Source: Escherichia phage vB_EcoM_G17
Length of the DNA: 64,000 nucleotides
Direction: 5' to 3' (one strand)
Sequence record: MK327931.1
In this document: positions 1 to 64,000 of the stretch, piece after piece
Numbering within the stretch: the first letter of the stretch is position 1
Layout of the letters: each line of letters begins with the position of its first letter
The notes under the pieces: model-generated
Database searches by the model: none
Told to the model about the DNA's origin: nothing
The model's input: only the letters and a program-made list of their open reading frames with translations
Position numbers and translations under genes: made by a program

Positions 1-269
1 AATTCCAGTAAATTTACACCAATCCAATCAACATCACTATCAGTACTTAATTCCAATCGTAGCTTACCGCTATGACTAACAATATCGCGGAATTTGTATA
101 TTTTATTATCACGAACTATACACAAATCATGGTAATATTCATGTAATTCATCCAAAAACTTTATCCATACCGAACGATAGATTTCACTGTAGAGATATTC
201 TCCAGCATCAACCGTAGCGTATTGGATATACAAAAATTTGTATGTGAATTGTATATCATTTAATAACAT
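1..269 (-). CDS. family C small paralog, 3' end cut by window edge; function unknown
   Basis: ATG at 269 after AGAGG; N-term MLLNDIQFTYKFLY parallels neighbours. Confidence 0.6.
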   Translation of the reverse strand, partial: MLLNDIQFTYKFLYIQYATVDAGEYLYSEIYRSVWIKFLDELHEYYHDLCIVRDNKIYKFRDIVSHSGKLRLELSTDSDVDWIGVNLLE

Positions 270-279
270 ATGTAACCTC

Positions 280-591
280 TTATAAATTCACCAACTTCAC
301 AACTTTAATCTCGATAAATCCCCTATCGGTTATTTCCTGAAATTGAACATGGATTATACCATTATATGATTGCACACCATAGAAATCGAATTTATCATTT
401 CCATCGATAAAAGTACTGTAATTCTTTTTTATATATTCACCTACTGAATCTAAGTACTCAATATATAAATCAATAAATGGTTGTTCTTTGGATCGGTTAT
501 GTGAACCTATGTTGTTACTAACAAGGTATACATCATACAAATCATATAGGATCTTATAAGTGAATTGTATATCATTTAAATTTAATCCCAA
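280..591 (-). CDS. family C small paralog; function unknown
   Basis: N-term LNDIQFTYKILYDLYD; tandem with 582..848 and 845..1120. Confidence 0.7.
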   Translation of the reverse strand: MGLNLNDIQFTYKILYDLYDVYLVSNNIGSHNRSKEQPFIDLYIEYLDSVGEYIKKNYSTFIDGNDKFDFYGVQSYNGIIHVQFQEITDRGFIEIKVVKLVNL

Positions 592-848
592 GGGAATATC
601 TCCAACGGAATACTGGTAAATCCAAAATCAGTGTAGTACTGAACCTCAACTTTACCATCACGTCTAATGATTATATCAGAAAATTCTGCATGGTCATCAC
701 CAATAATAACAGTACTGAATTTTTTTTTAATCTTACCACGAATCGTATGAATCATTTCAGTGCATGTGTCTTCTAGACTAGGGCTATCATTGTCGTGTGC
801 TAAATCTCGAATAATCTTGTATGTTAGTAGGAAATCTTTATAATTCAT
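582..848 (-). CDS. family C small paralog; function unknown
   Basis: N-term MNYKDFLLTYKIIRDL; overlaps neighbours by 4-10 nt. Confidence 0.7.
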   Translation of the reverse strand: MNYKDFLLTYKIIRDLAHDNDSPSLEDTCTEMIHTIRGKIKKKFSTVIIGDDHAEFSDIIIRRDGKVEVQYYTDFGFTSIPLEIFPWD

Positions 849-1120
849 ATGTCCACCAAATCTATACTATATCTTTCATTAGTATTACTATCTATAAATG
901 ATAGTACTAATTTACCACCAAAACTATTAACTTGTTCTATCTTCTGTTTTTTACCACGAATGATTATCTCACTATTAACAAAATATTCACGTATCATTAT
1001 TAAGTGATTAATCCAGATAGTATGAGTGAATGTGTTTTCTCGTATTGTATTGAGATATCTTCCATTGTGATGTAAATCAAACAAAACACTGTATGTATAT
1101 TGTAGAACTTTATAATTCAT
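845..1120 (-). CDS. family C small paralog; function unknown
   Basis: N-term MNYKVLQYTYSVLFDL; ATGA overlap with next gene. Confidence 0.7.
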   Translation of the reverse strand: MNYKVLQYTYSVLFDLHHNGRYLNTIRENTFTHTIWINHLIMIREYFVNSEIIIRGKKQKIEQVNSFGGKLVLSFIDSNTNERYSIDLVDI

Positions 1121-1132
1121 ATATCCCCTTAC

Positions 1133-1160
1133 AAAAATAGCCCGAACTTATGTCGGGCTA
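1133..1160 (-). terminator. rho-independent terminator
   Basis: TAGCCCGA-7nt-TCGGGCTA followed by T5 on minus strand, just after stop of 1167..1853. Confidence 0.75.
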
Positions 1161-1166
1161 TGTACA

Positions 1167-1853
1167 TTATTCATCGTCGTCATCGTCATCTAGATCGATA
1201 TAGATACTATCATCACCATCATCAAAGTACTCCACAATAACTCCTGGAATATTAAGGGCAGTAAACATTGCATCATATTTCTCATCAGATGGAATCAAAA
1301 CAAATTCGTCAATGTTTTGAACTTCTGGCATTTTATCTTCGGGGATACCCATATCAACAAGTGACTGAATAATCTTTTCTTTGAATTCTAAAAACTTCTC
1401 TTCAGATTCAAAATCCATAATAAGCTGTGCAACATATCCTTCATCGTTACCGAATGAAATTGACATTTGTGCATCAGTACCGACATAGCACCAAACACGT
1501 TTACCTGTGTGCTGCTCAATAAAGTTTTGAATCTGTAACACAATGTCATGGCGAGAACTGTTAGCAATGTTGTTAAGATTTTCTACACCAGCATTAATTC
1601 CAGTACTGTCATTTGTTTCTTCAAATTCACCATAATCACCCAATACATACTGTACACCTTCATGATGTAATGCATATGCATAGTCAAGGTCAGCGAGTGA
1701 ATCGCACTTTCCACGGATCGGACGTAGGGAAAGACCTAAGCGAAGATAACGGAAGTATGTATTAGTATTTGTATTTGTCAACGTAATGCTCCTTAACAAT
1801 ATAAAAGTAGTTGCTGTTATTGTCAAAAAAGATAACCATCCCTTTATAGACAT
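1167..1853 (-). CDS. acidic protein with poly-Asp C-terminus; function unknown
   Basis: ORF; C-term DDGDDSIYIDLDDDDDDE; likelier start is TTG at 1781 after AAGGAG, since the upstream part overlaps 1762..2061. Confidence 0.7.
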   Translation of the reverse strand: MSIKGWLSFLTITATTFILLRSITLTNTNTNTYFRYLRLGLSLRPIRGKCDSLADLDYAYALHHEGVQYVLGDYGEFEETNDSTGINAGVENLNNIANSSRHDIVLQIQNFIEQHTGKRVWCYVGTDAQMSISFGNDEGYVAQLIMDFESEEKFLEFKEKIIQSLVDMGIPEDKMPEVQNIDEFVLIPSDEKYDAMFTALNIPGVIVEYFDDGDDSIYIDLDDDDDDE

Positions 1854-2061
1854 TTACACCAATTTTGATTTCACATATGTTATTTGATTTACTCGCTTCA
1901 GTCAATAACATTTTGTGCTCTTTACTGAAAGTGTGGAACAGTGGTTTGACATGCCACATTTCGATACCATCCAGTACTGAAAATTTTTCACTAAATTTAA
2001 TCATTGATTCTTGTAAAAAATATCCTGTAAGATTTATTTCATCACACATGCAAGTTTCCAA
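1762..2061 (-). CDS. hypothetical protein
   Basis: ORF in minus-strand gene train. Confidence 0.6.
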   Translation of the reverse strand: METCMCDEINLTGYFLQESMIKFSEKFSVLDGIEMWHVKPLFHTFSKEHKMLLTEASKSNNICEIKIGVNVYKGMVIFFDNNSNYFYIVKEHYVDKYKY

Positions 2062-2335
2062 GAAAATTAATCACATCTGCATGTGATAATGTATCATTAC
2101 CTTCTAGTACATTAATGATAAACGGCACTTGACGATATAGTTCAGCCAGGAATTGTACCTCATCAGATGTGTAAGAATATCCCATAGGAACAACCTGTGC
2201 AGTCCAGTTTCCTAGAGTTTTGTTAGCAATAATTGCAACTACAGTATTACCTTTGTATTCAACATGGATGGAACGAAATCCTGATTGCTCATTTTGATCC
2301 CAAAGTACTGGATTGGTTTTGAACAGTACTGACAT
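2042..2335 (-). CDS. hypothetical protein
   Basis: ORF in minus-strand gene train. Confidence 0.65.
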   Translation of the reverse strand: MSVLFKTNPVLWDQNEQSGFRSIHVEYKGNTVVAIIANKTLGNWTAQVVPMGYSYTSDEVQFLAELYRQVPFIINVLEGNDTLSHADVINFLGNLHV

Positions 2336-2337
2336 AA

Positions 2338-2871
2338 TTATTTCCTCATGTATTTTATAACGTCTTCAAATAATTGTATTTTTAAGTCCTCGTCATTTCC
2401 AGGTAAAAACTCACGAAAACTATCAAAATCTTCATTTTTTGCGAAGTTACGCATTTGTGTTGAGCTATATTGACTTACATTACGGTCAATACCTGCCTGA
2501 ATTGCTTTTATACTACAAAAATTATACAACTTACCATTGTACATGTCAAGAGTTTTTTGAAAAGAATCAATACGGTCAGAACCACAAATGAAAAGAACAT
2601 CTAAGTACTTTCCATCCAGTTCTCTCATTATATCAAATAGATTGTCTTCTGTGTAGATGTTCTCTTGCACTGAAGGATAGAATCCCTCTGTATAATACAT
2701 TTTTAGTTCAGGTGGGAGTGGGTTTTTTATATTGTCAGTACTGGTGCTTAGATATATTTTTAAATCAGCATTGTACTGTTCTTGTAATGTTTTGGCCTTT
2801 TCAAAAACTAAACCATGTCCACGATGTACAGGATTAATACGACCAAACGTTAATACACATGTTTCTTTCAT
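2338..2871 (-). CDS. HxGH-type nucleotidyltransferase (NMNAT/PPAT/cytidylyltransferase-like fold)
   Basis: N-term FGRINPVHRGH (HxGH motif) and C-terminal SSTQMRN (SxTxxR motif); ~177 aa like archaeal-type NMNAT. Confidence 0.7.
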   Translation of the reverse strand: MKETCVLTFGRINPVHRGHGLVFEKAKTLQEQYNADLKIYLSTSTDNIKNPLPPELKMYYTEGFYPSVQENIYTEDNLFDIMRELDGKYLDVLFICGSDRIDSFQKTLDMYNGKLYNFCSIKAIQAGIDRNVSQYSSTQMRNFAKNEDFDSFREFLPGNDEDLKIQLFEDVIKYMRK

Positions 2872-3389
2872 AAATTCTTCATCACCAATCCGAGAGATTT
2901 AAGATAATTAATTTTAGCAGTGGTTAAGTACTTATCCAGTACTATCAGACACGAAGGAAATGGTGCTGAATCTGTTTTCTTATCGGGTTCTTCTGGTATA
3001 CCAAATCGTAATCTTCCCTTAATAAAACAAATACAATCACATATTTTAGCAGCATAATCCTGAAAAGCAATTGTGTCGGTTCTTGAGGGTACAAGAATAA
3101 CTACAGTTGCCCCGTTATTATATGCATCTACTGCTTTAGATAACCAAGTTTTCAAATCACTGTATGGTGGATTCAACCAAACTATATTATTTCCCCAATC
3201 CTGTGATAGTGAATCATCTTCTGGAGTGAAAAAATTATCACACAATGCAGTCTCATCAACACAAGCAGCATCAAGTGTAAATCCCCATAACTCATCCAAA
3301 TCTTCAAAGAAATCTTTGGGAGTTGTCCAGTTATCTTTTCCAGTACTGAAATGTACTGAATGTTTTTTCGAAGCATCCTTCTTCGACAT
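2868..3389 (-). CDS. dam: phage-type DNA N6-adenine methyltransferase (Dam family)
   Basis: DNWTTPKDFFEDLDELWGFTLDAAC ... VWLNPPYS catalytic NPPY; 4-nt overlap with downstream nucleotidyltransferase. Confidence 0.8.
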   Translation of the reverse strand: MSKKDASKKHSVHFSTGKDNWTTPKDFFEDLDELWGFTLDAACVDETALCDNFFTPEDDSLSQDWGNNIVWLNPPYSDLKTWLSKAVDAYNNGATVVILVPSRTDTIAFQDYAAKICDCICFIKGRLRFGIPEEPDKKTDSAPFPSCLIVLDKYLTTAKINYLKSLGLVMKNL

Positions 3390-3405
3390 TATATAATTCC
3401 TTTTG

Positions 3406-3951
3406 TTAGAGACAGTTGTGTACTATCTTATCAAAAGTACTACTGTCAATGTTATATTCATATAAAAATTTAAAATGTGAACCGTAACGCATCATCAGAT
3501 TAAACTCTTCTTCAGTATTGAACTTGTAATCATGAATAGTCTCAGGGGTACATTTTAAACCCAAGAACTCTATAATTTCAGATGTTACATCATATCCTGA
3601 ATTGAAGTATTTAACCCAAACACATTTTCCTTGTGGGTTGTATTTTCTATATTCTCCTTCTAGTTCTCCTTTAATAATATGAGCCTTAACACTTATTGAA
3701 TTATTACTATATCTTTCTTCAAAATAATTACCATACTGGGCTTTTGATATTGTTGGTTTTTGAGTAGGAAGTAATTTAACTGAAGTTACTTCAATTCCAT
3801 TTTGTAATTCCTTTATATAAGAAATGCATCCTTTTTCTTTAATAACCACATATCCAGTAAAGATATCTTCGTCTTGTGATTGATTAATGCAATCATCAAA
3901 ATTCAAAGTTTTATAAGTAACAGTTTTTTCTTTTCTAATAAATGCCATCAT
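3406..3951 (-). CDS. hypothetical protein (weak MORN/YwqK-like repeat resemblance)
   Basis: ORF trimmed to MMAFIRKEK; GEYRKYNPQGKCVWVKYFNSG-type repeat. Confidence 0.6.
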   Translation of the reverse strand: MMAFIRKEKTVTYKTLNFDDCINQSQDEDIFTGYVVIKEKGCISYIKELQNGIEVTSVKLLPTQKPTISKAQYGNYFEERYSNNSISVKAHIIKGELEGEYRKYNPQGKCVWVKYFNSGYDVTSEIIEFLGLKCTPETIHDYKFNTEEEFNLMMRYGSHFKFLYEYNIDSSTFDKIVHNCL

Positions 3952-4039
3952 TATTCCTATGGAAACATCAATGAATATACGTGACGTTGATTGCATCAAC
4001 ATCAGTAGAATTATCATGCTACGCATGTCTAATTCTACA

Positions 4040-4568
4040 CAAGTACTATTTTCTTTTAATTAATATTGACGGGGTTTGCTTGAGCATATTTCATCCCCCC
4101 GCAGGGGAAAGAACAAAAAAATTTGACGCTGGTGGCCTTCACATAGTTCATATCACGAATTCTCTTACGAGACGAAAGCGGGTTGCTCTGTTTCTCTCTA
4201 TCGCGGTTCTTGTAGCAACGGTCGTCGGTCTTAAACATCCCGACACATAATACAAATACCATATGACCAGTACTTGTATTTGATTTCACAAAATTTGGAC
4301 GCAACTATATTGTATAATTCCGACCGCATATTTCTTATGAAATCTCCCTTAGATAATTGGTAAGGTGCGATCCTTATATGTCTATCGAGGAACTCTCTTT
4401 ATCCTATTGGAGTTCTTTATACAGCCGCATTGCCGTGAGTGGTTCAAACTATGCCATCATCTAACGGGTTTCATCTGCTGTTCGTACTGAAAGGACTACT
4501 CATCTACCCTCTACATTTTCGAGTGGATTAGGCTTTTAATCATTTCCTTATGGGAACCTTTCAGGATT
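4040..4568. other. ORF-poor, GC-richer island; candidate structured RNA
   Basis: ~0.5 kb with no convincing ORF in a dense genome; local hairpins such as TCCCC-CCGCA-GGGGA and GTTGCT..AGCAAC; contains a plus-strand Chi. Confidence 0.25.
4128..4135 (+). other. Chi octamer GCTGGTGG (plus strand)
   Basis: exact match read in gacGCTGGTGGcc. Confidence 0.8.
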
Positions 4569-4601
4569 AAAAAAAGGTGACTAACATATTATGTTGTCAC
4601 C
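4569..4601 (-). terminator. rho-independent terminator
   Basis: GGTGACTAACAT-att-ATGTTgTCACC stem followed by T7 on minus strand, 30 nt after stop of 4632..5486. Confidence 0.8.
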
Positions 4602-4631
4602 TTATATTATATCATTAACTTATCATTTGTC

Positions 4632-5486
4632 TCAGTTATATTCGGTTTTTTCTGTGAAATTTGTTAGTATATCAACACTAAAACTTCGAATAACCTCAAT
4701 CCTGCTTGGCATGAAACGATGTTTATTTTTAATATACAACTCATCATCTTCAATAAAAGACGTAAAAATAAATGTCATATCTTCACGTGGAATTTGTAAA
4801 ATATCACACATTTCATTTGCCGATGCTACTGGTGAATCGTTGTAGTACTGAGAGTATGCACTAGATTGGCGACCGATTATAATAGAATTTCTGATTAGAA
4901 AATTACTACAGTACTGAAAATCTTTGTAGTACTTTTCAATAATGTAAGGCATAAGTGCTTCTTTCACGTCTTCATAACCATTAGTACTATCAATTGCTAT
5001 ACAGTAATCTTCACGTTCTTTTTTCTCATGATGGTAATCATAAACATACTCAAAGAATGAATTTTTATTTAATGAATCATTTAAACCAACTGACCCACTA
5101 TAGTATGATTTTCTATCATTCATTCGATCATCTGGGCATGATGCATACATAGAAGTGTCATGTGATGATGTACCAATATAAATTTTCTTAGTAATATGAT
5201 TATACGCTATGTAATCATAATCTTGAACTCCAGTCAGCATTAACTGGAACATTAAATCATCAGGAACATCAATTAACGGGTACTCAAACTTCGAATATCT
5301 ACTGCGGCAGAAGTTCTTTTCAAATGCTCGGTATGCGATAAAATCTTTTAGATTTTTACAAGATTCATGTTCATGAGCACTACTGCTACGTACATTGACA
5401 TTAGTCGATGTGCAATATCCATCCGAATCTTCGGTGAAGTTACCAGCATAATCCTTATTGTAGTCAACGATTAGATAAAGTTTCAT
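4632..5486 (-). CDS. hypothetical protein
   Basis: 284-aa ORF, own terminator. Confidence 0.75.
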   Translation of the reverse strand: MKLYLIVDYNKDYAGNFTEDSDGYCTSTNVNVRSSSAHEHESCKNLKDFIAYRAFEKNFCRSRYSKFEYPLIDVPDDLMFQLMLTGVQDYDYIAYNHITKKIYIGTSSHDTSMYASCPDDRMNDRKSYYSGSVGLNDSLNKNSFFEYVYDYHHEKKEREDYCIAIDSTNGYEDVKEALMPYIIEKYYKDFQYCSNFLIRNSIIIGRQSSAYSQYYNDSPVASANEMCDILQIPREDMTFIFTSFIEDDELYIKNKHRFMPSRIEVIRSFSVDILTNFTEKTEYN

Positions 5487-5498
5487 ACATCTCCAGAC

Positions 5499-5530
5499 AA
5501 AAAAAAGGACGAGATAACAAATCCCGTCCT
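5499..5530 (-). terminator. rho-independent terminator
   Basis: AGGACG..CGTCCT stem followed by T8 on minus strand after stop of 5539..5844. Confidence 0.75.
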
Positions 5531-5538
5531 TTGGTTTA

Positions 5539-5844
5539 TTAGTGACTTGCCCAGCAGTAAACAGGACGTAGATTTTCCATTGGATTTACTTCAGGCTTCA
5601 GTACTGTTACACGTACTTCATATGGAGTTCCATCTGCGTGATGGAATGTTTCATAATGAATACTTTCAATAAATGTTTCGTATTCTTCTTGTGAACGTGA
5701 ACGTACTGATGATGAATATTTCTTTTTAGAATCTGCTTTAAGTGTAACACTAACTAGTTCTGATTCCTCACCTTCTTCAAGTTTGTTGAAATCGAACTCT
5801 GGTACACCTTCAAACATATCAAATTTCATTCCATTGTCTTCCAT
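5539..5844 (-). CDS. hypothetical protein
   Basis: ORF; the start may be the internal MKFDMF. Confidence 0.7.
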   Translation of the reverse strand: MEDNGMKFDMFEGVPEFDFNKLEEGEESELVSVTLKADSKKKYSSSVRSRSQEEYETFIESIHYETFHHADGTPYEVRVTVLKPEVNPMENLRPVYCWASH

Positions 5845-5893
5845 TTTTAAATTCCTTTTATATAATGTTAATTAGATATTTTTAATAAGCAGA

Positions 5894-6280
5894 TTAGATT
5901 GTGTCATACTGTAGTGTTCCGTGACGGAATTTTTCAAGTCGTGCTAGAACTTCTTTTCGTTCAACAATTTCTGGAACATCTTCTTGTAGTTGATCACAAA
6001 CTTCAACAATGAAGTCCCAATCACTCTCACAACTTTGTCGTACCGCCTCAATTGTTTTCCAATCAGTACTGATATCACCATCAGCATTTTGATATACAGG
6101 CCAAACTTTTCCATAATCAGCAATGGATTTGTCATTTAGAATACGAATGGCATTGAAAATCTGACCAGTACTGAAGTGTTTTGTATTCTTCATATCTTCT
6201 AAACAGCATAGCTTTGGCTCACCTTTTACTTCAATGAGTAAAACACCACCAATTGCTTTTAGGACTGAACTTGTATTCAT
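5894..6280 (-). CDS. hypothetical protein
   Basis: 128-aa ORF. Confidence 0.7.
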   Translation of the reverse strand: MNTSSVLKAIGGVLLIEVKGEPKLCCLEDMKNTKHFSTGQIFNAIRILNDKSIADYGKVWPVYQNADGDISTDWKTIEAVRQSCESDWDFIVEVCDQLQEDVPEIVERKEVLARLEKFRHGTLQYDTI

Positions 6281-6295
6281 CTATATCTCCGTTAT

Positions 6296-6344
6296 CAAAA
6301 AAAAGATGTGAACATTATATCACAAGAATCTAATATGTTCACAT
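6296..6344 (-). terminator. rho-independent terminator
   Basis: 10-bp stem ATGTGAACAT..ATGTTCACAT followed by T8 on minus strand after stop of 6353..6646. Confidence 0.8.
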
Positions 6345-6352
6345 TATTTTCA

Positions 6353-6646
6353 TTAGATTTTAATAATATTGTACCAGTTATCAAAATCCTCAATTGCTAG
6401 AATGAACATATTTTCATCATTGAAATCTAAAATATGTTCATTGTATAGGTAACTAATGTACTTGTTTTTGCATAGTCTAGCATTCATTAGTAACATTTCT
6501 ACTGCACGTTCATAAGAACAAGGAACAAGGTATAACTTAGTACCATCTTGGTGAATAATTTCCTCAGCACCATGTGGTATAAAACGTTCTGCTGTATGTG
6601 GAATATACGGCTTAGTTTTAAAAATAATTTTGAATTTAGTATCCAT
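6353..6646 (-). CDS. hypothetical protein
   Basis: 97-aa ORF. Confidence 0.7.
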   Translation of the reverse strand: MDTKFKIIFKTKPYIPHTAERFIPHGAEEIIHQDGTKLYLVPCSYERAVEMLLMNARLCKNKYISYLYNEHILDFNDENMFILAIEDFDNWYNIIKI

Positions 6647-6662
6647 ACCAAATCCTCCAGAT

Positions 6663-7511
6663 TTATAATGTTTCTTTTATGTTATGTAACATAGTATTAA
6701 CTATGCACATCTTACCACCTAACTTGTAGTAATATTCTAACTTATTAATAATATTACTTTTTAATATATCAAATATTTGATATTCATTTGGATCGAAACT
6801 AAGTTCGAATTGGAATGTATATAAATTGTTAAAGAGGTGAACTAATGATGCATCTGGTGATTCCATTGTAACTGTATATTTTTCACGATAACCAGTACTA
6901 ATCACTACTTCGGATATATCACCTTTCATGTATATGTCAATATTGTACATCATTGGTCTGCCTGTGGCAATATCTTTCATGCGAAAGAATGCAGTACTAC
7001 GATATACAATGCCTTCTGAAACCTGTTCTTGTATAGTGATATTTGAAACTTCACTCTCTTGGAATTTGGACTCGAATGAATGAGTGTAATTTGTTTTTTC
7101 ATTATCCGTGTGCATAGTACATGTGTATTTTCCAAAATCATCTCTAGATGTATATGATTTATCACTGCTAGTTTTATAGAACGAAACACCATTAATATGT
7201 TGTTCTTTATACATCATCGTGTCATGGGATTTGTAGTATGAACAATTAGGTGTTGAAAGAGATTCAAACTTGTTCACGTCATGACAGTAAGAAATAGAAG
7301 AATCGCTATACATTACTACATCACGAATTGCAACTTCTTTTGTAAAACCTTTTTTGACGGAAATTTGAAAGTCATTGTATGGGAAGATTGTATATCCATC
7401 GTATGCATCTGATGTACTGATACCAAATGGTGTAGTAGAATTCAGAAATTCGTTGATATGTTCAAGTACTGAATACTTTTTAAAATTAAGAAAATCTGAA
7501 ATATCTAACAT
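6663..7511 (-). CDS. hypothetical protein
   Basis: ORF trimmed to ATG 7511 after GAGGA (the track start 7517 is TTG). Confidence 0.75.
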   Translation of the reverse strand: MLDISDFLNFKKYSVLEHINEFLNSTTPFGISTSDAYDGYTIFPYNDFQISVKKGFTKEVAIRDVVMYSDSSISYCHDVNKFESLSTPNCSYYKSHDTMMYKEQHINGVSFYKTSSDKSYTSRDDFGKYTCTMHTDNEKTNYTHSFESKFQESEVSNITIQEQVSEGIVYRSTAFFRMKDIATGRPMMYNIDIYMKGDISEVVISTGYREKYTVTMESPDASLVHLFNNLYTFQFELSFDPNEYQIFDILKSNIINKLEYYYKLGGKMCIVNTMLHNIKETL

Positions 7512-7534
7512 ATACAATCCTCATAAATTTAGAC

Positions 7535-7562
7535 AAAAAATTAGTCGAGAATAAATCTCGAC
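7535..7562 (-). terminator. rho-independent terminator
   Basis: GTCGAGA-5nt-TCTCGAC followed by T-run on minus strand, spanning the stop of 7541..7672. Confidence 0.65.
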
Positions 7563-7672
7563 TTGTGTTTTACTTTACCATTTTTCATTTCTTTTTTACG
7601 ATCCACATGTGTCTGAGGCTTGTTAAACTCATTCATGTGTTTCTGTACGAAATTGTTTACTTTCTTAGCCAT
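7541..7672 (-). CDS. small basic protein (43 aa); function unknown
   Basis: below track cutoff; GGAG 6 nt upstream of ATG; MAKKVNNFVQKHMNEFNKPQTHVDRKKEMKNGKVKHKSRFILD. Confidence 0.5.
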   Translation of the reverse strand: MAKKVNNFVQKHMNEFNKPQTHVDRKKEMKNGKVKHKSRFILD

Positions 7673-7674
7673 AC

Positions 7675-8148
7675 TTACTCCAAACTGGGATCTTTAACTG
7701 TTAGACTTTCTATGTCACTCGCATAAAGAACTACATTGGATTGATTTTCAGACACTTTAAAGTCGTGATAACTGTCTTTGACGATAAAATTATCTAATAT
7801 AAACCCTTTACTACAGCACATCATAATTTTATCATCTTTGATTGTGTAGGTGTTTTTCTTTTTACGTACTTCAGATTGTGGCGTAATACTATCGTTATTA
7901 CGAATAACACAATCAATATATTGTTCATTTGTACTCATAGGCATACCCATGATAAACGAGTTTTCAGTACTGATTGTTAGTATAAAAACGTTAGTATTTG
8001 GGTTGTGAAAAAAATCATGCATTGTCTTGCTACACAAAAATAGACATTGAATAATGTCCTTCACATTAAACATTATATCATGAACTTTGAATGCGTCCAA
8101 CTCTAAAATGTCATCAATTTTCCCATTTTCAACAGTTTTAATCTCCAT
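7675..8148 (-). CDS. hypothetical protein
   Basis: 157-aa ORF. Confidence 0.7.
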   Translation of the reverse strand: MEIKTVENGKIDDILELDAFKVHDIMFNVKDIIQCLFLCSKTMHDFFHNPNTNVFILTISTENSFIMGMPMSTNEQYIDCVIRNNDSITPQSEVRKKKNTYTIKDDKIMMCCSKGFILDNFIVKDSYHDFKVSENQSNVVLYASDIESLTVKDPSLE

Positions 8149-8190
8149 GATCTATCCTTGATCTTCTAATGCACTCCATGTGCGTTTTTA

Positions 8191-8688
8191 TTAAGTCACT
8201 GCATTATACTTCTCTATAGCATTAGTAATATTTAATATAGCTTCAGGAACCATTTCTTTATTGTATTCACGTTTTAAATTTTCCATTTTCTTAATAATTT
8301 CCAAGAAAAATGGCAAAATACATGAAGTATCTGTAAAATTACATGAGTACAAAGTACTCATTTGAAATAATTCACCTGAATCAATATTAAGAGATTTGTA
8401 TTCCTTAACAATGTTTTCGTTTGTATTGAAAATATGAAATACTGTTCCCATGTGATGAAGATATACACCATTCTCATTTTGAATATGGCATGGTGTGATT
8501 ACAATAGCAGTGTTGTCAATATTATTTACTATTGATAAACGTAGACTATGTAAACCTAAAATAACAGTACAATCACTTGAACTGCTTTGAATTTGGTCAG
8601 CAGTTTGTGTAACACTTGTAATATTTTCCCCATCAAGACAACTCTTGATTTTATCAAATGAATTTTTCATTGATTTAGTTAGATACAT
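8191..8688 (-). CDS. family A paralog; function unknown
   Basis: core SGELFQMSTLY. Confidence 0.75.
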   Translation of the reverse strand: MYLTKSMKNSFDKIKSCLDGENITSVTQTADQIQSSSSDCTVILGLHSLRLSIVNNIDNTAIVITPCHIQNENGVYLHHMGTVFHIFNTNENIVKEYKSLNIDSGELFQMSTLYSCNFTDTSCILPFFLEIIKKMENLKREYNKEMVPEAILNITNAIEKYNAVT

Positions 8689-9092
8689 TTATGAACACCT
8701 TCGAAATATTTGATTAATGATTTTATCATATCGCTACTAATGCCATGTAAGTCAACACCTAAACACTCGTATTGAAAAAAATCAATATCCTCCAGTGTGT
8801 TTAGATCAATTTCCACCTTATCATGACCCAACGAATTCATAATAACGTTTTTATCATTAATTGTCAAGAAAGTTTTTTTATCTGAACCTAAAAAGATTTT
8901 TACATGTTTTTTTGGCATTACATCATAAGATAAAGATTGTGAACCATAAATGTATATGCCTTCCATTGAACCAATATCTATAAAATATAGACGAATCCCT
9001 TTGTGGTATTTTGACTCCTTAGTGATCGCCTCTATTAGTTCATCTGTGGTTGTTAACCTTGTTTCTTTCTTCTCTAAATTGCTCAAATGCAT
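8679..9092 (-). CDS. family A paralog; function unknown
   Basis: core EDIDFFQYECLG. Confidence 0.7.
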   Translation of the reverse strand: MHLSNLEKKETRLTTTDELIEAITKESKYHKGIRLYFIDIGSMEGIYIYGSQSLSYDVMPKKHVKIFLGSDKKTFLTINDKNVIMNSLGHDKVEIDLNTLEDIDFFQYECLGVDLHGISSDMIKSLIKYFEGVHKCI

Positions 9093-9513
9093 AAAATAAT
9101 ACCTTGATCATTTGTAATGTTTCTGACATTACATCAGCAGAAAATTGAACATCAGTGTATTTTACCATAGTACTTTGAGTAAAGAAAGTAGCTTCAATAT
9201 CTTCAAGGTCAAATGGTTCATCAAATAAATTAGTACTGAACATATCAGTTTTTTTCTTATAAGTCAACATAAACTTAGCACTGTATCTCAATACAATTTC
9301 ATCTTTACTTACTAAAATTCGTGCAATGTTCTGTCTACCCAGTGTTGTAATGTTAACATTAAACGTATTCTTTCGTGCCTCAACAATATCAACGAAATAA
9401 CCATCACCTTGGTAAACGTTATGACGAACTTCTAATCCTTGTTGAACTGTATTGAACAGTGCGTCCTGGATAAAATAATTTGCAGTATCGATGTTTCCTA
9501 AAATATCTAACAT
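9040..9513 (-). CDS. family A paralog (degenerate core); function unknown
   Basis: core EATFFTQSTMV; array position. Confidence 0.6.
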   Translation of the reverse strand: MLDILGNIDTANYFIQDALFNTVQQGLEVRHNVYQGDGYFVDIVEARKNTFNVNITTLGRQNIARILVSKDEIVLRYSAKFMLTYKKKTDMFSTNLFDEPFDLEDIEATFFTQSTMVKYTDVQFSADVMSETLQMIKVLFYAFEQFREERNKVNNHR

Positions 9514-10043
9514 AACTTCTCCTTTATAGCTGTCATATTTAGAAGAAATTCAGTAAGCAATTCCTCCGTAACATGCTCTGTATACCAGAATATCACAATA
9601 TCTTTTGAAAGTCGTGTATTCATAAAAATATCTACTAACTCTTTGTAGAACTCTAGTGTTTCGAGATTTGTGAGAATTAACGAGTACTGAAAGAGTAATT
9701 CTTCCGTTAGATTAAATTCTGGATAAAGTAAATCATTGAACTCATGTGATGCAGTTTGAACTTTAATTTCTTTGAAGTTATTGGTTATACAACCGGAATA
9801 AATATTTCGGTGCAACTCTCTGTACAACGCAGCATAATCTATGAATTTTGCTTTAGGGTTAAAATCAAGAACACTTTCACCTTTATATGACAATCGGTGG
9901 AACGCCGAGAACATAGTCACTTCCCACGGTTGCTTAATATCTAGCTCAGTAATATCAATATTATTGGACAGAAGAACCGTAAAAATCTCACCAATCTTTA
10001 ATAGTAACTTAGTACGTGCCAGTGCTACCATCGGGTCAGTCAT
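9507..10043 (-). CDS. family A paralog; function unknown
   Basis: core TEELLFQYSLIL. Confidence 0.75.
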   Translation of the reverse strand: MTDPMVALARTKLLLKIGEIFTVLLSNNIDITELDIKQPWEVTMFSAFHRLSYKGESVLDFNPKAKFIDYAALYRELHRNIYSGCITNNFKEIKVQTASHEFNDLLYPEFNLTEELLFQYSLILTNLETLEFYKELVDIFMNTRLSKDIVIFWYTEHVTEELLTEFLLNMTAIKEKLC

Positions 10044-10456
10044 TATACACCTTCATATTCATCAAGAAAATCTTCGATAATCATTTCAGCTTCATCCATA
10101 TGCATAGCATCAACTTCAATGATGCGAACTTTAGATGCATCCCAAATCATAAAGCTAGGAACATTATCAGGCTCGTAGTCATTTTTGTACTGAACAGCAT
10201 CATAACCTTGAGCAGTGCAATTCTCAATAAGTGAACGCCACTCATCATCACTGCCTAAATCTTCACACAGAAGCACGTTATCAACATCAACTTCTAAGGT
10301 ATGCAAGTATACTGTACATGCGTCTACTACGTTCAGTGGGCTTCTCAGCTTGCGTAATGCAGCTTCCAAAGCACTGTGTTTACCTCCCATATGAAGACCA
10401 CCATACGGGATATAAAAGTTATCAATTTTTACAGTACTCGCATGATACAGTTTCAT
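10043..10456 (-). CDS. hypothetical protein (not family A)
   Basis: 137-aa ORF, N-term MKLYHASTVKIDNFYIPYGGLHMGG; no FQ core. Confidence 0.7.
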   Translation of the reverse strand: MKLYHASTVKIDNFYIPYGGLHMGGKHSALEAALRKLRSPLNVVDACTVYLHTLEVDVDNVLLCEDLGSDDEWRSLIENCTAQGYDAVQYKNDYEPDNVPSFMIWDASKVRIIEVDAMHMDEAEMIIEDFLDEYEGV

Positions 10457-10465
10457 ATTTCATTC

Positions 10466-11050
10466 CTATTTCAGTACTTTAGTCAATGCTTTCACAGCGG
10501 TTTCGAGTTGAGCATAGTCGTTAATTGTAAGGTAATGAATACCATGTGCCTTCATTTCAGCATCTATTTTACTATATAAATCAAACATGTCAAGGATATG
10601 ATTGTATGCATATGAAGTATTTGAAACACACAATTCTTGGAACAAACGTTCTTCCAAGTCATTCACAACTTCTCCATGAATGTCAAGTACTACACCATCT
10701 TTGTAAGTGTAGTACTCTTCACTCCACTCTTCAGAAAGTCGGAACAGTAACGGATTCCCGCCGAACACTTCCATGTCATAGGAATTTATCTCACTAAGTA
10801 GTGTTTCACCTGGTTCTGGTGTGAAGTCAAAATATGCGAGTGTTGTACCATCATAGTCCTTGAGTGATATACCAGTATGATTTAAGGTTACTTCACCATA
10901 ATTATTATTCTTGAACTTGATTTTGATATTAATCTCAATGTATTTTATTGTCTCATCATCACTGAAATTGTAATCAACTTTATACTTTTTCCAAAGAAGT
11001 TTGATATCTTTGAAGTACTTTAATTTACTTTCAATTTCTTTAAAGTCCAT
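10466..11050 (-). CDS. family A paralog; function unknown
   Basis: core LEERLFQELCVS. Confidence 0.7.
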   Translation of the reverse strand: MDFKEIESKLKYFKDIKLLWKKYKVDYNFSDDETIKYIEINIKIKFKNNNYGEVTLNHTGISLKDYDGTTLAYFDFTPEPGETLLSEINSYDMEVFGGNPLLFRLSEEWSEEYYTYKDGVVLDIHGEVVNDLEERLFQELCVSNTSYAYNHILDMFDLYSKIDAEMKAHGIHYLTINDYAQLETAVKALTKVLK

Positions 11051-11642
11051 CTGGAACCACCATTTCTTGAATGTGCTTACATTTTATATTTGCCATATTG
11101 GTATGTAATATAATGCTGTGTTTACGCAATGATTTTACTTTGTAGCACTCATTGAGTACTGAAATAATTCCCCATAACTCTTCTACACTAATAGTGATAG
11201 GTTCACTTGTACTCAGTTGCATCAGTGCTGCTTGAACATCATCTTTGTTATTAATAGTGAACTGGATTCCTCTTTTGAGAATTTTAGTTTTTGGATTGTA
11301 CTCAGCTAATACATCACCTTCTGGATAACCCTCATGAAGTAATAATGTTGTTTCAAAATCACCGCAGTTGAAGTTAATTTCATCATAATCAGGTACACAA
11401 ATGTTCCCTTCCCCGTACTCATTAGGTTCAGATTCTAGTGTTAAAATACGCTGAGTCTCATTGCTCAGGATGATAGAATCATTCCAGTACTGGGTAGTGA
11501 ATGCTCTACGTTTCTTTTGAAAGCACATACTCGACATTGAACCATACTTCTTGTATATGGACTTCTTGAACTCAATAGCAGCAGGAGCCACCTTGATAAC
11601 TTCACGAATTAAGTCAATAGCTTCTTGATAACTTTTTCTCAT
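11040..11642 (-). CDS. family A paralog (degenerate core); function unknown
   Basis: core-equivalent SVEELWGIISVL; array position. Confidence 0.55.
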   Translation of the reverse strand: MRKSYQEAIDLIREVIKVAPAAIEFKKSIYKKYGSMSSMCFQKKRRAFTTQYWNDSIILSNETQRILTLESEPNEYGEGNICVPDYDEINFNCGDFETTLLLHEGYPEGDVLAEYNPKTKILKRGIQFTINNKDDVQAALMQLSTSEPITISVEELWGIISVLNECYKVKSLRKHSIILHTNMANIKCKHIQEMVVPDGL

Positions 11643-12190
11643 TTATCGTATCCATATAAAATATGATCTAGTGTACTTTGTACTTCTTCATGAAAGAATG
11701 AAGGGTAAACTTGTATCAATTTATCTTTAAGTTCAAGGGAATGGCATAGTTCTAATGTTTTGTAACAATCCTCGTACTGTGCCAGATCATGTAATGTACT
11801 TAACTGAAAATGTTGTTCTTCGGAGTACAATAAATCATAAACCATATTATCGGATAAAAGATTAGATTTGATTGAAGGATCAAGTACTGTCTGGTGGTGA
11901 CCAACCCAAAAGATAGCTTTTGAGTTAATGTTATTACAACCCCATCCTTTCCCCATCTTTTGGTGAATAGCAAATACACAGGAATCATACAAATTAATGC
12001 TCAGACGTTCTTCGTCTGCATGGATAGTTACACCATCAATAGATAGTGTATATTTGAAATCCATAGCCCCCTCACTTCGTGCACGAGAACTAAAGACCAG
12101 ATATCGATGAATTATGGTATTGATTTTATCTGTCCATCCATCAACACATTTGGATGCACATAATGTAAAAAGATCATGATTGTAGTTCAT
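11639..12190 (-). CDS. family A paralog; function unknown
   Basis: core SEEQHFQLSTLHD. Confidence 0.75.
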   Translation of the reverse strand: MNYNHDLFTLCASKCVDGWTDKINTIIHRYLVFSSRARSEGAMDFKYTLSIDGVTIHADEERLSINLYDSCVFAIHQKMGKGWGCNNINSKAIFWVGHHQTVLDPSIKSNLLSDNMVYDLLYSEEQHFQLSTLHDLAQYEDCYKTLELCHSLELKDKLIQVYPSFFHEEVQSTLDHILYGYDK

Positions 12191-12220
12191 AAAATTCTCC
12201 TTTAGGACAATGTATCATAC

Positions 12221-12246
12221 AAAAATACCAGAGTCAACCCCTGGTA
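12221..12246 (-). terminator. rho-independent terminator overlapping a possible promoter
   Basis: TACCAG-9nt-CTGGTA followed by T5 on minus strand; loop carries TTGACT, 17 nt from TACATT. Confidence 0.55.
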
Positions 12247-12251
12247 CGAAT

Positions 12252-12833
12252 TTAATCCATCATAAGTGGGATAATTGCCCATATCTTTTTCATAATCATA
12301 TCTTCAGTAAAAACAAATGTTTTAGGAGCAGTATATGATATTGACACACCAAATGGAAGTTTGATTGCATCATCAATTATATTATGAATATCAAACCATG
12401 TTTTAACATAATCATACGGTGGAAGTTCATGAATTGTACTTAACTGAAAGTAATTCTCTTCACCAAAATCACTATATTCAATTTCACAAATTTTAGTGAA
12501 TTGATGATTCCATTTAGATATAATACTATTTTTATTATTGTACATAGTAGTTCTATGCATAAAACCATTTTTGCTAGTATGATTTGATATTACGTTTTCT
12601 TCAATGTCAGTATCTATTTTAAAATTCATATCAAAGTTGTAGTACGGACTTGACGATTCTTTGAATTTTAAATGTAAATTGCGATTGTTATTAATTTCAA
12701 TTTCAATACAAAACACATCTGAATCAAAACGATTAAACTTGTAATCGTTATCTTCCGGTAGATTCTGTATTTTTTTCATAATACTAAGCATAGGGTGTAC
12801 TACACTTTTAATAAAATCATTTGTTATTTTCAT
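12252..12833 (-). CDS. family A paralog; function unknown
   Basis: core GEENYFQLSTIHE. Confidence 0.75.
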   Translation of the reverse strand: MKITNDFIKSVVHPMLSIMKKIQNLPEDNDYKFNRFDSDVFCIEIEINNNRNLHLKFKESSSPYYNFDMNFKIDTDIEENVISNHTSKNGFMHRTTMYNNKNSIISKWNHQFTKICEIEYSDFGEENYFQLSTIHELPPYDYVKTWFDIHNIIDDAIKLPFGVSISYTAPKTFVFTEDMIMKKIWAIIPLMMD

Positions 12834-13326
12834 AGTATTCCTTTAGAACTTTATATGATTCAACAATACTATCTTGTGTATAATTTGAACTATATACAAC
12901 AGCACTTGTTTTAGTTGACCATAGATATGACATAAAGGTTATAACACTACTACATGGACTTAATGTATTGTTTTGAAATTCAATTTCTTCAATGTTATCA
13001 GTACTGGTATAGATGAATTGGAAAGTACCCATTGATTTATTGGACAGCGATACTATAGTAGAATCCGTACCAGGACTATACATGAATGTCTCATTACTAA
13101 TTGAACTATCATTAGTATATGATGGTTTGGGAATATAAATCAAACGCATGATATCGCGTTCAAGACCTGACTTATTACTTTCCACCAAAGAAATCATATC
13201 TATATTTGATATATGTTCAACACTGACATGGAACTTTTTGTCGAGAATCACATCTCCATGAGAATTTTTATATGAAGACAAAATCTCATACATCTCAACT
13301 AATTCGCGTGCATTTAATAAACTCAT
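12817..13326 (-). CDS. family A paralog; function unknown
   Basis: core IEEIEFQNNTLS. Confidence 0.7.
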   Translation of the reverse strand: MSLLNARELVEMYEILSSYKNSHGDVILDKKFHVSVEHISNIDMISLVESNKSGLERDIMRLIYIPKPSYTNDSSISNETFMYSPGTDSTIVSLSNKSMGTFQFIYTSTDNIEEIEFQNNTLSPCSSVITFMSYLWSTKTSAVVYSSNYTQDSIVESYKVLKEYYENNK

Positions 13327-13751
13327 GTTTTGTCTCTTAATGAAAGAATATCCTTAGTATAAACTGAAACAGAAATATGATTATATTTCATCATTAATTT
13401 ATACACATAAGAAGCTAGTACTAAATCGTAAATTAATTTAGTATTATACAGTACTTGGTATTGTAACGCAAGTGAATCAATATCATCTTTACTTTCAATA
13501 TCCAGAAATGTACCGAAAAATGTAGTACCGTAGAGATGAAAAGTGGAATTAATGCAATCAATGCATTCATTGTCCAATAGAGTAGATGCTGATGCCCTCG
13601 GTGAATCCCAAATAGTCACTGCGTGTATGCCCTCAACGAACAAATCTATCCATATTTTGTGTCGTTGTCTTTTTTTTGTTTTATAATTTTCTGGATTTGA
13701 AAGTGTAGTTTCAATTATATCCCATATGTACAAACAATCATCTCTTGTCAT
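13323..13751 (-). CDS. family A paralog (degenerate core); function unknown
   Basis: core-equivalent DSLALQYQVLYN. Confidence 0.55.
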   Translation of the reverse strand: MTRDDCLYIWDIIETTLSNPENYKTKKRQRHKIWIDLFVEGIHAVTIWDSPRASASTLLDNECIDCINSTFHLYGTTFFGTFLDIESKDDIDSLALQYQVLYNTKLIYDLVLASYVYKLMMKYNHISVSVYTKDILSLRDKT

Positions 13752-14329
13752 TATATAACCTTATCCATTGCTGCATTTAATGCTTTTAAACGATCTACAT
13801 TCAAATTATTGAAGATGTACGTTCCTAACATGTGGAAATCGAACTGGTTCTTTTTGTATTCATGATAAATTAAACTACAAAAAATAATAGTACTAAGAAC
13901 CTCTTCAGGTATAACAGTGCTCATCTGGAACAGTTCTTCTTCAACTGTACTTGAATCTGGATTGATAGATTTTAACACATACTCTTCATCACCGAATAGT
14001 ACTTTAATATTATATAAAACACCAACAGTACTAATATGGAATGGGTGGTGTGAAAAACTTCCATCATCCTTAATTTGTATATCGGTTCTAATCTCACACT
14101 CTTCATTACTTTTACTTTTATTTTTTACAATACAAATATTTCTGGCCCCAGAAATAGTAAGAATACCGTGGTCGTAATATTCATTTGACCAACATTTGGA
14201 TGAAATTGATACATCACGGATGAGATATTGTTTTTCAATTTCTTTCGCACTACCAACAATTGATAGCATTTTTTTACTGATATCATATAATAACTGATGG
14301 CGTTCTGTCATATAACTATAAGCGTTCAT
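13751..14329 (-). CDS. family A paralog; function unknown
   Basis: core EEELFQMSTVIP. Confidence 0.75.
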   Translation of the reverse strand: MNAYSYMTERHQLLYDISKKMLSIVGSAKEIEKQYLIRDVSISSKCWSNEYYDHGILTISGARNICIVKNKSKSNEECEIRTDIQIKDDGSFSHHPFHISTVGVLYNIKVLFGDEEYVLKSINPDSSTVEEELFQMSTVIPEEVLSTIIFCSLIYHEYKKNQFDFHMLGTYIFNNLNVDRLKALNAAMDKVI

Positions 14330-14900
14330 ATTTTTCCTTAACAGATTCTATATTTTGAAGTAGTGTATTCAGAACATCAGTCTTGCAATTGATAAAATCA
14401 TTGTACATAACTAGTTCACCACAATCAAGAATTTTTGCAGTATCGTAACAAAGCATTAAGTACTCGAATTCTTTGTAATTGTCCAACAAGGATTTCTGGA
14501 AAATGAATGCATCTCGAATATCTTCACTTTGGTCTAATTCTGGTGGAACATCCAACCCAATAAATCCATCATCTTCACTGAAATTAGATTCTACAATTTT
14601 ATTCATTTTTTCATGTAATGCATTCGCAAATACCATATTAGAAGAAATAGAACCAATACGTTCACGATTTCTGGATGTGCGAATGTACATAGTAATCGTA
14701 TCCCATGAACTTTTAATTTTTTTAGAAAATTCATAAGTTTTATATACATCCAACTGAACTGATCCAAAACGATGTTTGGATTTGTTTTCAATTTTCAGTC
14801 GATAATCATCAAATTCAACAATTTCTGTAATGTCATGAATCTCTGAAAGTTCTGCAATGTCATGCATGAGTCTCAAAATTTTAGTTCTGATATGGTTCAT
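14316..14900 (-). CDS. family A paralog; function unknown
   Basis: core RDAFIFQKSLLD. Confidence 0.7.
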   Translation of the reverse strand: MNHIRTKILRLMHDIAELSEIHDITEIVEFDDYRLKIENKSKHRFGSVQLDVYKTYEFSKKIKSSWDTITMYIRTSRNRERIGSISSNMVFANALHEKMNKIVESNFSEDDGFIGLDVPPELDQSEDIRDAFIFQKSLLDNYKEFEYLMLCYDTAKILDCGELVMYNDFINCKTDVLNTLLQNIESVKEKYERL

Positions 14901-15463
14901 TGTGCATCCTCGAATTTAACAGGTACATGTTCATTAATGAAATTCTTAAGAGCCTGTACTAAATCCTCTAATTCTTTTGTACTGTATTTTAAAATAGTTT
15001 TAAAGTGAATCAAATCTTTTCTTTCCATGATCTTTGGAATTTTATATGCTAACTCTAAACAGCGTACAGTACTGGCATCATACAAAAGGTTTGCGTTGAA
15101 CATTAGAACATTGTATTCATCAGATGAAATTTTATAATTATATGTATCAATCACTTCATGTGTGTATAAATTCTTATACACAATTTTATTCTCACTGAAG
15201 TTTGAGCAAACACACAGATGATCGTTGTAAAATGAAGAACGATAATCTTGTTTACGTTGTACATCTGCTATGATTTGTAATACTGTATATTTTTCTTCAG
15301 AATCCAACTCAATGTTTGCATAACTGCTCGCAGTTTCAGATACAAGGATATTGATGTTATATTTCTCATTAACTTTAATGTACTGGCGTGAGCCAGTATC
15401 AGGAATGAACTTAAAACAATGCTTCAGAAGTAATGTGACTTCTTTAATTAATTCAGTACTCAT
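14897..15463 (-). CDS. family A paralog (degenerate core); function unknown
   Basis: trimmed to ATG 15463 after GGAGGAA; core-equivalent EYNVLMFNANLLYD. Confidence 0.6.
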   Translation of the reverse strand: MSTELIKEVTLLLKHCFKFIPDTGSRQYIKVNEKYNINILVSETASSYANIELDSEEKYTVLQIIADVQRKQDYRSSFYNDHLCVCSNFSENKIVYKNLYTHEVIDTYNYKISSDEYNVLMFNANLLYDASTVRCLELAYKIPKIMERKDLIHFKTILKYSTKELEDLVQALKNFINEHVPVKFEDAQ

Positions 15464-15490
15464 AGATTCCTCCAACTCTAGTTAAAATCA

Positions 15491-15519
15491 AGTATAACAC
15501 ACCTGAATGCTCTTGTAAA
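15491..15519 (-). promoter_or_regulatory. sigma70-like promoter inside the family A array
   Basis: -35 TTTACA (15514-19), 17-nt spacer, -10 TATACT (15491-96). Confidence 0.6.
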
Positions 15520-15530
15520 GCCATAAACAC

Positions 15531-15550
15531 AAAAAGACCCATACGGGTCT
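15531..15550 (-). terminator. rho-independent terminator
   Basis: AGACCC-4nt-GGGTCT followed by T5 on minus strand directly after stop of 15551..16117. Confidence 0.7.
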
Positions 15551-16117
15551 TTATTTTGGTAAAACACTGTCGATGTACGCTAGAACCTCATCTCGAAGGT
15601 ACGTTCCATCTATAGTTAGGTAATAGTTCATGGGAATATCACTCCCAACCTTCTCATAAATTTTCATACATGATATCACATCTTCATCACAAATGGTACT
15701 CAATTGAAAAATAACTTCATCGGTTAACGGTACGATATCATGTTTAGATAGGGGATTTGTATTTTCATTCAACACAATATTAATCAAGTTAGGAGTATTC
15801 TTTGACGAAATATAACGATGCTTACTACGAATTACCATTCTCGATAGTGAAATACTGGAACTCCATCTTGGATCAACATCTTCATATGATAACGATATTA
15901 ACATCTCGTGAAAATCTTGAAATTTCATTGACGCATAATATGTTTTATCCTCACCGTACATACCAAATGATTTAAATTCAATATCCCCCACTTTGTATGT
16001 ATCGACATCATTATTTGAGAACTTTATTAAACTATTAATTAGTCTAATTAGAATATCATCTTTATCCATTCTTAAATAACTCCAAGTGCATGTCGTATAA
16101 ATCTCTGAAGTCTTCAT
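15551..16117 (-). CDS. family A paralog; function unknown
   Basis: core TDEVIFQLSTICD; start possibly the internal MDKDDIL. Confidence 0.75.
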   Translation of the reverse strand: MKTSEIYTTCTWSYLRMDKDDILIRLINSLIKFSNNDVDTYKVGDIEFKSFGMYGEDKTYYASMKFQDFHEMLISLSYEDVDPRWSSSISLSRMVIRSKHRYISSKNTPNLINIVLNENTNPLSKHDIVPLTDEVIFQLSTICDEDVISCMKIYEKVGSDIPMNYYLTIDGTYLRDEVLAYIDSVLPK

Positions 16118-16625
16118 AGAAATCTTTTTCTTCGAGAATATTCTTTAAACTGGGAATCTCTTCCATAATTTCATCTATATCTGATTCTATGAAAAATCCT
16201 GATGGATTATCGTAGTTTTGTAACAGATAACTGAAAGTAATAATGTAAAGAAGTTCATTAGGATTGTGAATTAAACTTAGCTGGAACATAGCTGATTCTA
16301 AATCTGATTCAGTACTAAGATCAACCCAACGTGAATTTCTATAATCAATTCGTACTTGACTTGTATTTGGATTCCATGTGAAGCAATGTGTACCAATATG
16401 ACCTATACAACCAACCCTTGTACTGTCTCCGGTATCAACACTGATATCAACAAATAGTTCAATACCGATATCGGTTGATGTTACACGACCTTTTTTCAGA
16501 AATAAATCATTATCCTTACGAAATTGTTTGGATGAAAGAGTGTCAATGATGCACATCAATGTTTTTGCAAATGCAACACAATGACGAAATTCAAGCCTAT
16601 GAAATTGGTAATCATTGATATTCAT
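16062..16625 (-). CDS. family A paralog; function unknown
   Basis: core LESAMFQLSLIHN. Confidence 0.75.
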   Translation of the reverse strand: MNINDYQFHRLEFRHCVAFAKTLMCIIDTLSSKQFRKDNDLFLKKGRVTSTDIGIELFVDISVDTGDSTRVGCIGHIGTHCFTWNPNTSQVRIDYRNSRWVDLSTESDLESAMFQLSLIHNPNELLYIITFSYLLQNYDNPSGFFIESDIDEIMEEIPSLKNILEEKDFYEDFRDLYDMHLELFKNG

Positions 16626-17164
16626 AATTCAACCCTCAATATTTTATCAGCAATAGATATAACCTTATCATTGAATACATTACCAATCTCAATCCTTATA
16701 TACATAGCAGGTGGAATCTTTCCTTGTAGTGAATAATATGTTTGTATACCTAAGTACTCATTATCTGATAATGAAAATTTGATTCTCTCCATATCAATGT
16801 CTGTTACTGGTAAATCTATCATTTCATAATGGTAGTCAACGTTTTCATTGTATATTTTATCGAAGTAATTTGAATAATCACTACTAATGTAGATGCTATC
16901 ATCACGAATAATTACTTTATAATCAGAAGGTTCAAATTTATCTTTACAGGAAAAGAATGCATCATCTATTTTCTCTTCTCTTATGCCAAATAACATTCTA
17001 CCATCATATTTTACATCAAGAATACTACCTAGTATATTAATGGTACAATGCTCATCAATATTATGATGTAATGAACGTTTTTTGTATTTTGGGTTAATGA
17101 AAATTTTCATTAATTTTATACAAATTTCAGTAATGCATTTTACATTCTCATTTTCTATGTACAT
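16622..17164 (-). CDS. family A paralog (degenerate core); function unknown
   Basis: core-equivalent MERIKFSLSDNE. Confidence 0.55.
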   Translation of the reverse strand: MYIENENVKCITEICIKLMKIFINPKYKKRSLHHNIDEHCTINILGSILDVKYDGRMLFGIREEKIDDAFFSCKDKFEPSDYKVIIRDDSIYISSDYSNYFDKIYNENVDYHYEMIDLPVTDIDMERIKFSLSDNEYLGIQTYYSLQGKIPPAMYIRIEIGNVFNDKVISIADKILRVEL

Positions 17165-17651
17165 TAAAAGCCCTCTTTAATTCTTTTACATTTTTAATGA
17201 ATACTTTCATTGCAGAAATCTCAAAAGATAATGTATTAAATTTGCAGTACTTTTTAAAGTACGACATAATATATAACATTTTGAGTTCTTTTTCTGTATA
17301 AATTAAACTGTTTTGAAAGTAACTTTCTTCGGAAATGTCCGTAAGAAAAGAATAAAATGTATTTTGCTTGTGCACAATTTTAATACTATCAGACCAAGAT
17401 TTGTATGAAACGTAATCAGTACGTGCAAAATCATATAGTGAATTAGATGTATCTGTGTATGTTTCCGAGAACACAATCTTATATATCTTATCTTGAATTC
17501 GAGAACATATGTACCTATGGTCATCTGTCTCACTGATTGCAATGTATCTATGGAGTAAATCTTTATGAGCATTGATGAACTCAAACACTTCTAAACACTC
17601 CCTAGCGAACTTCATAGTTTCTCTGTACTTTCGGTTCATTAGTCTCTCCAA
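17148..17651 (-). CDS. family A paralog; function unknown
   Basis: core SEESYFQNSLIYT. Confidence 0.75.
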   Translation of the reverse strand: MERLMNRKYRETMKFARECLEVFEFINAHKDLLHRYIAISETDDHRYICSRIQDKIYKIVFSETYTDTSNSLYDFARTDYVSYKSWSDSIKIVHKQNTFYSFLTDISEESYFQNSLIYTEKELKMLYIMSYFKKYCKFNTLSFEISAMKVFIKNVKELKRAFNVHRK

Positions 17652-18052
17652 ACTTTACCAGGGAAGTGTTTCTCGTAGTACTCATCATCACTTAACATAT
17701 AATCAGGAGTTTCTACTTCTATGGTTTTGAAGATTGTTTCTGGAATGTGTGTGACTTTATTGGGTTGTACTTTATGTTCGCGTAAAACCTTCTGTATCGC
17801 TCCTAGACGTTGTAAATCGATACATGTAGGAAAGACTAAGCTGTACTGAAATAACTCATCAGGGGTCATTATAGACACATCTTTAGCTTGTTTGATTTGA
17901 TAATTAGTACTAATGAATATATCAAATCCTTGTACAGCATTATAGCTTACATAGGTTGTTTTATTTTTGTCAATAGGAGCACTTAAACGATATCCATATA
18001 TCCCGTGTTGGTCAACAACACAACGTTGCATAATTTTAATCATTTCTAACAT
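17639..18052 (-). CDS. family A paralog; function unknown
   Basis: core TPDELFQYSLVFP. Confidence 0.75.
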   Translation of the reverse strand: MLEMIKIMQRCVVDQHGIYGYRLSAPIDKNKTTYVSYNAVQGFDIFISTNYQIKQAKDVSIMTPDELFQYSLVFPTCIDLQRLGAIQKVLREHKVQPNKVTHIPETIFKTIEVETPDYMLSDDEYYEKHFPGKVWRD

Positions 18053-18398
18053 AATTTACCTCATATGTATTGTAACACCACGGTTTAACAATATCGATTT
18101 GTATATCATTTGCTTCATGAAAATGTTTAAGTACCTTCTGGTATTCCATTATTTCGTACACATCTTCAGTACTGATAGTGCTCTGCTGAAACAATTCCTC
18201 TTCTGATAAAGTACTATAATCAGGGATTTTTATTTCTGAATATATATCATTTATCTTTCCATTATATTGATAAATCTGGATATAAAATTGATTGTATTCT
18301 GGAATATAGGTCACATAATGGTTGTGGTTGATTACATATCTTGAAACAAAGTATTCAGTACCATCAGTCATGTACTGAATTGTTGTCGTATTTTTCAT
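18036..18398 (-). CDS. family A paralog (short form); function unknown
   Basis: core SEEELFQQSTIST. Confidence 0.75.
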   Translation of the reverse strand: MKNTTTIQYMTDGTEYFVSRYVINHNHYVTYIPEYNQFYIQIYQYNGKINDIYSEIKIPDYSTLSEEELFQQSTISTEDVYEIMEYQKVLKHFHEANDIQIDIVKPWCYNTYEVNYVRND

Positions 18399-18858
18399 TC
18401 AAATAATCCACGCATTTATAGTATACTACTAAATCTAAAAAGAATCGTTGTTTGTATTTGTAATGATGAAGTAGTGCACCATAAAATAACATAGCATTAA
18501 GTACTTTTACATCATGAATACAAGAACCCTGAAAGTACATTTCCTCTGACATGAACACTAAATCATCATACTTAACAAATACTGCTTCTCTATAATTGTC
18601 AATATTAATCTTCAAATCAGACCCAGGGCAATATGAAATGTATCCGGCTTTGTAATGAAAGTCATTGTCATCAAAGTACTCGGCATAGATTTGATTACCT
18701 CTTTCATTAGTAAACGCAAGTCTTCCTTTGGATGAACTAAACTCATCGTATTCGAACATACCACCAAATGGGTCAGGACTTCTGAACTCCTTTGCAATGC
18801 GATAGATATTTTCTGCAAATTCTAAAACACCATCGTAATCATATTCTGTAGTAATCAT
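18364..18858 (-). CDS. family A paralog; function unknown
   Basis: core SEEMYFQGSCIHD. Confidence 0.75.
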   Translation of the reverse strand: MITTEYDYDGVLEFAENIYRIAKEFRSPDPFGGMFEYDEFSSSKGRLAFTNERGNQIYAEYFDDNDFHYKAGYISYCPGSDLKINIDNYREAVFVKYDDLVFMSEEMYFQGSCIHDVKVLNAMLFYGALLHHYKYKQRFFLDLVVYYKCVDYLNEKYDNNSVHD

Positions 18859-19331
18859 AAACCATTTTTCTCCAGGTACTCAATAATACAATCGAGATTG
18901 TTCAGGTCCAAGTAGAAATGATCACTATCTGAATTTAGTTCATTTTTAAGGGCAGTGTAAATCACTGAACTGAAAACAATCCTCTCTGGATACACAGTAC
19001 TGTACTGGAAGAACTCTTCTTCAGTGTTAATTTCAGCCGTATCAAATCCTTCATTTATAAGATGATGATTGTAGTATTTGAAATTATCTGAACTTGGGAA
19101 ATGGTATGAAATAAAATCACCACTTGGTACTTCATCAAGCACTCTAATACTACAAGTTGATTCATCTGAACTATAGAGTAACCCATCCATAAAGGAAAGG
19201 TATCCATTTCGTTTTTTGACTGTATGTTTGCCTACGGAAAAATCTTCAGTAACATTTGTAAGGAATTTATAAACCCTGATAATGTCTTTTGCTATTTTTT
19301 GTGCATTGCTAAATGATAGGTCTTTGGACAT
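18855..19331 (-). CDS. family A paralog; function unknown
   Basis: core TEEEFFQYSTVYP. Confidence 0.75.
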   Translation of the reverse strand: MSKDLSFSNAQKIAKDIIRVYKFLTNVTEDFSVGKHTVKKRNGYLSFMDGLLYSSDESTCSIRVLDEVPSGDFISYHFPSSDNFKYYNHHLINEGFDTAEINTEEEFFQYSTVYPERIVFSSVIYTALKNELNSDSDHFYLDLNNLDCIIEYLEKNGL

Positions 19332-19364
19332 TGTGATATAACCCTTTACAATTAATATAAAGAG

Positions 19365-19394
19365 ATTATATCACAAAGAATCGGAGGGTGTCAA
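19365..19394 (-). promoter_or_regulatory. sigma70-like promoter inside the family A array
   Basis: -35 TTGACA (19389-94, overlapping the stop of the upstream gene), 18-nt spacer, -10 TATAAT (19365-70). Confidence 0.6.
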
Positions 19395-19927
19395 GATGGG
19401 TTGCGAAGTTCTACCATTTCTTTCCAAACTAATTGGTAATCTTCTAAGTCCAGATAGAAGTCTTCATTCCAGTGCTCATGAAAGTACTTATACATGAATA
19501 GAACTCCTAAATCGTATGCAGGAAACAATAATGATAGTTGAAAGTAGTATTCCTGATTTAAAACTATATCAATAAACTCTAATGTACGTATGCCACCTTT
19601 CGATGAACGTATCTCAATGTGTGAGGTATCCTTCATACTGTAACACATGAAACCACCTCTAAATTCTGGATCATATTCACATTCGAACTGCTCACTGTTG
19701 TTATAGAAATCTCTCCCACTTTCTTGATCTTTCGGTCTACGTACTGATACATGAATATTTTTATCACGGTACATTGAACGATTTAGTATTTTCAAACATT
19801 TGAACTTATCTTCTTTAATGAACTTGATAATATCAATTATATCTTGTGCTGTACTGATAGCTGATTCGAATGTATCCAACTTAAGATGATTATATTGGGT
19901 TCCAGAGTTCATTTTTTTATCTAACAT
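19391..19927 (-). CDS. family A paralog; function unknown
   Basis: trimmed to MLDKKMN after GAGG; core NQEYYFQLSLLFP. Confidence 0.7.
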   Translation of the reverse strand: MLDKKMNSGTQYNHLKLDTFESAISTAQDIIDIIKFIKEDKFKCLKILNRSMYRDKNIHVSVRRPKDQESGRDFYNNSEQFECEYDPEFRGGFMCYSMKDTSHIEIRSSKGGIRTLEFIDIVLNQEYYFQLSLLFPAYDLGVLFMYKYFHEHWNEDFYLDLEDYQLVWKEMVELRNPS

Positions 19928-19934
19928 ATAAACC

Positions 19935-20276
19935 TCATAATTCATACATTTTTGATTTGAACTGCATATGACCACCTATTTCACATGGATAACAATTCAT
20001 AATTTTGTTCAATAGAATCTGGTATTTTTTAATAACTTCTATATCAATTTTTATATTACTATTAAAAACTAATGATTCTTGAAATAATTCCCCCTCGTCA
20101 AGTGAAGTAAAATCATTTATCTTCAAGGGTATATTGTTGCATCGCAAGGAGAATGTATTTTCATCACGAATTAAAGTATAGAAATCATTATGTTTTTTAT
20201 TATAATCAAATTTAACAAGTAGTAGTTTAATATGAGTAGCGTACATTACTTTAACTAATTCAGATTCACGTCGCAT
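19935..20276 (-). CDS. family A paralog (short form); function unknown
   Basis: core DEGELFQESLVFN. Confidence 0.75.
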   Translation of the reverse strand: MRRESELVKVMYATHIKLLLVKFDYNKKHNDFYTLIRDENTFSLRCNNIPLKINDFTSLDEGELFQESLVFNSNIKIDIEVIKKYQILLNKIMNCYPCEIGGHMQFKSKMYEL

Positions 20277-20632
20277 ACAATACCTCTCTTATGATGCAAA
20301 CATTCTTGCATAATGTGTTGTATTTTTCGTAACAGAAACACATCCAGTTCATTAAAAACAGTACTGTACTGGAACATCTCTTCTTCCCCGTACTCAGTTA
20401 AATCATCAATTTCATCTCTAGAAACAGCTACAATATTAAAACCACGTGTACTACAATAACCCTTAGTAAGATAATATATGTACTTGTACTCTCCGTTGAT
20501 ATCTAAGAGATCTTGTGTGATACAGAAGCTTTTGGGTGACAGTTTATCATCAGGAACCATATGCCTTGCTTGTACATAGCAACGGATACCATCACCTATA
20601 CTATATGTAATAACTTCAAATTCAATCTTCAT
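20255..20632 (-). CDS. family A paralog; function unknown
   Basis: core GEEEMFQYSTVFN; trimmed to MKIEFEV (the track start 20698 overlaps the upstream gene by 77 nt). Confidence 0.65.
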   Translation of the reverse strand: MKIEFEVITYSIGDGIRCYVQARHMVPDDKLSPKSFCITQDLLDINGEYKYIYYLTKGYCSTRGFNIVAVSRDEIDDLTEYGEEEMFQYSTVFNELDVFLLRKIQHIMQECLHHKRGIVCDVNLN

Positions 20633-20984
20633 AGGTGAATATAATCCTTTTATATTGCTCAGGTGCAGTACTGAAACGTTTGATTGGATAATTATCAAAG
20701 ATTCTTTTCATTTCTTTCTGGATTAAACATAAGAAATCAAAGTTACAATCGTACTTATTATCCCATACTAAACTTTCTTGGAATAACTCATCCTCTTGCA
20801 TTAGTGTAGTGTCAATTACATCTTCACGGACATAGCTATATACTTCATAGCTCTTGAAGCCATCTTCTGATAATTCTAATTCATATGCAGCCATATCAAA
20901 CATATCATCATGGTTTGTCTTCAAAGATATTAAACAAGTAACTAATTTTTTAGTTGTATAGTATGTAATACTTAATGTGTTCAT
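20622..20984 (-). CDS. family A paralog (short form); function unknown
   Basis: core QEDELFQESLVWD. Confidence 0.75.
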   Translation of the reverse strand: MNTLSITYYTTKKLVTCLISLKTNHDDMFDMAAYELELSEDGFKSYEVYSYVREDVIDTTLMQEDELFQESLVWDNKYDCNFDFLCLIQKEMKRIFDNYPIKRFSTAPEQYKRIIFTYED

Positions 20985-20989
20985 TTGTT

Positions 20990-21592
20990 TTATACCTCAG
21001 TATATAGCTTACAATAGCTTTCATCGAAATTACAAACACTTCTCAAGTACTGACACAGGTCATTGAAAATATTTACATTTGATATATATACATTATCAAA
21101 TTCTGTTCGTTGAAAGAATGTATACATAGAATTTGTAATATATCGCATTGCATCTTCACGTCCCATAGTTATATCATTTGTGAACATTGCATCTTCATCA
21201 GTACTGATGTGTTCTATTTTAAATGATTTCATAAATGGAATACTCTTTCCTAGGGCATAACCATCACCATATGATGCTTCTACTGCACCTTTAGAATAAA
21301 GGAATTGATATAAGTCCGAATCACGATTATAAAAAGTACGACATACGGAGGAACATAATTTATTATCTATATGAAATAAAAATCTTTTAGCATTTTTGTC
21401 TAATACTATTCGCAATGCATCACTCTCTAGAAATATATCACCATCAAGCATAAATGAGAACTGTACTAATGCTTTTTCTAAATCCGCTCGTTTGTGATAA
21501 ATCATTTCCTGCATATATATAATATCATTTGCTAATTTCTTAAAAAACAAATGCACATCTGCACTACAACATTTATTTGCATTTATTGACAT
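20990..21592 (-). CDS. family A paralog (degenerate core); function unknown
   Basis: core-equivalent TDEDAMFTNDIT. Confidence 0.55.
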   Translation of the reverse strand: MSINANKCCSADVHLFFKKLANDIIYMQEMIYHKRADLEKALVQFSFMLDGDIFLESDALRIVLDKNAKRFLFHIDNKLCSSVCRTFYNRDSDLYQFLYSKGAVEASYGDGYALGKSIPFMKSFKIEHISTDEDAMFTNDITMGREDAMRYITNSMYTFFQRTEFDNVYISNVNIFNDLCQYLRSVCNFDESYCKLYTEV

Positions 21593-22143
21593 AATAGTTC
21601 CTTATACATATGATGTACTTTACAAATCTCATTATAGTATTTCATATCAATGTCATTTGTATTAAAAACGGAAACAGACAATACTGCTAACTTATCAATT
21701 AAGTAATTATTATCGGCGTACTGTTTTAACTTATTGAACATATAGATGCATTTTATACTTAATTCATCATGCAACACACTGTTCTGAAAAATATTCTCTT
21801 CAGTATTAGGAGATAAGTAATCTTCAATTATATACGATAAACTACTATCGCAATCTTTATAGATTGAAATTGATGGATGTAATGTGTCATACATTACACT
21901 AAACAGATCACCGTCATATGTGGATATTAAACTATTATTGGAAACAGTAGGATGATAATATTTCAGTACTGAAAACTTTGAACAATCAGTGCAGTAAAAA
22001 TGATCCATCCCTCGACGACTTTCGTATGAGAATAGTTTACTTGTATATTCAATCCCTTTGGTGCGACGGATTGTTTCATGCATTTCTGCACATTGCATTA
22101 AAATTACCATACGTTCAAACGCAAGATCTAAATCATCGTACAT
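21583..22143 (-). CDS. family A paralog; function unknown
   Basis: core TEENIFQNSVLHD. Confidence 0.75.
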   Translation of the reverse strand: MYDDLDLAFERMVILMQCAEMHETIRRTKGIEYTSKLFSYESRRGMDHFYCTDCSKFSVLKYYHPTVSNNSLISTYDGDLFSVMYDTLHPSISIYKDCDSSLSYIIEDYLSPNTEENIFQNSVLHDELSIKCIYMFNKLKQYADNNYLIDKLAVLSVSVFNTNDIDMKYYNEICKVHHMYKELLCQ

Positions 22144-22324
22144 AACGGATATCCTTCTTCAACGAATTAATATATTCCAAAATAACTTGTTCCTGATATT
22201 GGGTTCCCAAGTACATCAGTACTTTCAACTCTTTGAATTCAGTACTATATGAGTCTGTTTGCATCATTCTAGTAGAATATATATTGAATAGTTTAGCAAT
22301 ATCATCTTGGTCTATTATTTTCAT
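22133..22324 (-). CDS. family B small paralog embedded in the family A array
   Basis: core YLGTQYQEQVILEYINSL. Confidence 0.7.
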   Translation of the reverse strand: MKIIDQDDIAKLFNIYSTRMMQTDSYSTEFKELKVLMYLGTQYQEQVILEYINSLKKDIRYVR

Positions 22325-22520
22325 TAACCCTCTTCTGTATTAGTTCCTGTAAGTGCTGAATATAACCCTTCATTGCAACATCCTGTTTGTTAGAGCCAAC
22401 GAAGAACAAGAGCTTAAAGTCATGGTAATCCATTTTTGGTTTAGTAGTGAACCATATGTCCCACACTGCACTCACAGTTCTCATGTATTCAATTCGATTA
22501 AATGTTTTTGAATACTTCAT
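22302..22520 (-). CDS. family B small paralog embedded in the family A array
   Basis: core FVGSNKQDVAMKGYIQHL. Confidence 0.65.
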   Translation of the reverse strand: MKYSKTFNRIEYMRTVSAVWDIWFTTKPKMDYHDFKLLFFVGSNKQDVAMKGYIQHLQELIQKRVNENNRPR

Positions 22521-23034
22521 CGATGTTCATTGCCAATAAGTTAATATACAAATTACTGTTAAATGCTATCTGCAATTCCATATAGAACTGAATGATTGCA
22601 TAGTCAGGGTCAGTACACGATAGTTGAAAACACTGTTCGTCGAATGCATTGTAATTGTACTTAGGGATGTGAATTTCACGCTTCAAATCAGGTTGCCCCC
22701 ACTTCATCGCGTACACACCAATGTTATTGTTCTTTTTCCTTTTCTTAAATGTTAATTGTTGAATATTTCCTGCGTTATCCAGGAAAATAGAATTATTCGA
22801 CACAGGTGCACCAATAGAAAACAATGATGTATCAATTACGTGTTTCTCACGTACATCACACTTCTGAAATGCACCTGTACCCTGTAATACACGATGAAAA
22901 TTGTACTTCTCATTAACAACAGTACTAGGATCAATTAAACCAGTACTGCATTTTTTGAGTACTGGTACGATGATACGAATCTTTTTTGATAAATCTTGTA
23001 ATGCATCAAAGTCATTGATGTTAACTTTCATCAC
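22498..23034 (-). CDS. family A paralog; function unknown
   Basis: core FDEQCFQLSCTDP. Confidence 0.7.
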   Translation of the reverse strand: MMKVNINDFDALQDLSKKIRIIVPVLKKCSTGLIDPSTVVNEKYNFHRVLQGTGAFQKCDVREKHVIDTSLFSIGAPVSNNSIFLDNAGNIQQLTFKKRKKNNNIGVYAMKWGQPDLKREIHIPKYNYNAFDEQCFQLSCTDPDYAIIQFYMELQIAFNSNLYINLLAMNIDEVFKNI

Positions 23035-23480
23035 TCAAATGTGGCCTCTTCAGTAGTAACAAAATTGATTAGTGTATCCAGTTCAGCAGTGTCAAGATAA
23101 AATACATCCAGTACTGATTTCTGATATATTACACTGAATGTGCATAGATTGTCAAGCGTTCCTTGTTCATAAACAGTACTACCCTGGAAGTACCCTTCTT
23201 CAGTACTCAGGGATAAAATGTCTGAAATTTTAAAAGATTCTTCAGTCGCATGTCTTTCTATATTAACTAAATGTCCGTTTCGGTTCAATGAAATATAATC
23301 GTATGCTAACTCAATTAGACTATAATTATCCGCATTAGTGTCAAATAAAGCGACAATTTTTCGTCTCAATCTCTCATCGTGATCATGGTTTTCATCAGCT
23401 AAGTATTCAGGATTTTCTTTGAAGAACTGAACAACTTTTAGAATATCATTTGCTTTCTTGATTGCACTTTCGTAACTCAT
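23031..23480 (-). CDS. family A paralog; function unknown
   Basis: core STEEGYFQGSTVYE. Confidence 0.75.
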   Translation of the reverse strand: MSYESAIKKANDILKVVQFFKENPEYLADENHDHDERLRRKIVALFDTNADNYSLIELAYDYISLNRNGHLVNIERHATEESFKISDILSLSTEEGYFQGSTVYEQGTLDNLCTFSVIYQKSVLDVFYLDTAELDTLINFVTTEEATFE

Positions 23481-23785
23481 AATAATTCAACCACTCCATC
23501 TCTAAAGTACATATAACTACCACCATTGGATACCTTGAATTCTATTGTCCCCAATAATATATTATATTTTTTTATTTCACATGTAGTACTGGTAGTGTAA
23601 GGCTCACCATCTCCTAAGTACATTGACATATGACATAGAACTTTTCTACCTGCATATTTCTCTTCAAACGATTGTTCAAAACTATGCATAATTTGATTTA
23701 AAGCTGAAATGTAATTAATAAAGTCAGGTATTTCTGTCAATGAATTATAAACCGTACAAAGTGAATCAAATTCATTTTTAGTCAT
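23477..23785 (-). CDS. hypothetical protein (no FQ core)
   Basis: 102-aa ORF, 4-nt overlap with the upstream gene. Confidence 0.65.
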   Translation of the reverse strand: MTKNEFDSLCTVYNSLTEIPDFINYISALNQIMHSFEQSFEEKYAGRKVLCHMSMYLGDGEPYTTSTTCEIKKYNILLGTIEFKVSNGGSYMYFRDGVVELL

Positions 23786-24099
23786 TATATTTCTATCTCA
23801 ATGTAATCCTGTGTGATTAAGTAATCCCAATGATACTTCACCTGCTTTTGTAATTCAATTAACGTAAAGAAGTTGATCGATTTATCCCATACGAGCGATT
23901 CCTGGAAAATAAATGATTCATGTTCATCGTAATAATCACACTCTAAAAAATCAGGTATATATTCACTATCGTGAATGTATTCAACAAACGAACTAGCTTG
24001 GCATTTCTTTACTACTAGTAATAATGAATTATCATGATCAAACAGATACAATAAACTAATTTCACCAGGGACGTACTGAACACTGAATAAGTTTTTCAT
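23785..24099 (-). CDS. family A paralog (short form); function unknown
   Basis: core HESFIFQESLVWD. Confidence 0.75.
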   Translation of the reverse strand: MKNLFSVQYVPGEISLLYLFDHDNSLLLVVKKCQASSFVEYIHDSEYIPDFLECDYYDEHESFIFQESLVWDKSINFFTLIELQKQVKYHWDYLITQDYIEIEI

Positions 24100-24548
24100 T
24101 CTATACCTTCTGGATCTTTACGAAGTTCTTCGAAATCCAAATAAAATCGAGGACAGTTAACACTCTTTAAGTACCACATAATAACTAATGCTTCAAGTAC
24201 TTCATCATCGTAAACAGTACTGTTTTGGAAGTAATACTCTTCACTATCCCACGGACCATCCAGTACTTCATAATTCAAAATTAATGGTTTTTTGCGATTA
24301 ATAAAACGAATGCTACCATTTTCAACATAACTAATAAATTCTGCATCTCTATTGTATTCAGAAAACGATATAGGACTATTGGAATTCAACCCAAGAATAA
24401 CCCTTACACCCACGGAGTTATTATACATTTCATCTTTGTAGTAGTTGCCGTTCTCGGCTTTGTACACTTCTTTGAACTTTCCTGCCTTTATATCGTCAAA
24501 GTATCCATGTAGTTCTTTTGCTTTTTCAAGAGCACTTTGTAATGACAT
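24096..24548 (-). CDS. family A paralog, MSLQSAL subgroup
   Basis: N-term MSLQSALEKAKELH; core VLDGPWDSEEYYFQNSTVYD. Confidence 0.8.
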   Translation of the reverse strand: MSLQSALEKAKELHGYFDDIKAGKFKEVYKAENGNYYKDEMYNNSVGVRVILGLNSNSPISFSEYNRDAEFISYVENGSIRFINRKKPLILNYEVLDGPWDSEEYYFQNSTVYDDEVLEALVIMWYLKSVNCPRFYLDFEELRKDPEGIE

Positions 24549-25014
24549 TACCTTCTCCTACAGTATTCTCTACATATTCATAATCAAAATAGAAACTACT
24601 GGAGTCAATACTTTTGAAATACCACATAATTACAATAACATCTAATTCTTCTTCATTGTACAACGTACTATTCTGGAAGTAATATTCTTCACTATCCCAC
24701 GGTCCTTCCAGTACTGAATAAGGAATGATAGTGTCATCAGCATCACTATCTGTGTTGTAGATGGTAATATCTTCATTACGGCAATAACTAATGTACTGAT
24801 TGTACATATGATATTCACAGTTATCACTGTCACCAGTATCAGTGTGCAGTACTAATGTTTCTGCACATATCTCGGACTCGTCATAATCGTCACGGTCTTT
24901 TACAAAAAATTCAGTATCAGATGTTTTATATACACCTGGTACTGAACCTTCCTGTACCATAATCATGTACTCATGAATCTTCTTTGCTTCTTTCAATGCA
25001 CTTTGTAATGACAT
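24526..25014 (-). CDS. family A paralog, MSLQSAL subgroup
   Basis: N-term MSLQSALKEAKKIH; core VLEGPWDSEEYYFQNSTLYN. Confidence 0.8.
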   Translation of the reverse strand: MSLQSALKEAKKIHEYMIMVQEGSVPGVYKTSDTEFFVKDRDDYDESEICAETLVLHTDTGDSDNCEYHMYNQYISYCRNEDITIYNTDSDADDTIIPYSVLEGPWDSEEYYFQNSTLYNEEELDVIVIMWYFKSIDSSSFYFDYEYVENTVGEGNVITKCS

Positions 25015-25457
25015 TACAAATCCCCTGTACTTAAATATTCACATGCTCCCCAGTCAAGAAAGAATGGTTCAAAATTCAATTCCTTAAAGTACCACAACAC
25101 AACCAAGGAATCAAGAATTTCTTGGTTAAAAATGAGACTCTGTTGGAAGTAATACTCTTCAGTACCCCACGGGCCATCAAGTACCCCGAAGTCAACAGGT
25201 GTATTTGTTGTGTCAAAAGTAATCTTAGTACCTGGAATATATACAAAAAAATTAGTATATTGACTACATGAAGAGTACTGTATAGTATTGTCTTTATCCT
25301 GTCCCATAAGTAAAATATCATCAGAGTATGTCTTTATACCTGATAGATAATACTCATCACCAAATGCACTTACTTTATCACCATAGAACCCACTTTTTAT
25401 GTTATCGTGGAAGTGATGTATTCTGTGTGCTAGTTCAAGTGCACTTGCTAAACTCAT
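25014..25457 (-). CDS. family A paralog, MSLQSAL subgroup
   Basis: N-term MSLASALELAHRIH; core VLDGPWGTEEYYFQQSLIFN. Confidence 0.8.
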   Translation of the reverse strand: MSLASALELAHRIHHFHDNIKSGFYGDKVSAFGDEYYLSGIKTYSDDILLMGQDKDNTIQYSSCSQYTNFFVYIPGTKITFDTTNTPVDFGVLDGPWGTEEYYFQQSLIFNQEILDSLVVLWYFKELNFEPFFLDWGACEYLSTGDL

Positions 25458-25924
25458 ATATCCTCTTTAATAACTCGTAGTAGATCCAAGTCCAAATAGA
25501 AGCTAGGACAATCTGTATTATTAAAGTACCACAGAATGACAAGCTTGTCAAGTACATCTTCCTCGTAGATAGTATTCTGCTGGAAGTAGTACTCTTCACT
25601 TCCCCAGTCATTATCCAGTACTGAATACGGAAGATGTTTCTCTGCTGCACCAGATATAATGTCAGAATCTTGTATTAAAATATCAGCATCACGACAGAAG
25701 TACATGTAATTATCTTCCAAATTAACATCACACCCATTGAGTGTTGTTTCAGAAGAATCTAAGTTTTCTTCATACATGTGAATGTACTCACTACTGTCAT
25801 CGTATCTCATTCGACAATATGATTTACCTTCCTTGAATAGATATCCATTAAGACAATTTGCTACAATTTCTTTGCTGCATAAATCAATTAACTTCGCAAT
25901 CTCTAATGCTCTTTCTAAACTCAT
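25454..25924 (-). CDS. family A paralog, MSLQSAL subgroup
   Basis: N-term MSLERALEIAKLID; core VLDNDWGSEEYYFQQNTIYE. Confidence 0.8.
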   Translation of the reverse strand: MSLERALEIAKLIDLCSKEIVANCLNGYLFKEGKSYCRMRYDDSSEYIHMYEENLDSSETTLNGCDVNLEDNYMYFCRDADILIQDSDIISGAAEKHLPYSVLDNDWGSEEYYFQQNTIYEEDVLDKLVILWYFNNTDCPSFYLDLDLLRVIKEDI

Positions 25925-25925
25925 T

Positions 25926-26417
25926 TCAACCCCTGTTAATACCGTTATCTACAGTTTTCTTTACGTATTTGTAATCGAAATAGAAGTTCCCAGAACCAAT
26001 ACTTTTAAAGTACCACATAATTATAATAACATCAAGTACTTCATTATCATATACAGTACTTTGTTGGAAGTAATACTCTTCACTATCCCACGGACCTTCC
26101 AGTACTTCACTCGGAATTATAATGTCATTGGAATCGCTGTCAGTACTGTTGATGGTATCTGTATCATTAATATAGACCATGTACTCATTATGCATATTAA
26201 TGAAGCATTCATAATCATTAGGGTCGGTATCTAGTATGCACGTTTCTGTATCCAGTACGCACGTTTCTGTATCTGAGCAGTCATTATAAAGGAGGTTATC
26301 CGGTACATAATATTGAGTACTTGTGTCTTTGAAAACACCGTAAACTGAACCTTCTTTTGCCATATTCATGTACTCATGAATCTTCTTTGCTTTTTCCAAT
26401 GAACTCTGTAATGTCAT
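25926..26417 (-). CDS. family A paralog, MSLQSAL subgroup
   Basis: N-term MTLQSSLEKAKKIH; core VLEGPWDSEEYYFQQSTVYD. Confidence 0.8.
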   Translation of the reverse strand: MTLQSSLEKAKKIHEYMNMAKEGSVYGVFKDTSTQYYVPDNLLYNDCSDTETCVLDTETCILDTDPNDYECFINMHNEYMVYINDTDTINSTDSDSNDIIIPSEVLEGPWDSEEYYFQQSTVYDNEVLDVIIIMWYFKSIGSGNFYFDYKYVKKTVDNGINRG

Positions 26418-26426
26418 TTTATAATC

Positions 26427-26786
26427 TCATATATTGAAATAATAATTATTCGTTCTTGATGGGGATGGATTAAATACGTTTTCTTTTTCAAATCTCTTCA
26501 TTTCATTTTGCAAAGAAACCATTTCTTCAAATGTACAGGAGTACTTATTCTTATCAAACACTAATGCAGCCTGAAATAGTTCCCCATCGTCCAGTACTGT
26601 ATAATCTATAAGACTCTCAGATTCATAGTCATAGTCGTCATGTGATACATGAATAAATTTAAAACAAGAATCTTTGTAATGCATATATAAACTCAACTCA
26701 TGTTCCGAGTCGCCCTTAATAAGATTACAGCACAAGTCCCATCCTTTAGGTAACTTATAATAGTACATAGAATAATCATATGTCAT
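26427..26786 (-). CDS. family A paralog (short form)
   Basis: core DYTVLDDGELFQAALVFDK. Confidence 0.75.
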   Translation of the reverse strand: MTYDYSMYYYKLPKGWDLCCNLIKGDSEHELSLYMHYKDSCFKFIHVSHDDYDYESESLIDYTVLDDGELFQAALVFDKNKYSCTFEEMVSLQNEMKRFEKENVFNPSPSRTNNYYFNI

Positions 26787-27139
26787 TCTTGAATTCCTAA
26801 ATTGAATTTGTATTCTTGATTAATACTTGCATTGGGTTTATGCAAAGCAGCATACTCTTTCATTTCATTTTGTATTGCAATAACTTCTTCAAATGTACAC
26901 AAGTACTTCTTATCAAATACTAATGATTCTTGGAATAGTTCTGCGGTATCCATTAATGTATAGTCCGGCATATCTTGGTGTGGATACTGTAATGAACTGT
27001 AATCAATGAATGTAAATTTACCCTGAGTGTAATGAATATACTCATTTGCACTGTGCATTAAATCACCTTTGTTTAAATTACAAAAGTACTGATAACTGTG
27101 CTTGAAAGTATGTACTGATATTAAAAAATCAAATTCCAT
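26783..27139 (-). CDS. family A paralog (short form)
   Basis: core DYTLMDTAELFQESLVFDKKY. Confidence 0.75.
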   Translation of the reverse strand: MEFDFLISVHTFKHSYQYFCNLNKGDLMHSANEYIHYTQGKFTFIDYSSLQYPHQDMPDYTLMDTAELFQESLVFDKKYLCTFEEVIAIQNEMKEYAALHKPNASINQEYKFNLGIQE

Positions 27140-27510
27140 CAGTACTCAACCTCTACATAAATAGATTCAGGAAACTTAGTCATATAATCTTCTGGATAGT
27201 TCTGCATTACTTTGATCATTTCTGCCTGTGTAGCACGGACGTATTCAATTGGTGCTCCTGGTAAATTCCAGACAGTACTTTCCTGAAAGAATTCCTCTTC
27301 TGACAGTACTGTCAGATTTACAAAATCATTACGGTAATTTTTTGAATCATCATATGTGAAGATTTTAAAAGACCCATTTTCATATAGTACAAGAACAAAA
27401 TGGGAGAATTTTTGTAATGCACCACCAAGGCTTTCCACGACCGCATGATTCAGTGTACAGATGACCTCTTTTTTCCTCATACCGAATTGAATTCTAATTT
27501 CTTTTTTCAT
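27139..27510 (-). CDS. family A paralog (short form)
   Basis: core NLTVLSEEEFFQESTVWN. Confidence 0.75.
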   Translation of the reverse strand: MKKEIRIQFGMRKKEVICTLNHAVVESLGGALQKFSHFVLVLYENGSFKIFTYDDSKNYRNDFVNLTVLSEEEFFQESTVWNLPGAPIEYVRATQAEMIKVMQNYPEDYMTKFPESIYVEVEY

Positions 27511-27668
27511 AAAATCTCCTTCAGATTAGTACTGAATTTGTACAGAATATTAGAACTGTATACAGCCTCTGTATCTGTATCCATAATCAAATCACCTTTG
27601 TTTAAATTACAAAAGTACTGATAACTGTGCTTAAAAGAATGTACTGATATTAAAAAATCAAATTCCAT
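27507..27668 (-). pseudogene. truncated family A copy (N-terminal fragment, 53-codon ORF)
   Basis: first ~80 nt almost identical to the 5' end of 26783..27139 (MEFDFLISVH.FKHSYQYFCNLNKGDL), then diverges; lacks the FQ core; ATGA junctions on both sides. Confidence 0.6.
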
Positions 27669-28045
27669 CACACTTCCCCTAGATTGAAATGATTACAAAA
27701 ATCATCTTCACCAGTACTGCACCAGATATCTATACATTCCCTGTGAATACATTTAATTCTACGCTGTAATTCAATCATCTCTTCTAATGTACAGATGTAC
27801 TTCTTATCAAATACTAATGCCGCCTGAAACAGTGCAGCATCATCAAGTACTGTATAGTCCAACATCTCGGTTGCTTTACCCCTAAACCCAGTACTAAAAT
27901 CCATCAAATAAAAGTCAGCATTCCAGTACTTTAAAATCTTGTCCCTAGCGTAGTTTAAATCACCCTTGTATAAGTTAGAGTGCGTAACTAACTCACCAGT
28001 GTACATCCATGTCCTTGCACAAAATTCATTATATTTTATTTCCAT
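27668..28045 (-). CDS. family A paralog (short form)
   Basis: trimmed to MEIKYNEF; core DYTVLDDAALFQAALVFDKKY. Confidence 0.7.
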   Translation of the reverse strand: MEIKYNEFCARTWMYTGELVTHSNLYKGDLNYARDKILKYWNADFYLMDFSTGFRGKATEMLDYTVLDDAALFQAALVFDKKYICTLEEMIELQRRIKCIHRECIDIWCSTGEDDFCNHFNLGEV

Positions 28046-28243
28046 CTTAATCTCTACTATAATTAATAAGGTAAACTCCAATATAAGGAGAACGTTCGGC
28101 GGCGGGGTATTTTTTGTTTCAAGAAACATGAACTGTACTCTGAAAAACACAATATAAAACTTTATATTAAACATATACCTTAGCATGTTTTTCAGCGGAA
28201 ATTTTTTTGACCCCCCCCTGCGGCCTGTCAAAATGAAACGTCT

Positions 28244-28468
28244 CTATTTATTCAGCCTAGAAACCTTGATTTCTTCAATCCTTTTCATTGCACAAAGCCT
28301 TCGACTCGTCCTCTCGTATATATTCAATACTCGCTGTAATGCATTATCTGTATTATCTGCAACTGCAATCTGAACCAAATATGTATCCTTCAAAATAGAA
28401 TCCATCATGAATTCAAAACCTTTCACACTAAAGCAATATGCCACTTCCGGCTCTTCAAACGTAATCAT
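28244..28468 (-). CDS. hypothetical small protein
   Basis: 74-aa ORF. Confidence 0.55.
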   Translation of the reverse strand: MITFEEPEVAYCFSVKGFEFMMDSILKDTYLVQIAVADNTDNALQRVLNIYERTSRRLCAMKRIEEIKVSRLNK

Positions 28469-28685
28469 AATTCCAATCCCCTATTCCCTCTAACCTTCTA
28501 AGATATCTTGCGTAAATTATTTCGAAATATCTGTGCAACGAAATTACGGATTGCTCATAATCATCATTCCTGTACATTGTGCATGTCAGAAAATCATTTA
28601 ACCCAAAATCTAAACTGCACTTGAACTTCTCCTTTGCAATATCACTATTACTTGCACTTTTCATAATAAACCCTTTGTACCGCAT
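28455..28685 (-). CDS. hypothetical small protein
   Basis: ORF; the start may be the internal MKSASNS at 28664. Confidence 0.55.
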   Translation of the reverse strand: MRYKGFIMKSASNSDIAKEKFKCSLDFGLNDFLTCTMYRNDDYEQSVISLHRYFEIIYARYLRRLEGIGDWNYDYV

Positions 28686-28824
28686 TGGTGTACTGTGAAC
28701 TCAGCACCACTAATAGGTAATCTATATTGTAAGCACGATTTCCTCGTTGACTAGCACGGCTGGAATAAAGAATATTATCCACATATGTATTGAACTGATC
28801 TTCAAATAACTCTTTCATCAGCAT
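28648..28824 (-). CDS. possible small protein (58 aa)
   Basis: below track cutoff; fills a gap; no clear SD. Confidence 0.3.
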   Translation of the reverse strand: MLMKELFEDQFNTYVDNILYSSRASQRGNRAYNIDYLLVVLSSQYTNAVQRVYYEKCK

Positions 28825-28846
28825 TATACCATCACATAATCATACA

Positions 28847-29398
28847 TCATACATTAACAACTTTATCGATGTAATCTTCTAACATATCAATATATCTGGT
28901 ATTGGTTCTAACTAAAAGGTATGCAAATCCAGAAAACTCCTGTGTATAATGCTTTACAGCGTACATACAACGAAGCTTATCATTGTCATACATTGTACTG
29001 TACTGAAACAAACTCTCGTCTGATAGCTCTAATAACGCTTGGGCTTCACTTCTCGTGAACTTCATAGGGTCATGTACTGCATCACAAAAACAAACCTGTG
29101 TCTCGCTATTGAAACCCTGTGATAGATATATACCTTCACACTCTGAACGCACCGATACTGCATTATAACTATGTGTTGCCCCCATCATATCTGAACTCAA
29201 AACTAAAATCAACCCATTTTTATTTTTAATCAACAAATCTGACTTAAGGGATTTGATCTCCGTATGGGAAATATCACCAAATCTTCCTGGGACTTCAAAC
29301 TTATCAACGTTGTATACAATCTTTTGTACTTGCTCTTTTAAACGCTTAATTGCACTTCTGTCTTTTTCTAATGTATCTAATAAACTCATTGAACTCAT
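28847..29398 (-). CDS. family A paralog; function unknown
   Basis: trimmed to MSSMSLLD after AAGGAAAG; core SDESLFQYSTMYD. Confidence 0.75.
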   Translation of the reverse strand: MSSMSLLDTLEKDRSAIKRLKEQVQKIVYNVDKFEVPGRFGDISHTEIKSLKSDLLIKNKNGLILVLSSDMMGATHSYNAVSVRSECEGIYLSQGFNSETQVCFCDAVHDPMKFTRSEAQALLELSDESLFQYSTMYDNDKLRCMYAVKHYTQEFSGFAYLLVRTNTRYIDMLEDYIDKVVNV

Positions 29399-29408
29399 TG
29401 TACTTTCC

Positions 29409-38192: not shown

Positions 38193-38400
38193 AATCTCTT
38201 TTTGCTTTCCTCGCCAAAAGGTACATATACGATTCTTCGTATTGTGCTTGGTAGTTTGTGTTTAAGAGTCGAAACAACTTCTGTTCTGCTAGAACTAGTT
38301 GCTTATCTTCATAACAACGGTAGCGTATCAACTTTTTGTATTCGATGTTGATTACATCCATTACTATAAGCCCATGTTCATCATCTGTCAAGTGTTTCAT
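38170..38400 (-). CDS. family B small paralog
   Basis: core LLNTNYQAQYEESYMYLL. Confidence 0.7.
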   Translation of the reverse strand: MKHLTDDEHGLIVMDVINIEYKKLIRYRCYEDKQLVLAEQKLFRLLNTNYQAQYEESYMYLLARKAKRDYENFKQR

Positions 38401-38639
38401 GCATTTTTTCTTTTTCTTATATGTTTAGTTAAAAGGTATATTAGTTTTCTGATGTATTCTTCTTGATAGTTTGTTCCTAAGAGTGCAAGAAGTTTTGCTT
38501 CAACTAAAGCTAGTTGTCGTTCTTCGAATGTGTGTTCCAGTATGTACTTGGGGTTTGATTTTTTAGCGTAAGCACTATTAGTCTTCATTACAATCTTATG
38601 ATATTCATTAGCTGTTAGGATTTTTAAATACTTGATCAT
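38397..38639 (-). CDS. family B small paralog
   Basis: core LLGTNYQEEYIRKLIYLL. Confidence 0.75.
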   Translation of the reverse strand: MIKYLKILTANEYHKIVMKTNSAYAKKSNPKYILEHTFEERQLALVEAKLLALLGTNYQEEYIRKLIYLLTKHIRKRKNA

Positions 38640-38859
38640 GTATCTTTTCCTTTATAGAGAATTTAAGATATCGAAGCATACTTTCAATGTAATACTCTTG
38701 TCTGTCAGTGCCAAGAAAGTACATGAGTTGAATGTATAAAACTTCTGCACTCCTTTCCGCTGGAGACTTGTTTGTGTCGTTTGGAAGTTGATTTGTATGT
38801 TTTCTTGATTTAATTAGTCGTTCTTTTAACTCATCGTCTGTTAAGTATTTCATTTTCAT
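38608..38859 (-). CDS. family B small paralog
   Basis: core FLGTDRQEYYIESMLRYL. Confidence 0.75.
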   Translation of the reverse strand: MKMKYLTDDELKERLIKSRKHTNQLPNDTNKSPAERSAEVLYIQLMYFLGTDRQEYYIESMLRYLKFSIKEKIHDQVFKNPNS

Positions 38860-39085
38860 TTACTTTTTCCTTAATAGTGATTTTAAGATATCTAATCATA
38901 CGTGCAACATATTCCTCTTGTCTATCAGTTCCCAGAAGATATGGTAGTGATTGGAATAATACTTCTGCACTCCTTTCTGCTGGGGTTTGGTTTAGGTCAA
39001 TTGGACGTTTATTGGTATATCTCTTGGCACGAACTAATCTCTCGACGTATTCATTATAGGTTAAGTATATCATTTCATTTTGCAT
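38831..39085 (-). CDS. family B small paralog
   Basis: core LLGTDRQEEYVARMIRYL. Confidence 0.75.
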   Translation of the reverse strand: MQNEMIYLTYNEYVERLVRAKRYTNKRPIDLNQTPAERSAEVLFQSLPYLLGTDRQEEYVARMIRYLKITIKEKVNENEILNRR

Positions 39086-39305
39086 TTACTTTTTCCTTAA
39101 TACTCATTATAAGATGTTCAATCATATTTTGAACCATAAATTCTTGTTTATCAGTTCCAAGAACGTATGGTAGCTTCTGAAACAATACATTTGCAGATAC
39201 TTCAGATATTGATTGATTTGGAACGAACTTAAGAGTAATGTTTTTGGTTTTTAACATCTTCTCTTGAAATTCTTCATTCGTTAAGTATATCATTTCATTT
39301 TGCAT
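39075..39305 (-). CDS. family B small paralog
   Basis: core VLGTDKQEFMVQNMIEHL; N-term MQNEMIYLT shared with 38831..39085. Confidence 0.75.
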   Translation of the reverse strand: MQNEMIYLTNEEFQEKMLKTKNITLKFVPNQSISEVSANVLFQKLPYVLGTDKQEFMVQNMIEHLIMSIKEKVNAK

Positions 39306-39521
39306 TTACATTCTCTCATATATATTTTGGGTTAAAAGGTCAATCCAGATTTCCACATATCGTTGTTGGTGTTGCGTCCCTAACAGTACACCCAACTTAG
39401 CTTCACACTCTAATAACAATCTGGTTTTGTATGGTAGACTTTGGAATCCTATAGTAGCATCTAATTTGGTAATTGCATAGTTGATTCGGATGAATCTTTC
39501 TTGCAATGTGATGTTGTTCAT
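39306..39521 (-). CDS. family B small paralog
   Basis: core LLGTQHQQRYVEIWIDLL. Confidence 0.75.
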   Translation of the reverse strand: MNNITLQERFIRINYAITKLDATIGFQSLPYKTRLLLECEAKLGVLLGTQHQQRYVEIWIDLLTQNIYERM

Positions 39522-39808
39522 TTCTTAGTACACCTCAGTGGTTGGGTCATTTGATAAAAGTACAGCTTACCTTTGATTTCCAGTAGTAACTCCGCGATTA
39601 AGCGATTTACTTCTGTATCTTGATAGTTTGTTCCTAAGAATACACCCATCTTTAACTCACGCATCATAATCATTTTCTTACTGTGTTGAATTTCTGGGTT
39701 GTGATAGATTGTATTACGTTTGTGCGTAATTTTTGTCATACGCTCGGTATATTCATCTTTACTTAAATTGATCATTTGCATGTTCATCAACCTCACATTT
39801 ATTTTCAA
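39518..39808 (-). CDS. family B small paralog
   Basis: core FLGTNYQDTEVNRLIAEL. Confidence 0.75.
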   Translation of the reverse strand: MKINVRLMNMQMINLSKDEYTERMTKITHKRNTIYHNPEIQHSKKMIMMRELKMGVFLGTNYQDTEVNRLIAELLLEIKGKLYFYQMTQPLRCTKK

Positions 39809-39810
39809 TA

Positions 39811-40077
39811 CTATTCTTTAGTTTGTAGATATAGTTTTCTTCCAATGTATCTCTTAAGTGCGATTATGTATTCATCTACATAATACTCCTGATAGTTTGT
39901 TCCTATGAATGCACCCACCTTTAACTCAAGTTTCATAATCATCTTATTTCCGTGTTTAATGACTTCTCCGTGATGGATTTCATTAAGTCCAGGTGCAATT
40001 TTCACCAGGCGTTCTTTATATTTTGCTTGAGATAATTTAATCATTTTCATGTTAATTACCCTTACATTTATTTTCAA
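39811..40077 (-). CDS. family B small paralog
   Basis: core FIGTNYQEYYVDEYIIAL. Confidence 0.75.
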   Translation of the reverse strand: MKINVRVINMKMIKLSQAKYKERLVKIAPGLNEIHHGEVIKHGNKMIMKLELKVGAFIGTNYQEYYVDEYIIALKRYIGRKLYLQTKE

Positions 40078-40282
40078 TACTATTCATGAGTTCTATAAGA
40101 TAGTTTTCTACCTTACCTTCCTGATAGTTAGTCCCTAGGAAGTTGCACAACACGGCTTCTATGATTTTGATTTTCCTGATATCAGGCTTCAATCTTTTGT
40201 TATTGAATATTTGAATCCTTATATCTCTGGATGCATTTAAACGTTTTTGATATTCATGGTAAGTTAAATGAATCATTTTCAT
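40052..40282 (-). CDS. family B small paralog
   Basis: core FLGTNYQEGKVENYLIEL. Confidence 0.75.
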   Translation of the reverse strand: MKMIHLTYHEYQKRLNASRDIRIQIFNNKRLKPDIRKIKIIEAVLCNFLGTNYQEGKVENYLIELMNSIENKCKGN

Positions 40283-40497
40283 TTACGTTTAACCTCTCGC
40301 TGGAGGGCATCAATTAACATCAGTACAGCATTCTCTTGATAGTTTGTTCCTAAGACTGAAAGCATCTTTATCTCATTTACTAAAATCAACTTCTTTGAGG
40401 GTTCAATAATGTGACTATCATAAACGGCCTTACGTGCTGGATAAGTTTTCGCCAGTATAACATAAAATTCGTCTTTACTTAAATTAATCATTTGCAT
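40279..40497 (-). CDS. family B small paralog
   Basis: core VLGTNYQENAVLMLIDAL. Confidence 0.75.
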   Translation of the reverse strand: MQMINLSKDEFYVILAKTYPARKAVYDSHIIEPSKKLILVNEIKMLSVLGTNYQENAVLMLIDALQREVKRK

Positions 40498-40706
40498 TTA
40501 CTTTTAACCTCTTTCTGTAGAGCGTCAATCCATAGATCTACATACATTTGTTGATAGTTTGTGCCTAAGAGTGCACCTACATAGAGTTCAGTTACTAGTG
40601 CGTGCTTAAGGTTAGCTTGGATGCTCTTATCGCTTGATATCATTCTCCTTCTGCTTCCACATGTTTTCAGGAGTCTGATGTATTCAAAGCCTTGTAAATT
40701 TCTCAT
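40488..40706 (-). CDS. family B small paralog
   Basis: core LLGTNYQQMYVDLWIDAL. Confidence 0.75.
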   Translation of the reverse strand: MRNLQGFEYIRLLKTCGSRRRMISSDKSIQANLKHALVTELYVGALLGTNYQQMYVDLWIDALQKEVKSKCK

Positions 40707-40918
40707 ATTTTGGATACCACCTTGTTACGTAAGGAACTTAATAATACGTCAGTGTAGATGTTTTGATAGTTTGTCCCTACGAATACACCCAACTTCATTT
40801 CAGCTATTATAACACATTTGTCCTCTTGTGCAATAGATTTGTTTAACACAATACTATACACTTTTGATTTGATAGTTTGTAACCTCCAATGATACTGATA
40901 CTCATTAAGGATTATCAT
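40703..40918 (-). CDS. family B small paralog
   Basis: core FVGTNYQNIYTDVLLSSL. Confidence 0.75.
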   Translation of the reverse strand: MIILNEYQYHWRLQTIKSKVYSIVLNKSIAQEDKCVIIAEMKLGVFVGTNYQNIYTDVLLSSLRNKVVSKI

Positions 40919-41165
40919 TCTCTTTCCTCCAGATTTCGGTTCTCATGTGTTGGCAGTGTGCATCAATATATTGCTCTATCGATCTGGCGATTGCTGTTTT
41001 ATCAGTGCCTGTCATCAGTACAAGCATCTCGGCCTCACAGTGAAGTAAACGCATGATATCATAGGGTAATATTTCAGATACCGTGTCATAGTGTTTCTGT
41101 GCCAGTGTCTGCAATAGTTTACAATACATTTTGTGATTTAGTCTTTGTCGCATTGTTTCTTCCAT
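40905..41165 (-). CDS. family B small paralog (divergent core)
   Basis: core-equivalent LMTGTDKTAIARSIEQYIDA. Confidence 0.6.
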   Translation of the reverse strand: MEETMRQRLNHKMYCKLLQTLAQKHYDTVSEILPYDIMRLLHCEAEMLVLMTGTDKTAIARSIEQYIDAHCQHMRTEIWRKENDNP

Positions 41166-41410
41166 TCTCTTCTGGCTTGGCGGGTTTTATCTGATATTTC
41201 GTTTCTCAATGCAGAGATATATCGTAGAGTGAACAGTTCTTGATAGTTAGTCCCTATGAATTTATTAAGATATACATCAGCGTTGACGATATCAGCTTCA
41301 CGGGAATTATAAAGTTTATTGTTAGTGCGAAGGGTGTTTAGAAGAGAGAAGAGGGCAGTCTGATACTCAGTGCTTGATAAAGTTTTCATATTTTTCCACA
41401 ATTCGTTCAT
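41138..41410 (-). CDS. family B small paralog
   Basis: core FIGTNYQELFTLRYISAL. Confidence 0.75.
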   Translation of the reverse strand: MNELWKNMKTLSSTEYQTALFSLLNTLRTNNKLYNSREADIVNADVYLNKFIGTNYQELFTLRYISALRNEISDKTRQARREWKKQCDKD

Positions 41411-41624
41411 TTAGTTTTATCTGTATAAGATCCATTAGTTGTTCAAGATAATCGGTACAATATTTCTCTTGATATTGGGTTCCCACAAAGTACAGCAACC
41501 ATAGCTCATGAACTTTAACTTTCATCTCGTTCCATGAAAGTGCATCGTCATCGTAGATTACTCTTGCTTCTGGGGTGAGCTTTCGAATTCTAAGTGAATA
41601 TTCATCGTCCGTCAAGTGTTTCAT
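41367..41624 (-). CDS. family B small paralog
   Basis: core FVGTQYQEKYCTDYLEQL. Confidence 0.75.
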   Translation of the reverse strand: MKHLTDDEYSLRIRKLTPEARVIYDDDALSWNEMKVKVHELWLLYFVGTQYQEKYCTDYLEQLMDLIQIKLNERIVEKYENFIKH

Positions 41625-41779
41625 TTACATTTATCCCTTATTAGATTTGTGAGTGCAACTATGTGTTCATGGATATAAAAATTTTGATGAGAAGTTCCAA
41701 GAAAGTACAGCATCCATCCCTCACTCTGCTCGACTTCTAGTTTAGTATCGAGTTGGTCAGATATGTTAATGAAAACCAT
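41621..41779 (-). CDS. family B small paralog (52 aa, N-terminally short)
   Basis: below track cutoff; core FLGTSHQNFYIHEHIVAL; TAATG and ATGA junctions. Confidence 0.6.
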   Translation of the reverse strand: MVFINISDQLDTKLEVEQSEGWMLYFLGTSHQNFYIHEHIVALTNLIRDKCK

Positions 41780-42036
41780 TAGTTCTTTTCCTTTCTTTCT
41801 ATTTGTTTCATAAGAACATCGATATACTCACCCGCAAACCTATTCTGATACTGCGTCCCCATGAATTCCAACATCCATACTTCAGCAACCTTTTCTTCAA
41901 TTTCAGTCCATTGTAAGTACATCATAGTGAAGTAAATGGTGTTCTCTTTTTTTCTGGCACTCTTAGCACGGGCCTCGTATTCAAAGTTATTAATGATGTT
42001 CATTACATTTGTCCATAATGTAATTCTTGAGTGCAA
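41779..42036 (-). CDS. family B small paralog
   Basis: core FMGTQYQNRFAGEYIDVL. Confidence 0.75.
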   Translation of the reverse strand: MHSRITLWTNVMNIINNFEYEARAKSARKKENTIYFTMMYLQWTEIEEKVAEVWMLEFMGTQYQNRFAGEYIDVLMKQIERKEKN

Positions 42037-42217
42037 CTATGTGTGCAATAACATACTCTTCCTGGAAGTTCGTCCCCAGTACAGCCAACATGCGTACATC
42101 GGTGGTGTTTATCTTGTGTTCCAATCGAGTTAAACCTTTTATTTGTAAAAGGGTATCGTATTTGTTTAATGCATCAATGATAATTCTCATCTTCTCAATA
42201 TTACTTAAATGTTTCAT
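41990..42217 (-). CDS. family B small paralog
   Basis: core VLGTNFQEEYVIAHIVAL. Confidence 0.75.
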   Translation of the reverse strand: MKHLSNIEKMRIIIDALNKYDTLLQIKGLTRLEHKINTTDVRMLAVLGTNFQEEYVIAHIVALKNYIMDKCNEHH

Positions 42218-42426
42218 AGTTTACTCTTAATGTAGTTCTGAAGTTCAATTAAGTATTTCCCTACATAATACTCCTGAAAGTCTGTATCCAAAAATGCACC
42301 CAAAAGTAAATCCTTCTCCATTGCCCTTGATAAGTTAAGGTCTGCATTTGAAAGGTATATAAGTAATATTTCAGTCTGGACAGAATTAAAACGTTTCTTA
42401 TATTCTTCAGGTGTTAATATAATCAT
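42214..42426 (-). CDS. family B small paralog
   Basis: core FLDTDFQEYYVGKYLIEL. Confidence 0.75.
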   Translation of the reverse strand: MIILTPEEYKKRFNSVQTEILLIYLSNADLNLSRAMEKDLLLGAFLDTDFQEYYVGKYLIELQNYIKSKL

Positions 42427-42638
42427 AATTTGCTCCTGATGTATTTCTCAAGAGATGACAAATACTTTTCCTCATAATACTCCTGATAGTCTGTTCCCAA
42501 GAATGCACCCATAAGTATTTCATTTTCCAATACCTCGGCTAAGTTTAAATCAGACGTCTCTTCGTATATTATGAGGATTTCAAGTTGTCTGGCAGCGATG
42601 CGTTCAGTATATTGATATGAGTTTTCTATAATAATCAT
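42423..42638 (-). CDS. family B small paralog
   Basis: core FLGTDYQEYYEEKYLSSL. Confidence 0.75.
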   Translation of the reverse strand: MIIIENSYQYTERIAARQLEILIIYEETSDLNLAEVLENEILMGAFLGTDYQEYYEEKYLSSLEKYIRSKL

Positions 42639-42844
42639 ATTTTACTCTTAATATCTTCTATTAAAAATCGAATCCATTCTTCAACATAATCTTCCTGATG
42701 GTTTGTGTTCAGTACAGCCAACATGCGGATCTCTGCTCTTGCAACTTCAATTTCAGTTTTAGGCAGGTCTTTGCTGATATCCACCATTAAGTCCATGTAT
42801 TTCAAGATAAGACCGTATGATTGGGTTCGTGTTATAGTTTTCAT
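42635..42844 (-). CDS. family B small paralog
   Basis: core VLNTNHQEDYVEEWIRFL. Confidence 0.75.
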   Translation of the reverse strand: MKTITRTQSYGLILKYMDLMVDISKDLPKTEIEVARAEIRMLAVLNTNHQEDYVEEWIRFLIEDIKSKI

Positions 42845-43041
42845 TGTTTCCTCGTGGACAATATTTTATTTTTCAATGTATCCATATATTGCCACACCCA
42901 TCTACCCTGATAGTTTGTTCCCAATGTAATCAAAAGGTATAACTCCATTCGTTCTACGTGTGTGTCTGTGTTGTAAATCTTTACGTAGTTTTTACGTAAC
43001 AGTGATTGATATTCTTCTTTATTTAAAATACGCATTTTCAT
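42841..43041 (-). CDS. family B small paralog
   Basis: core TLGTNYQGRWVWQYMDTL. Confidence 0.75.
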   Translation of the reverse strand: MKMRILNKEEYQSLLRKNYVKIYNTDTHVERMELYLLITLGTNYQGRWVWQYMDTLKNKILSTRKQ

Positions 43042-43235
43042 AGTTTACTCGTTATATCTTCAATTAAATACCAAATCCAATCGTTGACATACCTTTCCTG
43101 AAAGTTAGTTCCAATGAATAGTGCCATAATTAATTCACGCTTATAGGCAATACCACGGTCATGGGACTTATACATTATCATAGCCATGTTATTGATAAGT
43201 CTTTCGTGGTGCTGTTCTTTAGTTAAAATACGCAT
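43038..43235 (-). CDS. family B small paralog (first gene of the array)
   Basis: trimmed to MRILTKEQ after AAGGGAG; core FIGTNFQERYVNDWIWYL. Confidence 0.75.
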   Translation of the reverse strand: MRILTKEQHHERLINNMAMIMYKSHDRGIAYKRELIMALFIGTNFQERYVNDWIWYLIEDITSKL

Positions 43236-43265
43236 AGGGACTCCCTTAAAATTAATATCAATCAT

Positions 43266-43293
43266 ATTTTATACGATTCATATAAAAAGTCAA
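43266..43293 (-). promoter_or_regulatory. sigma70-like promoter at the head of the family B array
   Basis: -35 TTGACT (43288-93), 16-nt spacer, -10 TAAAAT (43266-71). Confidence 0.5.
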
Positions 43294-43390
43294 TAACATT
43301 TTATTCGTAATACCCCTTTATCGAAGTCGCTAAGGTTACCCGCCCTTTAGCCCCCTACGCATTTTGCCATAGTCCAATCCCTTTTATTTC

Positions 43391-43456
43391 AAAAAAGTCA
43401 AGGGATTACCTATGCATTTTTTTAACGCATAATTTTAAAAACGCCTTGACTTTTTT
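43391..43456 (-). terminator. large inverted repeat, terminator-like module boundary
   Basis: 13-bp arms AAAAAAGTCAAGG / CCTTGACTTTTTT with a ~40-nt loop; U-run after the stem on both strands. Confidence 0.5.
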
Positions 43457-43484
43457 CTGAATCAGTACTAGATCCCTTTACGCA

Positions 43485-43694
43485 TTAATCCTTCGTTACG
43501 CTAACGATTATCTGTGTATCCCCGTAGTCCTGCCATACTTCCACGCCATCGGTCGCCCTGGTTAGTCGTGCTGTCATCTGCTTAATGGTCTTAGGCTTTA
43601 GTGGAACCTGTTGCAGTACTGTACGCATAGCATCATTGACGTTATCATGTACGCCTGCAATAGTACCTAGAACGCTGTATACTGTATAGAACAT
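43485..43694 (-). CDS. hypothetical small protein
   Basis: 69-aa ORF, AGGAGGG SD. Confidence 0.7.
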   Translation of the reverse strand: MFYTVYSVLGTIAGVHDNVNDAMRTVLQQVPLKPKTIKQMTARLTRATDGVEVWQDYGDTQIIVSVTKD

Positions 43695-43762
43695 ATGTAT
43701 GCCCTCCTGATATAGTTAAGGCCGCTACAAGGCGGCCTATGATGTTTGGTGATGTGTAACGC

Positions 43763-44164
43763 TTACAGTCCTAAGATAGTGCGTGCTTCGTTACGTTCCG
43801 TACACAGCTGCATGATGTGAGCAAGTAAGTCCTTGCTAATGTATCCGGTGTTCATAGCTTCACGAATAGATACATCATACGCACCGAACCCCGTGCGAAC
43901 GATACGCACATCATTCAGGTTAGTATTATAGATACCGCCGAGATCAACGGCTTCGAATACTACATCAACAGAATATTCATTGTTGCCATCGTGGAAGTTT
44001 TCCAGTGCAATAGTATTGGATACCGCCCAACGTTTGCAGTTTCCAATGATGCGGCACTGTTCCGGTTGGATAGTACCATTACTTACAGCGTACTCCAGTG
44101 CATCTTTACCAAAAGTCCGAGCCAGTACTAAAACGTCAGCGAAGGAATTGATTGAGAAGGTCAT
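43763..44164 (-). CDS. hypothetical protein
   Basis: trimmed to MTFSINSF after AAGGAG (the track N-term runs through the leader hairpin). Confidence 0.75.
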   Translation of the reverse strand: MTFSINSFADVLVLARTFGKDALEYAVSNGTIQPEQCRIIGNCKRWAVSNTIALENFHDGNNEYSVDVVFEAVDLGGIYNTNLNDVRIVRTGFGAYDVSIREAMNTGYISKDLLAHIMQLCTERNEARTILGL

Positions 44165-44184
44165 GATAAAACTCCTTAATTTAG

Positions 44185-44246
44185 GAGGGAGAACCATTTC
44201 CCCCTCTCTATGTAAAACATTATACTTGATTCTAAGTACTATGCAA
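44185..44246 (-). promoter_or_regulatory. promoter + 5' leader hairpin cassette
   Basis: -35 TTGCAT 44241-46, 16-nt spacer, -10 TATAAT 44219-24; hairpin GAGGGGGAA/UUCUCCCUC 44185-44206. Confidence 0.75.
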
Positions 44247-44253
44247 GTACTTT

Positions 44254-44586
44254 TTACATTTTAATACCTGGATTCAGGTAGCGGTGAGATCCATATTCTG
44301 GATCGGTTTCGGTCCAGTACTGTAAATCGATAGTACCTTTCGCGTTAATCTTGTCTACCAGCTTATTCATCTTAGTGTATACTACGTCAGCATCGATGCG
44401 TTTAAAGCCAGTAGCTTTAGTGAAGTAGTAGTGATTTGCTTCACTATCATTAAGGATATACCGAGCACCGTTTGCAGTCTGTGCGATAATGATTGAGTAT
44501 TCTACTTCCCGATCCAGACCGTCGATGAATACAGATGAAACATTGGTACGGATGAAAGCTTTAACGATAGCGATTGAAGTACTCAT
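44254..44586 (-). CDS. hypothetical protein
   Basis: 110-aa ORF, AGGAG SD. Confidence 0.75.
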   Translation of the reverse strand: MSTSIAIVKAFIRTNVSSVFIDGLDREVEYSIIIAQTANGARYILNDSEANHYYFTKATGFKRIDADVVYTKMNKLVDKINAKGTIDLQYWTETDPEYGSHRYLNPGIKM

Positions 44587-44639
44587 TTTGAATCTCCTAA
44601 CTTTGTGGGCCGTCGCACCATTGCCGCCCTACGAGATAC

Positions 44640-44668
44640 ATTATTGCAGTACTGATATACTTTGTCAA
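44640..44668 (-). promoter_or_regulatory. sigma70-like promoter
   Basis: -35 TTGACA 44663-68, 17-nt spacer, -10 AATAAT 44640-45. Confidence 0.65.
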
Positions 44669-44694
44669 TACTTTTTTTATTAATAGTTTTCACC

Positions 44695-44702
44695 CCACCA
44701 GC
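44695..44702 (-). other. Chi octamer GCTGGTGG on minus strand (intergenic)
   Basis: plus strand reads CCACCAGC. Confidence 0.85.
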
Positions 44703-44737
44703 AGATAGTTACTCACCGTTATTAACTATATATTTTA

Positions 44738-44814
44738 GATACACTCCTGCACCCAGTGGGCTAGTTTTTGTCTATGCGTATATAATAGCAAAGGGACTGA
44801 CCGGAGTCAATCCC
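44738..44814 (-). repeat. terminator/promoter/box module, copy 1
   Basis: hairpin GGGACTGAC..GTCAATCCC 44793-814 carrying -35 TTGACT 44805-10; 17-nt spacer; -10 TATTAT 44782-87; box AGCCCACTGGGTGCAGGAGTGTATC 44738-62. Confidence 0.65.
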
Positions 44815-44832
44815 TTTTTTTATTCTTTTTTG

Positions 44833-45033
44833 TTAGATGATTCTCCAATCTTCTACGATCATGGTAAGATAACGGACCATCGATTCAAGTGATTCGAATT
44901 CCCGATAGTCTGCCGCTCCACCAGCGGTACAAGTACAGCCGATTAAACCATTTTGTAATTCCTTAATCTGTACATCGATAAGGTTGGCTTTAGCTTCTTT
45001 CAGTACTTCAACCAGGGCGATAGCGATAGACAT
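44833..45033 (-). CDS. hypothetical small protein
   Basis: 66-aa ORF; contains a coding Chi at 44918-25. Confidence 0.7.
   Translation of the reverse strand: MSIAIALVEVLKEAKANLIDVQIKELQNGLIGCTCTAGGAADYREFESLESMVRYLTMIVEDWRII
44918..44925 (-). other. Chi octamer on minus strand (coding, A-G-G codons)
   Basis: plus strand reads CCACCAGC. Confidence 0.85.
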
Positions 45034-45056
45034 AATGTTTTACTCCAAACTATTGA

Positions 45057-45116
45057 CGGGAGAACTATTCCCCCGCTCTATGTAAAACATTATACATTAC
45101 TGGTTAGTACTGTCAA
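45057..45116 (-). promoter_or_regulatory. promoter + 5' leader hairpin cassette
   Basis: -35 TTGACA 45111-16, 16-nt spacer, -10 TATAAT 45089-94; hairpin CGGGAGAAC..TTCCCCCG 45057-75. Confidence 0.75.
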
Positions 45117-45122
45117 ATAGTT

Positions 45123-45380
45123 TTATGAAATATCTTCGATGTAGTCGGCCCATTTCATTTTTTCAGTACTGTCAATGGCTACCGGATTATTTGGATCAAA
45201 CCATTCACCATTCCCGCAATACATACCCACGGCAACGGTTTTATATCCATCCTGTGCAGTACTCCACGACATAGCACGATAGATATGGCCTTTAACTGGT
45301 TGCAATACTGGTAATGTTTTATGGTCTTCTACGTAGGCCATAGCTTGAGGATTTACCCGATATTGTGTGAACTGTTCCAT
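45123..45380 (-). CDS. hypothetical small protein
   Basis: 85-aa ORF. Confidence 0.7.
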   Translation of the reverse strand: MEQFTQYRVNPQAMAYVEDHKTLPVLQPVKGHIYRAMSWSTAQDGYKTVAVGMYCGNGEWFDPNNPVAIDSTEKMKWADYIEDIS

Positions 45381-45408
45381 TATGTTTCCCCTTGTAGTTA
45401 GTAAAGTT

Positions 45409-45437
45409 ATTACATCAGTACTATCAAGCTATGTCAA
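45409..45437 (-). promoter_or_regulatory. sigma70-like promoter
   Basis: -35 TTGACA 45432-37, 17-nt spacer, -10 TGTAAT 45409-14. Confidence 0.6.
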
Positions 45438-45456
45438 TAGTACTGAAATAAAACTT

Positions 45457-45681
45457 TTAGATTAGATTATTGATGCCGTTGATGGTAGACTCGCTTTCTT
45501 CTTTCTCCCATTGGCGGTAGTACTTCCATGCTTCATGATATGTGGCGATTAGTTCATCTTTTTGATCCTGAGTACATGCCAGTACTGAATCACGGTGAGC
45601 GGTTTTATAGATAGAATCGAATGATTTCTTCTCTTCTGCCAGGTTAGCTACTTCCCGCATCAGTTCATCAAAGTTAGCCAT
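45457..45681 (-). CDS. hypothetical small protein
   Basis: 74-aa ORF, AGGAG SD. Confidence 0.7.
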   Translation of the reverse strand: MANFDELMREVANLAEEKKSFDSIYKTAHRDSVLACTQDQKDELIATYHEAWKYYRQWEKEESESTINGINNLI

Positions 45682-45699
45682 TTTATTACTCCTTTTAGT

Positions 45700-45756
45700 G
45701 GGGGAGGATATCTCCCCCTATGCAAAACATTATACTTTGTTTTAGTTATTATGCAA
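45700..45756 (-). promoter_or_regulatory. promoter + 5' leader hairpin cassette
   Basis: -35 TTGCAT 45751-56, 16-nt spacer, -10 TATAAT 45729-34; hairpin GGGGGAG-gatat-CTCCCCC 45700-17. Confidence 0.75.
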
Positions 45757-46012
45757 GTACTTTTTTCATATAAAGATTATATTCTACACCGCCGTAACCT
45801 TCTACGATGATATGTTTTGCGTTATCACGTTTGCACATAGTGAAACCGTTGTTGATGTGTTCTGCATTTTCCAGGGCGACATCACCGATAGCGGCACATA
45901 CGGCACTAATAACAGTATTCCGCAAAGTACTGGTATCATTAGCGGTCATAGTAGTTTGCAGTACTACGTTGTCGTATACGTGTGCATTGATAGTGATTTC
46001 GATAGTGTTCAT
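45749..46012 (-). CDS. hypothetical small protein
   Basis: 87-aa ORF. Confidence 0.7.
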   Translation of the reverse strand: MNTIEITINAHVYDNVVLQTTMTANDTSTLRNTVISAVCAAIGDVALENAEHINNGFTMCKRDNAKHIIVEGYGGVEYNLYMKKVLA

Positions 46013-46030
46013 GGTGTATCTCCTGGACTG

Positions 46031-46091
46031 GCGGGAGAACTATTCCCCCGCTCTATGTAAAACATTATACGTTAATCTAACTACAATGCAA
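46031..46091 (-). promoter_or_regulatory. promoter + 5' leader hairpin cassette
   Basis: -35 TTGCAT 46086-91, 16-nt spacer, -10 TATAAT 46064-69; hairpin 46031-51. Confidence 0.75.
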
Positions 46092-46098
46092 GTACTTT

Positions 46099-46290
46099 TT
46101 AAATTTTATTTCCGATATAGTCCGGTCTATTCTTTTCGGTCATACGCTTTGCTAATGTTTGCATATGGCTTATTGCGTTTAATGTGTCTTCCTCCAGGGA
46201 TGAATCAACATAATCAGGATCATTCTTCACCTTGCAATGATTATGATAGCGTAGTACTGCCAGTACTTTTTTAACTTCTTCTACTGTCAT
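46099..46290 (-). CDS. hypothetical small protein
   Basis: 63-aa ORF, ATGA-coupled to 46287..46559. Confidence 0.65.
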   Translation of the reverse strand: MTVEEVKKVLAVLRYHNHCKVKNDPDYVDSSLEEDTLNAISHMQTLAKRMTEKNRPDYIGNKI

Positions 46291-46559
46291 AATAAGTACC
46301 CCACTTCGTTAGCTTTCAGGTTAGTATCAATCATCAGTGGATTTTTGTAGTTCACAAAACGATTAGTTTTCTCGATAGCGAATCCCATATAATCCAGCTT
46401 ACTAACAGTACATTCATTCTTAAAAACTTCTTTCGCTGCATCGATGGCTGATTGCATGGATAACCGACCATCTAAATTAATGTTTCCAAATGATCCACCA
46501 GCAGAAGTAGGATTACCGTTCATATCTTTAATGATCATAGTAGCGGAGTAGCTGGACAT
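46287..46559 (-). CDS. hypothetical small protein
   Basis: 90-aa ORF; contains a coding Chi at 46495-502. Confidence 0.7.
   Translation of the reverse strand: MSSYSATMIIKDMNGNPTSAGGSFGNINLDGRLSMQSAIDAAKEVFKNECTVSKLDYMGFAIEKTNRFVNYKNPLMIDTNLKANEVGYLL
46495..46502 (-). other. Chi octamer on minus strand (coding, A-G-G codons)
   Basis: plus strand reads CCACCAGC. Confidence 0.85.
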
Positions 46560-46581
46560 AATTTTGTTTCCTTTTAGTATC

Positions 46582-46640
46582 GGGGAGAACTATTCTCCCC
46601 TTGATGTAAACTATTATACAGTACTGATATACTTTGTCAA
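46582..46640 (-). promoter_or_regulatory. promoter + 5' leader hairpin cassette
   Basis: -35 TTGACA 46635-40, 16-nt spacer, TGnTATAAT -10 at 46613-18; perfect hairpin GGGGAGAA-cta-TTCTCCCC 46582-600. Confidence 0.8.
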
Positions 46641-46646
46641 ATACTT

Positions 46647-47054
46647 TTATTCGCCCATATAGATTAAGTTATCATCGCCTACATAGGGATCGCAAACGTT
46701 GATTTCTTCGCAGTACTTCGTGAATACATCGCCATAGTGACCTAAACCACGATCCCAAAAACCAGTTCCGTGACCTTCGCGGGTAAGGAACAGATCATGA
46801 CCAGCTTGCTCATAACCGTAATCAATAAACATACCGCGAACTACTTCCAGATCATTACCGTGTTTCTCAATGAAGCGAGAACATGCAATCACCGCCGCTT
46901 GACGTGCTTCATCAGATAACTCATAATCTTCCAGGTAATCGCCGTTATCATTATGTACAGTACTGAATTGCATAGCTTCAATGTAAGCTACAACCATTGC
47001 AGCATGATTTTTATCGTTAGTGATGTTCCGAGCGAGATTAGTAGTAGTAGACAT
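46647..47054 (-). CDS. hypothetical protein
   Basis: 135-aa ORF; motif AGHDLFLTREGHGTGFWDRG, family not identified. Confidence 0.75.
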   Translation of the reverse strand: MSTTTNLARNITNDKNHAAMVVAYIEAMQFSTVHNDNGDYLEDYELSDEARQAAVIACSRFIEKHGNDLEVVRGMFIDYGYEQAGHDLFLTREGHGTGFWDRGLGHYGDVFTKYCEEINVCDPYVGDDNLIYMGE

Positions 47055-47075
47055 GATTTTATTCCTTATTGTATT

Positions 47076-47134
47076 GGGGAGAACTATTCTCCCCTTGATG
47101 TAAACTATTATACAGTACTGATATACTTTGTCAA
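47076..47134 (-). promoter_or_regulatory. promoter + 5' leader hairpin cassette
   Basis: near-identical copy of 46582-46640: -35 TTGACA 47129-34, -10 TATAAT 47107-12, hairpin 47076-94. Confidence 0.8.
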
Positions 47135-47137
47135 TAC

Positions 47138-47359
47138 TTAATTACGTTTAAAATGATATGTGCCTTTATCATCCTGTACGCCCCACACTGATTTACCATC
47201 AACACCAGTGAAACCGGATTGTAATTCAATATGGAAACCATTATTATCAACTACAAAAACTTTTTTATTTTCATCCCGATAACATTGATATTCTGAATCA
47301 ACATTAAAGGCCGCATCATTCAGAAGATTGGAAGCGTAAATGCAAGTCATTGTAGTCAT
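47138..47359 (-). CDS. hypothetical small protein
   Basis: trimmed to MTTMTCIY (the track N-term crosses hairpin and promoter). Confidence 0.7.
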   Translation of the reverse strand: MTTMTCIYASNLLNDAAFNVDSEYQCYRDENKKVFVVDNNGFHIELQSGFTGVDGKSVWGVQDDKGTYHFKRN

Positions 47360-47379
47360 GATTTTATTCCTTATTACCA

Positions 47380-47439
47380 GGGAGAACCATTTCCCCCTCT
47401 CTATGTAAAACATTATACTTGATTCTAAGTACAATGCAA
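47380..47439 (-). promoter_or_regulatory. promoter + 5' leader hairpin cassette
   Basis: -35 TTGCAT 47434-39, 16-nt spacer, -10 TATAAT 47412-17; hairpin 47380-97; near-identical to 44185-44246. Confidence 0.75.
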
Positions 47440-47484
47440 GTACTTTTTATCAAATAGTTTTCAGTACTGAATACTTATATAATA

Positions 47485-47566
47485 GATACACTTCCGCACC
47501 CTATGGGTCAGTGAGTTATCTCTCAATGAATATATAATAGCAAAGGGACTGACCGGAGTCAATCCC
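47485..47566 (-). repeat. terminator/promoter/box module, copy 2
   Basis: hairpin 47545-66 with -35 TTGACT 47557-62; 17-nt spacer; -10 TATTAT 47534-39; box GACCCATAGGGTGCGGAAGTGTATC 47485-509. Confidence 0.65.
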
Positions 47567-47580
47567 TTTTTTAATCTTTT

Positions 47581-48165
47581 TTATCGTGTTACCTTACTTG
47601 CTTCTACATCACGCTTTTTATAGTACTGATTCCAGATATTGCGGGTTAAACCGTAATCAAGTACTTTAATAAGGCCATTACGATCCTGGCCGATATTCTG
47701 TTTTCTGATATCTCTTATCGTTAGTGTTGATAATGTATCATCAACGTGTTGTAGTGCATCAGCAAAGCGGTGCTGGCGTTCAATGGCATTACGTTTAATA
47801 TTGTACTTTAATTCATTGCACGCGTTTACGTGCTTTACACTGCCTTTACTTGCAGTACTCAACCGATCCATAACGATAAACATATTATCAGGATCGCATA
47901 AATGCATATGCACCTTTGCAAAGTACTGTTTCAATTGAGGGCGGTCATAATCTAAAAAATTCCATACCTTACATTCAGTTTCATTTTGTTCTACACCCGC
48001 ATCACAATTCGCGACCTTGATCACTAACCGATCATTTAAAGCGAATACAATACGGGAAGAACCCGCACCGATGATCTCCAGACCAGCTAACCGACAAGCT
48101 GAAAGGATCTCTTTGTTGGTTTCCATTTCTGACAGGGTACGGATGAATTTAGTATAATTACGCAT
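47581..48165 (-). CDS. protein kinase-like protein (eukaryotic-like kinase fold)
   Basis: trimmed to MRNYTKF after AAGGAGAA; GAGSSRIVF (Gly loop), VIKV (Lys), RDIRKQNIG (D-x4-N catalytic loop), LDYG (DFG-like). Confidence 0.6.
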   Translation of the reverse strand: MRNYTKFIRTLSEMETNKEILSACRLAGLEIIGAGSSRIVFALNDRLVIKVANCDAGVEQNETECKVWNFLDYDRPQLKQYFAKVHMHLCDPDNMFIVMDRLSTASKGSVKHVNACNELKYNIKRNAIERQHRFADALQHVDDTLSTLTIRDIRKQNIGQDRNGLIKVLDYGLTRNIWNQYYKKRDVEASKVTR

Positions 48166-48196
48166 TGCATGTTCTCCTTGAGTTAATGAAACTATC

Positions 48197-48439
48197 TTAC
48201 AGTACTTTACTATCAATGGCAACTACTTTTTTAACATTAACGGCGTGGATCACCTCCTTAGTGTTTTTAGTACTGAATACTTTCGCCGCCCCATTCACGA
48301 CCGTGATACGATAGCGACCATTAACATCAACCATATTAATAAAGTCCGGCGTGCTGAATGGTGTTGTTTTACATTTGAGTACTGTTAACAATTCCACCAG
48401 CGATGTAGTTTCTTTGATACGTTTTTCTAAAGTAATCAT
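48197..48439 (-). CDS. hypothetical small protein
   Basis: 80-aa ORF; contains a coding Chi at 48394-401. Confidence 0.7.
   Translation of the reverse strand: MITLEKRIKETTSLVELLTVLKCKTTPFSTPDFINMVDVNGRYRITVVNGAAKVFSTKNTKEVIHAVNVKKVVAIDSKVL
48394..48401 (-). other. Chi octamer on minus strand (coding)
   Basis: plus strand reads CCACCAGC. Confidence 0.85.
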
Positions 48440-48468
48440 TTTGTTTTTCCCCGTGTTGGTATGTACAT

Positions 48469-48497
48469 ATAGTACTAAAACATTTGAGTACTGTCAA
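48469..48497 (-). promoter_or_regulatory. sigma70-like promoter
   Basis: -35 TTGACA 48492-97, 17-nt spacer, -10 TACTAT 48469-74. Confidence 0.65.
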
Positions 48498-48716
48498 TTA
48501 GATAATATTATATTTCTTAAAATAAAATGCGTCCTGTGTTGGTTGATACTCAATGCCATTGCCGTTATTGACTTCAACTAATAAACCTTTGTCAATAAGT
48601 TTTTTAATAGTACGATACCCTTGTTGAAAATTGGTAAAATGTGAATCATTACGAAAGGTATAACCGTGCTTAACTGCTTCATCAATAGTTTTCTTTTCGA
48701 TTTTAGATAATTTCAT
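48498..48716 (-). CDS. hypothetical small protein (possible winged-helix-like)
   Basis: trimmed to MKLSKIEKK; YRTIKKLIDKGLLVEV helix-like segment, weak. Confidence 0.65.
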   Translation of the reverse strand: MKLSKIEKKTIDEAVKHGYTFRNDSHFTNFQQGYRTIKKLIDKGLLVEVNNGNGIEYQPTQDAFYFKKYNII

Positions 48717-48744
48717 TTTGTTTCTCCCGTGTTGGTATATGTAC

Positions 48745-48773
48745 ATAGTACTAAAACATTTGAGTACTGTCAA
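48745..48773 (-). promoter_or_regulatory. sigma70-like promoter (paralog of 48469-48497)
   Basis: -35 TTGACA 48768-73, 17-nt spacer, -10 TACTAT 48745-50. Confidence 0.65.
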
Positions 48774-49024
48774 CGTGATATTAGTTTTATTTTCTTATTA
48801 TATTGTTGGTGTTCATATAGGTTTATCTTTCCTGTGTTCTCAATTACTATTCTGTTGTTAGTGTCCACATCGATTACACGCAGTTTCCCGTTGCTTAACT
48901 TCCTTGGTAATAGGTTACCATTAATAAACTCATTAGCAAGCTGTACGGCCTTTGTGATGATTCTCTTCGGTGCTTTATAGTGTACCCGTAAGATGTTATC
49001 TTTATATAGTTGAACCTTAATCAT
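48770..49024 (-). CDS. hypothetical small protein
   Basis: 84-aa ORF. Confidence 0.65.
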   Translation of the reverse strand: MIKVQLYKDNILRVHYKAPKRIITKAVQLANEFINGNLLPRKLSNGKLRVIDVDTNNRIVIENTGKINLYEHQQYNKKIKLISR

Positions 49025-49038
49025 TTTGTTTGTCCTAT

Positions 49039-49063
49039 AAAAAAGGCGGGAACTGATCCCGCC
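49039..49063 (-). terminator. rho-independent terminator
   Basis: GGCGGGA-5nt-TCCCGCC followed by T6 on minus strand after 49086..49490. Confidence 0.8.
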
Positions 49064-49085
49064 GTGTTGTTAGTACTGCAAGTTA

Positions 49086-49490
49086 TTAGATAACCTGGCG
49101 GCGTTTACTGAATACTGTTACACGATTACCCTTACGGTCGTGTCGGATCTCTTTCTGGTTGCGAATCAGTTCACTTGGACGCTTAAGGTTTGCCAGGTGA
49201 TCCGCGTGAGTCCATGCGGTGTGGTTTACCTGTACTTTGATATCAGAATCAGCGATAAACTCATCTTGTGCGTCAAGTATTGCCGCCAGCATATCCGCTC
49301 GTTTTAGTTCTGCTGCTGTCAGTACTGGCTCAGGTGAATTCACAATATCAGAGATTTCTTTGAACTGTACGGCCCAGCGTTGACCTTTCGGTGCATCTTT
49401 GCCCATGTCTTTAAATGCTGCTCCTTCCTCGCGTGCAACAATACGGGCAGCTTCACGGGTAGCGTAGAATTTAGTAATCATGGTATACAT
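49086..49490 (-). CDS. hypothetical protein, paralog of 61268..61534
   Basis: shared FYATREAARI..GA.FKDMG..G.RWA and C-term DRKGNRVTV. Confidence 0.75.
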   Translation of the reverse strand: MYTMITKFYATREAARIVAREEGAAFKDMGKDAPKGQRWAVQFKEISDIVNSPEPVLTAAELKRADMLAAILDAQDEFIADSDIKVQVNHTAWTHADHLANLKRPSELIRNQKEIRHDRKGNRVTVFSKRRQVI

Positions 49491-49525
49491 CCTATTAGTT
49501 GAGATAGTACTACAAGTTAGAGTCT

Positions 49526-49554
49526 ATTATAAAGTACTATCTGGGCAATGTCAA
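49526..49554 (-). promoter_or_regulatory. sigma70 consensus promoter
   Basis: -35 TTGACA 49549-54, 17-nt spacer, -10 TATAAT 49526-31. Confidence 0.75.
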
Positions 49555-49576
49555 ATAGTACTTTAAATGGATTCTA

Positions 49577-49900
49577 TTACATGTCTTTCTTACGTTTTAC
49601 ATCGTAGTATCGAACTGTAATTTCTTTGTTGATCTCTTCCTCGATGCGGTGAATAACTTTTTCTTTCGGGTTGAAACCTATAACGGTTTCTTTAATGATC
49701 TCCAAGCCCGTGTATTCGCCTTGTGTACCGTAACCGTATGTAAAGGTTTCGTGTCCCAGGTCTTCCCAGCGGTCGCCAATTAACGCTGACACGTAGCAAG
49801 AGTGGTAAGTATTGCCGTTCCGATCAGTCCAGCGATTAACTTTAATGTCAAAGGAGGTTACAATTTTCAGTTCTACTTTCTGGGTAAGGATCATAGCCAT
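49577..49900 (-). CDS. hypothetical protein, paralog of 55695..56018
   Basis: shared RWTD..GNTYHSC.VS...FTYGY...VKRKKD. Confidence 0.75.
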   Translation of the reverse strand: MAMILTQKVELKIVTSFDIKVNRWTDRNGNTYHSCYVSALIGDRWEDLGHETFTYGYGTQGEYTGLEIIKETVIGFNPKEKVIHRIEEEINKEITVRYYDVKRKKDM

Positions 49901-49923
49901 TTTTATTTCTCTCTCTTTGTTAG

Positions 49924-49984
49924 GAGGGGAACCATTCCCCTCGCTTGATGTAAACTATTATACAGTACTAAGATACTTTGTCAA
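49924..49984 (-). promoter_or_regulatory. promoter + 5' leader hairpin cassette
   Basis: -35 TTGACA 49979-84, 16-nt spacer, -10 TATAAT 49957-62; hairpin GAGGGGAA..TTCCCCTC 49924-42. Confidence 0.8.
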
Positions 49985-49987
49985 TAC

Positions 49988-50170
49988 TTATTTTTTGGAA
50001 AGTTTACGCATTAATTCTACGCTTTCTTGTGAACGTTTTGCTACCTGGCAAGCTGTATGGGCAGTAAACATTTTTGTATAGTCTGACGCTTTGCCACCAA
50101 ACCGAGCGGCACGTTCACGGGCACTTGGAACTAATACTATTTCTTTCTTGCAGATAGTGCACTTAGCCAT
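49988..50170 (-). CDS. small Cys-containing protein (possible zinc ribbon)
   Basis: trimmed to MAKCTICKKE; C-x2-C ... H-x2-C. Confidence 0.65.
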   Translation of the reverse strand: MAKCTICKKEIVLVPSARERAARFGGKASDYTKMFTAHTACQVAKRSQESVELMRKLSKK

Positions 50171-50193
50171 TTTTATTTCTCTCTCTTTGTTAG

Positions 50194-50255
50194 GAGGGGA
50201 ACCGTTTCCCCTCACTTGATGTAAACTATTATACAGTACTAAGATACTTTATCAA
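50194..50255 (-). promoter_or_regulatory. promoter + 5' leader hairpin cassette (~85-bp duplicate of 49903-49985)
   Basis: -35 TTGATA 50250-55, 16-nt spacer, -10 TATAAT 50228-33; hairpin 50194-213. Confidence 0.75.
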
Positions 50256-50258
50256 TAC

Positions 50259-50534
50259 TTAAGTATTGTAAATGTCGTGAATAGTGATAAAGTTTTTACG
50301 ACCGTAAACCTGCAAATCAATATCAATGTAGTGCTTATCTAGTACATCCTCGACGCTTAACGCGGTGTCGTGGATATCTTCGTAGAATTGAGGATCTACA
50401 ATCTTGCTTAAGTCATCCGGCGTTAACTTATCGTTAAGCCATTGAACCGCCTGGATATCTGCTTCACGTTTCCAGTCTTCCAGGTTAGTAGTCAGTACTT
50501 GTTCGATTTCGTTAGCTGTCAGTAGAATCCGCAT
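50259..50534 (-). CDS. hypothetical small protein
   Basis: 91-aa ORF. Confidence 0.7.
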   Translation of the reverse strand: MRILLTANEIEQVLTTNLEDWKREADIQAVQWLNDKLTPDDLSKIVDPQFYEDIHDTALSVEDVLDKHYIDIDLQVYGRKNFITIHDIYNT

Positions 50535-50567
50535 TTTTATGTTTCCTTATCAGTGGTTGATGTAAGT

Positions 50568-50595
50568 ATTATACTCGTTTACTTTCTATTGTCAA
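50568..50595 (-). promoter_or_regulatory. sigma70-like promoter (proximal of a tandem pair)
   Basis: -35 TTGACA 50590-95, 16-nt spacer, -10 TATAAT 50568-73. Confidence 0.7.
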
Positions 50596-50605
50596 ACTAT
50601 TTTAT

Positions 50606-50674
50606 CAGGGGAGTTTTTCGTATGTCTTACTCCTGGACTACTTAACAGGGTTACTTATTTCGTTCCCCGTCCTG
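50606..50674 (-). promoter_or_regulatory. conserved ~70-nt leader element, copy 1
   Basis: CAGGGGAGTTTTTCG..CTTACTCCTGG.CTACTTAAC..CGTTCCCCGTCCTG; complementary ends; copies at 60594-60664 and (diverged) 57590-57647. Confidence 0.45.
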
Positions 50675-50683
50675 ATGTAAAAC

Positions 50684-50711
50684 ATTATACTTGATTCTAA
50701 GTACAATGCAA
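50684..50711 (-). promoter_or_regulatory. sigma70-like promoter (distal of a tandem pair)
   Basis: -35 TTGCAT 50706-11, 16-nt spacer, -10 TATAAT 50684-89. Confidence 0.7.
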
Positions 50712-50742
50712 GTACTTTTTTAAAAATAGTTTTCAGTACTAG

Positions 50743-50750
50743 CCACCAGC
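50743..50750 (-). other. Chi octamer on minus strand (intergenic)
   Basis: plus strand reads CCACCAGC. Confidence 0.85.
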
Positions 50751-50758
50751 AAACAATA

Positions 50759-50835
50759 GATACATTTATGCACCCTGTGGGCTGATTTGTTTCTATGCGT
50801 ATATAATAGCAAAGGGACTGACCGGAGTCAATCCC
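50759..50835 (-). repeat. terminator/promoter/box module, copy 3
   Basis: hairpin 50814-35 with -35 TTGACT 50826-31; 17-nt spacer; -10 TATTAT 50803-08; box AGCCCACAGGGTGCATAAATGTATC 50759-83. Confidence 0.65.
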
Positions 50836-50849
50836 TTTTTCAAATATTT

Positions 50850-50999
50850 TTAAACTTCTTTCGGGTTGCGATAGGTGATAGCGTTCGGGTACATTTGTTT
50901 AATGTTATTCCATGCCTGGTTAACATTATAACCACTTGAGCGAATCAGTTGGTTACTACCGACACCTTGAAACACTACTTCGAATAAGAATTCTTTCAT
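50850..50999 (-). CDS. small protein (49 aa)
   Basis: below track cutoff; ATGA-coupled to the upstream ORF; MKEFLFEVVFQGVGSNQLIRSSG... Confidence 0.5.
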   Translation of the reverse strand: MKEFLFEVVFQGVGSNQLIRSSGYNVNQAWNNIKQMYPNAITYRNPKEV

Positions 51000-51169
51000 G
51001 CTTTCACCTCGCTATCTGCTTTACCTTTACGCCAGGACATTACTAATTGTTCGCGTTGCCATAAGTCGAGTGATACAAAAAGTTTTGCGGTATCACTTTT
51101 AGGATACTCGCCAGTAGTACCTAACCGATAAAACAGATCTTTCAGTACTGATAATTCTACTTGAATCAT
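50996..51169 (-). CDS. small protein (57 aa)
   Basis: below track cutoff; ATGA-coupled on both sides. Confidence 0.5.
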   Translation of the reverse strand: MIQVELSVLKDLFYRLGTTGEYPKSDTAKLFVSLDLWQREQLVMSWRKGKADSEVKA

Positions 51170-51258
51170 TTTATTACTCCTGATTGCGTTAATACTTCTA
51201 CTATTGCATGAATGATCATAAGTACAGCTAACACAATAATCATCGGATTCATTTGCAT
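51166..51258 (-). CDS. hydrophobic micro-protein (30 aa)
   Basis: MQMNPMIIVLAVLMIIHAIVEVLTQSGVIK; ATGA-coupled to the next ORF. Confidence 0.4.
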   Translation of the reverse strand: MQMNPMIIVLAVLMIIHAIVEVLTQSGVIK

Positions 51259-51275
51259 AAGCTGTACTCCTTATA

Positions 51276-51488
51276 TTAATCTTTCAGCCAATGATCTTGA
51301 ATGAATTTTTCACCGTATCCCTGTTTCATGGATTCTAACAGGCGTTCGCGGTGAGCGGCGGCATATTGCTCAGTACTATGCGTTACGCCAGGCTGATAAC
51401 GTGATACCCCATCCGGTCCGATGTATTGTACATCCCACGGTTTTTCGTTAGTATCAGACCATTTACGAACGATTAGTTGACCTTGCAT
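51276..51488 (-). CDS. hypothetical small protein
   Basis: 70-aa ORF, first gene of a 4-gene mini-operon. Confidence 0.7.
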   Translation of the reverse strand: MQGQLIVRKWSDTNEKPWDVQYIGPDGVSRYQPGVTHSTEQYAAAHRERLLESMKQGYGEKFIQDHWLKD

Positions 51489-51505
51489 TTTTCTTTCCTC
51501 TCAGT

Positions 51506-51565
51506 GGGGAGAATCATTTCTCCCCTTCATGTAACTTATTATACAGTACTAGATTATCTTGTCAA
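51506..51565 (-). promoter_or_regulatory. promoter + 5' leader hairpin cassette
   Basis: -35 TTGACA 51560-65, 16-nt spacer, -10 TATAAT 51538-43; hairpin GGGGAGAA-tcat-TTCTCCCC 51506-25. Confidence 0.8.
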
Positions 51566-51571
51566 TAGTTT

Positions 51572-51895
51572 TTATTCACCTTGTTTGAATTTAGTTTTCT
51601 CCATTGATTCCATGATTGCAACCAATACGCTGTGGATCTCGCTTAACGCGGAATCACTGAAAGCATTAATGAATAGTCGATCATTCTCGCGAATATTTTT
51701 AATGTACTTTTCAGCAGTAGTTGCGAATTCATTCAACGGTAGATCAAATGCTTTATCCCATGATGGATGGCGTAATTGTAACAGTACTGGATTATCACGA
51801 TCACCAGGGGAAAACGTACCAGTGATGAAACATACGCCCGGAATACTTTCGAACTGGCAACGGACTTCCTTTGTGATAGTAGTATGAATGTACAT
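51572..51895 (-). CDS. hypothetical protein
   Basis: 107-aa ORF. Confidence 0.7.
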   Translation of the reverse strand: MYIHTTITKEVRCQFESIPGVCFITGTFSPGDRDNPVLLQLRHPSWDKAFDLPLNEFATTAEKYIKNIRENDRLFINAFSDSALSEIHSVLVAIMESMEKTKFKQGE

Positions 51896-51922
51896 TTATT
51901 GTTATCCTCTATTAAATTAATA

Positions 51923-52117
51923 TTACAGTTTATGAATCAATTCTTTATCTAAGCGATAGCGTACATTATTAATAGTAACGGCATTGTTTTTAATGCTACG
52001 CTGTACAGGTCCACCAGCAATAACAAATGTTGCTTTATTACCCCGAACAATGATAGCACTTCCAGGATTACCGAAATCATCTTGTACTAAAATACTTGAT
52101 AAGTTTTCCATTTTCAT
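51923..52117 (-). CDS. hypothetical small protein
   Basis: 64-aa ORF; contains a coding Chi at 52011-18. Confidence 0.7.
   Translation of the reverse strand: MKMENLSSILVQDDFGNPGSAIIVRGNKATFVIAGGPVQRSIKNNAVTINNVRYRLDKELIHKL
52011..52018 (-). other. Chi octamer on minus strand (coding, A-G-G codons)
   Basis: plus strand reads CCACCAGC. Confidence 0.85.
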
Positions 52118-52129
52118 TTCCTCTTAGTA

Positions 52130-52186
52130 GGGGAAGATGTTTCCCCTTGATGTAAGTACTATAACACTACTGGATAGTACTGTCAA
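52130..52186 (-). promoter_or_regulatory. promoter + 5' leader hairpin cassette
   Basis: -35 TTGACA 52181-86, 17-nt spacer, -10 TATAGT 52158-63; hairpin GGGGAA..TTCCCC 52130-46. Confidence 0.75.
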
Positions 52187-52192
52187 TACTTT

Positions 52193-52450
52193 TTATCTCA
52201 TAGATCTATGCCAACAATTACGCGGGGGACGTTTAAAAGTACTATCATGATCCTCCTGGCAAGTTATGCAGTACTTACATCCCTTAACAGCCTGGCGGCG
52301 ATTCTCAGGGATTTTATCGCCACAGTCGAGGCAATGTATCAGTGATTCTATTTGTGCGTTAATTTGCTTTCTAGCGTGGTTTACGGCGGCCTGAATCACT
52401 GCGTTAATCTCGTCTTGTTCGGCCCCGTCTTTCGCGAATCCTACAGCCAT
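52193..52450 (-). CDS. TraR/DksA-family C4 zinc-finger protein
   Basis: CLDCGDKIPENRRQAVKGCKYCITCQ matches the C-x2-C-x17-C-x2-C TraR/DksA signature with IP..RR. Confidence 0.75.
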   Translation of the reverse strand: MAVGFAKDGAEQDEINAVIQAAVNHARKQINAQIESLIHCLDCGDKIPENRRQAVKGCKYCITCQEDHDSTFKRPPRNCWHRSMR

Positions 52451-52647
52451 TATTTTAACCTTTTTCTATCATTAATTAATGCTTTCAGTACTATACTAAT
52501 AACTTGCAATGATTCATCAATGACTATAAAATTATTTTCTTTCATTAGATGATAGTTACCATTGATATTATATTCTAACGAGTACTGTTTACGTTTAATT
52601 TTTGATAATGTTTCTATTTGTTTTTGTACTGATTTCATGCTAATCAT
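52450..52647 (-). CDS. hypothetical small protein
   Basis: 65-aa ORF, 1-nt overlap with the TraR-like gene. Confidence 0.65.
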   Translation of the reverse strand: MISMKSVQKQIETLSKIKRKQYSLEYNINGNYHLMKENNFIVIDESLQVISIVLKALINDRKRLK

Positions 52648-52723
52648 TGTTAAACGTCCTGTAACGCATTCTAACGAGATAAACGGTTTAGTACTGGCAT
52701 TGTATAGGGTAATGAATTAAAGC

Positions 52724-52731
52724 CCACCAGC
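52724..52731 (-). other. Chi octamer on minus strand (intergenic, inside hairpin AGCCCAC..GTGGGCT)
   Basis: plus strand reads CCACCAGC. Confidence 0.85.
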
Positions 52732-52752
52732 GTTAACCAGTGGGCTATAATC

Positions 52753-52896
52753 TTACATCTTGCGGATAATCTTAACAGTATCTTTCACCGATTTACCGTC
52801 TTGCTGGCATTGCTCGATCATTGCGTATTGTTCTGCGGTCAGATCCTCGCCAGTTTTTGCCAGTACTGCGTCGATGAATGAATCCAGTGCGATCAT
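52753..52896 (-). CDS. small protein (47 aa), paralog of 56635..56787
   Basis: below track cutoff; own promoter; C-term CQQDGKSVKDTVKIIRKM vs CAKHGKTINETASIIDKL. Confidence 0.55.
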   Translation of the reverse strand: MIALDSFIDAVLAKTGEDLTAEQYAMIEQCQQDGKSVKDTVKIIRKM

Positions 52897-52940
52897 TTTA
52901 TTTCTCTCTTAGGTTAAGTTAACTACTGTTTATAAAACTT

Positions 52941-52968
52941 ATTATACAGTACTATCAAACGTTGTCAA
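52941..52968 (-). promoter_or_regulatory. sigma70 consensus promoter
   Basis: -35 TTGACA 52963-68, 16-nt spacer, -10 TATAAT 52941-46. Confidence 0.7.
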
Positions 52969-52995
52969 TATATTTAATAGTACTGGTAATATATT

Positions 52996-53175
52996 TTAGC
53001 GGTAATCGTCGTATGCTTTATTCACCTGGCGAATGTAACTTTCAAAGGCTTCGTCTACCGTTTCATACTCCCGAACATAATCACCATAGGAAACTACATA
53101 CATACCTTTTTGATCTTCAAACGTCATGATGATAGAATCCAGACCAACGATTTCAGTTTTTGCGATGATAGCCAT
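52996..53175 (-). CDS. small protein (59 aa)
   Basis: below track cutoff; AAGGAAT SD region; own promoter. Confidence 0.55.
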   Translation of the reverse strand: MAIIAKTEIVGLDSIIMTFEDQKGMYVVSYGDYVREYETVDEAFESYIRQVNKAYDDYR

Positions 53176-53211
53176 TTTTTTAATTCCTTAGTAGTGTAGT
53201 TGATAAAACTT

Positions 53212-53240
53212 ATTATGCCAGTACTATCAATCATTGTCAA
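53212..53240 (-). promoter_or_regulatory. sigma70-like promoter (duplicate of 56060-56088)
   Basis: -35 TTGACA 53235-40, 17-nt spacer, -10 CATAAT 53212-17. Confidence 0.7.
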
Positions 53241-53268
53241 TAGCTTTGATAGTACTGTGATAATATTT

Positions 53269-53481
53269 TTAGTTAATGATAGTCAGTGTAAAATTGTAAT
53301 CACCACAGCGATATAGCACGTTATTCCCAAATGTTCCAACTAATCGCACATCACACAAAACGCCGGTTTTTTCTTTTACTTCCTTGATACTTGTAACTCC
53401 TGTAATATCTTTATTAAAGTATTCATGATCTGAAAATAAAACTTGTTTTGCATTTTTTAATTTCGACCGGATATTAGCCAT
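53269..53481 (-). CDS. hypothetical small protein
   Basis: 70-aa ORF. Confidence 0.7.
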   Translation of the reverse strand: MANIRSKLKNAKQVLFSDHEYFNKDITGVTSIKEVKEKTGVLCDVRLVGTFGNNVLYRCGDYNFTLTIIN

Positions 53482-53501
53482 TTTGTTTTCTCTCTGTTAG
53501 T

Positions 53502-53561
53502 GGGGAGAAGTTTTTCTCCCCTTGATGTAAACTATTATACAGTACTATAATCTATTGTCAA
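53502..53561 (-). promoter_or_regulatory. promoter + 5' leader hairpin cassette
   Basis: -35 TTGACA 53556-61, 16-nt spacer, -10 TATAAT 53534-39; hairpin GGGGAGAA-gttt-TTCTCCCC 53502-21. Confidence 0.8.
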
Positions 53562-53576
53562 ACTATTTTTTTTATA

Positions 53577-53918
53577 TTATTCGAAATCTTCTGGACCGGA
53601 CTGATAATCATCTTCACCGTATGCACTTTCTAACTTCTCGCCAGTGTGGTCATCAGTTAGTGAGTCATCCTCATAGTTCACGTCTACGCCAGTGATGTAA
53701 AACTGGCTATCGTCTGGATCATTGAAATTAATTTTCTGTATGTTTACAATAACTGTATTGATGCCCAGGACACCGCCATCAGCCGTTACAAAGTACTGAT
53801 ATTTTTCACAACCGCCTGAATTGAAACCGTAATTAATTTCGGCCCGACCATCATTTAAACGCAGTGCCTGAGCGATGATTTCATTTTCAAAGTTAGATTG
53901 AGCAATTGAGATAGTCAT
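53577..53918 (-). CDS. hypothetical acidic protein
   Basis: 113-aa ORF. Confidence 0.7.
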   Translation of the reverse strand: MTISIAQSNFENEIIAQALRLNDGRAEINYGFNSGGCEKYQYFVTADGGVLGINTVIVNIQKINFNDPDDSQFYITGVDVNYEDDSLTDDHTGEKLESAYGEDDYQSGPEDFE

Positions 53919-53938
53919 GATTTGTTTCCTTATTACCA

Positions 53939-53997
53939 GGGGAAACCGTTTCCCCTTTCGATGTAAAACATTATACGCTTATTGAGATAGTTTGCAA
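53939..53997 (-). promoter_or_regulatory. promoter + 5' leader hairpin cassette
   Basis: -35 TTGCAA 53992-97, 16-nt spacer, -10 TATAAT 53970-75; hairpin GGGGAAAC-cg-TTTCCCC 53939-55. Confidence 0.75.
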
Positions 53998-54041
53998 GTA
54001 CTTTTTAAAAATAGTTTTCAGTACTCAAACATTATACAATA

Positions 54042-54122
54042 GATACACTCCTGCACCCTGTGGGCTAGTGAGCTATCTCTCAATGAATATATAATAGCAA
54101 AATGGCTGACCGAAGTCAACCA
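54042..54122 (-). repeat. terminator/promoter/box module, copy 4
   Basis: hairpin TGGCTGAC..GTCAACCA 54103-22 (compensatory changes vs other copies), -35 TTGACT 54114-19; 17-nt spacer; -10 TATTAT 54091-96; box 54042-66. Confidence 0.65.
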
Positions 54123-54128
54123 CTTTTT

Positions 54129-54266
54129 TCATTTATTTTTAGCTTTTAGAATCGCCGCCTTTCGTGTCATTCCTTGTTTGATGTACTCCTTTACTTTCGC
54201 TTTTTTAGCGTTTACCTTGTCTGCTTTCGTTTTAGGAGTACTGTAAATTATACCGTTAGGATTCAT
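54129..54266 (-). CDS. small basic protein (45 aa)
   Basis: below track cutoff; directly follows the stop of the upstream micro-ORF. Confidence 0.45.
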   Translation of the reverse strand: MNPNGIIYSTPKTKADKVNAKKAKVKEYIKQGMTRKAAILKAKNK

Positions 54267-54356
54267 TTAAATCACCATAAAGAATAGATAGGTTACTAAC
54301 AACGCCGCGATCAATGCACCGACCAGGGCCGAACTATAGTAAGCTAATGTTTTCAT
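54267..54356 (-). CDS. hydrophobic micro-protein (29 aa)
   Basis: MKTLAYYSSALVGALIAALLVTYLFFMVI; ATGA-coupled upstream. Confidence 0.4.
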   Translation of the reverse strand: MKTLAYYSSALVGALIAALLVTYLFFMVI

Positions 54357-54505
54357 TTTTTAGCCTGAAAATAATGTTTAATTTGTGCGGCGGTCAATGC
54401 ACAATTACGCAGGAAGTTTTCTGTATAACTGCGGCGAGTACTGAAAGAGAATTGACCTTTGCCGTTGCCGATAGTAACATCAAACCGAGCGTTGTATTGT
54501 TTCAT
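54353..54505 (-). CDS. small protein (50 aa)
   Basis: below track cutoff; AAGGAGAA SD; cassette upstream. Confidence 0.55.
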   Translation of the reverse strand: MKQYNARFDVTIGNGKGQFSFSTRRSYTENFLRNCALTAAQIKHYFQAKK

Positions 54506-54524
54506 TTTGATTCTCCTTGTATCA

Positions 54525-54586
54525 GGGGAGAACCATTTCCCCCCCCTCTATGTAAACAATTATACAGTACTGGAAACTAATTGCAA
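54525..54586 (-). promoter_or_regulatory. promoter + 5' leader hairpin cassette
   Basis: -35 TTGCAA 54581-86, 16-nt spacer, -10 TATAAT 54559-64; hairpin from 54525. Confidence 0.75.
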
Positions 54587-54589
54587 GTA

Positions 54590-54736
54590 CTATTTTTTAG
54601 ATTTACGCAAACTTTCTACCATCTCAGGAGTAAGGCCCGGCGGGTAGGAAACCACTTCATCCACAAAACGCAAAGGGAATACCCCAGCGAAAGGTGAACG
54701 TGCTTTCTTGTTAGTACTCTTTTTTGATGCTTTCAT
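54590..54736 (-). CDS. small protein (48 aa)
   Basis: below track cutoff; cassette upstream; MKASKKSTNKKARSPFAG... Confidence 0.5.
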   Translation of the reverse strand: MKASKKSTNKKARSPFAGVFPLRFVDEVVSYPPGLTPEMVESLRKSKK

Positions 54737-54755
54737 TTCATATTCCTTAATTAGT

Positions 54756-54815
54756 GGGGAGAATCATTTCTCCCCTTCATGTAAAACATTATACAGTACT
54801 GAAAACTAATTGCAA
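54756..54815 (-). promoter_or_regulatory. promoter + 5' leader hairpin cassette
   Basis: -35 TTGCAA 54810-15, 16-nt spacer, -10 TATAAT 54788-93; hairpin GGGGAGAA-tcat-TTCTCCCC 54756-75. Confidence 0.8.
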
Positions 54816-55015
54816 GTACTATTTGAAAGTAAATGCTCATACGCTGCATTAACTACGTTTTCAATAACCGACTGTACAGAAAGATCCCCCACGTCCCGGC
54901 TATAGTAGAAATCGCTTACAGTGGTGTCATCGTATGCAAATACTTTACCAGGTACGGCATCAATCACATACATATTAACCTTTAAGATGTCGATCTTATC
55001 CTGTACAGTAAGCAT
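54806..55015 (-). CDS. hypothetical small protein
   Basis: 69-aa ORF. Confidence 0.65.
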   Translation of the reverse strand: MLTVQDKIDILKVNMYVIDAVPGKVFAYDDTTVSDFYYSRDVGDLSVQSVIENVVNAAYEHLLSNSTCN

Positions 55016-55020
55016 ATTAA

Positions 55021-55293
55021 TTAACCTTTTAAGTACTGGCTTAAGTAGTCTTGTTGATCTTCGGTGATTGCAGCCATCTTCCCTAGTACTGGATTGATGA
55101 TATAATCCCCTGTAACGTCCTGTAACGCATTCTCAGGCGGTTTAACGGCTGGGGTAGCCATAGCCATTGCCTGGACTTGTTCGACGCTGTAACGCTCATA
55201 AAGGCGGCATTCTTCCGGTGTTAACATAGCATCAGTACGCTTCATCGGTTTAATGATGCTTTCGATCTCATTCAGTACTTGATTAACGTTCAT
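55021..55293 (-). CDS. hypothetical small protein
   Basis: 90-aa ORF. Confidence 0.7.
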   Translation of the reverse strand: MNVNQVLNEIESIIKPMKRTDAMLTPEECRLYERYSVEQVQAMAMATPAVKPPENALQDVTGDYIINPVLGKMAAITEDQQDYLSQYLKG

Positions 55294-55344
55294 GGTATAA
55301 TCCCCAATATAAGCGGCCTGAATCGACCGCTAACGATGTTTTGA

Positions 55345-55614
55345 TTAATAGGTGTATGGTTGACGTTCAAACAATGATTGCACGTTGTACGCCCCACTAA
55401 TGGGCTTTGCTGGTAAATCAATTTTATATTGTTCACGCTTAAAGATAATAAAACGGCAATTGTTTTTTACATCAAAATTGATTGAACGTTCCAGGAGTTT
55501 TCCATCGTGTACAAATACAAGATAACCGCTTGCTACTTGTTTTGTAGTACTGGTTGCAACCATAGACCGACGAACATGCGTACCTGCATCGATTAAAGTA
55601 CTGATATTTTTCAT
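55345..55614 (-). CDS. hypothetical small protein
   Basis: 89-aa ORF. Confidence 0.7.
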   Translation of the reverse strand: MKNISTLIDAGTHVRRSMVATSTTKQVASGYLVFVHDGKLLERSINFDVKNNCRFIIFKREQYKIDLPAKPISGAYNVQSLFERQPYTY

Positions 55615-55652
55615 TATACGATCCTCTTAAGTTAATTTAATTTCTTTCCCCT

Positions 55653-55689
55653 ATGCAGACACTATATCAAAGTATCTGCATAAAGTAAA
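55653..55689 (-). promoter_or_regulatory. promoter bracketed by a palindromic operator-like repeat
   Basis: -35 TTTACT 55684-89, 17-nt spacer, -10 TATAGT 55661-66; 7-bp arms ATGCAGA (55653-59) / TCTGCAT (55675-81) flank the -10. Confidence 0.55.
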
Positions 55690-55694
55690 GCTAA

Positions 55695-56018
55695 TTAAAG
55701 ATCTTTTTTGCGTTTAACATTCTGTACAGTACAATGCAACGGGATATTAAGATCATTGCACACACGAGTAAGGGAGGTTTCATCAGTATTAAGCCCGTCT
55801 ACTGATTCCTTTAAGAGAGATAACGCCGTTTGTTGATATGCATCTTCATAGCCATAAGTAAATGATTCAACCGCCAGATCATTCAAACCGTTATCCAGTT
55901 CAACGCTTACATGACAAGAATGATAAGTATTGCCATATGAATCAGTCCAACGTTTACCGTCAACATTGATTGCACGGATTGCAGCCAGGGAAACGGTGTT
56001 AATGATAGTTTTAGCCAT
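55695..56018 (-). CDS. hypothetical protein, paralog of 49577..49900
   Basis: shared RWTDSYGNTYHSCHVS...FTYGY...VKRKKDL. Confidence 0.75.
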   Translation of the reverse strand: MAKTIINTVSLAAIRAINVDGKRWTDSYGNTYHSCHVSVELDNGLNDLAVESFTYGYEDAYQQTALSLLKESVDGLNTDETSLTRVCNDLNIPLHCTVQNVKRKKDL

Positions 56019-56059
56019 TTTTGTATTCCTTAAATTAATATGTTGTCTTGATAAAATCT

Positions 56060-56088
56060 ATTATGCCAGTACTATCAAACTATGTCAA
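56060..56088 (-). promoter_or_regulatory. sigma70-like promoter
   Basis: -35 TTGACA 56083-88, 17-nt spacer, -10 CATAAT 56060-65. Confidence 0.7.
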
Positions 56089-56107
56089 TAGTACTGTGAT
56101 AATATTT

Positions 56108-56251
56108 TTACTTACTTTTTGCTTTCTTTGCTGCTTCCACCTGGTCGGCCCATTCTTTACCCCATACTTGTAAATTATAATGGTACTGGCAAAGAGCAAC
56201 GCCCCGCTTTAAACCCGTAATAGATTTCTGACCACATTGACAAGTTTTCAT
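56108..56251 (-). CDS. small Cys-rich protein (47 aa)
   Basis: below track cutoff; MKTCQCGQKS...CQYH; cassette upstream. Confidence 0.55.
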   Translation of the reverse strand: MKTCQCGQKSITGLKRGVALCQYHYNLQVWGKEWADQVEAAKKAKSK

Positions 56252-56268
56252 TTTAGTTTCCTTGTAGT

Positions 56269-56328
56269 GGGGAGAACCATTTCTCCCCTTGATGTAATGT
56301 ATTATACTTTATTCGATTTACTTTGCAA
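56269..56328 (-). promoter_or_regulatory. promoter + 5' leader hairpin cassette
   Basis: -35 TTGCAA 56323-28, 16-nt spacer, -10 TATAAT 56301-06; hairpin GGGGAGAA-ccat-TTCTCCCC 56269-88. Confidence 0.8.
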
Positions 56329-56337
56329 GTACTTTTT

Positions 56338-56565
56338 TTAATTTAATTCATCCAGGCAAAGGATACGCTCAACGCCCAAATCAGTTAAACTAATCGACGG
56401 CACTTGATAGGTTTCAATGTATGCTACACTTGCCCACTGACCGAACTCATTAACGGCCCAGGTATTCATTGCATTTTGCAATTCCGCACCTTCCTTGTTG
56501 GTAATTACAGCAACAGTAGAAGAATTACCAGTAGTACCAGATACGCGAGTGATTACGATAGCCAT
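56338..56565 (-). CDS. hypothetical small protein
   Basis: 75-aa ORF. Confidence 0.7.
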   Translation of the reverse strand: MAIVITRVSGTTGNSSTVAVITNKEGAELQNAMNTWAVNEFGQWASVAYIETYQVPSISLTDLGVERILCLDELN

Positions 56566-56597
56566 TTTTTAATTCCTATTCAGTAGTTGATGTATGT

Positions 56598-56626
56598 ATT
56601 ATGTCAGTACTTAAAACTATTGTCAA
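56598..56626 (-). promoter_or_regulatory. sigma70-like promoter
   Basis: -35 TTGACA 56621-26, 17-nt spacer, -10 CATAAT 56598-603. Confidence 0.7.
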
Positions 56627-56634
56627 ACTATTTT

Positions 56635-56787
56635 TTAAAGTTTATCAATGATTGATGCCGTTTCATTGATAGTCTTGCCGTGTTTTGCACACGCGATAAC
56701 TGCTTTAAATTCCTTTGATGACCAATCTTTCTTGCTGCATACTGACATTACTTGTAAAGTAAAACAATCCAGTTCATAAGTATTCAT
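56635..56787 (-). CDS. small protein (50 aa), paralog of 52753..52896
   Basis: below track cutoff; own promoter. Confidence 0.55.
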   Translation of the reverse strand: MNTYELDCFTLQVMSVCSKKDWSSKEFKAVIACAKHGKTINETASIIDKL

Positions 56788-56832
56788 CTTTAAATCCTCA
56801 GTTAGTTAAGGTGTCTCGCCTTGATGTAATTA

Positions 56833-56860
56833 ATTATACGCTAATCTCTTAATCGTGCAA
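56833..56860 (-). promoter_or_regulatory. sigma70-like promoter
   Basis: -35 TTGCAC 56855-60, 16-nt spacer, -10 TATAAT 56833-38. Confidence 0.65.
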
Positions 56861-56925
56861 GTACTTTTTATTACTTTTTGCAAAATACTTTAAACGCTCT
56901 CAATCGCATTCTAACGACCTTAACT

Positions 56926-56933
56926 CCACCAGC
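56926..56933 (-). other. Chi octamer on minus strand (intergenic)
   Basis: plus strand reads CCACCAGC. Confidence 0.85.
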
Positions 56934-57002
56934 TAGGGCGATGTATCAGATAATCAGTTTAATGCGTTAGGCGGTGCTAGTGGACTGGAATACTATAGAC
57001 AC

Positions 57003-57029
57003 AAAAAAGCCCACTGTTTAAGGTGGGCT
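57003..57029 (-). terminator. rho-independent terminator (copy 1 of an identical ~40-bp repeat)
   Basis: AGCCCAC-8nt-GTGGGCT followed by T6 on minus strand after 57051..57533. Confidence 0.85.
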
Positions 57030-57050
57030 AGTGATTCAGTACTTTAATTT

Positions 57051-57533
57051 TTATGCTTCAACTTTGCGATGAGCTTCGATCCATTCCTCGCGAGTCATAC
57101 CGCTTTCTTTGATAGCGTCCAGTACTACCGCAATGCAGTTACCGCGTACAGGAATCAAATGTTCTTCCCCGTTATCAAGTACTACCGCTACACGTTCCTG
57201 AATCCATTTTTTAGGCTTAGATTCCGGCTTATCTTCACCATACTTAACCGCCAGGGCTTTATGTGCCATTTCCACAACCACTTCCAGATCCAATCCAGAC
57301 ACTGCCGCCTGAATACTTTCAATTGTTGCTTGTAGTTCTGCTTCACGGGCTTTTTTCTGTTCTTCCAGTTCTGCTACCTTTTTGGCTTGCAGTTCTTTCG
57401 CAGTACTGTACGCAATGTTAAAATTGTTGCGTACCGCTTTCATGGTATCGCTATCCAGTTCAGCCAGGATTTCTGCCGCTACGTTAGTTTCATTTGCTAC
57501 CAGTGCTTTGATGAATGATTTTACATTAGCCAT
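57051..57533 (-). CDS. hypothetical protein with a central coiled-coil-like segment
   Basis: trimmed to MANVKSF; KELQAKKVAELEEQKKAREAELQATIESIQ. Confidence 0.75.
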   Translation of the reverse strand: MANVKSFIKALVANETNVAAEILAELDSDTMKAVRNNFNIAYSTAKELQAKKVAELEEQKKAREAELQATIESIQAAVSGLDLEVVVEMAHKALAVKYGEDKPESKPKKWIQERVAVVLDNGEEHLIPVRGNCIAVVLDAIKESGMTREEWIEAHRKVEA

Positions 57534-57589
57534 TTTATAAATCCTCAATTAAAGTTTAGTTTACGTTAGATAGTGTATCAAAGTTTTCT

Positions 57590-57647
57590 CGACGTGTCCA
57601 GTTTTTCGTTCGACTTACTGGCGGTCTACTTAGTGCTCCCCGTCTTG
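57590..57647 (-). promoter_or_regulatory. conserved leader element, diverged copy 3
   Basis: shares GTTTTTCG, CTTACT, CTACTTA and CCCCGTCTTGATG blocks with 50606-50674 and 60594-60664. Confidence 0.35.
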
Positions 57648-57656
57648 ATGTAATAC

Positions 57657-57684
57657 ATTCTACGCTTTTCTGTGGTAATGTCAA
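57657..57684 (-). promoter_or_regulatory. sigma70-like promoter
   Basis: -35 TTGACA 57679-84, 16-nt spacer, -10 TAGAAT 57657-62. Confidence 0.65.
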
Positions 57685-57738
57685 CTACTTTTTTAAAACT
57701 ATTTTTAAAGTATCTCAGTACTACGATACTACAAAAAC

Positions 57739-57765
57739 AAAAAAGCCCACTGTTTAAGGTGGGCT
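57739..57765 (-). terminator. rho-independent terminator (copy 2 of an identical repeat)
   Basis: same AGCCCAC..GTGGGCT stem followed by T6 after 57783..58082. Confidence 0.85.
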
Positions 57766-57782
57766 AGTGATTCAGTACTAGA

Positions 57783-58082
57783 TTATAAACAGTTAATTAC
57801 TCCGGTGTGCGTTACTTTCTCAGTATCCATAACCGTGACCGATCCACGCTTAGTACTGGCATCATAATAAATTGTGGTGCTACCGTTTTCGTCTTCTTCA
57901 TGGAACGGGCCGTTTTTAAATGCTTCCGGCTGGATCTCTAAATCCTTTAATACAATCTCGCCAGTTCTTTCATCGGTCATTGCAACAGTGCACTGAATGA
58001 ATTTTTCATTACTTACATCTAATGACGCATTAACAGCGAAAGAGGAAACAGATAAAGCCAGGGCGATGATTGCAATTTTCAT
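57783..58082 (-). CDS. secreted/periplasmic small protein
   Basis: N-term signal peptide MKIAIIALALSVSSFAVNA. Confidence 0.75.
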   Translation of the reverse strand: MKIAIIALALSVSSFAVNASLDVSNEKFIQCTVAMTDERTGEIVLKDLEIQPEAFKNGPFHEEDENGSTTIYYDASTKRGSVTVMDTEKVTHTGVINCL

Positions 58083-58102
58083 TTGATTATCCTTAGTTAC
58101 CA

Positions 58103-58161
58103 GGGGGAACCGCTCCCCCTTGCTATGTAAAATATTATACAGTACTAAAAACTAATTGCAA
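58103..58161 (-). promoter_or_regulatory. promoter + 5' leader hairpin cassette
   Basis: -35 TTGCAA 58156-61, 16-nt spacer, -10 TATAAT 58134-39; hairpin GGGGGAA-ccg-CTCCCCC 58103-19. Confidence 0.75.
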
Positions 58162-58166
58162 GTACT

Positions 58167-58403
58167 TTATGATTTTTTATAAAACATTTCGGCAGTGATA
58201 TTTTTACCCGTTGGCTGTACTTTATCCAGAATTTTTTGATGCCCTGGCCGTCCAAATGAATATGATCCGTAAACCGTAAACCAGTAGTTACCCTCAGTGT
58301 TTACATGTACAGCACAATAGGGAACGCCCCGCGATTCATCACTAGTAAAGTGTGCTACCGTTCCCGTTACATTCGAAGTCGTTGATTTGATTTGTTCAAG
58401 CAT
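58167..58403 (-). CDS. hypothetical small protein
   Basis: 78-aa ORF. Confidence 0.7.
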   Translation of the reverse strand: MLEQIKSTTSNVTGTVAHFTSDESRGVPYCAVHVNTEGNYWFTVYGSYSFGRPGHQKILDKVQPTGKNITAEMFYKKS

Positions 58404-58424
58404 TTTCTTATTCCTTAGTTACCA

Positions 58425-58477
58425 GGGGAACCGCTCCCCTATGCAAAACATTATACGCGTTTAAAAACTAATAGCAA
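58425..58477 (-). promoter_or_regulatory. promoter + 5' leader hairpin cassette
   Basis: -35 TTGCTA 58472-77, 16-nt spacer, -10 TATAAT 58450-55; hairpin 58425-39. Confidence 0.7.
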
Positions 58478-58510
58478 GTATTTTAATAAAAAGTATTTGG
58501 AAAATAATTG

Positions 58511-58539
58511 TTGACAAGTGCATCCAGTACTGGCATAAT
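58511..58539 (+). promoter_or_regulatory. plus-strand sigma70 promoter, divergent from 58450-58477
   Basis: -35 TTGACA 58511-16, 17-nt spacer, -10 CATAAT 58534-39. Confidence 0.65.
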
Positions 58540-58545
58540 TACTAC

Positions 58546-58654
58546 ATCAAGACGAAACAGTCACTAACCCACCGGGTGCATAGATCCGTCTATTAAATGA
58601 TTCAGTACTGAAAAAGTAACGGGGAGTTATTATCTCCCCGCGTTGTTATTTTGT
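58546..58654 (+). ncRNA. candidate ~110-nt plus-strand small RNA
   Basis: own promoter; hairpin GAC-gaaaca-GTC; box AACCCACCGGGTGCATAG 58566-83; ATAGA-tccg-TCTAT; terminal hairpin CGGGGAG-7nt-CTCCCCG 58620-40 followed by a U-rich tail; no ORF. Confidence 0.4.
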
Positions 58655-58867
58655 AAGGTATAAACAGAAGTCACCTTTATTTGCTACGCCGCCAGTGTAA
58701 CGCGATGAATAGTTAGAAATATCTTGTACTTCTGCTATTACCAGTGTATCATCATTCATTTCGTCGCAGAAGCAAACGGCTGGATCTTTTACGCCGATAT
58801 TGTCGGCATGTTCCCGCATAGATTTAACCAGTGCTTCCAGTTGAGAAAGAGTAGTGATATTAGCCAT
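58646..58867 (-). CDS. hypothetical small protein
   Basis: trimmed to MANITTLSQ. Confidence 0.7.
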   Translation of the reverse strand: MANITTLSQLEALVKSMREHADNIGVKDPAVCFCDEMNDDTLVIAEVQDISNYSSRYTGGVANKGDFCLYLTK

Positions 58868-58886
58868 TGTATTTTCCTCATTACCA

Positions 58887-58945
58887 GGGAGAACCATTTC
58901 TCCCCTCTATGTAAACTATTATACAGTACTGAAAACTAATTGCAA
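58887..58945 (-). promoter_or_regulatory. promoter + 5' leader hairpin cassette
   Basis: -35 TTGCAA 58940-45, 16-nt spacer, -10 TATAAT 58918-23; hairpin 58887-904. Confidence 0.75.
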
Positions 58946-58953
58946 GTACTTTT

Positions 58954-59157
58954 TTAATTTAATTGCTTTAAAACATACTCAAAGACACCACGCACATCAT
59001 TGATCATCGCCTGGCGGTTAGCAGGTAACGCATCAGGATCGCCACTATCCCAGGCATTGATAAAACTCCCCAAATCATGATAGATTTTATTCTGTAAGCC
59101 GATTAACTGTAATTCTTTTTCTTCAAGCTCTTTGATGCGGTCGATTAAATCACTCAT
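58954..59157 (-). CDS. hypothetical small protein
   Basis: trimmed to MSDLIDRIKE after GAGGA. Confidence 0.65.
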   Translation of the reverse strand: MSDLIDRIKELEEKELQLIGLQNKIYHDLGSFINAWDSGDPDALPANRQAMINDVRGVFEYVLKQLN

Positions 59158-59174
59158 TAGATAATCCTCAGTAC

Positions 59175-59459
59175 TTAACTGTAAGATCCGCAACGGTCGC
59201 AGTAGTGCCCGTCCTCGTCATCGTCAACGAATTGACCGACGAAATGATCTACTTTCGCTTTCAGGTTATTATAATCGTTTTCTACTTCATTTAAACGCTT
59301 CTGGTAGTATTCCAGTGCTTTAAGATATGCCGCATCAGCAGTTTTCTCCTGCATAGCTAAATTCATGCCACGCGTTTCATCGTACAGCCAAAAACCATCG
59401 GTGCACTGGCTAATAGATAATGACTTGCTTAGTACTGTATAGTTAATTACTTTACCCAT
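59175..59459 (-). CDS. hypothetical small protein
   Basis: 94-aa ORF; C-term HYCDRCGSYS. Confidence 0.7.
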   Translation of the reverse strand: MGKVINYTVLSKSLSISQCTDGFWLYDETRGMNLAMQEKTADAAYLKALEYYQKRLNEVENDYNNLKAKVDHFVGQFVDDDEDGHYCDRCGSYS

Positions 59460-59477
59460 TAGATAATCCTCAGTAAA

Positions 59478-59537
59478 GGCGGGAACTATTCCCCGCCTCG
59501 ATATAAAGTATTATACGTTAATCTAACTACAATGCAA
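59478..59537 (-). promoter_or_regulatory. promoter + 5' leader hairpin cassette
   Basis: -35 TTGCAT 59532-37, 16-nt spacer, -10 TATAAT 59510-15; hairpin GGCGGGAA-cta-TTCCCCGCC 59478-97. Confidence 0.75.
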
Positions 59538-59551
59538 GTACTTTTTAAATT

Positions 59552-59818
59552 TTATAATCCTTTTACTGCATCAGGTGCGACTACTCCATCAATGTATTGA
59601 ACATCGTTTTCAACTTCACGGGCGGCATCATTCAGCAGATCAAAATTAAATTCCATTTCTTCCAGATCATCGAAATCAGGCTCATAACCATTAATTGTTG
59701 AATAAGTCCAAGTACCTTTTTCATAAGTTACGACACTTACATCAGGGAAGAAATCTTGCACATGATCCATCGCATCCCGAACCAATTGATGTGCAGTTGT
59801 GATATTTAAAGTTTTCAT
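59552..59818 (-). CDS. hypothetical small protein
   Basis: 88-aa ORF. Confidence 0.7.
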   Translation of the reverse strand: MKTLNITTAHQLVRDAMDHVQDFFPDVSVVTYEKGTWTYSTINGYEPDFDDLEEMEFNFDLLNDAAREVENDVQYIDGVVAPDAVKGL

Positions 59819-59839
59819 TTTGTTGCCCTTTTAGTGTGA

Positions 59840-59899
59840 GCGGGGAACCACTCCCCGCCTCGATGTAAAGTATTATACGCTTTTAAACTTAGTTTGCAA
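59840..59899 (-). promoter_or_regulatory. promoter + 5' leader hairpin cassette
   Basis: -35 TTGCAA 59894-99, 16-nt spacer, -10 TATAAT 59872-77; hairpin GCGGGGAA-cca-CTCCCCGC 59840-58. Confidence 0.75.
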
Positions 59900-59911
59900 G
59901 TACTTTTTAAA

Positions 59912-60523
59912 TTAATATGCGATTGATTCTACTACGTCATCAATAACATTGAATTGATATTCGTTACCCTCAATCAGTGCCGTAATGTTTTCAGTAGTGA
60001 ATTGATCCTCATATGCATTCTCTAAATCACGGTACAACTTGCGGGATAATTCACGAATAGTTTCAGTGAGTAGTTCCTCAAGCTCATTAACTAACGTTTC
60101 TTGTTTTGCGGTTAAATCAGTGTAAGCCGATTCAATGTACCCGCTTACAGTATTCTCATGCGAGTAGTGGGAGTGAGAACGCTTTACACTCATCGCCAAA
60201 TCATCTTCATTCAGCAGGTGACGGATTGAGCGATACTTAGTTAATGCTCTTACCTTGCGTAAAAACTTCACTGCGTCAACGTGGTCAGTACTGATTGATG
60301 CACCGTCACCCTGGGACCAAAAACCACTGAATTGTATTTCAGCTTCATTAATGCCATATTCCGGTAGTACTGTTTCTTTATAGTATTCAATTTCACTTTC
60401 AGAAAAATAATTGTCGTTTGAGTTTTTTTCACGTTCCCGAACCAGTTCGATAGCTGACGTTTTTTGTTCTGCGTTCAATTCAGAAAAATCCATAACGAAA
60501 GTAGTAGTAGTGATAGTTTTCAT
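59912..60523 (-). CDS. hypothetical protein
   Basis: 203-aa ORF; motif FSGFWSQGDGASIS, family not identified. Confidence 0.75.
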   Translation of the reverse strand: MKTITTTTFVMDFSELNAEQKTSAIELVREREKNSNDNYFSESEIEYYKETVLPEYGINEAEIQFSGFWSQGDGASISTDHVDAVKFLRKVRALTKYRSIRHLLNEDDLAMSVKRSHSHYSHENTVSGYIESAYTDLTAKQETLVNELEELLTETIRELSRKLYRDLENAYEDQFTTENITALIEGNEYQFNVIDDVVESIAY

Positions 60524-60555
60524 TTTGTAACCCTCATTCAGTAGTTGATGTAAGT

Positions 60556-60583
60556 ATTATACGCTTTTAAAAACATTTGTCAA
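60556..60583 (-). promoter_or_regulatory. sigma70-like promoter (proximal of a tandem pair)
   Basis: -35 TTGACA 60578-83, 16-nt spacer, -10 TATAAT 60556-61. Confidence 0.7.
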
Positions 60584-60593
60584 ACTATTTTAT

Positions 60594-60664
60594 CAGGGGA
60601 GTTTTTCGTGTGCCTTACTCCTGGGCTACTTAACGGGAAGTTACTTATTTCGTTCCCCGTCCTG
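60594..60664 (-). promoter_or_regulatory. conserved ~70-nt leader element, copy 2
   Basis: near-copy of 50606-50674. Confidence 0.45.
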
Positions 60665-60673
60665 ATGTAAAAC

Positions 60674-60701
60674 ATTATACGCCTTTAAACATAGTTTGCA
60701 A
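60674..60701 (-). promoter_or_regulatory. sigma70-like promoter (distal of a tandem pair)
   Basis: -35 TTGCAA 60696-701, 16-nt spacer, -10 TATAAT 60674-79. Confidence 0.7.
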
Positions 60702-60746
60702 GTACTTTTTAAAAATAGTTTTCAGTACTGAATATTTAAAAAAGTA

Positions 60747-60810
60747 TTGACAGCATTATCAAGTACTGGCATAATATACCCCATGACAACAGCTAACCCA
60801 CCGGGTGCAC
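60747..60810 (+). promoter_or_regulatory. plus-strand promoter followed by a box (plus sense)
   Basis: -35 TTGACA 60747-52, 17-nt spacer, -10 CATAAT 60770-75; box AACCCACCGGGTGCAC 60795-810. Confidence 0.6.
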
Positions 60811-60842
60811 AATTGTAACTATACTAAACTACTTTTTCTATA

Positions 60843-60919
60843 GATACACTCCCGCACCCTATGGGCTACGGCTTATCTGCCAATGAATACATTATGCCAG
60901 TACTGACAAAATAAGTCAA
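60843..60919 (-). promoter_or_regulatory. minus-strand promoter followed by a box, convergent with 60747-60810
   Basis: -35 TTGACT 60914-19, 17-nt spacer, -10 CATAAT 60891-96; box AGCCCATAGGGTGCGGGAGTGTATC 60843-67. Confidence 0.6.
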
Positions 60920-60949
60920 TACCGGCAATTGTAAAGATTTGTAAACTGC

Positions 60950-61180
60950 TTATACTGCAATCGCGTCCAGGCTATAATAATAATAAGTGCCGTATTGGTG
61001 TACTTTATTACCTTTTATTTCAGTACTGAATGAATCCGAACGGTTTGCATATGATGTTAATTTAAAGTACTTTGATTTGCTGATACGTTGCCATACACCG
61101 CAGATCCGCTGTAAGTAAGTAGTTTTATTCGTGGTAGTATCTTTTACAGTTTTAACTTCAGTCATATACATATTAGTCAT
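60950..61180 (-). CDS. hypothetical small protein
   Basis: 76-aa ORF. Confidence 0.7.
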   Translation of the reverse strand: MTNMYMTEVKTVKDTTTNKTTYLQRICGVWQRISKSKYFKLTSYANRSDSFSTEIKGNKVHQYGTYYYYSLDAIAV

Positions 61181-61201
61181 TTTTATTACTCCAGGTTATA
61201 G

Positions 61202-61260
61202 GCGGGAAGAGTTCCCGCTCTCGATGTAAAACATTATACGCCATTAAACATAGTTTGCAA
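61202..61260 (-). promoter_or_regulatory. promoter + 5' leader hairpin cassette
   Basis: -35 TTGCAA 61255-60, 16-nt spacer, -10 TATAAT 61233-38; hairpin GCGGGAA-gag-TTCCCGC 61202-18. Confidence 0.75.
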
Positions 61261-61267
61261 GTACTTT

Positions 61268-61534
61268 TTATTCAAGTACTGCAATCTTTTTAGTACGGTA
61301 CACGGTCACGCGGTTGCCCTTTCGGTCGAGCTTTATTTCTACCACTCGACGCGATACACTATCAGGACTTTTCAACGCCGCTAACCAGTACTGTAATGAT
61401 CTGGCGGTACTACGCTTTATAATGGCCCAACGTTTACCACGTTCCGATTGTACGCCCATATCTTTAAACGTTGCCCCGTCCTGGCGTGCGGCGATCCGAG
61501 CTTGTTCACGCGTCGCAAAATACTTAATATTCAT
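61268..61534 (-). CDS. hypothetical protein, paralog of 49086..49490
   Basis: trimmed to MNIKYFATREQARIAARQDGATFKDMG; C-term DRKGNRVTVYRTKK. Confidence 0.75.
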   Translation of the reverse strand: MNIKYFATREQARIAARQDGATFKDMGVQSERGKRWAIIKRSTARSLQYWLAALKSPDSVSRRVVEIKLDRKGNRVTVYRTKKIAVLE

Positions 61535-61619
61535 GCTGTTGCCCTTATCGTTGGTGTATGAATAAAACACTATTATAAAGTACTATCGCAAAAAATGATA
61601 GTACTTTAAATAAATTCTA

Positions 61620-61859
61620 TTACATTCCAACCATTGCAGCACGGATCGCAGTAGTGCTATATTTGAATCCGTCCGGCGTTTTATCTTGTCCAGTCTGTTC
61701 TAAAAATAACATCATATGACGGGCCGCATCATTACGATTAGTATTGGCGGCAATAAAGTCCTGGGCCAACCGGTATAATGATTCATCGTTATTAATCCAA
61801 AGGCTTACATTCCAATGAGTTTTGTTTTTGTGACCTAAGAACATTTTTGATTTAGCCAT
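61620..61859 (-). CDS. hypothetical small protein
   Basis: trimmed to MAKSKMFLGHK. Confidence 0.7.
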   Translation of the reverse strand: MAKSKMFLGHKNKTHWNVSLWINNDESLYRLAQDFIAANTNRNDAARHMMLFLEQTGQDKTPDGFKYSTTAIRAAMVGM

Positions 61860-61879
61860 TTTTTTAATCCTCTTATATA

Positions 61880-61938
61880 GTGGGGAACTATTCCCCACCT
61901 GATGTAAAACATTATACGCTTTTAAACATAGTTTGCAA
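61880..61938 (-). promoter_or_regulatory. promoter + 5' leader hairpin cassette
   Basis: -35 TTGCAA 61933-38, 16-nt spacer, -10 TATAAT 61911-16; hairpin GTGGGGAA-cta-TTCCCCAC 61880-97. Confidence 0.75.
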
Positions 61939-61952
61939 GTACTTTATTAAAC

Positions 61953-62315
61953 TTATTCGTAAATTTTGCCACTGTCAGCCCATACCAGGAAACGAGGCAT
62001 ATTATCCCATGCATCTTGTTTTAAATTTAAACCGTGTAATACTTCTGTACTTTCCATTCCTGGTACTGGTTTACTATACACCGCGAAATTTTCGCCCATA
62101 TACTGATAAACCATCGTCAAATCACTGGCGATCATCTTATGGATCATCGCATCAAGCATCACGGTAGCGGCGTATTGTTCACGCTTAAGCGGCAACATTG
62201 TAATAAGTTCCCGATAAGCTGAAATGTGAATTTTTACCGTTTCAGCCGGAAGACCTTTCATCTCTTCACGGAAGTTGACCAGGTTAGAAATAATTTTATT
62301 GATTTGGGTCGCCAT
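61953..62315 (-). CDS. hypothetical protein
   Basis: trimmed to MATQINKII. Confidence 0.7.
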   Translation of the reverse strand: MATQINKIISNLVNFREEMKGLPAETVKIHISAYRELITMLPLKREQYAATVMLDAMIHKMIASDLTMVYQYMGENFAVYSKPVPGMESTEVLHGLNLKQDAWDNMPRFLVWADSGKIYE

Positions 62316-62339
62316 CGTATTAATCTCTTTTAAAGTGTA

Positions 62340-62398
62340 GCGGGAAGTGTTCCCGCTCTCGATGTAAAACATTATACGCCTTTAAACATAGTTTGCAA
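62340..62398 (-). promoter_or_regulatory. promoter + 5' leader hairpin cassette (rightmost protein-coding unit)
   Basis: -35 TTGCAA 62393-98, 16-nt spacer, -10 TATAAT 62371-76; hairpin GCGGGAA-gtg-TTCCCGC 62340-56. Confidence 0.75.
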
Positions 62399-62634
62399 GT
62401 ACTTTCTACATGTACTTTTAAAATAGTTTTCTTTCTATATAGGGGAACTATCATTCAGTACTATTATTCAGTACTGAATCAACCAAATCACTACTACACC
62501 CCATAAAACGGCCTCAGACGCATTCTAACGCATTAATACACCTAAGCTATACATTTGCACCATTCCAATCATTCCAGGGCTTTACGGGCCGTTTAAACGC
62601 GTTAAATTATTTTCAATTATTTTGTTTTTAGCTA

Positions 62635-62720
62635 TTGACTCAGTACAGAAAAAGCGTATAATTACTACATAGACGCGAGAAAGCGGAAACCCCAGAGGGT
62701 GCGGAATTACGCCCAAAATT
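62635..62720 (+). promoter_or_regulatory. plus-strand promoter followed by a box
   Basis: -35 TTGACT 62635-40, 16-nt spacer, -10 TATAAT 62657-62; hairpin CGC-gagaaa-GCG; box ACCCCAGAGGGTGCGGAATTACGCCCAAAATTC. Confidence 0.55.
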
Positions 62721-62736
62721 CAAGATATAAAAAAAG

Positions 62737-62816
62737 GATACACTCCCGCACCCTAGCAGGTAAACGCACTTTCTCAGTACTGAAATATAGTACCATAGTC
62801 CGGCCCAGGATAGCAA
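62737..62816 (-). promoter_or_regulatory. minus-strand promoter followed by a box, convergent with 62635-62720
   Basis: -35 TTGCTA 62811-16, 18-nt spacer, -10 TACTAT 62787-92; box CCTGCTAGGGTGCGGGAGTGTATCC 62737-60. Confidence 0.5.
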
Positions 62817-62850
62817 GCAAATTAATTAAAACTTTTTTGCTTCCAGGGTA

Positions 62851-62936
62851 TTGCTTTATTTTTTCAGTACTGTATAATAGTTCCATCAAGTCGAGAAAGA
62901 CTCAAGCCCACCGGGTGCATAGTTACGCCCAAAATT
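62851..62936 (+). promoter_or_regulatory. plus-strand promoter followed by a box
   Basis: -35 TTGCTT 62851-56, 16-nt spacer, TGnTATAAT 62873-78; hairpin GTC-gagaaa-GAC; box AGCCCACCGGGTGCATAGTTACGCCCAAAATTC 62905-36. Confidence 0.55.
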
Positions 62937-62974
62937 CAGTACTGAAAAAATTTTTAAAAATATCCGTCCAGGCC

Positions 62975-63003
62975 GTTGACATTGCCCCCAGTTTATAAGA
63001 TAA
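62975..63003 (+). promoter_or_regulatory. plus-strand sigma70-like promoter
   Basis: -35 TTGACA, 17-nt spacer, -10 GATAAT; followed by GGGGAAACTATCCCC hairpin near 63041-55. Confidence 0.45.
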
Positions 63004-63101
63004 TGATTCCAGATTCAGAAAAATCTAACTCCAGATACTGCGGGGAAACTATCCCCACGCGGTAGGGGAACTATTGGAAAAAACAAAATAAAATTTTGAT
63101 T

Positions 63102-63215
63102 TAGCCGTCTATACTTCCAGACGTGTAACCATCTAGCCGTTTAGCCGTCCAAACGTCTAGCCATCCAGAAATCTAGCCGTCTAGATGGATAGCCATCTTT
63201 ACTTCCAGACTTCTG
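63102..63215. repeat. iteron-like short direct repeats plus small palindromes
   Basis: (C)TAGCC(G/A)T(C/T) at ~63102, 63133, 63142, 63157, 63173, 63190; ACTTCCAGAC twice; palindromes AGATGG-atag-CCATCT and CCAGA-ct-TCTGG. Confidence 0.6.
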
Positions 63216-63395
63216 GAGGGCTAGACATATCTACGCCCAAAATCCATCCAGGGTAACTACACCCAAAATCCGTCAGTACTATACCATAGATCTATCTTTT
63301 GAAAGGGAGTATTCAGTACTGCCATCATAGCCCTCACTATGTTACCCTAGGAGGATGAAGACCATCATGTAGTACTGAATACTGTTAGAGGGAAT

Positions 63396-63415
63396 CCACC
63401 AGCACAAGCTGGTGG
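63396..63415. other. palindromic Chi pair (one Chi on each strand)
   Basis: CCACCAGC-acaa-GCTGGTGG, exact. Confidence 0.85.
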
Positions 63416-63607
63416 TATAATGCTTTAGATTAAAATCAGTACTGACACCATTCTGTTAATATCAGTACTGTTATTACGATTTTCATATGAGGTTCAAAAA
63501 GATGTACCACCACAGGAGGAACTATCTTTTCTGTACTGTCTCACGACAGGAGGTAGAGTAAATGAATTGTTCGCAGCAACTCATCACCCCTTGAAGCTAT
63601 GTAGAAC

Positions 63608-63635
63608 ATTATACAGTACTGAATCATAATGTCAA
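63608..63635 (-). promoter_or_regulatory. sigma70 consensus promoter with no ORF downstream
   Basis: -35 TTGACA 63630-35, 16-nt spacer, TGnTATAAT 63608-13; leftward transcript has no ORF above ~20 aa. Confidence 0.6.
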
Positions 63636-64000
63636 TAGCTTTCTTTCATTATTCAGTACTGATATTCTTGAGAACTACCCGACTACAAACATCATTATAT
63701 CCCACAAATCATAAACGTCCCAACGTAAATTTCAACTTTCGAAGATCCAACTTTTATTTCATAGGTACTCCAAAATTTTTAGGATCGAGATTTAGGATGG
63801 AGTACTAACCAACTTTTTGCTGGAGCCTCAAGGGGTAATTGAATTTTACCCCGAAGGGTAAAAGGGTAATTGTAATTAAGGTGAAAGTAATAATTCAGTA
63901 CTAATCATTGCGTGATTACTTTTGATTACATTTGATGTAATTTGCAAAATGGAAAAGGAGCTTGGAAACTACAAAGTACGGCAGACTTCCTCTGCCTACT

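Follow-up and report, generated by a model that had tools for sequence, protein, structure and literature searches.

Dense iteration of the palindrome AGTACT in an Escherichia jumbo phage and its possible recognition by a phage DNA-binding factor

Related systems

The phage histone-like proteins phi29 p6 and SPO1 TF1 coat phage DNA and repress early transcription, nucleating at genome ends or at early promoters of the terminal redundancy; they recognise bendability or hmU-DNA and are not known to read a sharp palindrome of 6-8 bp, which separates them from the case described here. We analysed the palindrome AGTACT in a stretch of 64,000 nucleotides (the window), taken as part of the 350-kb genome of the E. 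coli jumbo phage Escherichia phage Sharanji (Asteriusvirus, 121Q/PBECO4 group), to which all genome-wide counts refer. As in the p6 and TF1 phages, a terminal repeat is full of strong host-type early promoters, site density is highest at the termini and at those promoters, and the action that we infer, early shut-off together with genome-wide binding, would be alike. Pfam surveys of 429 small ORFs found no p6 or HU homologue in the phage.

The cyanobacterial word HIP1 (GCGATCGC) is, like AGTACT, a short palindrome present about once per kb or more genome-wide, in non-coding DNA and in all frames of coding DNA; both are lineage-specific and kept beyond neutral expectation. The CGATCG core of HIP1 is methylated (PMC6105098, PMC6604393), and the function of HIP1 is still unsettled. 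Unlike HIP1, AGTACT is an AT-rich word in a lytic jumbo phage and not in a cellular genome, it stands at defined early-promoter positions and clusters at the genome terminus, and two blocks are exempt from it, one of them with a strand-specific variant. Chi, KOPS and DNA-uptake sequences also show a genome-wide excess kept by selection or drive, with density ranking above exact position. These words are asymmetric everywhere, whereas the standard form of AGTACT is palindromic and has no strand bias outside one block, the variant block, which is as strictly oriented as they are. True Chi is separately enriched in the phage.

In H-NS/MvaT silencers, an oligomer nucleates at preferred short sites, spreads and silences promoters, much as we propose below for the reader of AGTACT, although their preferences are loose and AT-rich, with no defined palindrome. 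To our knowledge, no minor-groove silencer reads a word of 6-8 bp so sharply. MvaT reads TpA steps through an "AT-pincer" of Arg and Gly-Asn, and G.C pairs are tolerated (PMC4466236). The SlmA-binding sequence (SBS) of E. coli, GTGAGTACTCAC, has a central AGTACT and dyad symmetry (PMC3020112). SlmA, however, needs G1, T2 and a purine at position 3, where phage sites prefer a pyrimidine and carry G in 5-8%. None of the 903 genomic sites is a full SBS, and SBS half-flanks occur 20 times against 45 expected; AGTACT was rejected as an SlmA site, and the phage word looks selected to avoid being an SBS. It was also rejected as a LexA site.

Enrichment and selection at the DNA level

1-64,000, no strand assigned: AGTACT field, 251 copies with consensus Y-AGTACT-R, commonest form CAGTACTG, part of about 903 genome-wide

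A first reading of the window from sequence only had claimed strong over-representation of AGTACT, of order 10-20 fold. The 251 observed copies compare with 21.4 expected from base composition and 17.0 under a first-order Markov model, an enrichment of 12-15x, and 100 dinucleotide-preserving shuffles of the window gave 17.0 ± 3.9 copies with a maximum of 26. The whole genome has 903 copies against 118 expected (7.6x). The claim is confirmed and is stronger than first put. Three spot counts proved right to the unit, namely 15 (first 3 kb), 5 (24.0-25.0 kb) and 5 (62.4-62.95 kb), but the suggested density of about 5 per kb exceeds the window mean of 3.9/kb, and the word does not extend over all of 1-64,000, being absent from 27,931-35,646 and 38,092-43,463. 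In a 50-kb sample of host DNA, AGTACT occurs 3 times against 11.6 expected, and it is about 40x denser in the phage. Sites follow near-Poisson spacing genome-wide, with a peak of the gap histogram at 20-21 bp.

The word is a graded palindrome of 8-10 bp. Enrichment rises from 2.2x for GTAC to 7.6x for AGTACT, 58x for CAGTACTG and 127x for TCAGTACTGA; CAGTACTG, already singled out as frequent, is the commonest 8-mer form (199 of 903 sites). Flank preference is symmetric, with C at -1 in 46% and G in 5-8% of coding and non-coding sites alike; an example of an AGTACT-containing duplex is ATTCAGTACTGAAT. The order-4 Markov ratio of observed to expected is only 1.2, which does not contradict the enrichment because the same signal also raises the sub-words AGTAC, GTACT and GTAC. 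About 22 other six-base palindromes, and also GCGC, have zero copies in the genome, so the retention of this one is as remarkable as had been supposed.

Selection on AGTACT, also proposed at the outset, is evident inside genes. Shuffling synonymous codons within each gene gave 219 ± 12 coding sites against 756 observed, and the observed codon phases (378/145/234) exceed those of the shuffle (122/36/61). Dipeptides are shifted in one direction (ST 1.48 vs TS 1.01; VL 1.35 vs LV 0.97) and codon choice depends on context (TAC 78% vs 27%; GTA 76% vs 36%). Per-base divergence from PBECO4 is 0.008 in sites and 0.024 in adjacent flanks, and from Ecwhy_1 0.026 and 0.057 (Fisher p = 2.7e-5); sites thus diverge 2-3x slower than flanks, but their positions turn over between genera. 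Selection keeps AGTACT at the DNA level, and the protein sequences bear a cost for it. The FQYST peptide, previously offered as a frequent coding context, can explain very few sites, since AGTACT stands at non-homologous positions in all three phases.

These results leave next to no room for a compositional or repeat artefact, in which the excess would stem from codon usage, paralogous families or promoter cassettes, or would follow as a side effect from the avoidance of restriction sites. Paralogous families and repeated promoter cassettes do abound in the window, and the preferred codons AGT, ACT, GTA and TAC lift the baseline to 219. Codon usage nevertheless stops at that baseline, and intergenic sites, where the cassettes lie, make up only 45 of 132 in the terminal repeat and about 147 of 903 genome-wide. 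In the single-copy core around the capsid gene there are 38 AGTACT against 7.1 expected, and single-copy capsid-region DNA is 5-6x enriched in Sharanji and five other genera. Nor could the loss of about 700 avoided palindromes funnel into one word, or repeats explain non-homologous positions. The artefact reading is refuted by the synonymous shuffle, the capsid-region enrichment and the constraint relative to flanks.

Neutral molecular drive, in which AGTACT would be created and restored by mismatch repair with a sequence bias (VSP-like) or by biased gene conversion, seems to us very improbable. Such drive can lift a word in every codon phase and mimic slower site divergence, and a change of repair enzyme would bring clade-specific words. 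However, single-mismatch neighbours stand at 1.0-2.0x, the expected pattern for a binding-energy gradient, and none shows the depletion typical of repair: transition neighbours are at 1.10-1.69x and the only low pair, AGGACT/AGTCCT (0.46x), is a transversion neighbour. Drive would neither exclude two conserved blocks, and swap a strand-specific variant into one of them, nor put sites at fixed promoter positions, and no gene resembling Vsr came up in the Pfam surveys. A form of the modification reading treated below, C5 methylation coupled to VSP-type repair, is unsupported, since the transition neighbours AGTATT/AATACT, at 1.10x, are not depleted.

Genome terminus, early promoters and candidate readers

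43,333-64,000, minus strand: complete direct terminal repeat, with small genes of early, host-takeover type and 132 AGTACT sites
62,300-64,000, minus strand: non-coding DNA of the genome terminus, 15 sites, many extended to (A)TTCAGTACTGA(A)T
46,600-46,650, minus strand: sigma70-type early promoter with a site in the spacer abutting the -10, TTGACA-AAGTATATC-AGTACT-G-TATAAT, followed by a leader hairpin
58,915-58,960, minus strand: two-site promoter, AAAA-AGTAC-TTGCAA-N9-AGTACT-G-TATAAT, with sites 20 bp apart that flank the -35 hexamer on both sides
57,051-57,533, minus strand: gp090, a 160-aa terminal-repeat protein of H-NS/MvaT-like layout, candidate motif reader
2,868-3,389, minus strand: gp542, a Dam-family (PF05869) N6-adenine DNA methyltransferase, candidate enzyme for DNA modification

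The right edge of the window is the physical genome end, to which the annotated left end of vB_Ec-M-J aligns (window position 64,000), and the terminal repeat is 20,668 bp long (PMC11895373). AGTACT peaks in density at the genome terminus and within the terminal repeat, where it reaches 11.4/kb in intergenic and 4.2/kb in coding DNA. Genes, fixed promoter positions and right-end clusters, the three contexts first listed, are all real; what had been called an ORF-free right end does carry site clusters and is better described as terminal non-coding DNA at the physical genome end. Such clusters are found at the genome end in two genera, Klebsiella phage Muenster having a like arrangement of sites in its first 1.3 kb.

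Within the terminal repeat, 30 of the 33 consensus-strength sigma70-type promoters have a site between -43 and -7, although the cassettes are partly paralogous and their fixed positions are therefore not fully independent observations. The typical layout is one site abutting the -10 and/or one overlapping the -35, 20 bp apart. A spacer site abutting the -10 is present in 19 promoters of the terminal repeat, 8 of RaK2 and 11 of 121Q, and 11 sites of the terminal repeat overlap a -35. The positions had been correctly described from the start and are conserved in another genus, as RaK2 keeps them although its spacer and leader bases differ.

We tentatively prefer, at less than even confidence, the hypothesis that a DNA-binding factor encoded by the phage, dyad-symmetric and specific to its clade, recognises Y-AGTACT-R, the site serving as an early-promoter operator and as a genome-wide nucleation point or mark of self. 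In its favour are the dyad symmetry with graded enrichment, selection on DNA, the conserved promoter placement, clusters at the genome end, the scarcity of the word in host DNA and a specificity that can switch between lineages. A dimer or oligomer on the promoter sites would block access of RNA polymerase and switch off early transcription, while the approximately 750 dispersed coding-region sites might act as nucleation or marking points, so that the same factor would coat or identify phage DNA genome-wide, much as phi29 p6 or SPO1 TF1 do on their phages and as H-NS-family silencers work from nucleation sites. About 900 selected copies in a palindrome-purged genome point to a genome-wide DNA signal, so far undescribed, that a factor of the phage would read. 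An ordinary operator, on the other hand, needs no 750 or so coding copies with near-Poisson spacing and positional turnover.

A plausible candidate for this factor is gp090. It has a predicted beta-beta-alpha-alpha C-terminal domain, its homologues carry an H-NS-like N-terminal coiled coil, and the family has an invariant G-N loop after the beta-hairpin that resembles the MvaT AT-pincer. Of 16 family members, 3 match the Pfam H-NS N-terminal domain, Sharanji's own protein not among them, and gp090 gave no C-terminal domain match and no PDB or Foldseek match (model pLDDT 64). The apparent link to H-NS/MvaT is thus weak, and gp090 could equally be an agent against host H-NS. The Pfam surveys found no HTH, HU or RHH domain among the 429 small ORFs.

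It is also conceivable, though we consider it unlikely, that a phage DNA modification enzyme, e.g., an orphan methyltransferase, acts on AGTACT or on its GTAC core, the density of sites being selected so that modified sites mark or protect phage DNA in a phage counterpart of HIP1. Type II methyltransferases read short palindromes of this kind, the phage encodes gp542 and a C5-cytosine methyltransferase (gp251), and orphan methyltransferases for AGTACT are known from viruses such as mollivirus (PMC7253447). Near-random dispersal, presence in all codon phases and turnover also recall HIP1. Iteration of AGTACT is confined to the enterobacterial RaK2-like clade; the distant relative L030 iterates TTCGAA instead, a restriction-type palindrome built on TCGA. 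The specificity of the iterated word can switch between lineages, which is typical of methyltransferases. However, methyltransferase targets are usually neutral or avoided, not enriched, and modification predicts neither graded enrichment beyond the hexamer nor spacer and -35 placement conserved across genera. The extreme avoidance of other palindromes suggests that the DNA is largely unprotected, and no cognate specificity can be deduced for gp542, whose closest homologues beyond the clade share 46% identity with it and the characterised VT2 Dam 32%.

AGTACT-free blocks and the oriented AGTACA variant

27,931-35,646, minus strand: variant block, gp002-gp019 (7.7 kb), with no AGTACT, no plus-strand AGTAC and 41 TGTACT on the plus strand
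35,647-38,091, minus strand: island between both voids, gp020-gp029, with 17 normal AGTACT sites
38,092-43,332 (AGTACT-free to 43,463), minus strand: second AGTACT-free stretch, gp030-gp051, about 22 tandem 70-aa paralogues adjoining the terminal repeat

Like the clade restriction and the terminal-repeat context, the two AGTACT-free blocks and the AGTACA variant were absent from the sequence-only reading. The 41 plus-strand TGTACT of the variant block correspond to sense-strand AGTACA, at 15x expectation, in every codon phase and at non-homologous positions. The sense strand carries 43 AGTAC and the opposite strand none, and the intact half keeps C at -1 in 19 of 41. In Ecwhy_1, at 79% nucleotide identity, the block has 0 AGTACT and 43 TGTACT with sites turned over, and it is conserved with site turnover in PBECO4 also. 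The DNA-binding factor that we prefer accounts for neither the AGTACT-free blocks nor the oriented variant: a symmetric dimer leaves a one-strand AGTAC block, kept in two lineages, unexplained.

Such strand specificity would suit a directional half-element, (C)AGTAC, that an enzyme of replication, recombination or DNA topology recognises on a single strand, the palindrome being two overlapping halves that serve both strands. The reader might be a primase with an unusually long site (a GTA template would yield a pppAC primer as in T4), a nickase specific for the site, or the type II topoisomerase of the phage (4-bp GTAC stagger). A replisome, a helicase, topoisomerase II subunits and recombination functions are all phage-encoded. 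Besides the variant block, a selected density and not position, near-Poisson spacing and genome-wide spread would fit an enzyme dependent on sites a few hundred bases apart. We nonetheless judge this reading rather doubtful. T4 primase uses GTT/GCT and T7 primase GTC; known primases read three to five bases, and enrichment of primase sites is not reported. The half-element predicts neither the fixed promoter positions nor 11/kb in the terminal repeat, non-palindromic half-words outside the block show no strand bias (386 vs 414), and the half-element does not account for the second orientation being excluded from the block, not merely unnecessary there. Protein binding, modification and a nicking or recombination signal had all been put forward beforehand, with no choice made among them; as far as sequence can tell, promoter architecture and dyad symmetry would favour a DNA-binding factor, and the strand specificity of the variant block would keep strand-acting enzymes in play.

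In the second void, GTAC is not enriched, and an apparent polarity opposite to that of the variant block rests on one paralogous position, which is not independent evidence for an oriented element. This void is conserved in Ecwhy_1.

Abundance, coding cost and maintenance of AGTACT

The window holds 251 copies of AGTACT, whereas base composition predicts 21, a first-order Markov model 17 and dinucleotide-preserving shuffles 17.0 ± 3.9. No other palindrome of the window is nearly as enriched, and the three most enriched hexamers overall are GTACTG, CAGTAC and AGTACT. An excess of this palindrome had been estimated by eye in a sequence-only reading; it is borne out, and the three local counts offered there were exact on recount.

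At 100% identity, the window matches Escherichia phage Sharanji (OR545507.1), an Asteriusvirus of the 121Q/PBECO4 group of RaK2-like jumbo phages with a genome of 350,079 bp and 34% G+C. The whole genome has 903 sites versus 118 expected (7.6×, or 2.6/kb), found in all 5-kb bins except two stretches near the terminal repeat. Enrichment grows stepwise outward from the centre, from GTAC (2.2×) through AGTAC/GTACT (3.7×) to AGTACT (7.6×), and the longer forms CAGTACT, CAGTACTG and TCAGTACTGA reach 20×, 58× and 127×, respectively. Under an order-4 Markov model the ratio is 1.2 because the sub-words are nested and themselves enriched. The flanks are symmetric, with C favoured at −1 (46%) and G disfavoured (5–8%), equally at coding and non-coding sites.

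As a null model, synonymous codons were shuffled within each gene, which keeps both protein and codon usage. Coding sequences carry 756 sites against 219 ± 12 in the shuffles, a null that inherits codon usage already inflated by the motif, and the excess is 3–4× in each codon phase (378/145/234 observed, 122/36/61 expected). Tyrosine is encoded by TAC in 27% of cases generally and in 78% when flanked by AG...T, valine by GTA in 36% generally and in 76% between A...CT, and Ser-Thr pairs are spelled AGT-ACT in 378 of 719 cases (111 expected). Even the dipeptides ST, VL and QY are over-represented (1.35–1.48×), whereas the reversed TS, LV and YQ are not (0.97–1.07×); the upkeep of AGTACT carries a measurable protein-coding cost. 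Only about 147 of the 903 sites genome-wide are intergenic, and the single-copy capsid region has 38 where 7.1 are expected. Given the shuffle, the intergenic share and the capsid-region counts, neither codon usage and composition nor the repeated promoter cassettes, the two trivial accounts named in the sequence-only reading, explain the excess, and a compositional or repeat artefact is extremely improbable. We also rejected the FQYST peptide motif as a cause (the sites fall in every phase, at positions that are not homologous), promoter cassettes as the sole cause (the majority of sites are coding) and cooperative arrays within genes (spacing is near-Poisson except for promoter pairs at 20–21 bp).

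Site bases were compared with the 24 bases located 6–18 bp either side of each AGTACT. Divergence from PBECO4 (2.6% overall) is 0.008 at site bases and 0.024 in the flanks; from Ecwhy_1 (10%), it is 0.026 and 0.057, with hexamer retention of 0.894 vs. 0.757 (Fisher p = 2.7e-5). In other genera, at ~73% nucleotide identity, 19–45% of capsid-region sites are co-located, against ~20% for any hexamer, and the number of sites is similar in each genome. Low site divergence in close relatives, together with turnover at similar totals in distant ones, shows short-term constraint and long-term turnover, in which the maintained quantity is density.

The spread of the word was surveyed in capsid-gene neighbourhoods of relatives from IMG/VR. 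AGTACT is the top palindrome (O/E 3.2–6.5) in every relative with capsid identity of at least 85%, is weak (2.4) at 72% and stands at chance in environmental relatives at 64–69%. One distant relative (L030; IMGVR_UViG_3300044959_000303, 1–21218), with a capsid protein 65% identical, is without AGTACT excess and contains instead 68 TTCGAA vs. 7.1 expected (9.6×), in every codon phase, with TCGA at 4.3× and TTTCGAAA at 26×. Within one superclade, the same phenomenon recurs with another iterated palindrome.

Promoters, the physical end and candidate proteins

Positions 1–27,632 of the window correspond to 322,448–350,079 of the Sharanji record, and the remainder to 78–36,445. The remainder starts at record position 78 because the first and last 77 bp of the GenBank record are identical, an assembly overlap (window 27,556–27,632). 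The record begins at an arbitrary point of the unique region rather than at the physical end. In the close relative vB_Ec-M-J, the left physical end is annotated and aligns with record position 36,445, i.e., window 64,000, and the terminal-repeat length is 20,668 bp (PMC11895373); therefore, the direct terminal repeat is window 43,333–64,000, in agreement with a jump in G+C and site density at ~43.4 kb. Its genes are on the minus strand. Since the physical genome end is the right edge of the window, what had been described from sequence as an ORF-free right end can be identified as the terminal non-coding DNA of the genome. The final 1.7 kb before this end contains 15 AGTACT, often as (A)TTCAGTACTGA(A)T. 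The record of Klebsiella phage Muenster, which begins at the genome end, is likewise packed over its first 1.3 kb, with the first site ~48 bp in.

The terminal repeat contains 132 AGTACT, at 11.4/kb in intergenic and 4.2/kb in coding DNA. A simple regular expression found 33 sigma70-type promoters there, most with consensus TTGACA and TATAAT, and a dyad-symmetric AGTACT overlaps the core elements, at −43 to −7, in 30 of the 33, as expected of an operator. The site lies in the spacer adjoining the −10 in 19 promoters (TTGACA-N9-AGTACT-G-TATAAT) and covers the first −35 base in 11 (AGTAC-TTGCAA), often with a second site ~23 bp upstream; in five, the −35 merges into the site (TTGAC-AGTACT). Klebsiella phage RaK2 shows the spacer architecture in its exact form 8 times, and 121Q shows it 11 times. 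In RaK2 (AGTAC-TTGACA-N9-AGTACT-G-TATAAT), two sites 20 bp apart flank the −35, and the only excess in the genome-wide histogram of AGTACT gaps, at 20–21 bp, agrees with these pairs. Elsewhere in the spacer, and in the transcribed leader hairpin, the RaK2 promoters differ from those of Sharanji, so that the position of the site is fixed while its neighbours vary, again as in an operator. Consensus promoters need no activator, and repressors act at overlaps with the spacer or −35. As these promoters are already consensus and the sites lie over spacer and −35, we infer that AGTACT occupies repressor-type positions.

Most terminal-repeat genes have the conserved leader hairpin itself, GGGGAGAAnnnnTTCTCCCC, starting a few bases past their predicted transcription start (e.g., ~46,570–46,600); the analogous RaK2 hairpin has a different sequence, GGGGATACATAGTGTATCCCC.

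The best explanation for these patterns, though a tentative one, is that AGTACT is the site of a dimeric DNA-binding factor. Such a factor would explain the dyad symmetry, the graded enrichment and the partial enrichment of near-cognate words, as well as operator-like promoter positions conserved across genera and the terminal clusters. If it also oligomerised and coated the genome, selection on density everywhere would follow.

The nearest documented phenomenon is HIP1 of cyanobacteria. Like HIP1, AGTACT is a short palindrome many-fold over-represented genome-wide (903 vs. 118, and CAGTACTG at 58×, over 350 kb), is found in coding sequence in any frame as well as in non-coding DNA (5.0/kb), and is kept above background among related genomes (divergence 2–3× below the flanks in two comparisons). 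What is undescribed for HIP1, in contrast, is the placement at promoters and terminus, the exemption of blocks, the oriented variant and the use of another word by a sister lineage. A HIP1-like DNA-modification target would fit dispersed, frame-independent, turnover-prone sites and the word switch between lineages, but leaves the promoter geometry unexplained, and we consider it rather unlikely. The palindromic core of HIP1 is methylated by a resident methyltransferase. Sharanji encodes a Dam-family N6-adenine methyltransferase (gp542, window 2,868–3,389) and a small C5 methyltransferase (gp251), whose homologues are too distant for specificity to be deduced. Viral AGTACT methyltransferases exist (PMC7253447).

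Pfam scans of 429 small ORFs, in three batches, found no HTH, HU or ribbon-helix-helix domains, and no DNA-binding domain was recognised among the neighbours of the phage sigma factor. The Muenster terminal repeat encodes a "putative DNA-binding protein" (gp011) with an N-terminal match to PF22470, the oligomerisation domain of H-NS (E = 1.3e-5, above the cut-off). Its Sharanji homologue is gp090 (window 57,051–57,533, minus strand; 35% identity, E = 1e-13). PF22470 matches 3 of 16 members of this family, gp090 itself falling below the threshold for the N-terminal domain, although its predicted long helices are compatible with an N-terminal coiled coil. The family is small, with members in RaK2-like phages alone: a deep profile search with gp090 retrieved 15 relatives only and no canonical H-NS, and its relatives in IMG/VR are from 121Q and RaK2 only. 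The sole invariant residues are Gly-Asn (G131-N132), in a loop after a predicted beta-hairpin, which corresponds in position to the Gly99-Asn100 half of the MvaT "AT-pincer", a device that reads minor-groove TpA steps and tolerates G·C pairs (PMC4466236). Searches of Pfam (including the H-NS C-terminal domain), PDB profiles and Foldseek gave no match for a C-terminal DNA-binding domain, and the AlphaFold model has a pLDDT of 64 overall and 40–55 in the C-terminal region. We regard gp090 as a weak lead, a candidate reader of AGTACT.

Known sites were also considered. The E. coli SlmA-binding sequence GTGAGTACTCAC has a core in common with AGTACT; the SlmA site is a 12-bp element, GTRAGYRCTYAC, in which G1, T2, A4 and G5 are critical, G1 and T2 are required and position 3 accepts a purine only (PMC3020112). 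Phage sites, on the other hand, prefer a pyrimidine at position 3, with G there in 5–8%, and SlmA was rejected, with no full site in the phage and 20 half-flanks vs. 45 expected. The LexA box (CTGT-N8-ACAG), prompted by TACTGTATAAT, was rejected as well (2 vs. 3.4 expected genome-wide). So was a VSP-type repair drive, the transition neighbours AGTATT/AATACT (1.10×) and AGCACT/AGTGCT (1.69×) not being depleted. That neutral molecular drive makes the AGTACT excess is very improbable.

Other coding content was observed in this part of the genome. Past the right end of the window on the circular map, record positions 36,700–40,720 (locus L001) are packed with minus-strand ORFs of ~60 aa, most of them unannotated; in the record, this stretch appears almost devoid of genes. 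AGTACT there reaches ~7/kb. Among the small ORFs from the window to record 40.7 kb are a DksA/TraR-type zinc finger (E = 1e-11) and a ParE-like toxin domain (E = 5e-11), besides several DUFs and a weak match to a protein kinase. In relatives, the terminal repeat has an annotated acetyltransferase and kinase.

Blocks exempt from AGTACT

Two stretches just inside the terminal repeat are free of the palindrome.

AGTACT-free stretches (window coordinates)
27,931–35,646: gp002–gp019, 7.7 kb, the variant block
38,092–43,463: 22 tandem 70-aa paralogues

They are divided by a 2.4-kb island with 17 AGTACT, and PBECO4 and Ecwhy_1 share this void–island–void pattern. The variant block contains 41 plus-strand TGTACT vs. 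2.7 expected, i.e., AGTACA on the sense strand, while its plus strand has zero AGTACA and zero AGTAC; plus-strand TGTAC accounts for 59 of 68 GTAC. Sense AGTACA occurs at non-homologous positions in all codon phases (16/16/14), and its contexts alter amino acids (xAG-TAC-Axx; GTA-CAx, giving V-Q or V-H). It is neither a peptide motif nor a set of minimally mutated palindromes. The intact half retains the C preference at −1 (19 of 41). Set beside oriented words of the Chi/KOPS type, the half-word is unbiased between strands genome-wide (386 vs. 414) but wholly one-stranded in the block (43 vs. 0), and no further region of the Sharanji genome behaves in this way.

The homologous block of Ecwhy_1 is 79% identical (56% for the gp008 protein), and has 0 AGTACT, 43 TGTACT, 0 plus-strand AGTAC and 48 GTACT; 18 of 38 aligned sites are common to both phages and 17 are lineage-specific. 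Because comparable counts are kept despite divergence and site turnover, the property is actively maintained. Muenster has no comparable block, and tracing by homology to other genera fails, the gp008 family being Asteriusvirus-only.

Only one idea addresses the variant block, namely an oriented half-element that a strand-acting enzyme (primase, nickase or topoisomerase II) would read. Nevertheless, specificity of this length would be without precedent for such an enzyme and the promoter positions are not predicted; we consider this alternative, too, rather unlikely. The second void has an opposite-strand bias that is not independent evidence, since it rests largely on one homologous paralogue position; for the same reason, divergent polarity about an origin in the 35.6–38.1 kb island was set aside. 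In that void, the ~22 tandem paralogues of ~70 aa (gp030–gp051, window 38,397–43,265) share a ...LGTNYQE... motif, and the word CTGTACT recurs just upstream of it at a homologous position in two frames (L-Y-F or A-V-L).

In the intergenic DNA upstream of the variant block (window 35,391–35,552, minus strand), TATAAAT agrees with the T4-type late promoter TATAAATA at 7 of 8 positions, and there is no sigma70-type promoter with an AGTACT site. For these two reasons, the block may belong to another temporal class.

Avoided palindromes, host DNA and Chi sites

Phages are known to avoid palindromes, and Sharanji has zero copies in 350 kb of ~22 six-base palindromes each expected ~32 times, including GGATCC, CTGCAG, GAGCTC, GGTACC and CGTACG. 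The last two are the G/C-flanked forms of the GTAC core. GCGC is absent (0 vs. 292 expected), and GATC, CTAG, TCGA, CCGG and GGCC are at 0.4–0.6×. It is remarkable that a phage avoiding palindromes to this extreme yet keeps one at ~2.6 per kb. In a single 50-kb sample of E. coli K-12 MG1655 (1,000,001–1,050,000), AGTACT occurs 3 times vs. 11.6 expected and GTAC is at 0.71×; relative to this small sample, the phage density per kb is ~40-fold.

A broader and quite unlikely reading is that RaK2-like phages write a self code of ~900 palindromes, read by an H-NS/MvaT-like protein from the terminal repeat that would build phage-specific chromatin, shut early promoters and tell phage from host DNA, with blocks exempt through oriented half-sites only. 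The enterobacterial clade would use AGTACT for this code, the distant relative a TCGA-based word. The explanations weighed earlier (binding factor, modification target, half-element, neutral drive and artefact) can coexist, and the probability that they leave falls to something else.

The iterated palindrome is of a known kind, but its setting, a lytic jumbo phage, is new. The motif is unmentioned in the Sharanji and CBB papers; full-text searches combining it with jumbo phage, bacteriophage or methyltransferase found no description, and those for CAGTACTG returned primer sequences only. If a phage protein reads the word, then for jumbo phages without a nucleus-like shell it offers a direct handle on early-gene shut-off, on the organisation of 350 kb of DNA and on the distinction of self from host. 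Should it signal modification or priming, it would be the first site of this type to be positively selected throughout a phage genome, and could inform the unsolved HIP1 problem. AGTACT is the ScaI site, E. coli K-12 and Klebsiella serve as hosts, and the system is cheap to test; the natural AGTACA block and the TTCGAA relative are built-in controls, and ATTCAGTACTGAAT is an AGTACT-containing duplex form.

Finally, Chi (GCTGGTGG) is present in 29 copies in the Sharanji genome vs. ~1.4 expected.

Chi sites of the terminal repeat (window coordinates)
44,695; 44,918; 46,495; 48,394; 50,743; 52,011; 52,724; 56,926; 63,396: minus strand, nine co-oriented sites, mostly intergenic
63,408: plus strand, inverted partner, forming the hairpin CCACCAGC-ttgt-GCTGGTGG near the genome end

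This excess may guard the linear ends against RecBCD.

Follow-up and report, generated by a model that had tools for sequence, protein, structure and literature searches.

A conserved gene for a large structured non-coding RNA in RaK2-like jumbo phages and rare Enterobacterales islands

The locus and its boundaries

An island poor in open reading frames (ORFs) lies between two genes in Escherichia phage vB_EcoM_G17 (MK327931.1), from which we analysed one stretch of 64,000 nucleotides, the window. The original prediction, made from the letters of this DNA alone, had called the island richer in G+C than its flanks, and it is: G+C content is 0.38–0.42 across 4001-4600 in 200-nt windows against 0.27–0.33 on both sides, or ~40% within 4030-4600 against ~30% outside. 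The island had been drawn at 4040-4568; it is real, but the conserved element is somewhat larger, running from a promoter at 4634 to at least 4067, and conserved hairpins extend past 4067 to ~3986. The locus comprises the following features.

4632-5486, minus strand: gene upstream of the element, protein without Pfam match
4606..4634, minus strand: promoter of the RNA gene, one mismatch to TGAAAC-N14-TGnTATAAT
4569..4601, minus strand: hairpin GGUGAC (4601-4596)/GUCACC (4581-4576) with U7 (4575-4569), from sequence and minimum free energy (MFE) fold
4148..4564, minus strand: structured core with 13 of 14 modelled helices, including three pseudoknots, from alignment A1, RNAalifold and pair counts
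4067..4147, minus strand: conserved 3' tail, from alignment A1
3986..4038, minus strand: conserved 3' extension; phage, RaK2 and island copies are followed by equivalent hairpins whose stems vary
3406-4026, minus strand: gene downstream of the element, protein without Pfam match
2868-3389, minus strand: neighbouring gene, Dam methyltransferase
2338-2871, minus strand: neighbouring gene, cytidylyltransferase-like protein

Nothing coding is conserved in the island. Only two ORFs lie within 4030-4600, the mutually antisense pair 3981..4250 (plus strand, 89 aa) and 4056..4304 (minus strand, 82 aa) that had already been judged implausible, and neither is conserved. Among 36 homologues the longest ORF is inconsistent in strand, position and length (34–101 aa, median 58.5), so no coding sequence has been maintained, and a protein-coding gene is ruled out because no reading frame is kept across the set. 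Substitutions show the pattern of paired columns in an RNA. The plus-strand Chi site expected at 4128 is present (GCTGGTGG, 4128-4135) but incidental, since paralogues read GCTGATGG or GATGATAG at that position.

A promoter of one type precedes every copy of the element. The pattern TGAAAC(G)-N14-TGnTATAAT stands before phage and island copies alike and, judged by its letters, can be read as a sigma70-type extended -10 promoter. In the window it consists of a -35-like TGAGAC (4634-4629), a 14-nt spacer and the extended -10 TGATATAAT (4614-4606); it shares bases with the stop codon of ORF 4632..5486, the upstream gene, and places the predicted minus-strand start of transcription near 4601-4597. 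The element's promoter matches the 'divergent RpoD-like' class (-35 TGAAACG plus a classic -10) of phages CBB and GAP32, which is found there mostly upstream of DNA-synthesis genes (PMC5259590).

The right boundary of the island holds a genuine terminator, as predicted: on the minus strand, a hairpin at 4601-4576 runs into U7 at 4575-4569. This hairpin is both the intrinsic terminator of the upstream gene and the first structure of the transcript from the RNA promoter. All A-type copies, including those of GAP32, BF and several metagenomic sequences, have the same succession of promoter, hairpin and U-run. In the window the promoter thus meets a hairpin and U7 within ~35 nt, and the effect on RNA synthesis is unexplained, as is a hairpin with U6 within the conserved 3' tail of C/D-type paralogues.

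The 3' end of the RNA is undefined because conservation runs past the second of two CGUCA motifs into the hairpins at 4038-4005 and 4000-3986. The tail itself contains the first CGUCA (4128-4124), a U7 run (4121-4115), helix 14 and the second CGUCA (4071-4067). Two further pairings found no column-wise covariation support: a 5' UUGRC / GUCAR 3' closing helix, which is 73% paired, and a hairpin around the first CGUCA, both plausible in single sequences. The extension beyond the tail consists of a long hairpin (arms 4038-4030 and 4013-4005, with a loop akin to GAACG(A/U)AGUGA) and a small one (4000-3995 with 3991-3986). That the extension forms part of the same transcript has not been shown.

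The fold and the RNA strand

Compensatory base changes support an elaborate fold. Comparative alignment had been proposed as the way to look for covariation, and it revealed strong covariation that includes three pseudoknots. Alignment A1 holds 36 full-length copies in minus-strand sense, with copies at least 95% identical removed and window 4063-4604 (minus strand) as its first row; 98 of its columns are invariant, many of them in loops and junctions. RNAalifold recovered 59 pairs from A1, 38 with compensatory changes, and a search for covarying diagonals added the three pseudoknots, for a final model of 14 helices and 73 pairs. The modelled helices are given here with two associated domains, all on the minus strand.

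4564-4560 with 4491-4487, minus strand: pseudoknot PK-a, 90% paired, 5/5 pairs covary
4526-4521 with 4511-4507, minus strand: helix, A1 model
4499-4497 with 4486-4484, minus strand: helix, A1 model
4481-4477 with 4425-4421, minus strand: helix, A1 model
4467-4464 with 4436-4433, minus strand: helix, A1 model
4415-4410 with 4395-4390, minus strand: helix, A1 model
4344-4341 with 4285-4282, minus strand: helix closing the insertion domain, A1 model
4282..4344, minus strand: optional insertion domain, with hairpin loop motif U(U/A)UACAAUAUAG at 4314-4300
4280-4268 with 4261-4249, minus strand: helix, A1 model
4266-4262 with 4152-4148, minus strand: pseudoknot PK-b, 100% paired, 5/5 pairs covary
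4224..4244, minus strand: hairpin GUCGG/CCGAC (4244-4240 with 4228-4224), A1 columns 565-592
4219-4215 with 4186-4182, minus strand: pseudoknot PK-c, 100% paired, 3/5 pairs covary
4205-4201 with 4158-4154, minus strand: helix, A1 model
4198-4194 with 4178-4174, minus strand: helix, A1 model
4171-4169 with 4164-4162, minus strand: helix, A1 model
4108-4104 with 4099-4095, minus strand: helix 14, UCCCC/GGGGG with an invariant G run, 99% paired

Every measure of pairing sets the model apart from its controls. Canonical pairs fill 95.6% of pair cells, compared with 75.3% after shuffling and 37–46% when partners are slid by 1–3 columns. Both sides have changed in 55 of the 73 pairs (527 cells), and none of 500 shuffles equalled the observed pairing or covariation on any measure. 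The window copy itself has canonical bases at all 73 modelled pairs. Single-sequence folding gives a modest z of -2.96 against shuffles for the minus strand and -2.0 for the plus strand.

The three pseudoknots tie hairpin loops to distant strands. PK-a joins the loop of a 3-bp hairpin to a 5' segment, CUGNN. PK-b joins the loop of the 13-bp hairpin to a strand ~110 nt downstream and occurs in variants such as UUGUA/UACAA, UCAUG/CAUGA and UCGAA/UUCGA. PK-c pairs GCAAC, in the loop of another hairpin, with GUUGC. Covariation alone cannot separate such loop-strand pseudoknots from contacts between molecules.

Four stems had been picked out by eye in the original prediction, and three of them coincide with conserved pairings. 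The stem GTTGCT..AGCAAC is the covariation-supported PK-c. TCCCC/GGGGA is helix 14, which is almost always paired but has no compensatory support because only one side varies, through G-C/G-U exchanges. GTCGG/CCGAC is a hairpin that all 36 homologues form at the same site with differing stem sequences. The fourth, GATTA/TAATC, falls outside the supported model.

Some parts of the fold are common to the family yet too rich in indels for column counting. The hairpins P1, AAGG/CCUU and GUCGG/CCGAC and the insertion domain recur with different sequences in essentially every member. The insertion domain is nonetheless missing from some paralogues, such as copy C of phage Sharanji, and elsewhere its motif is inserted at a second site too. 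Within the window U(U/A)UACAAUAUAG is specific to the element, with one exact match. As candidate internal promoters, the insertion motif UACAAUAUAG and a loop motif GAACGAAGUGA were ruled out, their counts in the window being at chance level.

The excess of G·U over A·C pairs identifies the RNA strand. Modelled pairs include 213 G·U/U·G cells and 26 A·C/C·A cells, and several positions are predominantly G·U, which marks the minus strand of the window as the RNA strand. No RNA-seq or other transcript data for a RaK2-like phage appear in the literature searched; transcription is therefore an inference, as are the ends and the abundance of the RNA. With that qualification, it is established that window ~4600-4067 (minus strand) is a conserved gene for a structured non-coding RNA of ~480–540 nt. 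A structured non-coding RNA, possibly a large phage RNA, had been the expected identity, and covariation, a dedicated promoter and the lack of a conserved ORF bear it out.

Copies in jumbo phages and in bacterial islands

The RNA gene occurs in several diverged copies per phage genome. Positions 3900-4700 of the window are 100% identical to Escherichia phage Sharanji (OR545507.1, Asteriusvirus, 350 kb), as is ~61555-64000, and the window is 93–99.8% identical to 121Q, PBECO4, phAPEC6 and other Asteriusvirus records. A profile search of the whole Sharanji genome found exactly four copies.

Sharanji 326,477-327,047: copy A, the window copy
Sharanji 80,915-81,366: copy B, immediately downstream of a sigma-factor gene
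Sharanji 191,727-192,200: copy C, beside EndoVII
Sharanji 270,452-270,981: copy D

Each copy is ~0.5 kb long and occupies an unannotated gap of 600–840 bp, all in the same orientation, and the four are only ~70–74% identical to one another. We compared synteny in four genera. Copy A adjoins Dam in GAP32 and RaK2 too, and copy C adjoins EndoVII and gp46/47 in GAP32 and Serratia phage BF. Because these positions are syntenic across genera, the paralogues predate the split of the genera concerned.

Among phages, the family is confined to RaK2-like jumbo phages. Searches with each paralogue against 50,697 phage records matched 71, all of them RaK2-like, and found homologues in no other record of that collection. 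Most of the 71 have 4–5 matching places, and hits fall on one strand in every record with several listed (Sharanji, 121Q, GAP32, BF and CBB). The hosts are Escherichia, Salmonella, Klebsiella, Erwinia, Yersinia, Serratia, Cronobacter, Pectobacterium and Xanthomonas. The RaK2 copy is diverged but full-length (nhmmer E = 1e-47). In metagenome contigs, a conserved-pattern scan returned 120 loci, ~50 of them true homologues and several on contigs of 350–370 kb; a scan of IMG/VR with the strict conserved pattern gave no hits.

The same RNA gene resides in rare chromosomal islands. We scanned one representative genome for each of 185,579 species with a 20-base conserved pattern and obtained eight matching contigs, where ~1 was estimated by chance; all eight carry full-length homologues (E 1e-89 to 1e-113). 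They come from Buttiauxella, an Enterobacteriaceae isolate, Silvania, Enterobacter chinensis, Serratia sp., Serratia fonticola (a complete chromosome), an Enterobacteriaceae metagenome-assembled genome and a 2.8-kb contig binned as Clostridium. A copy is also present in 2 of 5,426 complete E. coli genomes, but in none of 72,556 plasmids in PLSDB. That the family is common to RaK2-like phages and these Enterobacterales islands is established.

The islands are small integrative elements (~10 kb) in Enterobacterales chromosomes, with a single RNA copy and no structural genes. The RNA gene adjoins a tyrosine integrase or large serine recombinase gene and in most loci lies directly downstream of it in the same sense. 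Where the sequence extends further, there follow an opposite-strand CI-like repressor (HTH plus S24 peptidase), a Cro-like winged-helix protein, a 286-aa protein and a resolvase or invertase. Inspected by eye, the conserved 286-aa protein seems to have a membrane-spanning N-terminal region; it gave no informative hits. Two ParB/RepB-like genes precede the RNA in S. fonticola. The island of E. coli LR-29-1, ~10 kb long, sits between ffs and ybaA and carries a candidate defence module of PDC-M45 type. Island copies retain the promoter, the conserved sequence blocks and the fold, and the only homology between island proteins and the phage is a DUF4326 domain.

Kinship with known RNAs and possible functions

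The element belongs to no RNA family that we could recognise. An Rfam scan covering introns, GOLLD/ROOL and tmRNA, as had been proposed, and also OLE, raiA, HEARO, RNase P, 6S and hammerhead, matched no family: Rfam 15 at gathering thresholds gave no hits anywhere in the window, a permissive scan of 3900-4700 gave only chance-level hits (E 0.17–7.7) on the terminator or flanks, and no hit fell on the element in seven divergent members, RaK2 and an island copy among them. ARAGORN found no tRNA or tmRNA genes in the window, in keeping with the reported absence of a cloverleaf. The suggestion of an intron remnant did not hold up, as there are no Rfam intron hits and no split flanking gene, and the element stands alone at each of four unrelated loci. 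A self-splicing intron is likewise rejected, the flanking ORFs being complete and unrelated at the four loci and group I/II models finding no match. We found no description of the element in the Sharanji, CBB and PA5oct papers, a 2026 jumbo-phage review, structured-RNA surveys or RNA-seq-oriented searches, paywalled literature excluded. Because it matches no Rfam family and is undescribed in the literature searched, we rate it a new family of a known kind, the large structured RNAs.

In that kind, GOLLD (RF01998) and ROOL (RF03087) are the closest in character. Like them, the element spans several hundred nucleotides with many helices, pseudoknots and conserved unpaired nucleotides, has no ORF, is associated with phages or prophages and has no known function. 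It also meets the criteria for 'ornate' large non-coding RNAs (>400 nt, no conserved ORF, a covarying, pseudoknotted multi-helix fold and conserved unpaired nucleotides). There is, however, no sequence or covariance-model similarity, and whereas GOLLD and ROOL come from Lactobacillales, rumen and lake organisms, the element comes from Enterobacterales jumbo phages, at 4–5 paralogues per genome, and from islands. GOLLD and ROOL are reported to self-assemble into homo-oligomeric complexes seen by cryo-EM (PMC12286853). The likeness to GOLLD, ROOL and OLE is descriptive and non-homologous, and oligomerisation of the element would be by analogy only.

Three further phage or ribozyme RNAs resemble the element without being related to it. 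PA5oct, a jumbo phage related to the RaK2 group, has four long non-coding RNAs (ncRNA001-004), ORF-free transcribed regions of 236–619 nt, two of them abundant in RNA-seq (PMC7318152). They are ORF-free like the element, but contain none of its conserved blocks, and we rejected them as homologues: with nhmmer filters off, matches reached only E ≥0.03 over short low-complexity stretches. The phi29 pRNA is also a phage-encoded structured RNA, yet it is ~170 nt long, single-copy and bound to the packaging motor, with no similarity to the element; and while pRNA acts through loop-loop pairing, the pseudoknot loop of each paralogue here matches its own receptor. An invariant GAUGAG, a short stem and CGAA recall the hammerhead ribozyme core. 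The U-turn is CAGA rather than CUGA, no Rfam hit supports a hammerhead, the strand after CGAA pairs far downstream (4481-4477 with 4425-4421), and the preceding hairpin is closed, so that the three-way junction topology is wrong.

The reading we favour is that the RNA acts in trans as a folded molecule, whether as a scaffold, a ribozyme-like RNA or a self-assembling 'ornate' RNA; function is inferred only, and our belief in this reading is evenly balanced by doubt. Host RNA polymerase would make the RNA during infection, and the product might bind a protein or ligand as a scaffold, work in a ribozyme-like manner or assemble with itself as GOLLD and ROOL do, with the diverged copies possibly serving dosage or sub-specialisation. 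We favour it because invariant loop and junction nucleotides extend over >400 nt alongside three maintained pseudoknots, and because the same constraints hold in islands that share no phage protein. Since islands and phages have no protein in common, DUF4326 excepted, the RNA would partner with a host component or with itself. Several observations sit uneasily with a trans-acting RNA. Much of the transcription should end at the hairpin and U7 after the window promoter, the RNA has no defined 3' end, and no partner protein or ligand has been identified. In addition, the fixed positions of the multiple copies, the invariant G run and the Rep-less islands fit a cis-acting origin at least as naturally.

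Known natural RNAs of this size and complexity are few. Earlier classes, namely RNase P, group I/II introns, OLE, GOLLD, ROOL, raiA and HEARO/omega RNA, each opened new biochemistry. Here the comparative support is unusually strong for only 36 sequences, with 55 covarying pairs and three pseudoknots, and there is a realistic chance of a new function. The dual home of the RNA, multi-copy in lytic jumbo phages and single-copy beside the recombinase of small integrative islands, constitutes a testable link between the two and bears on how RaK2-like genomes of 350 kb initiate replication.

An RNA-primed replication origin is the main rival, one we take seriously while thinking it unlikely. ColE1 RNA II is a promoter-driven transcript of ~0.5 kb whose folding creates a primer, and at T4 ori(uvsY)/ori(34), of which there are several per genome, the presence of the transcript creates the primer; such origins need only host-type enzymes. 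On this model, a hybrid persisting near the G-rich 3' tail would prime the leading strand by way of RNA polymerase, RNase H and a Pol I-type enzyme. The 4–5 dispersed copies would be the origins of a 350-kb genome, and the islands would use the same protein-independent origin after excision or upon infection by a helper phage. It accommodates the conserved, co-oriented positions of the copies, even copy C, which opposes its neighbour genes, as well as the invariance of the G5–6 run and its 3'-tail hairpin. Sharanji is annotated with an RNase HI and a Pol I-like protein, and islands have an integrase, CI/Cro regulators and, in Serratia, the ParB/RepB-like pair, with no recognisable Rep or primase in the available sequence. 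The promoter belongs to the class reported upstream of DNA-synthesis genes in CBB and GAP32 (PMC5259590). Against these points, an autonomous origin would not be expected to be absent from all 72,556 plasmids, and 98 invariant positions with three pseudoknots over >400 nt go beyond the known requirements of primer formation. We see no sign of an antisense RNA for copy control. GC skew simply tracks gene orientation, without a shift at the four loci, which is uninformative as an origin test. The element thus differs from the ColE1 and T4 origins in being non-homologous, far more constrained, absent from plasmids and without a visible antisense regulator.

A bolder proposal would make the RNA a self-contained, protein-independent module for replication or hijacking, serving as phage origins and marking the islands as jumbo-phage satellites, or alternatively a self-assembling RNA-only particle; we offer it as speculation that is probably wrong. 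If the module exists, the islands would be the first satellites known for lytic jumbo phages, replicated or recognised through the same RNA on infection by a RaK2-like phage. If the alternative holds, phages and islands would have in common a new self-assembling particle made of RNA only.

A related possibility, which we regard as doubtful, is that islands captured the phage RNA as a handle or decoy, exploiting RaK2-like phages for induction, replication or packaging, or obstructing them. This would address why islands carry the RNA and would leave its primary function as a trans- or cis-acting phage RNA. The ~10-kb islands look the part, with their integrase or serine recombinase, SOS-type CI, Cro-like regulator, candidate PDC-M45 cargo and lack of structural genes; their RNA promoter is identical in type to that of the phages, and they are rare (2 of 5,426 E. 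coli genomes and eight contigs among the 185,579 species representatives). They have, however, yielded no further phage-derived sequence or protein, and no experimental link between islands and jumbo phages is known.

A cis-regulatory leader of the downstream gene or genes, for instance a giant riboswitch or an RNA for processive antitermination, is very unlikely. Copies A, B and D do have a same-strand gene starting 40–100 nt past the conserved region, and A/B-type copies lack an obvious terminator at their end. But the downstream genes are unrelated among copies, copy C converges on oppositely oriented genes, the island RNA faces the CI repressor gene head-on, and C/D-type copies hold an internal hairpin and U6. 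We give scarcely any credence to the idea that the element is not RNA at all but a repeated DNA element (a protein-binding, recombination or packaging site) or a decayed gene: the G/C hairpin lies between two CGTCA(G/A) motifs, both CTTCA in RaK2, which might point to a protein that binds DNA, but pairing is preserved by compensatory changes in 55 of 73 pairs, a double-stranded DNA site would not give rise to a G·U to A·C ratio of 213 to 26, no reading frame is conserved, and a promoter is conserved at one end.

The element lies in cultured phages of E. coli, Salmonella, Klebsiella, Erwinia and Serratia that are under development for therapy, and annotations leave it blank or overlay it with spurious 'hypothetical proteins'. 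In most Asteriusvirus records it is unannotated, and in a few, short proteins of this sort are drawn over it. In the window, the annotated ATG of the downstream gene (4026) sits in the loop of the long 3'-extension hairpin; going by the letters of the region, the ATG at 3951-3949, preceded by AGGA, is the likelier start.

Transcription and translation signals flanking the RNA gene

On the minus strand (window 4569-4634), the promoter of the RNA gene shares nucleotides with the stop codon of ORF 4632..5486, the gene upstream, and precedes that gene's intrinsic terminator, so a transcript started here would meet a hairpin and U7 within ~35 nt. This layout of a promoter followed by a hairpin and a U-run is kept in the copies of the window's type from GAP32, BF and several metagenomic phages.

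The gene downstream of the RNA has two candidate starts on the minus strand. Both the longest ORF and the gp543 annotation of Escherichia phage Sharanji (OR545507.1) place the start at ATG 4026, but a conserved hairpin with arms 4038-4030 and 4013-4005 holds this codon in its loop. The alternative ATG at 3951-3949 has AGGA ahead of it and, judged by sequence, is the more plausible start. The gp543 annotation is therefore probably ~25 codons too long.

Several GenBank phage records (PQ390715, PP886230, PQ330092, OR699181-8 and others) overlay the RNA genes at the four loci with 3-6 short "hypothetical protein" CDSs each, and these calls are very probably spurious. One record, UE-S1 (ON568341), labels part of two RNA copies "repeat_region".

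Variation in conserved segments of the RNA

A plus-strand Chi at 4128 had been noted from the sequence, and GCTGGTGG is indeed present at window 4128-4135 (+), within the conserved block ...GACGCTGGTGG... Its presence in the RNA gene nevertheless looks coincidental, because paralogues and orthologues of the RNA read GCTGATGG or GATGATAG at this position.

The 3' tail changes in concert in RaK2 (NC_019526.1 279,677-280,178), where CUUCA replaces CGUCA at both motifs. This concerted change suggests that a single partner recognizes both motifs, or that they are involved in base pairings which are only partly resolved.

Bacterial loci with the RNA gene, and gaps in the Sharanji annotation

Two of the bacterial loci that carry the RNA gene are:

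E. coli LR-29-1 (NZ_AP027515.1), segment L147 9,961-20,305: integrative island of ~10 kb
Serratia fonticola (NZ_CP183218.1), segment L144 61-4221: RNA locus

Flanked by ffs (4.5S RNA) and ybaA, the LR-29-1 island carries a tyrosine integrase disrupted by IS3, the RNA gene, a resolvase and a protein whose N-terminus appears to span the membrane. Its mSLOG-DUF4326/DUF488/dual-OB module matches the PADLOC candidate system PDC-M45. In S. fonticola, a large serine recombinase and then two tandem ParB/RepB-like genes precede the RNA gene, which lies on the opposite strand. The rof-tilS region of the chromosome directly adjoins it, and after that come two rof paralogues in tandem.

The Sharanji annotation leaves four further long gaps without genes, one of 1.9 kb, another of 1.5 kb and a pair of ~0.6 kb each, located as follows:

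Window ~62370-64000: gap region, equivalent to Sharanji 34,817-36,711 and continuing beyond the window to 40,800

The RNA family of window 4600-4067 is absent from the gaps at Sharanji 34,817-40,800. Just past this ORF-poor region, outside the window, begins a plus-strand tandem array of ~10 paralogous genes of ~380 aa each (Sharanji 40,817-52,484, segments L002/L004); the annotation calls one member an RCC1-repeat protein.

Follow-up and report, generated by a model that had tools for sequence, protein, structure and literature searches.

Genes and repeats at the locus

The locus lies within a 64,000-nucleotide stretch of the genome of Escherichia phage vB_EcoM_G17 (MK327931.1), referred to here as the window, to which Escherichia phage SHEFM2K, a 348-kb Asteriusvirus of the 121Q/PBECO4 group, is 100% identical. 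[quoted passage not shown] Five of them are long-form paralogs, recognized from their open reading frames, their PHROG matches, and comparison with one another: A1 (24096..24548, 150 amino acids), A2 (24526..25014, 162 amino acids), A3 (25014..25457, 147 amino acids), A4 (25454..25924, 156 amino acids; a gene of the window, as distinct from phage A4 below), and A5 (25926..26417, 163 amino acids), whose nearest paralog is A2. A1 matches phrog_9317 with E = 5e-60. Beyond them lie four short-form genes, of which L (26427..26786, 119 amino acids), M (26783..27139, 118 amino acids), and G28 (27668..28045, 125 amino acids from MEIKYNEF) belong to phrog_15629, whereas N (27139..27510, 123 amino acids) belongs to phrog_13866 (E = 2e-41), a different subfamily of a common superfamily. 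Some records annotate longer upstream starts for G28. This content agrees with a sequence-only reading of the same DNA, in which five long-form paralogs between 24096 and 26417, sharing their N termini and a VL(D/E)GPW..EEYYFQ core, were followed by four short-form genes. PHROG matches of the window proteins range from E = 1e-41 to 1e-66, the three families are all of “unknown function,” and identical assignments are already given in the SHEFM2K record. Two families are thus present as same-strand neighbours, phrog_9317 with five genes in a row and phrog_15629 with three.

Between G28 and N lies an open reading frame of 53 codons (27507..27668, minus strand), here called the stub, whose ATG overlaps the stop codon of G28 (TGATG) and whose own stop codon overlaps the ATG of N (ATGA). 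The earlier observation that it repeats about 80 nt of the 5′ end of M is borne out by nucleotide comparison. Two direct copies of 85 nt, the first at 27057-27141 (the initial 83 nt of M together with the TG of the preceding stop codon) and the second at 27586-27670 (the head of the stub), agree at 82 of 85 bases, after which divergence is complete. Spaced by 529 nt, they form the sole repeat of at least 20 nt and at least 90% identity within 22-31 kb. The repeat is found in ten independently assembled phage genomes and is therefore neither a chance occurrence nor an assembly artefact.

A superfamily with a common core

In total, 42 minus-strand open reading frames between 8.2 and 36.9 kb of the window share a core domain of ~85 residues with an invariant FQ, as detected with a hidden Markov model that returned no matches among 990 decoys and none among 253 plus-strand open reading frames. 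The nine genes described above match it with E = 1e-16 to 1e-24 (4e-20 for A1). The core consists of a β-sheet followed by a helix carrying the pattern ..E-x-[FY]-F-Q-x-S-x-[VIL]-[YFW], and structure models are in agreement with this (pLDDT 85.5 and pTM 0.82 for the AlphaFold model of A2; pLDDT 85.8 for M). PHROGs keeps phrog_9317, phrog_15629, and phrog_13866 separate, but HMM iteration, hhalign, and predicted structures indicate a single superfamily with a common core. The family is restricted to jumbo phages, its matches in BFVD including proteins of PBECO4, slurp01, and RaK2; searches for Pfam domains and for a convincing fold relative gave none. The virion proteome of phAPEC6 (PMC7247149) comprises 62 proteins, and no gp4xx protein is one of them. 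The array proteins are probably non-virion, cytoplasmic factors involved in host interaction or anti-defence.

Age of the array

The sequence-only reading took the five long-form genes for a recent tandem amplification, a view that their divergence contradicts. Amino acid identity between copies is 30-39%, rising to 58% only for the pair A2-A5, and identity at third codon positions is 39-46%, close to saturation (59% for A2-A5). Even the best 145 nt between paralogs are just 66-77% identical, well short of the near-identity expected of recent copies. Each of A1-A5 has its own ortholog, 82-100% identical and in the same order, in nine core-clade phages, and no change in the copy number of whole units was found among these close relatives. 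Differences in the array are confined to more distant clades and arise by replacement: in WPEC5, Turkey3, ph0011, and fEgEco12, A5 gives way, gene for gene, to a 61-residue open reading frame and an M-like one of 137/138 residues, and the arrangements of phages A4 and JNE01 differ. Ortholog dN/dS values, mostly 0.02-0.62 (0.25-0.37 for A1; for A2, 0.06-0.12 against Asteriusvirus relatives and 0.24 against phage A4), suggest that the array genes are under purifying selection.

Judged from sequence, the nine related small genes are ancient copies, with no current amplification. The long-form five and the three phrog_15629 short-form genes would have been duplicated long before the sequenced Asteriusviruses split, and the locus would form part of an old, lineage-specific paralog array of these jumbo phages, in which the only young feature appears to be a unit of 529 bp.

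Structure of the 529-bp unit

This unit, delimited by blastn presence or absence at 27142..27670, comprises 444 nt of unique sequence and one copy of the repeat. It contains N and the stub, in which codons 1-25 of M continue, without a shift of frame, into the final codons of a gene resembling A4_364, a full-length gene (~190 amino acids) located upstream of N in phage A4, as nucleotide alignment and protein comparison indicate. The version of the stub in 121Q is longer, at 74 amino acids, and reads MEFDF...NLNKG followed by DLIMD...YKFSTNLKEIL, the second part matching the C terminus of A4_364. Relative to 121Q, the window has an in-frame deletion of 63 nt at 27545..27546 (minus strand), a site flanked in 121Q by AAT(G/A)TTCTGT repeats. 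What is left of the 3′ end of the A4_364-like gene, which precedes N in the donor arrangement, occupies 27511..27585 (minus strand) and aligns both to phage A4 (L009) upstream of its copy of N and to the longer 121Q version; the Shine-Dalgarno sequence of N, AAGGAG (27516-27521), lies inside it.

Both junctions of the unit carry short identities on the minus strand. At the first, the pentamer GATTT (27589..27593) also occurs at 27060-27064 in M; at the second, the heptamer TGATGGA (27135..27141), which includes a stop/start overlap, recurs at 27664-27670. These microhomologies fall within the 2-10 nt looked for in templated insertions, and a contiguous source is found in phage A4, where the 3′ end of A4_364 and A4_365 adjoin and are 94.9% identical over 410 nt to the inserted sequence. 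Phage A4 is the one database genome in which the donor-type arrangement, an intact gene pair, is kept. Its copy of N (94.9% nucleotide and 93% amino acid identity) occupies the slot of window gene 20622-20984. The pair sits there at a different array slot than in the window.

Distribution and transfer of the cassette

Matches to the locus came from 35 records representing 33 distinct phages, over which presence and absence were counted. The unit is present at the locus in 10 of the 33 and absent from 22. It is cleanly missing in E9.1, PBECO4, SP27, WPEC5, ph0011, UE-S1, fEgEco12, and SD-1_S14; in these genomes, blastn aligns the locus as two segments that share exactly 85 nt. Copy number and order are therefore not the same throughout the relatives, given also the replacement of A5 in one clade and the rearrangements in phages A4 and JNE01. 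To this extent the description of the array as actively expanding and contracting holds, since gene content does vary; what changes, however, is one heterologous cassette, N plus the stub, and not copies of a repeating unit.

Individual gains or losses can be seen between near-identical phages, namely Turkey3 and fEgEco12, and SHEFM2K and E9.1. Turkey3 is 98-100% identical to the cassette-free fEgEco12 in nearly all 50-nt windows of both flanks, yet its cassette is 100.0% identical over 444 nt to that of the window, to which its flanks are merely 74-96% identical. Of its two 85-nt repeats, the stub copy carries the native SNPs of its own clade and the M copy those of the window. The switch points thus fall within the 85-nt repeat, which indicates a recent gain of the cassette by homologous recombination. 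A double crossover, a gene-conversion patch, or integration of an excised 529-bp circle would each predict the same structure. In E9.1, PBECO4, and SD-1_S14, the single 85-nt copy reads T-A-A at the three variable sites, exactly the product expected of a deletion between the two copies of the window, and some cassette-free genomes may be deletion derivatives.

Origin of the cassette

The account that we consider likely is that of an old paralog array into which the 529-bp unit was introduced once, by microhomology-mediated recombination, and from which it then spread via its repeats. The event would have been an illegitimate or template-switch recombination, in which synthesis or joining departed from M at GATTT, ~83 nt into the gene, made a copy of the final ~140 nt of another gene together with the whole of N on a donor with the phage A4 type of arrangement, and re-entered at the start of M via TGATGGA. 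In this way, the head of M would have been duplicated and an in-frame chimeric stub created, later trimmed in the lineage of the window by the 63-nt deletion. The two 85-nt repeats would then serve as portable homology arms, with which the cassette could pass between co-infecting relatives by homologous recombination and through which it could likewise be lost.

The sequence-only reading interpreted the 53-codon open reading frame as the footprint of unequal crossing-over. It is indeed a genuine recombination scar, but the mechanism is another. Homologous unequal crossing-over of misaligned short-form paralogs, yielding a partial duplicate of M in an array that grows and shrinks by whole units, would fit the near-identity of the repeat and the variable copy content of relatives. 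Past the 85 nt, however, the stub resembles neither M nor any array gene in register, and no in-register hybrid junction between two homologous repeats was found at the locus: nucleotide ~83 of M meets the 3′ end of a non-orthologous gene within a pentamer, with no homologous tract. The gained gene belongs to a different PHROG, and a single crossover between the two junction sites would delete or duplicate ~6 kb rather than insert 529 bp, so that this origin is very unlikely. Less remote, although still unlikely, is a cassette ancestral to the genus and repeatedly deleted between its direct repeats. Such repeats are good substrates for deletion, the single copy in E9.1, PBECO4, and SD-1_S14 is the recombinant predicted (5′ part from the stub, 3′ part from M), and nearly all differences between E9.1 and the window lie within 27000-27250. 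Against this, no clade lacks cassette-free genomes, the distant WPEC5, fEgEco12, ph0011, and UE-S1 being among them, such genomes widely carry the A-A allele in the head of M, and the contrast between cassette and backbone in Turkey3 marks at least that copy as a recent import.

Patchy spread, identical copies in divergent backbones, and a second location in phage A4 might also call to mind an autonomous, self-inserting element of the homing-endonuclease or transposon type. We regard this as extremely improbable: N is simply one more member of the array superfamily and has no nuclease, integrase, or transposase domain (a Pfam search of N and of the source gene of the stub gave no match), inverted repeats and short duplications resembling target sites are absent, and all ten copies sit at one site, with switch points within the 85-nt homology. 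As for the stub itself, its frame is unbroken in all ten carriers, its deletion is in frame, and its start and stop overlaps are retained, as would be expected were it no passive scar but a newly born gene whose protein is maintained by selection. Such a role is nevertheless quite unlikely. Independent lineages are few, most copies being 99.8-100% identical; the product has only 53 residues and no core fold, the segment with the FQ motif of the family having been lost with the 63 nt; and translational coupling to N accounts equally well for the open frame. The stub is probably retained for the ribosome-binding site of N and for the chain of stop/start overlaps that links G28, the stub, N, and M.

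Relation to known systems

The proposed origin has parallels in the templated insertions attributed to microhomology-mediated template switching or illegitimate recombination (FoSTeS/MMBIR), and short-homology join-copy recombination has been described for T4. The features in common are the microhomologies of 5 and 7 nt at the junctions, a templated insert that can be traced to a source arrangement elsewhere, and a duplication between the points of exit and re-entry; the mechanism at this locus is deduced from its product alone. That jumbo phages carry related genes in tandem arrays was noted by Hua et al., in a remark repeated for phAPEC6 by Wagemans et al. 2020 (PMC7247149). The phage genus is the same, as is the idea that genomes grow when resident genes duplicate to form long arrays on one strand, but that remark most likely refers to a 28-copy array of genes of ~75 amino acids at 36.9-43.3 kb of the window, not to the FQ-core family. 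Here the copies are old, and the one recent gain is a divergent gene captured from another slot or genome and not a duplicate made in situ.

Closer in some respects is the PeSL-mediated modular shuffling of hyperplastic regions in T4-type phages (Arbiol et al. 2010, PMC2839356; Comeau et al. 2014, PMC4122927), in which small non-essential ORFan genes are likewise inserted, deleted, or replaced between nearly identical phages by recombination between short direct repeats bordering a cassette, with excised mini-circles as possible vectors. The repeats at this locus differ in being a coding segment duplicated by the insertion itself rather than promoter/stem-loop cassettes, and the genes are tightly packed with stop/start overlaps. 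PeSL-like cassettes do occur in the window, at 44-64 kb only, where the core motif is found at least 26 times; there was none in gene orientation at 8-44 kb, and no excess of promoters or terminators at 20-32 kb.

What the locus shows is ordinary phage mosaicism, seen in unusual detail, and not a new kind of biological system. The attractive but mistaken impression of an array amplifying at present is corrected, and its place is taken by an unusually clean, base-resolved case of a jumbo-phage paralog family gaining a member: a divergent copy would be taken up at microhomologies, acquire homology arms of its own making, and pass between lineages. Phage A4 supplies the donor-type arrangement, 121Q an intermediate stage, and Turkey3 a recent recipient, and a trimmed form is available as well, so that simple PCR or mixed infection could be used to test gene flux in Asteriusvirus. 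The 42-member family, without a recognizable fold, is in addition a target for functional work. Speculatively, and with only a small chance of being correct, the FQ core might be an undescribed fold that in more than 40 copies (~19 kb, roughly 5-6% of the 348-kb genome) provides a battery of intracellular inhibitors of host factors or defences, whose main source of growth would be divergent alleles taken up from co-infecting relatives by joining at microhomologies and then spread via self-made repeats, rather than duplication in situ. If so, the N cassette would be the first example to have been caught.

The nine genes and the 85-nt repeat

The array lies on the minus strand and opens with five long-form paralogs, A1–A5 (24096–26417), whose ORFs and alignment bear out the N-termini and the core VL(D/E)GPW..EEYYFQ..WY(F/L)K quoted for them in the sequence-only reading. 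The four short-form genes that it placed after them are also there: L (26427–26786), M (26783–27139), N (27139–27510) and G28 (27668–28045). A1–A5 fall in phrog_9317, L, M and G28 in phrog_15629, and N in phrog_13866, all three of which are annotated as of unknown function. Between N and G28 sits a 53-codon ORF (27507–27668), hereafter the stub, which does, as had been noticed, repeat the 5' end of M and then diverge. The direct repeat spans 85 nt, 27057–27141 at the head of M and 27586–27670 in the stub, with 82/85 bases identical and a spacing of 529 nt; outside it the two sequences diverge completely. Together, N and the stub make up a 529-bp unit (27142–27670), the cassette.

Presence and absence of the cassette among relatives

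Over positions 24000–28300 the window has 100.0% identity to Escherichia phage SHEFM2K (PQ390715, 348 kb) and is matched at 78–100% identity by 35 records, representing 33 distinct Asteriusvirus-group phages (121Q, PBECO4, phAPEC6, slurp01, and others); complete E. coli genomes gave no match to the locus. Comparison of 22000–31000 with 15 loci of relatives by blastn located the 529-bp unit in SHEFM2K, phAPEC6, slurp01, 121Q, and Turkey3. It is cleanly missing from E9.1, PBECO4, SP27, WPEC5, ph0011, UE-S1, fEgEco12, and SD-1_S14, in each of which the flanking alignments overlap by exactly 85 nt. The same comparison ruled out a different gene after M in PBECO4, which simply lacks the unit. The 444 unique bases of the cassette are matched in only 12 of 50,697 phage records. 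At this locus they occur in ten distinct phages (100.0% identity in five copies, 99.8% in three, 97.1% in slurp01, and 95.7% in 121Q), and phage A4, not to be confused with the paralog of that name, carries them at another slot. The expected polymorphism among relatives is therefore real, and the description of the array as actively expanding and contracting holds for this one cassette, present in some phages and absent from others, but not for the repeat units of the family.

The region is a mosaic, most clearly so in Turkey3. Against the cassette-free fEgEco12, Turkey3 is 98–100% identical in nearly all 50-nt windows of 25937–27090 and 27586–28485; against the window, its cassette is 100.0% identical and its flanks only 74–96%. 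Its stub copy of the 85-nt repeat has the SNPs of its own clade, like WPEC5 and fEgEco12, and its M copy has those of the window, the last variable site excepted. The backbone, the identity of the cassette, and the repeat SNPs together show that a cassette-free backbone recently acquired the cassette, through homologous recombination that switched at both ends within the 85-nt repeat. This product would follow from a double crossover, from a conversion patch, or from an excised 529-bp circle that integrated; the last has a precedent in the mini-circles of PeSL, the promoter-plus-stem-loop cassette of T4-type phages (PMC2839356). Loss of the cassette by the reverse reaction is plausible. For E9.1, PBECO4, and SD-1_S14, the three variable repeat sites fit both insertion and deletion, and the single copy that these phages have may be ancestral or may be the recombinant left by a deletion.

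The stub copy of the repeat in 121Q (7650–7734 of locus L004) has 12 mismatches to the M copy of the window, as against three for the M copy of 121Q itself. Among these differences is an 8-nt block of clustered changes (GGTGCACC) resembling the M allele of UE-S1, and the two repeat copies can therefore derive from different M alleles.

Origin of the scar

The recombination scar reported in the stub is genuine, although its parentage is not that of unequal crossing-over between array members. Alignment of the stub region of the window, phAPEC6, slurp01, Turkey3, and 121Q against phage A4 identifies the stub beyond its M-derived head as the 3' end of a gene of the A4_364 type; in phage A4 the complete A4_364 (192 aa) lies immediately upstream of N. 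In 121Q the stub is a longer, 74-aa ORF reading MEFDF..NLNKG and then DLIMDTDTEVVYSSNVLCKEFQNSKMLELLCIADCNILYKFSTNLKEIL, compared with a C terminus of ..QQDLIMDVDSAATYSSNVLCKEFQNSKILELLYIADCNILYKFCTHLKEIL in A4_364. An in-frame 63-nt deletion is common to the stubs of the window, phAPEC6, slurp01, and Turkey3, and in 121Q the segment deleted from the others is flanked by AAT(G/A)TTCTGT. The copy of N in phage A4 (94.9% nucleotide and 93% amino acid identity) is paired with the full-length upstream gene in a different slot, which by gene order is the position of the window gene 20622–20984; that gene has 28% amino acid identity to N. Because the gene is complete in phage A4 and reduced to a fused tail in the window, the direction was from full gene to fragment.

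Both joins of the insertion fall at microhomologies: GATTT at J1 (27589–27593 in the stub, 27060–27064 in M) and TGATGGA, a stop/start overlap, at J2 (27135–27141 and 27664–27670). Unequal crossing-over, proposed as the origin of the scar, is contradicted by these short joins and by a stub tail that is the 3' end of a different gene. A single crossover between the two sites would delete or duplicate ~6 kb, and what is observed is a 529-bp insertion. Such an insertion, with its duplication of 83–85 nt, needs two joins. Judged from the product, these are most simply explained by a template switch that would have left M and then re-entered at the M start; the alternative would be two illegitimate joins with a donor molecule, to the same effect.

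The ATG of the stub shares bases with the G28 stop codon (TGATG), as does its own stop codon with the start codon of N (ATGA), and the end of N overlaps the start of M, again as TGATG. The AAGGAG of N is located inside the stub tail (27516–27521) and, together with the stop/start overlaps, indicates that the cassette came with its own ribosome-binding site. We infer that the cassette kept the chain of coupled reading frames and that this is why the stub stays open. In UE-S1 (6765–7493 of locus L012), loss of the stop/start overlap has fused the orthologs of G28 and M into one 242-aa ORF, a naturally occurring short form with two domains.

Age of the five-gene array

Recent tandem amplification had been claimed for A1–A5. 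Their amino acid identities are 30–58% (A2 has 38% to A1, 30% to A3, 33% to A4, and 58% to A5), and third-position identity in the codon alignment is 39–46% among paralogs and 59% for A2 and A5, values that, given the A+T-rich genome, are close to saturation. The best nucleotide tract among them is a 145-nt core of 66–77% identity. One-to-one orthologs of A1–A5, in the same order, are found in E9.1, PBECO4, 121Q, phAPEC6, slurp01, SP27, UE-S1, and SD-1_S14 at 82–100% identity, the exception being a divergent A1 allele of SP27 (69%). The dN/dS of the orthologs is mostly 0.02–0.62, and they are therefore functional genes under purifying selection. Paralog divergence and the possession by each gene of its own orthologs in the same order leave recent amplification unsupported; by these measures the five-gene array is old.

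At greater distance among relatives, the gene content of the locus does vary. WPEC5, Turkey3, ph0011, and fEgEco12 have A5 swapped exactly gene-for-gene for a 61-aa ORF and a 137/138-aa M-like ORF, the left end of the locus differs in phage A4, and in JNE01 A-like and M-like genes are interleaved.

Two smaller features concern A5. The first 20 codons of A2 (24955–25014) and A5 (26358–26417) have 95% third-position identity, compared with 59% for the whole genes, which may reflect gene conversion over a short tract or a constraint on the nucleotide sequence of the 5' end. A5 also contains a 21-nt tandem duplication (26224–26265, 86% identical) encoding TETCVLD/TETCILD, one copy of which is missing from several orthologs in the alignment.

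The FQ-core superfamily

Within 8191–36889, 42 of 68 minus-strand ORFs match an HMM iterated within the window; they amount to ~19.4 kb of coding sequence, and none of 990 decoys or 253 plus-strand ORFs matches. This superfamily includes the nine genes and has a common FQ core of ~85 residues, over which hhalign aligns the long with the short forms at E = 5e-4, with low probability. Nearly all ORFs >90 aa of the window are on the minus strand, and its G+C content is ~0.29–0.35 in the first 40 kb and 0.36–0.40 further on.

The ten array proteins gave no match in Pfam, only sub-threshold noise (DUF6051, RINGv), and PDB sequence profiles gave no relative, with nothing below E = 0.2. The label "amidohydrolase 3" on the phAPEC6 ortholog of G28 (7669–8046 of locus L005) has no support from Pfam. 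AlphaFold models of A2 (pLDDT 85.5, pTM 0.82) and M (pLDDT 85.8, pTM 0.82) consist of an antiparallel sheet followed by helices bearing the conserved motif; the long forms have in addition a helix at the N terminus and a sheet region that varies. Among viral models (BFVD), Foldseek retrieved only uncharacterized proteins, those named being from PBECO4, slurp01, 121Q, and Klebsiella phage RaK2, with a weaker match in a Yersinia jumbo phage (E = 0.039). In a word-indexed protein search A2 had 23 relatives and M had 9. Those with names come from Asteriusvirus or E. coli records (~350-kb contigs) except for one short contig labeled Actinomadura. That entry, from Actinomadura adrarensis, is a 103-aa partial homolog of M (86% identity) on a 563-bp contig and is almost certainly phage contamination of the assembly. 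A profile search run exhaustively yielded no more than 91 cluster representatives among 1.84 billion, and the source names in a sample of ten of these clusters were only Asteriusvirus or E. coli hypothetical proteins.

The phAPEC6 orthologs, gp438c–gp447c, are absent from its 62 virion proteins, and Table 1 of PMC7247149 has no gp4xx entry. As read from the sequences, the N termini are amphipathic and not signal-like. The description that suits the family best is non-structural, cytoplasmic, and lineage-specific; a role in host interaction or anti-defence is a guess.

Relation to known systems

A literature search found no description of the FQ-core family or of the cassette. Hua et al. noted that 121Q-type phages have tandem arrays, and the phAPEC6 paper (PMC7247149) echoed them in 2020, a remark that probably refers to a 28-copy array of ~75-aa genes at 36.9–43.3 kb. 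The hyperplastic regions of T4-type phages undergo gene flux among near-identical phages via recombination at short flanking repeats (PMC2839356, PMC4122927), and here too genes move by recombination at flanking repeats. The difference from PeSL is that the insertion itself made the flanking repeat by duplicating coding sequence. Of the earlier interpretation, then, the scar and the polymorphism stand and recent amplification and unequal crossing-over do not, and the finding is phage mosaicism of a known kind, well resolved here within an uncharacterized, highly expanded protein family.

A scan of 20–32 kb for promoters and terminators gave no excess over shuffles (68 versus 72.6 and 4 versus 3.6, respectively). 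PeSL-like units are confined to 44–64 kb of the window, with none in gene orientation within 8–44 kb. The second tandem array (36879–43265, also 22133–22324 and 22302–22520) comprises 28 paralogs of 66–90 aa with the motif LGTxxQE and pairwise identities of 27–56%. Between 44192 and 63645 there are at least 26 copies of a 73–95-nt intergenic PeSL-like promoter-plus-hairpin unit, the core of which, GATGTAAAACATTATAC, has 30 matches versus 0.86 expected. On the gene (minus) strand, the unit reads TTGCAA/TTGACA, a 17-nt spacer, TATAAT, and a G+C-rich stem-loop (GGGGAGAA..TTCTCCCC), and it precedes almost every small gene of that stretch.
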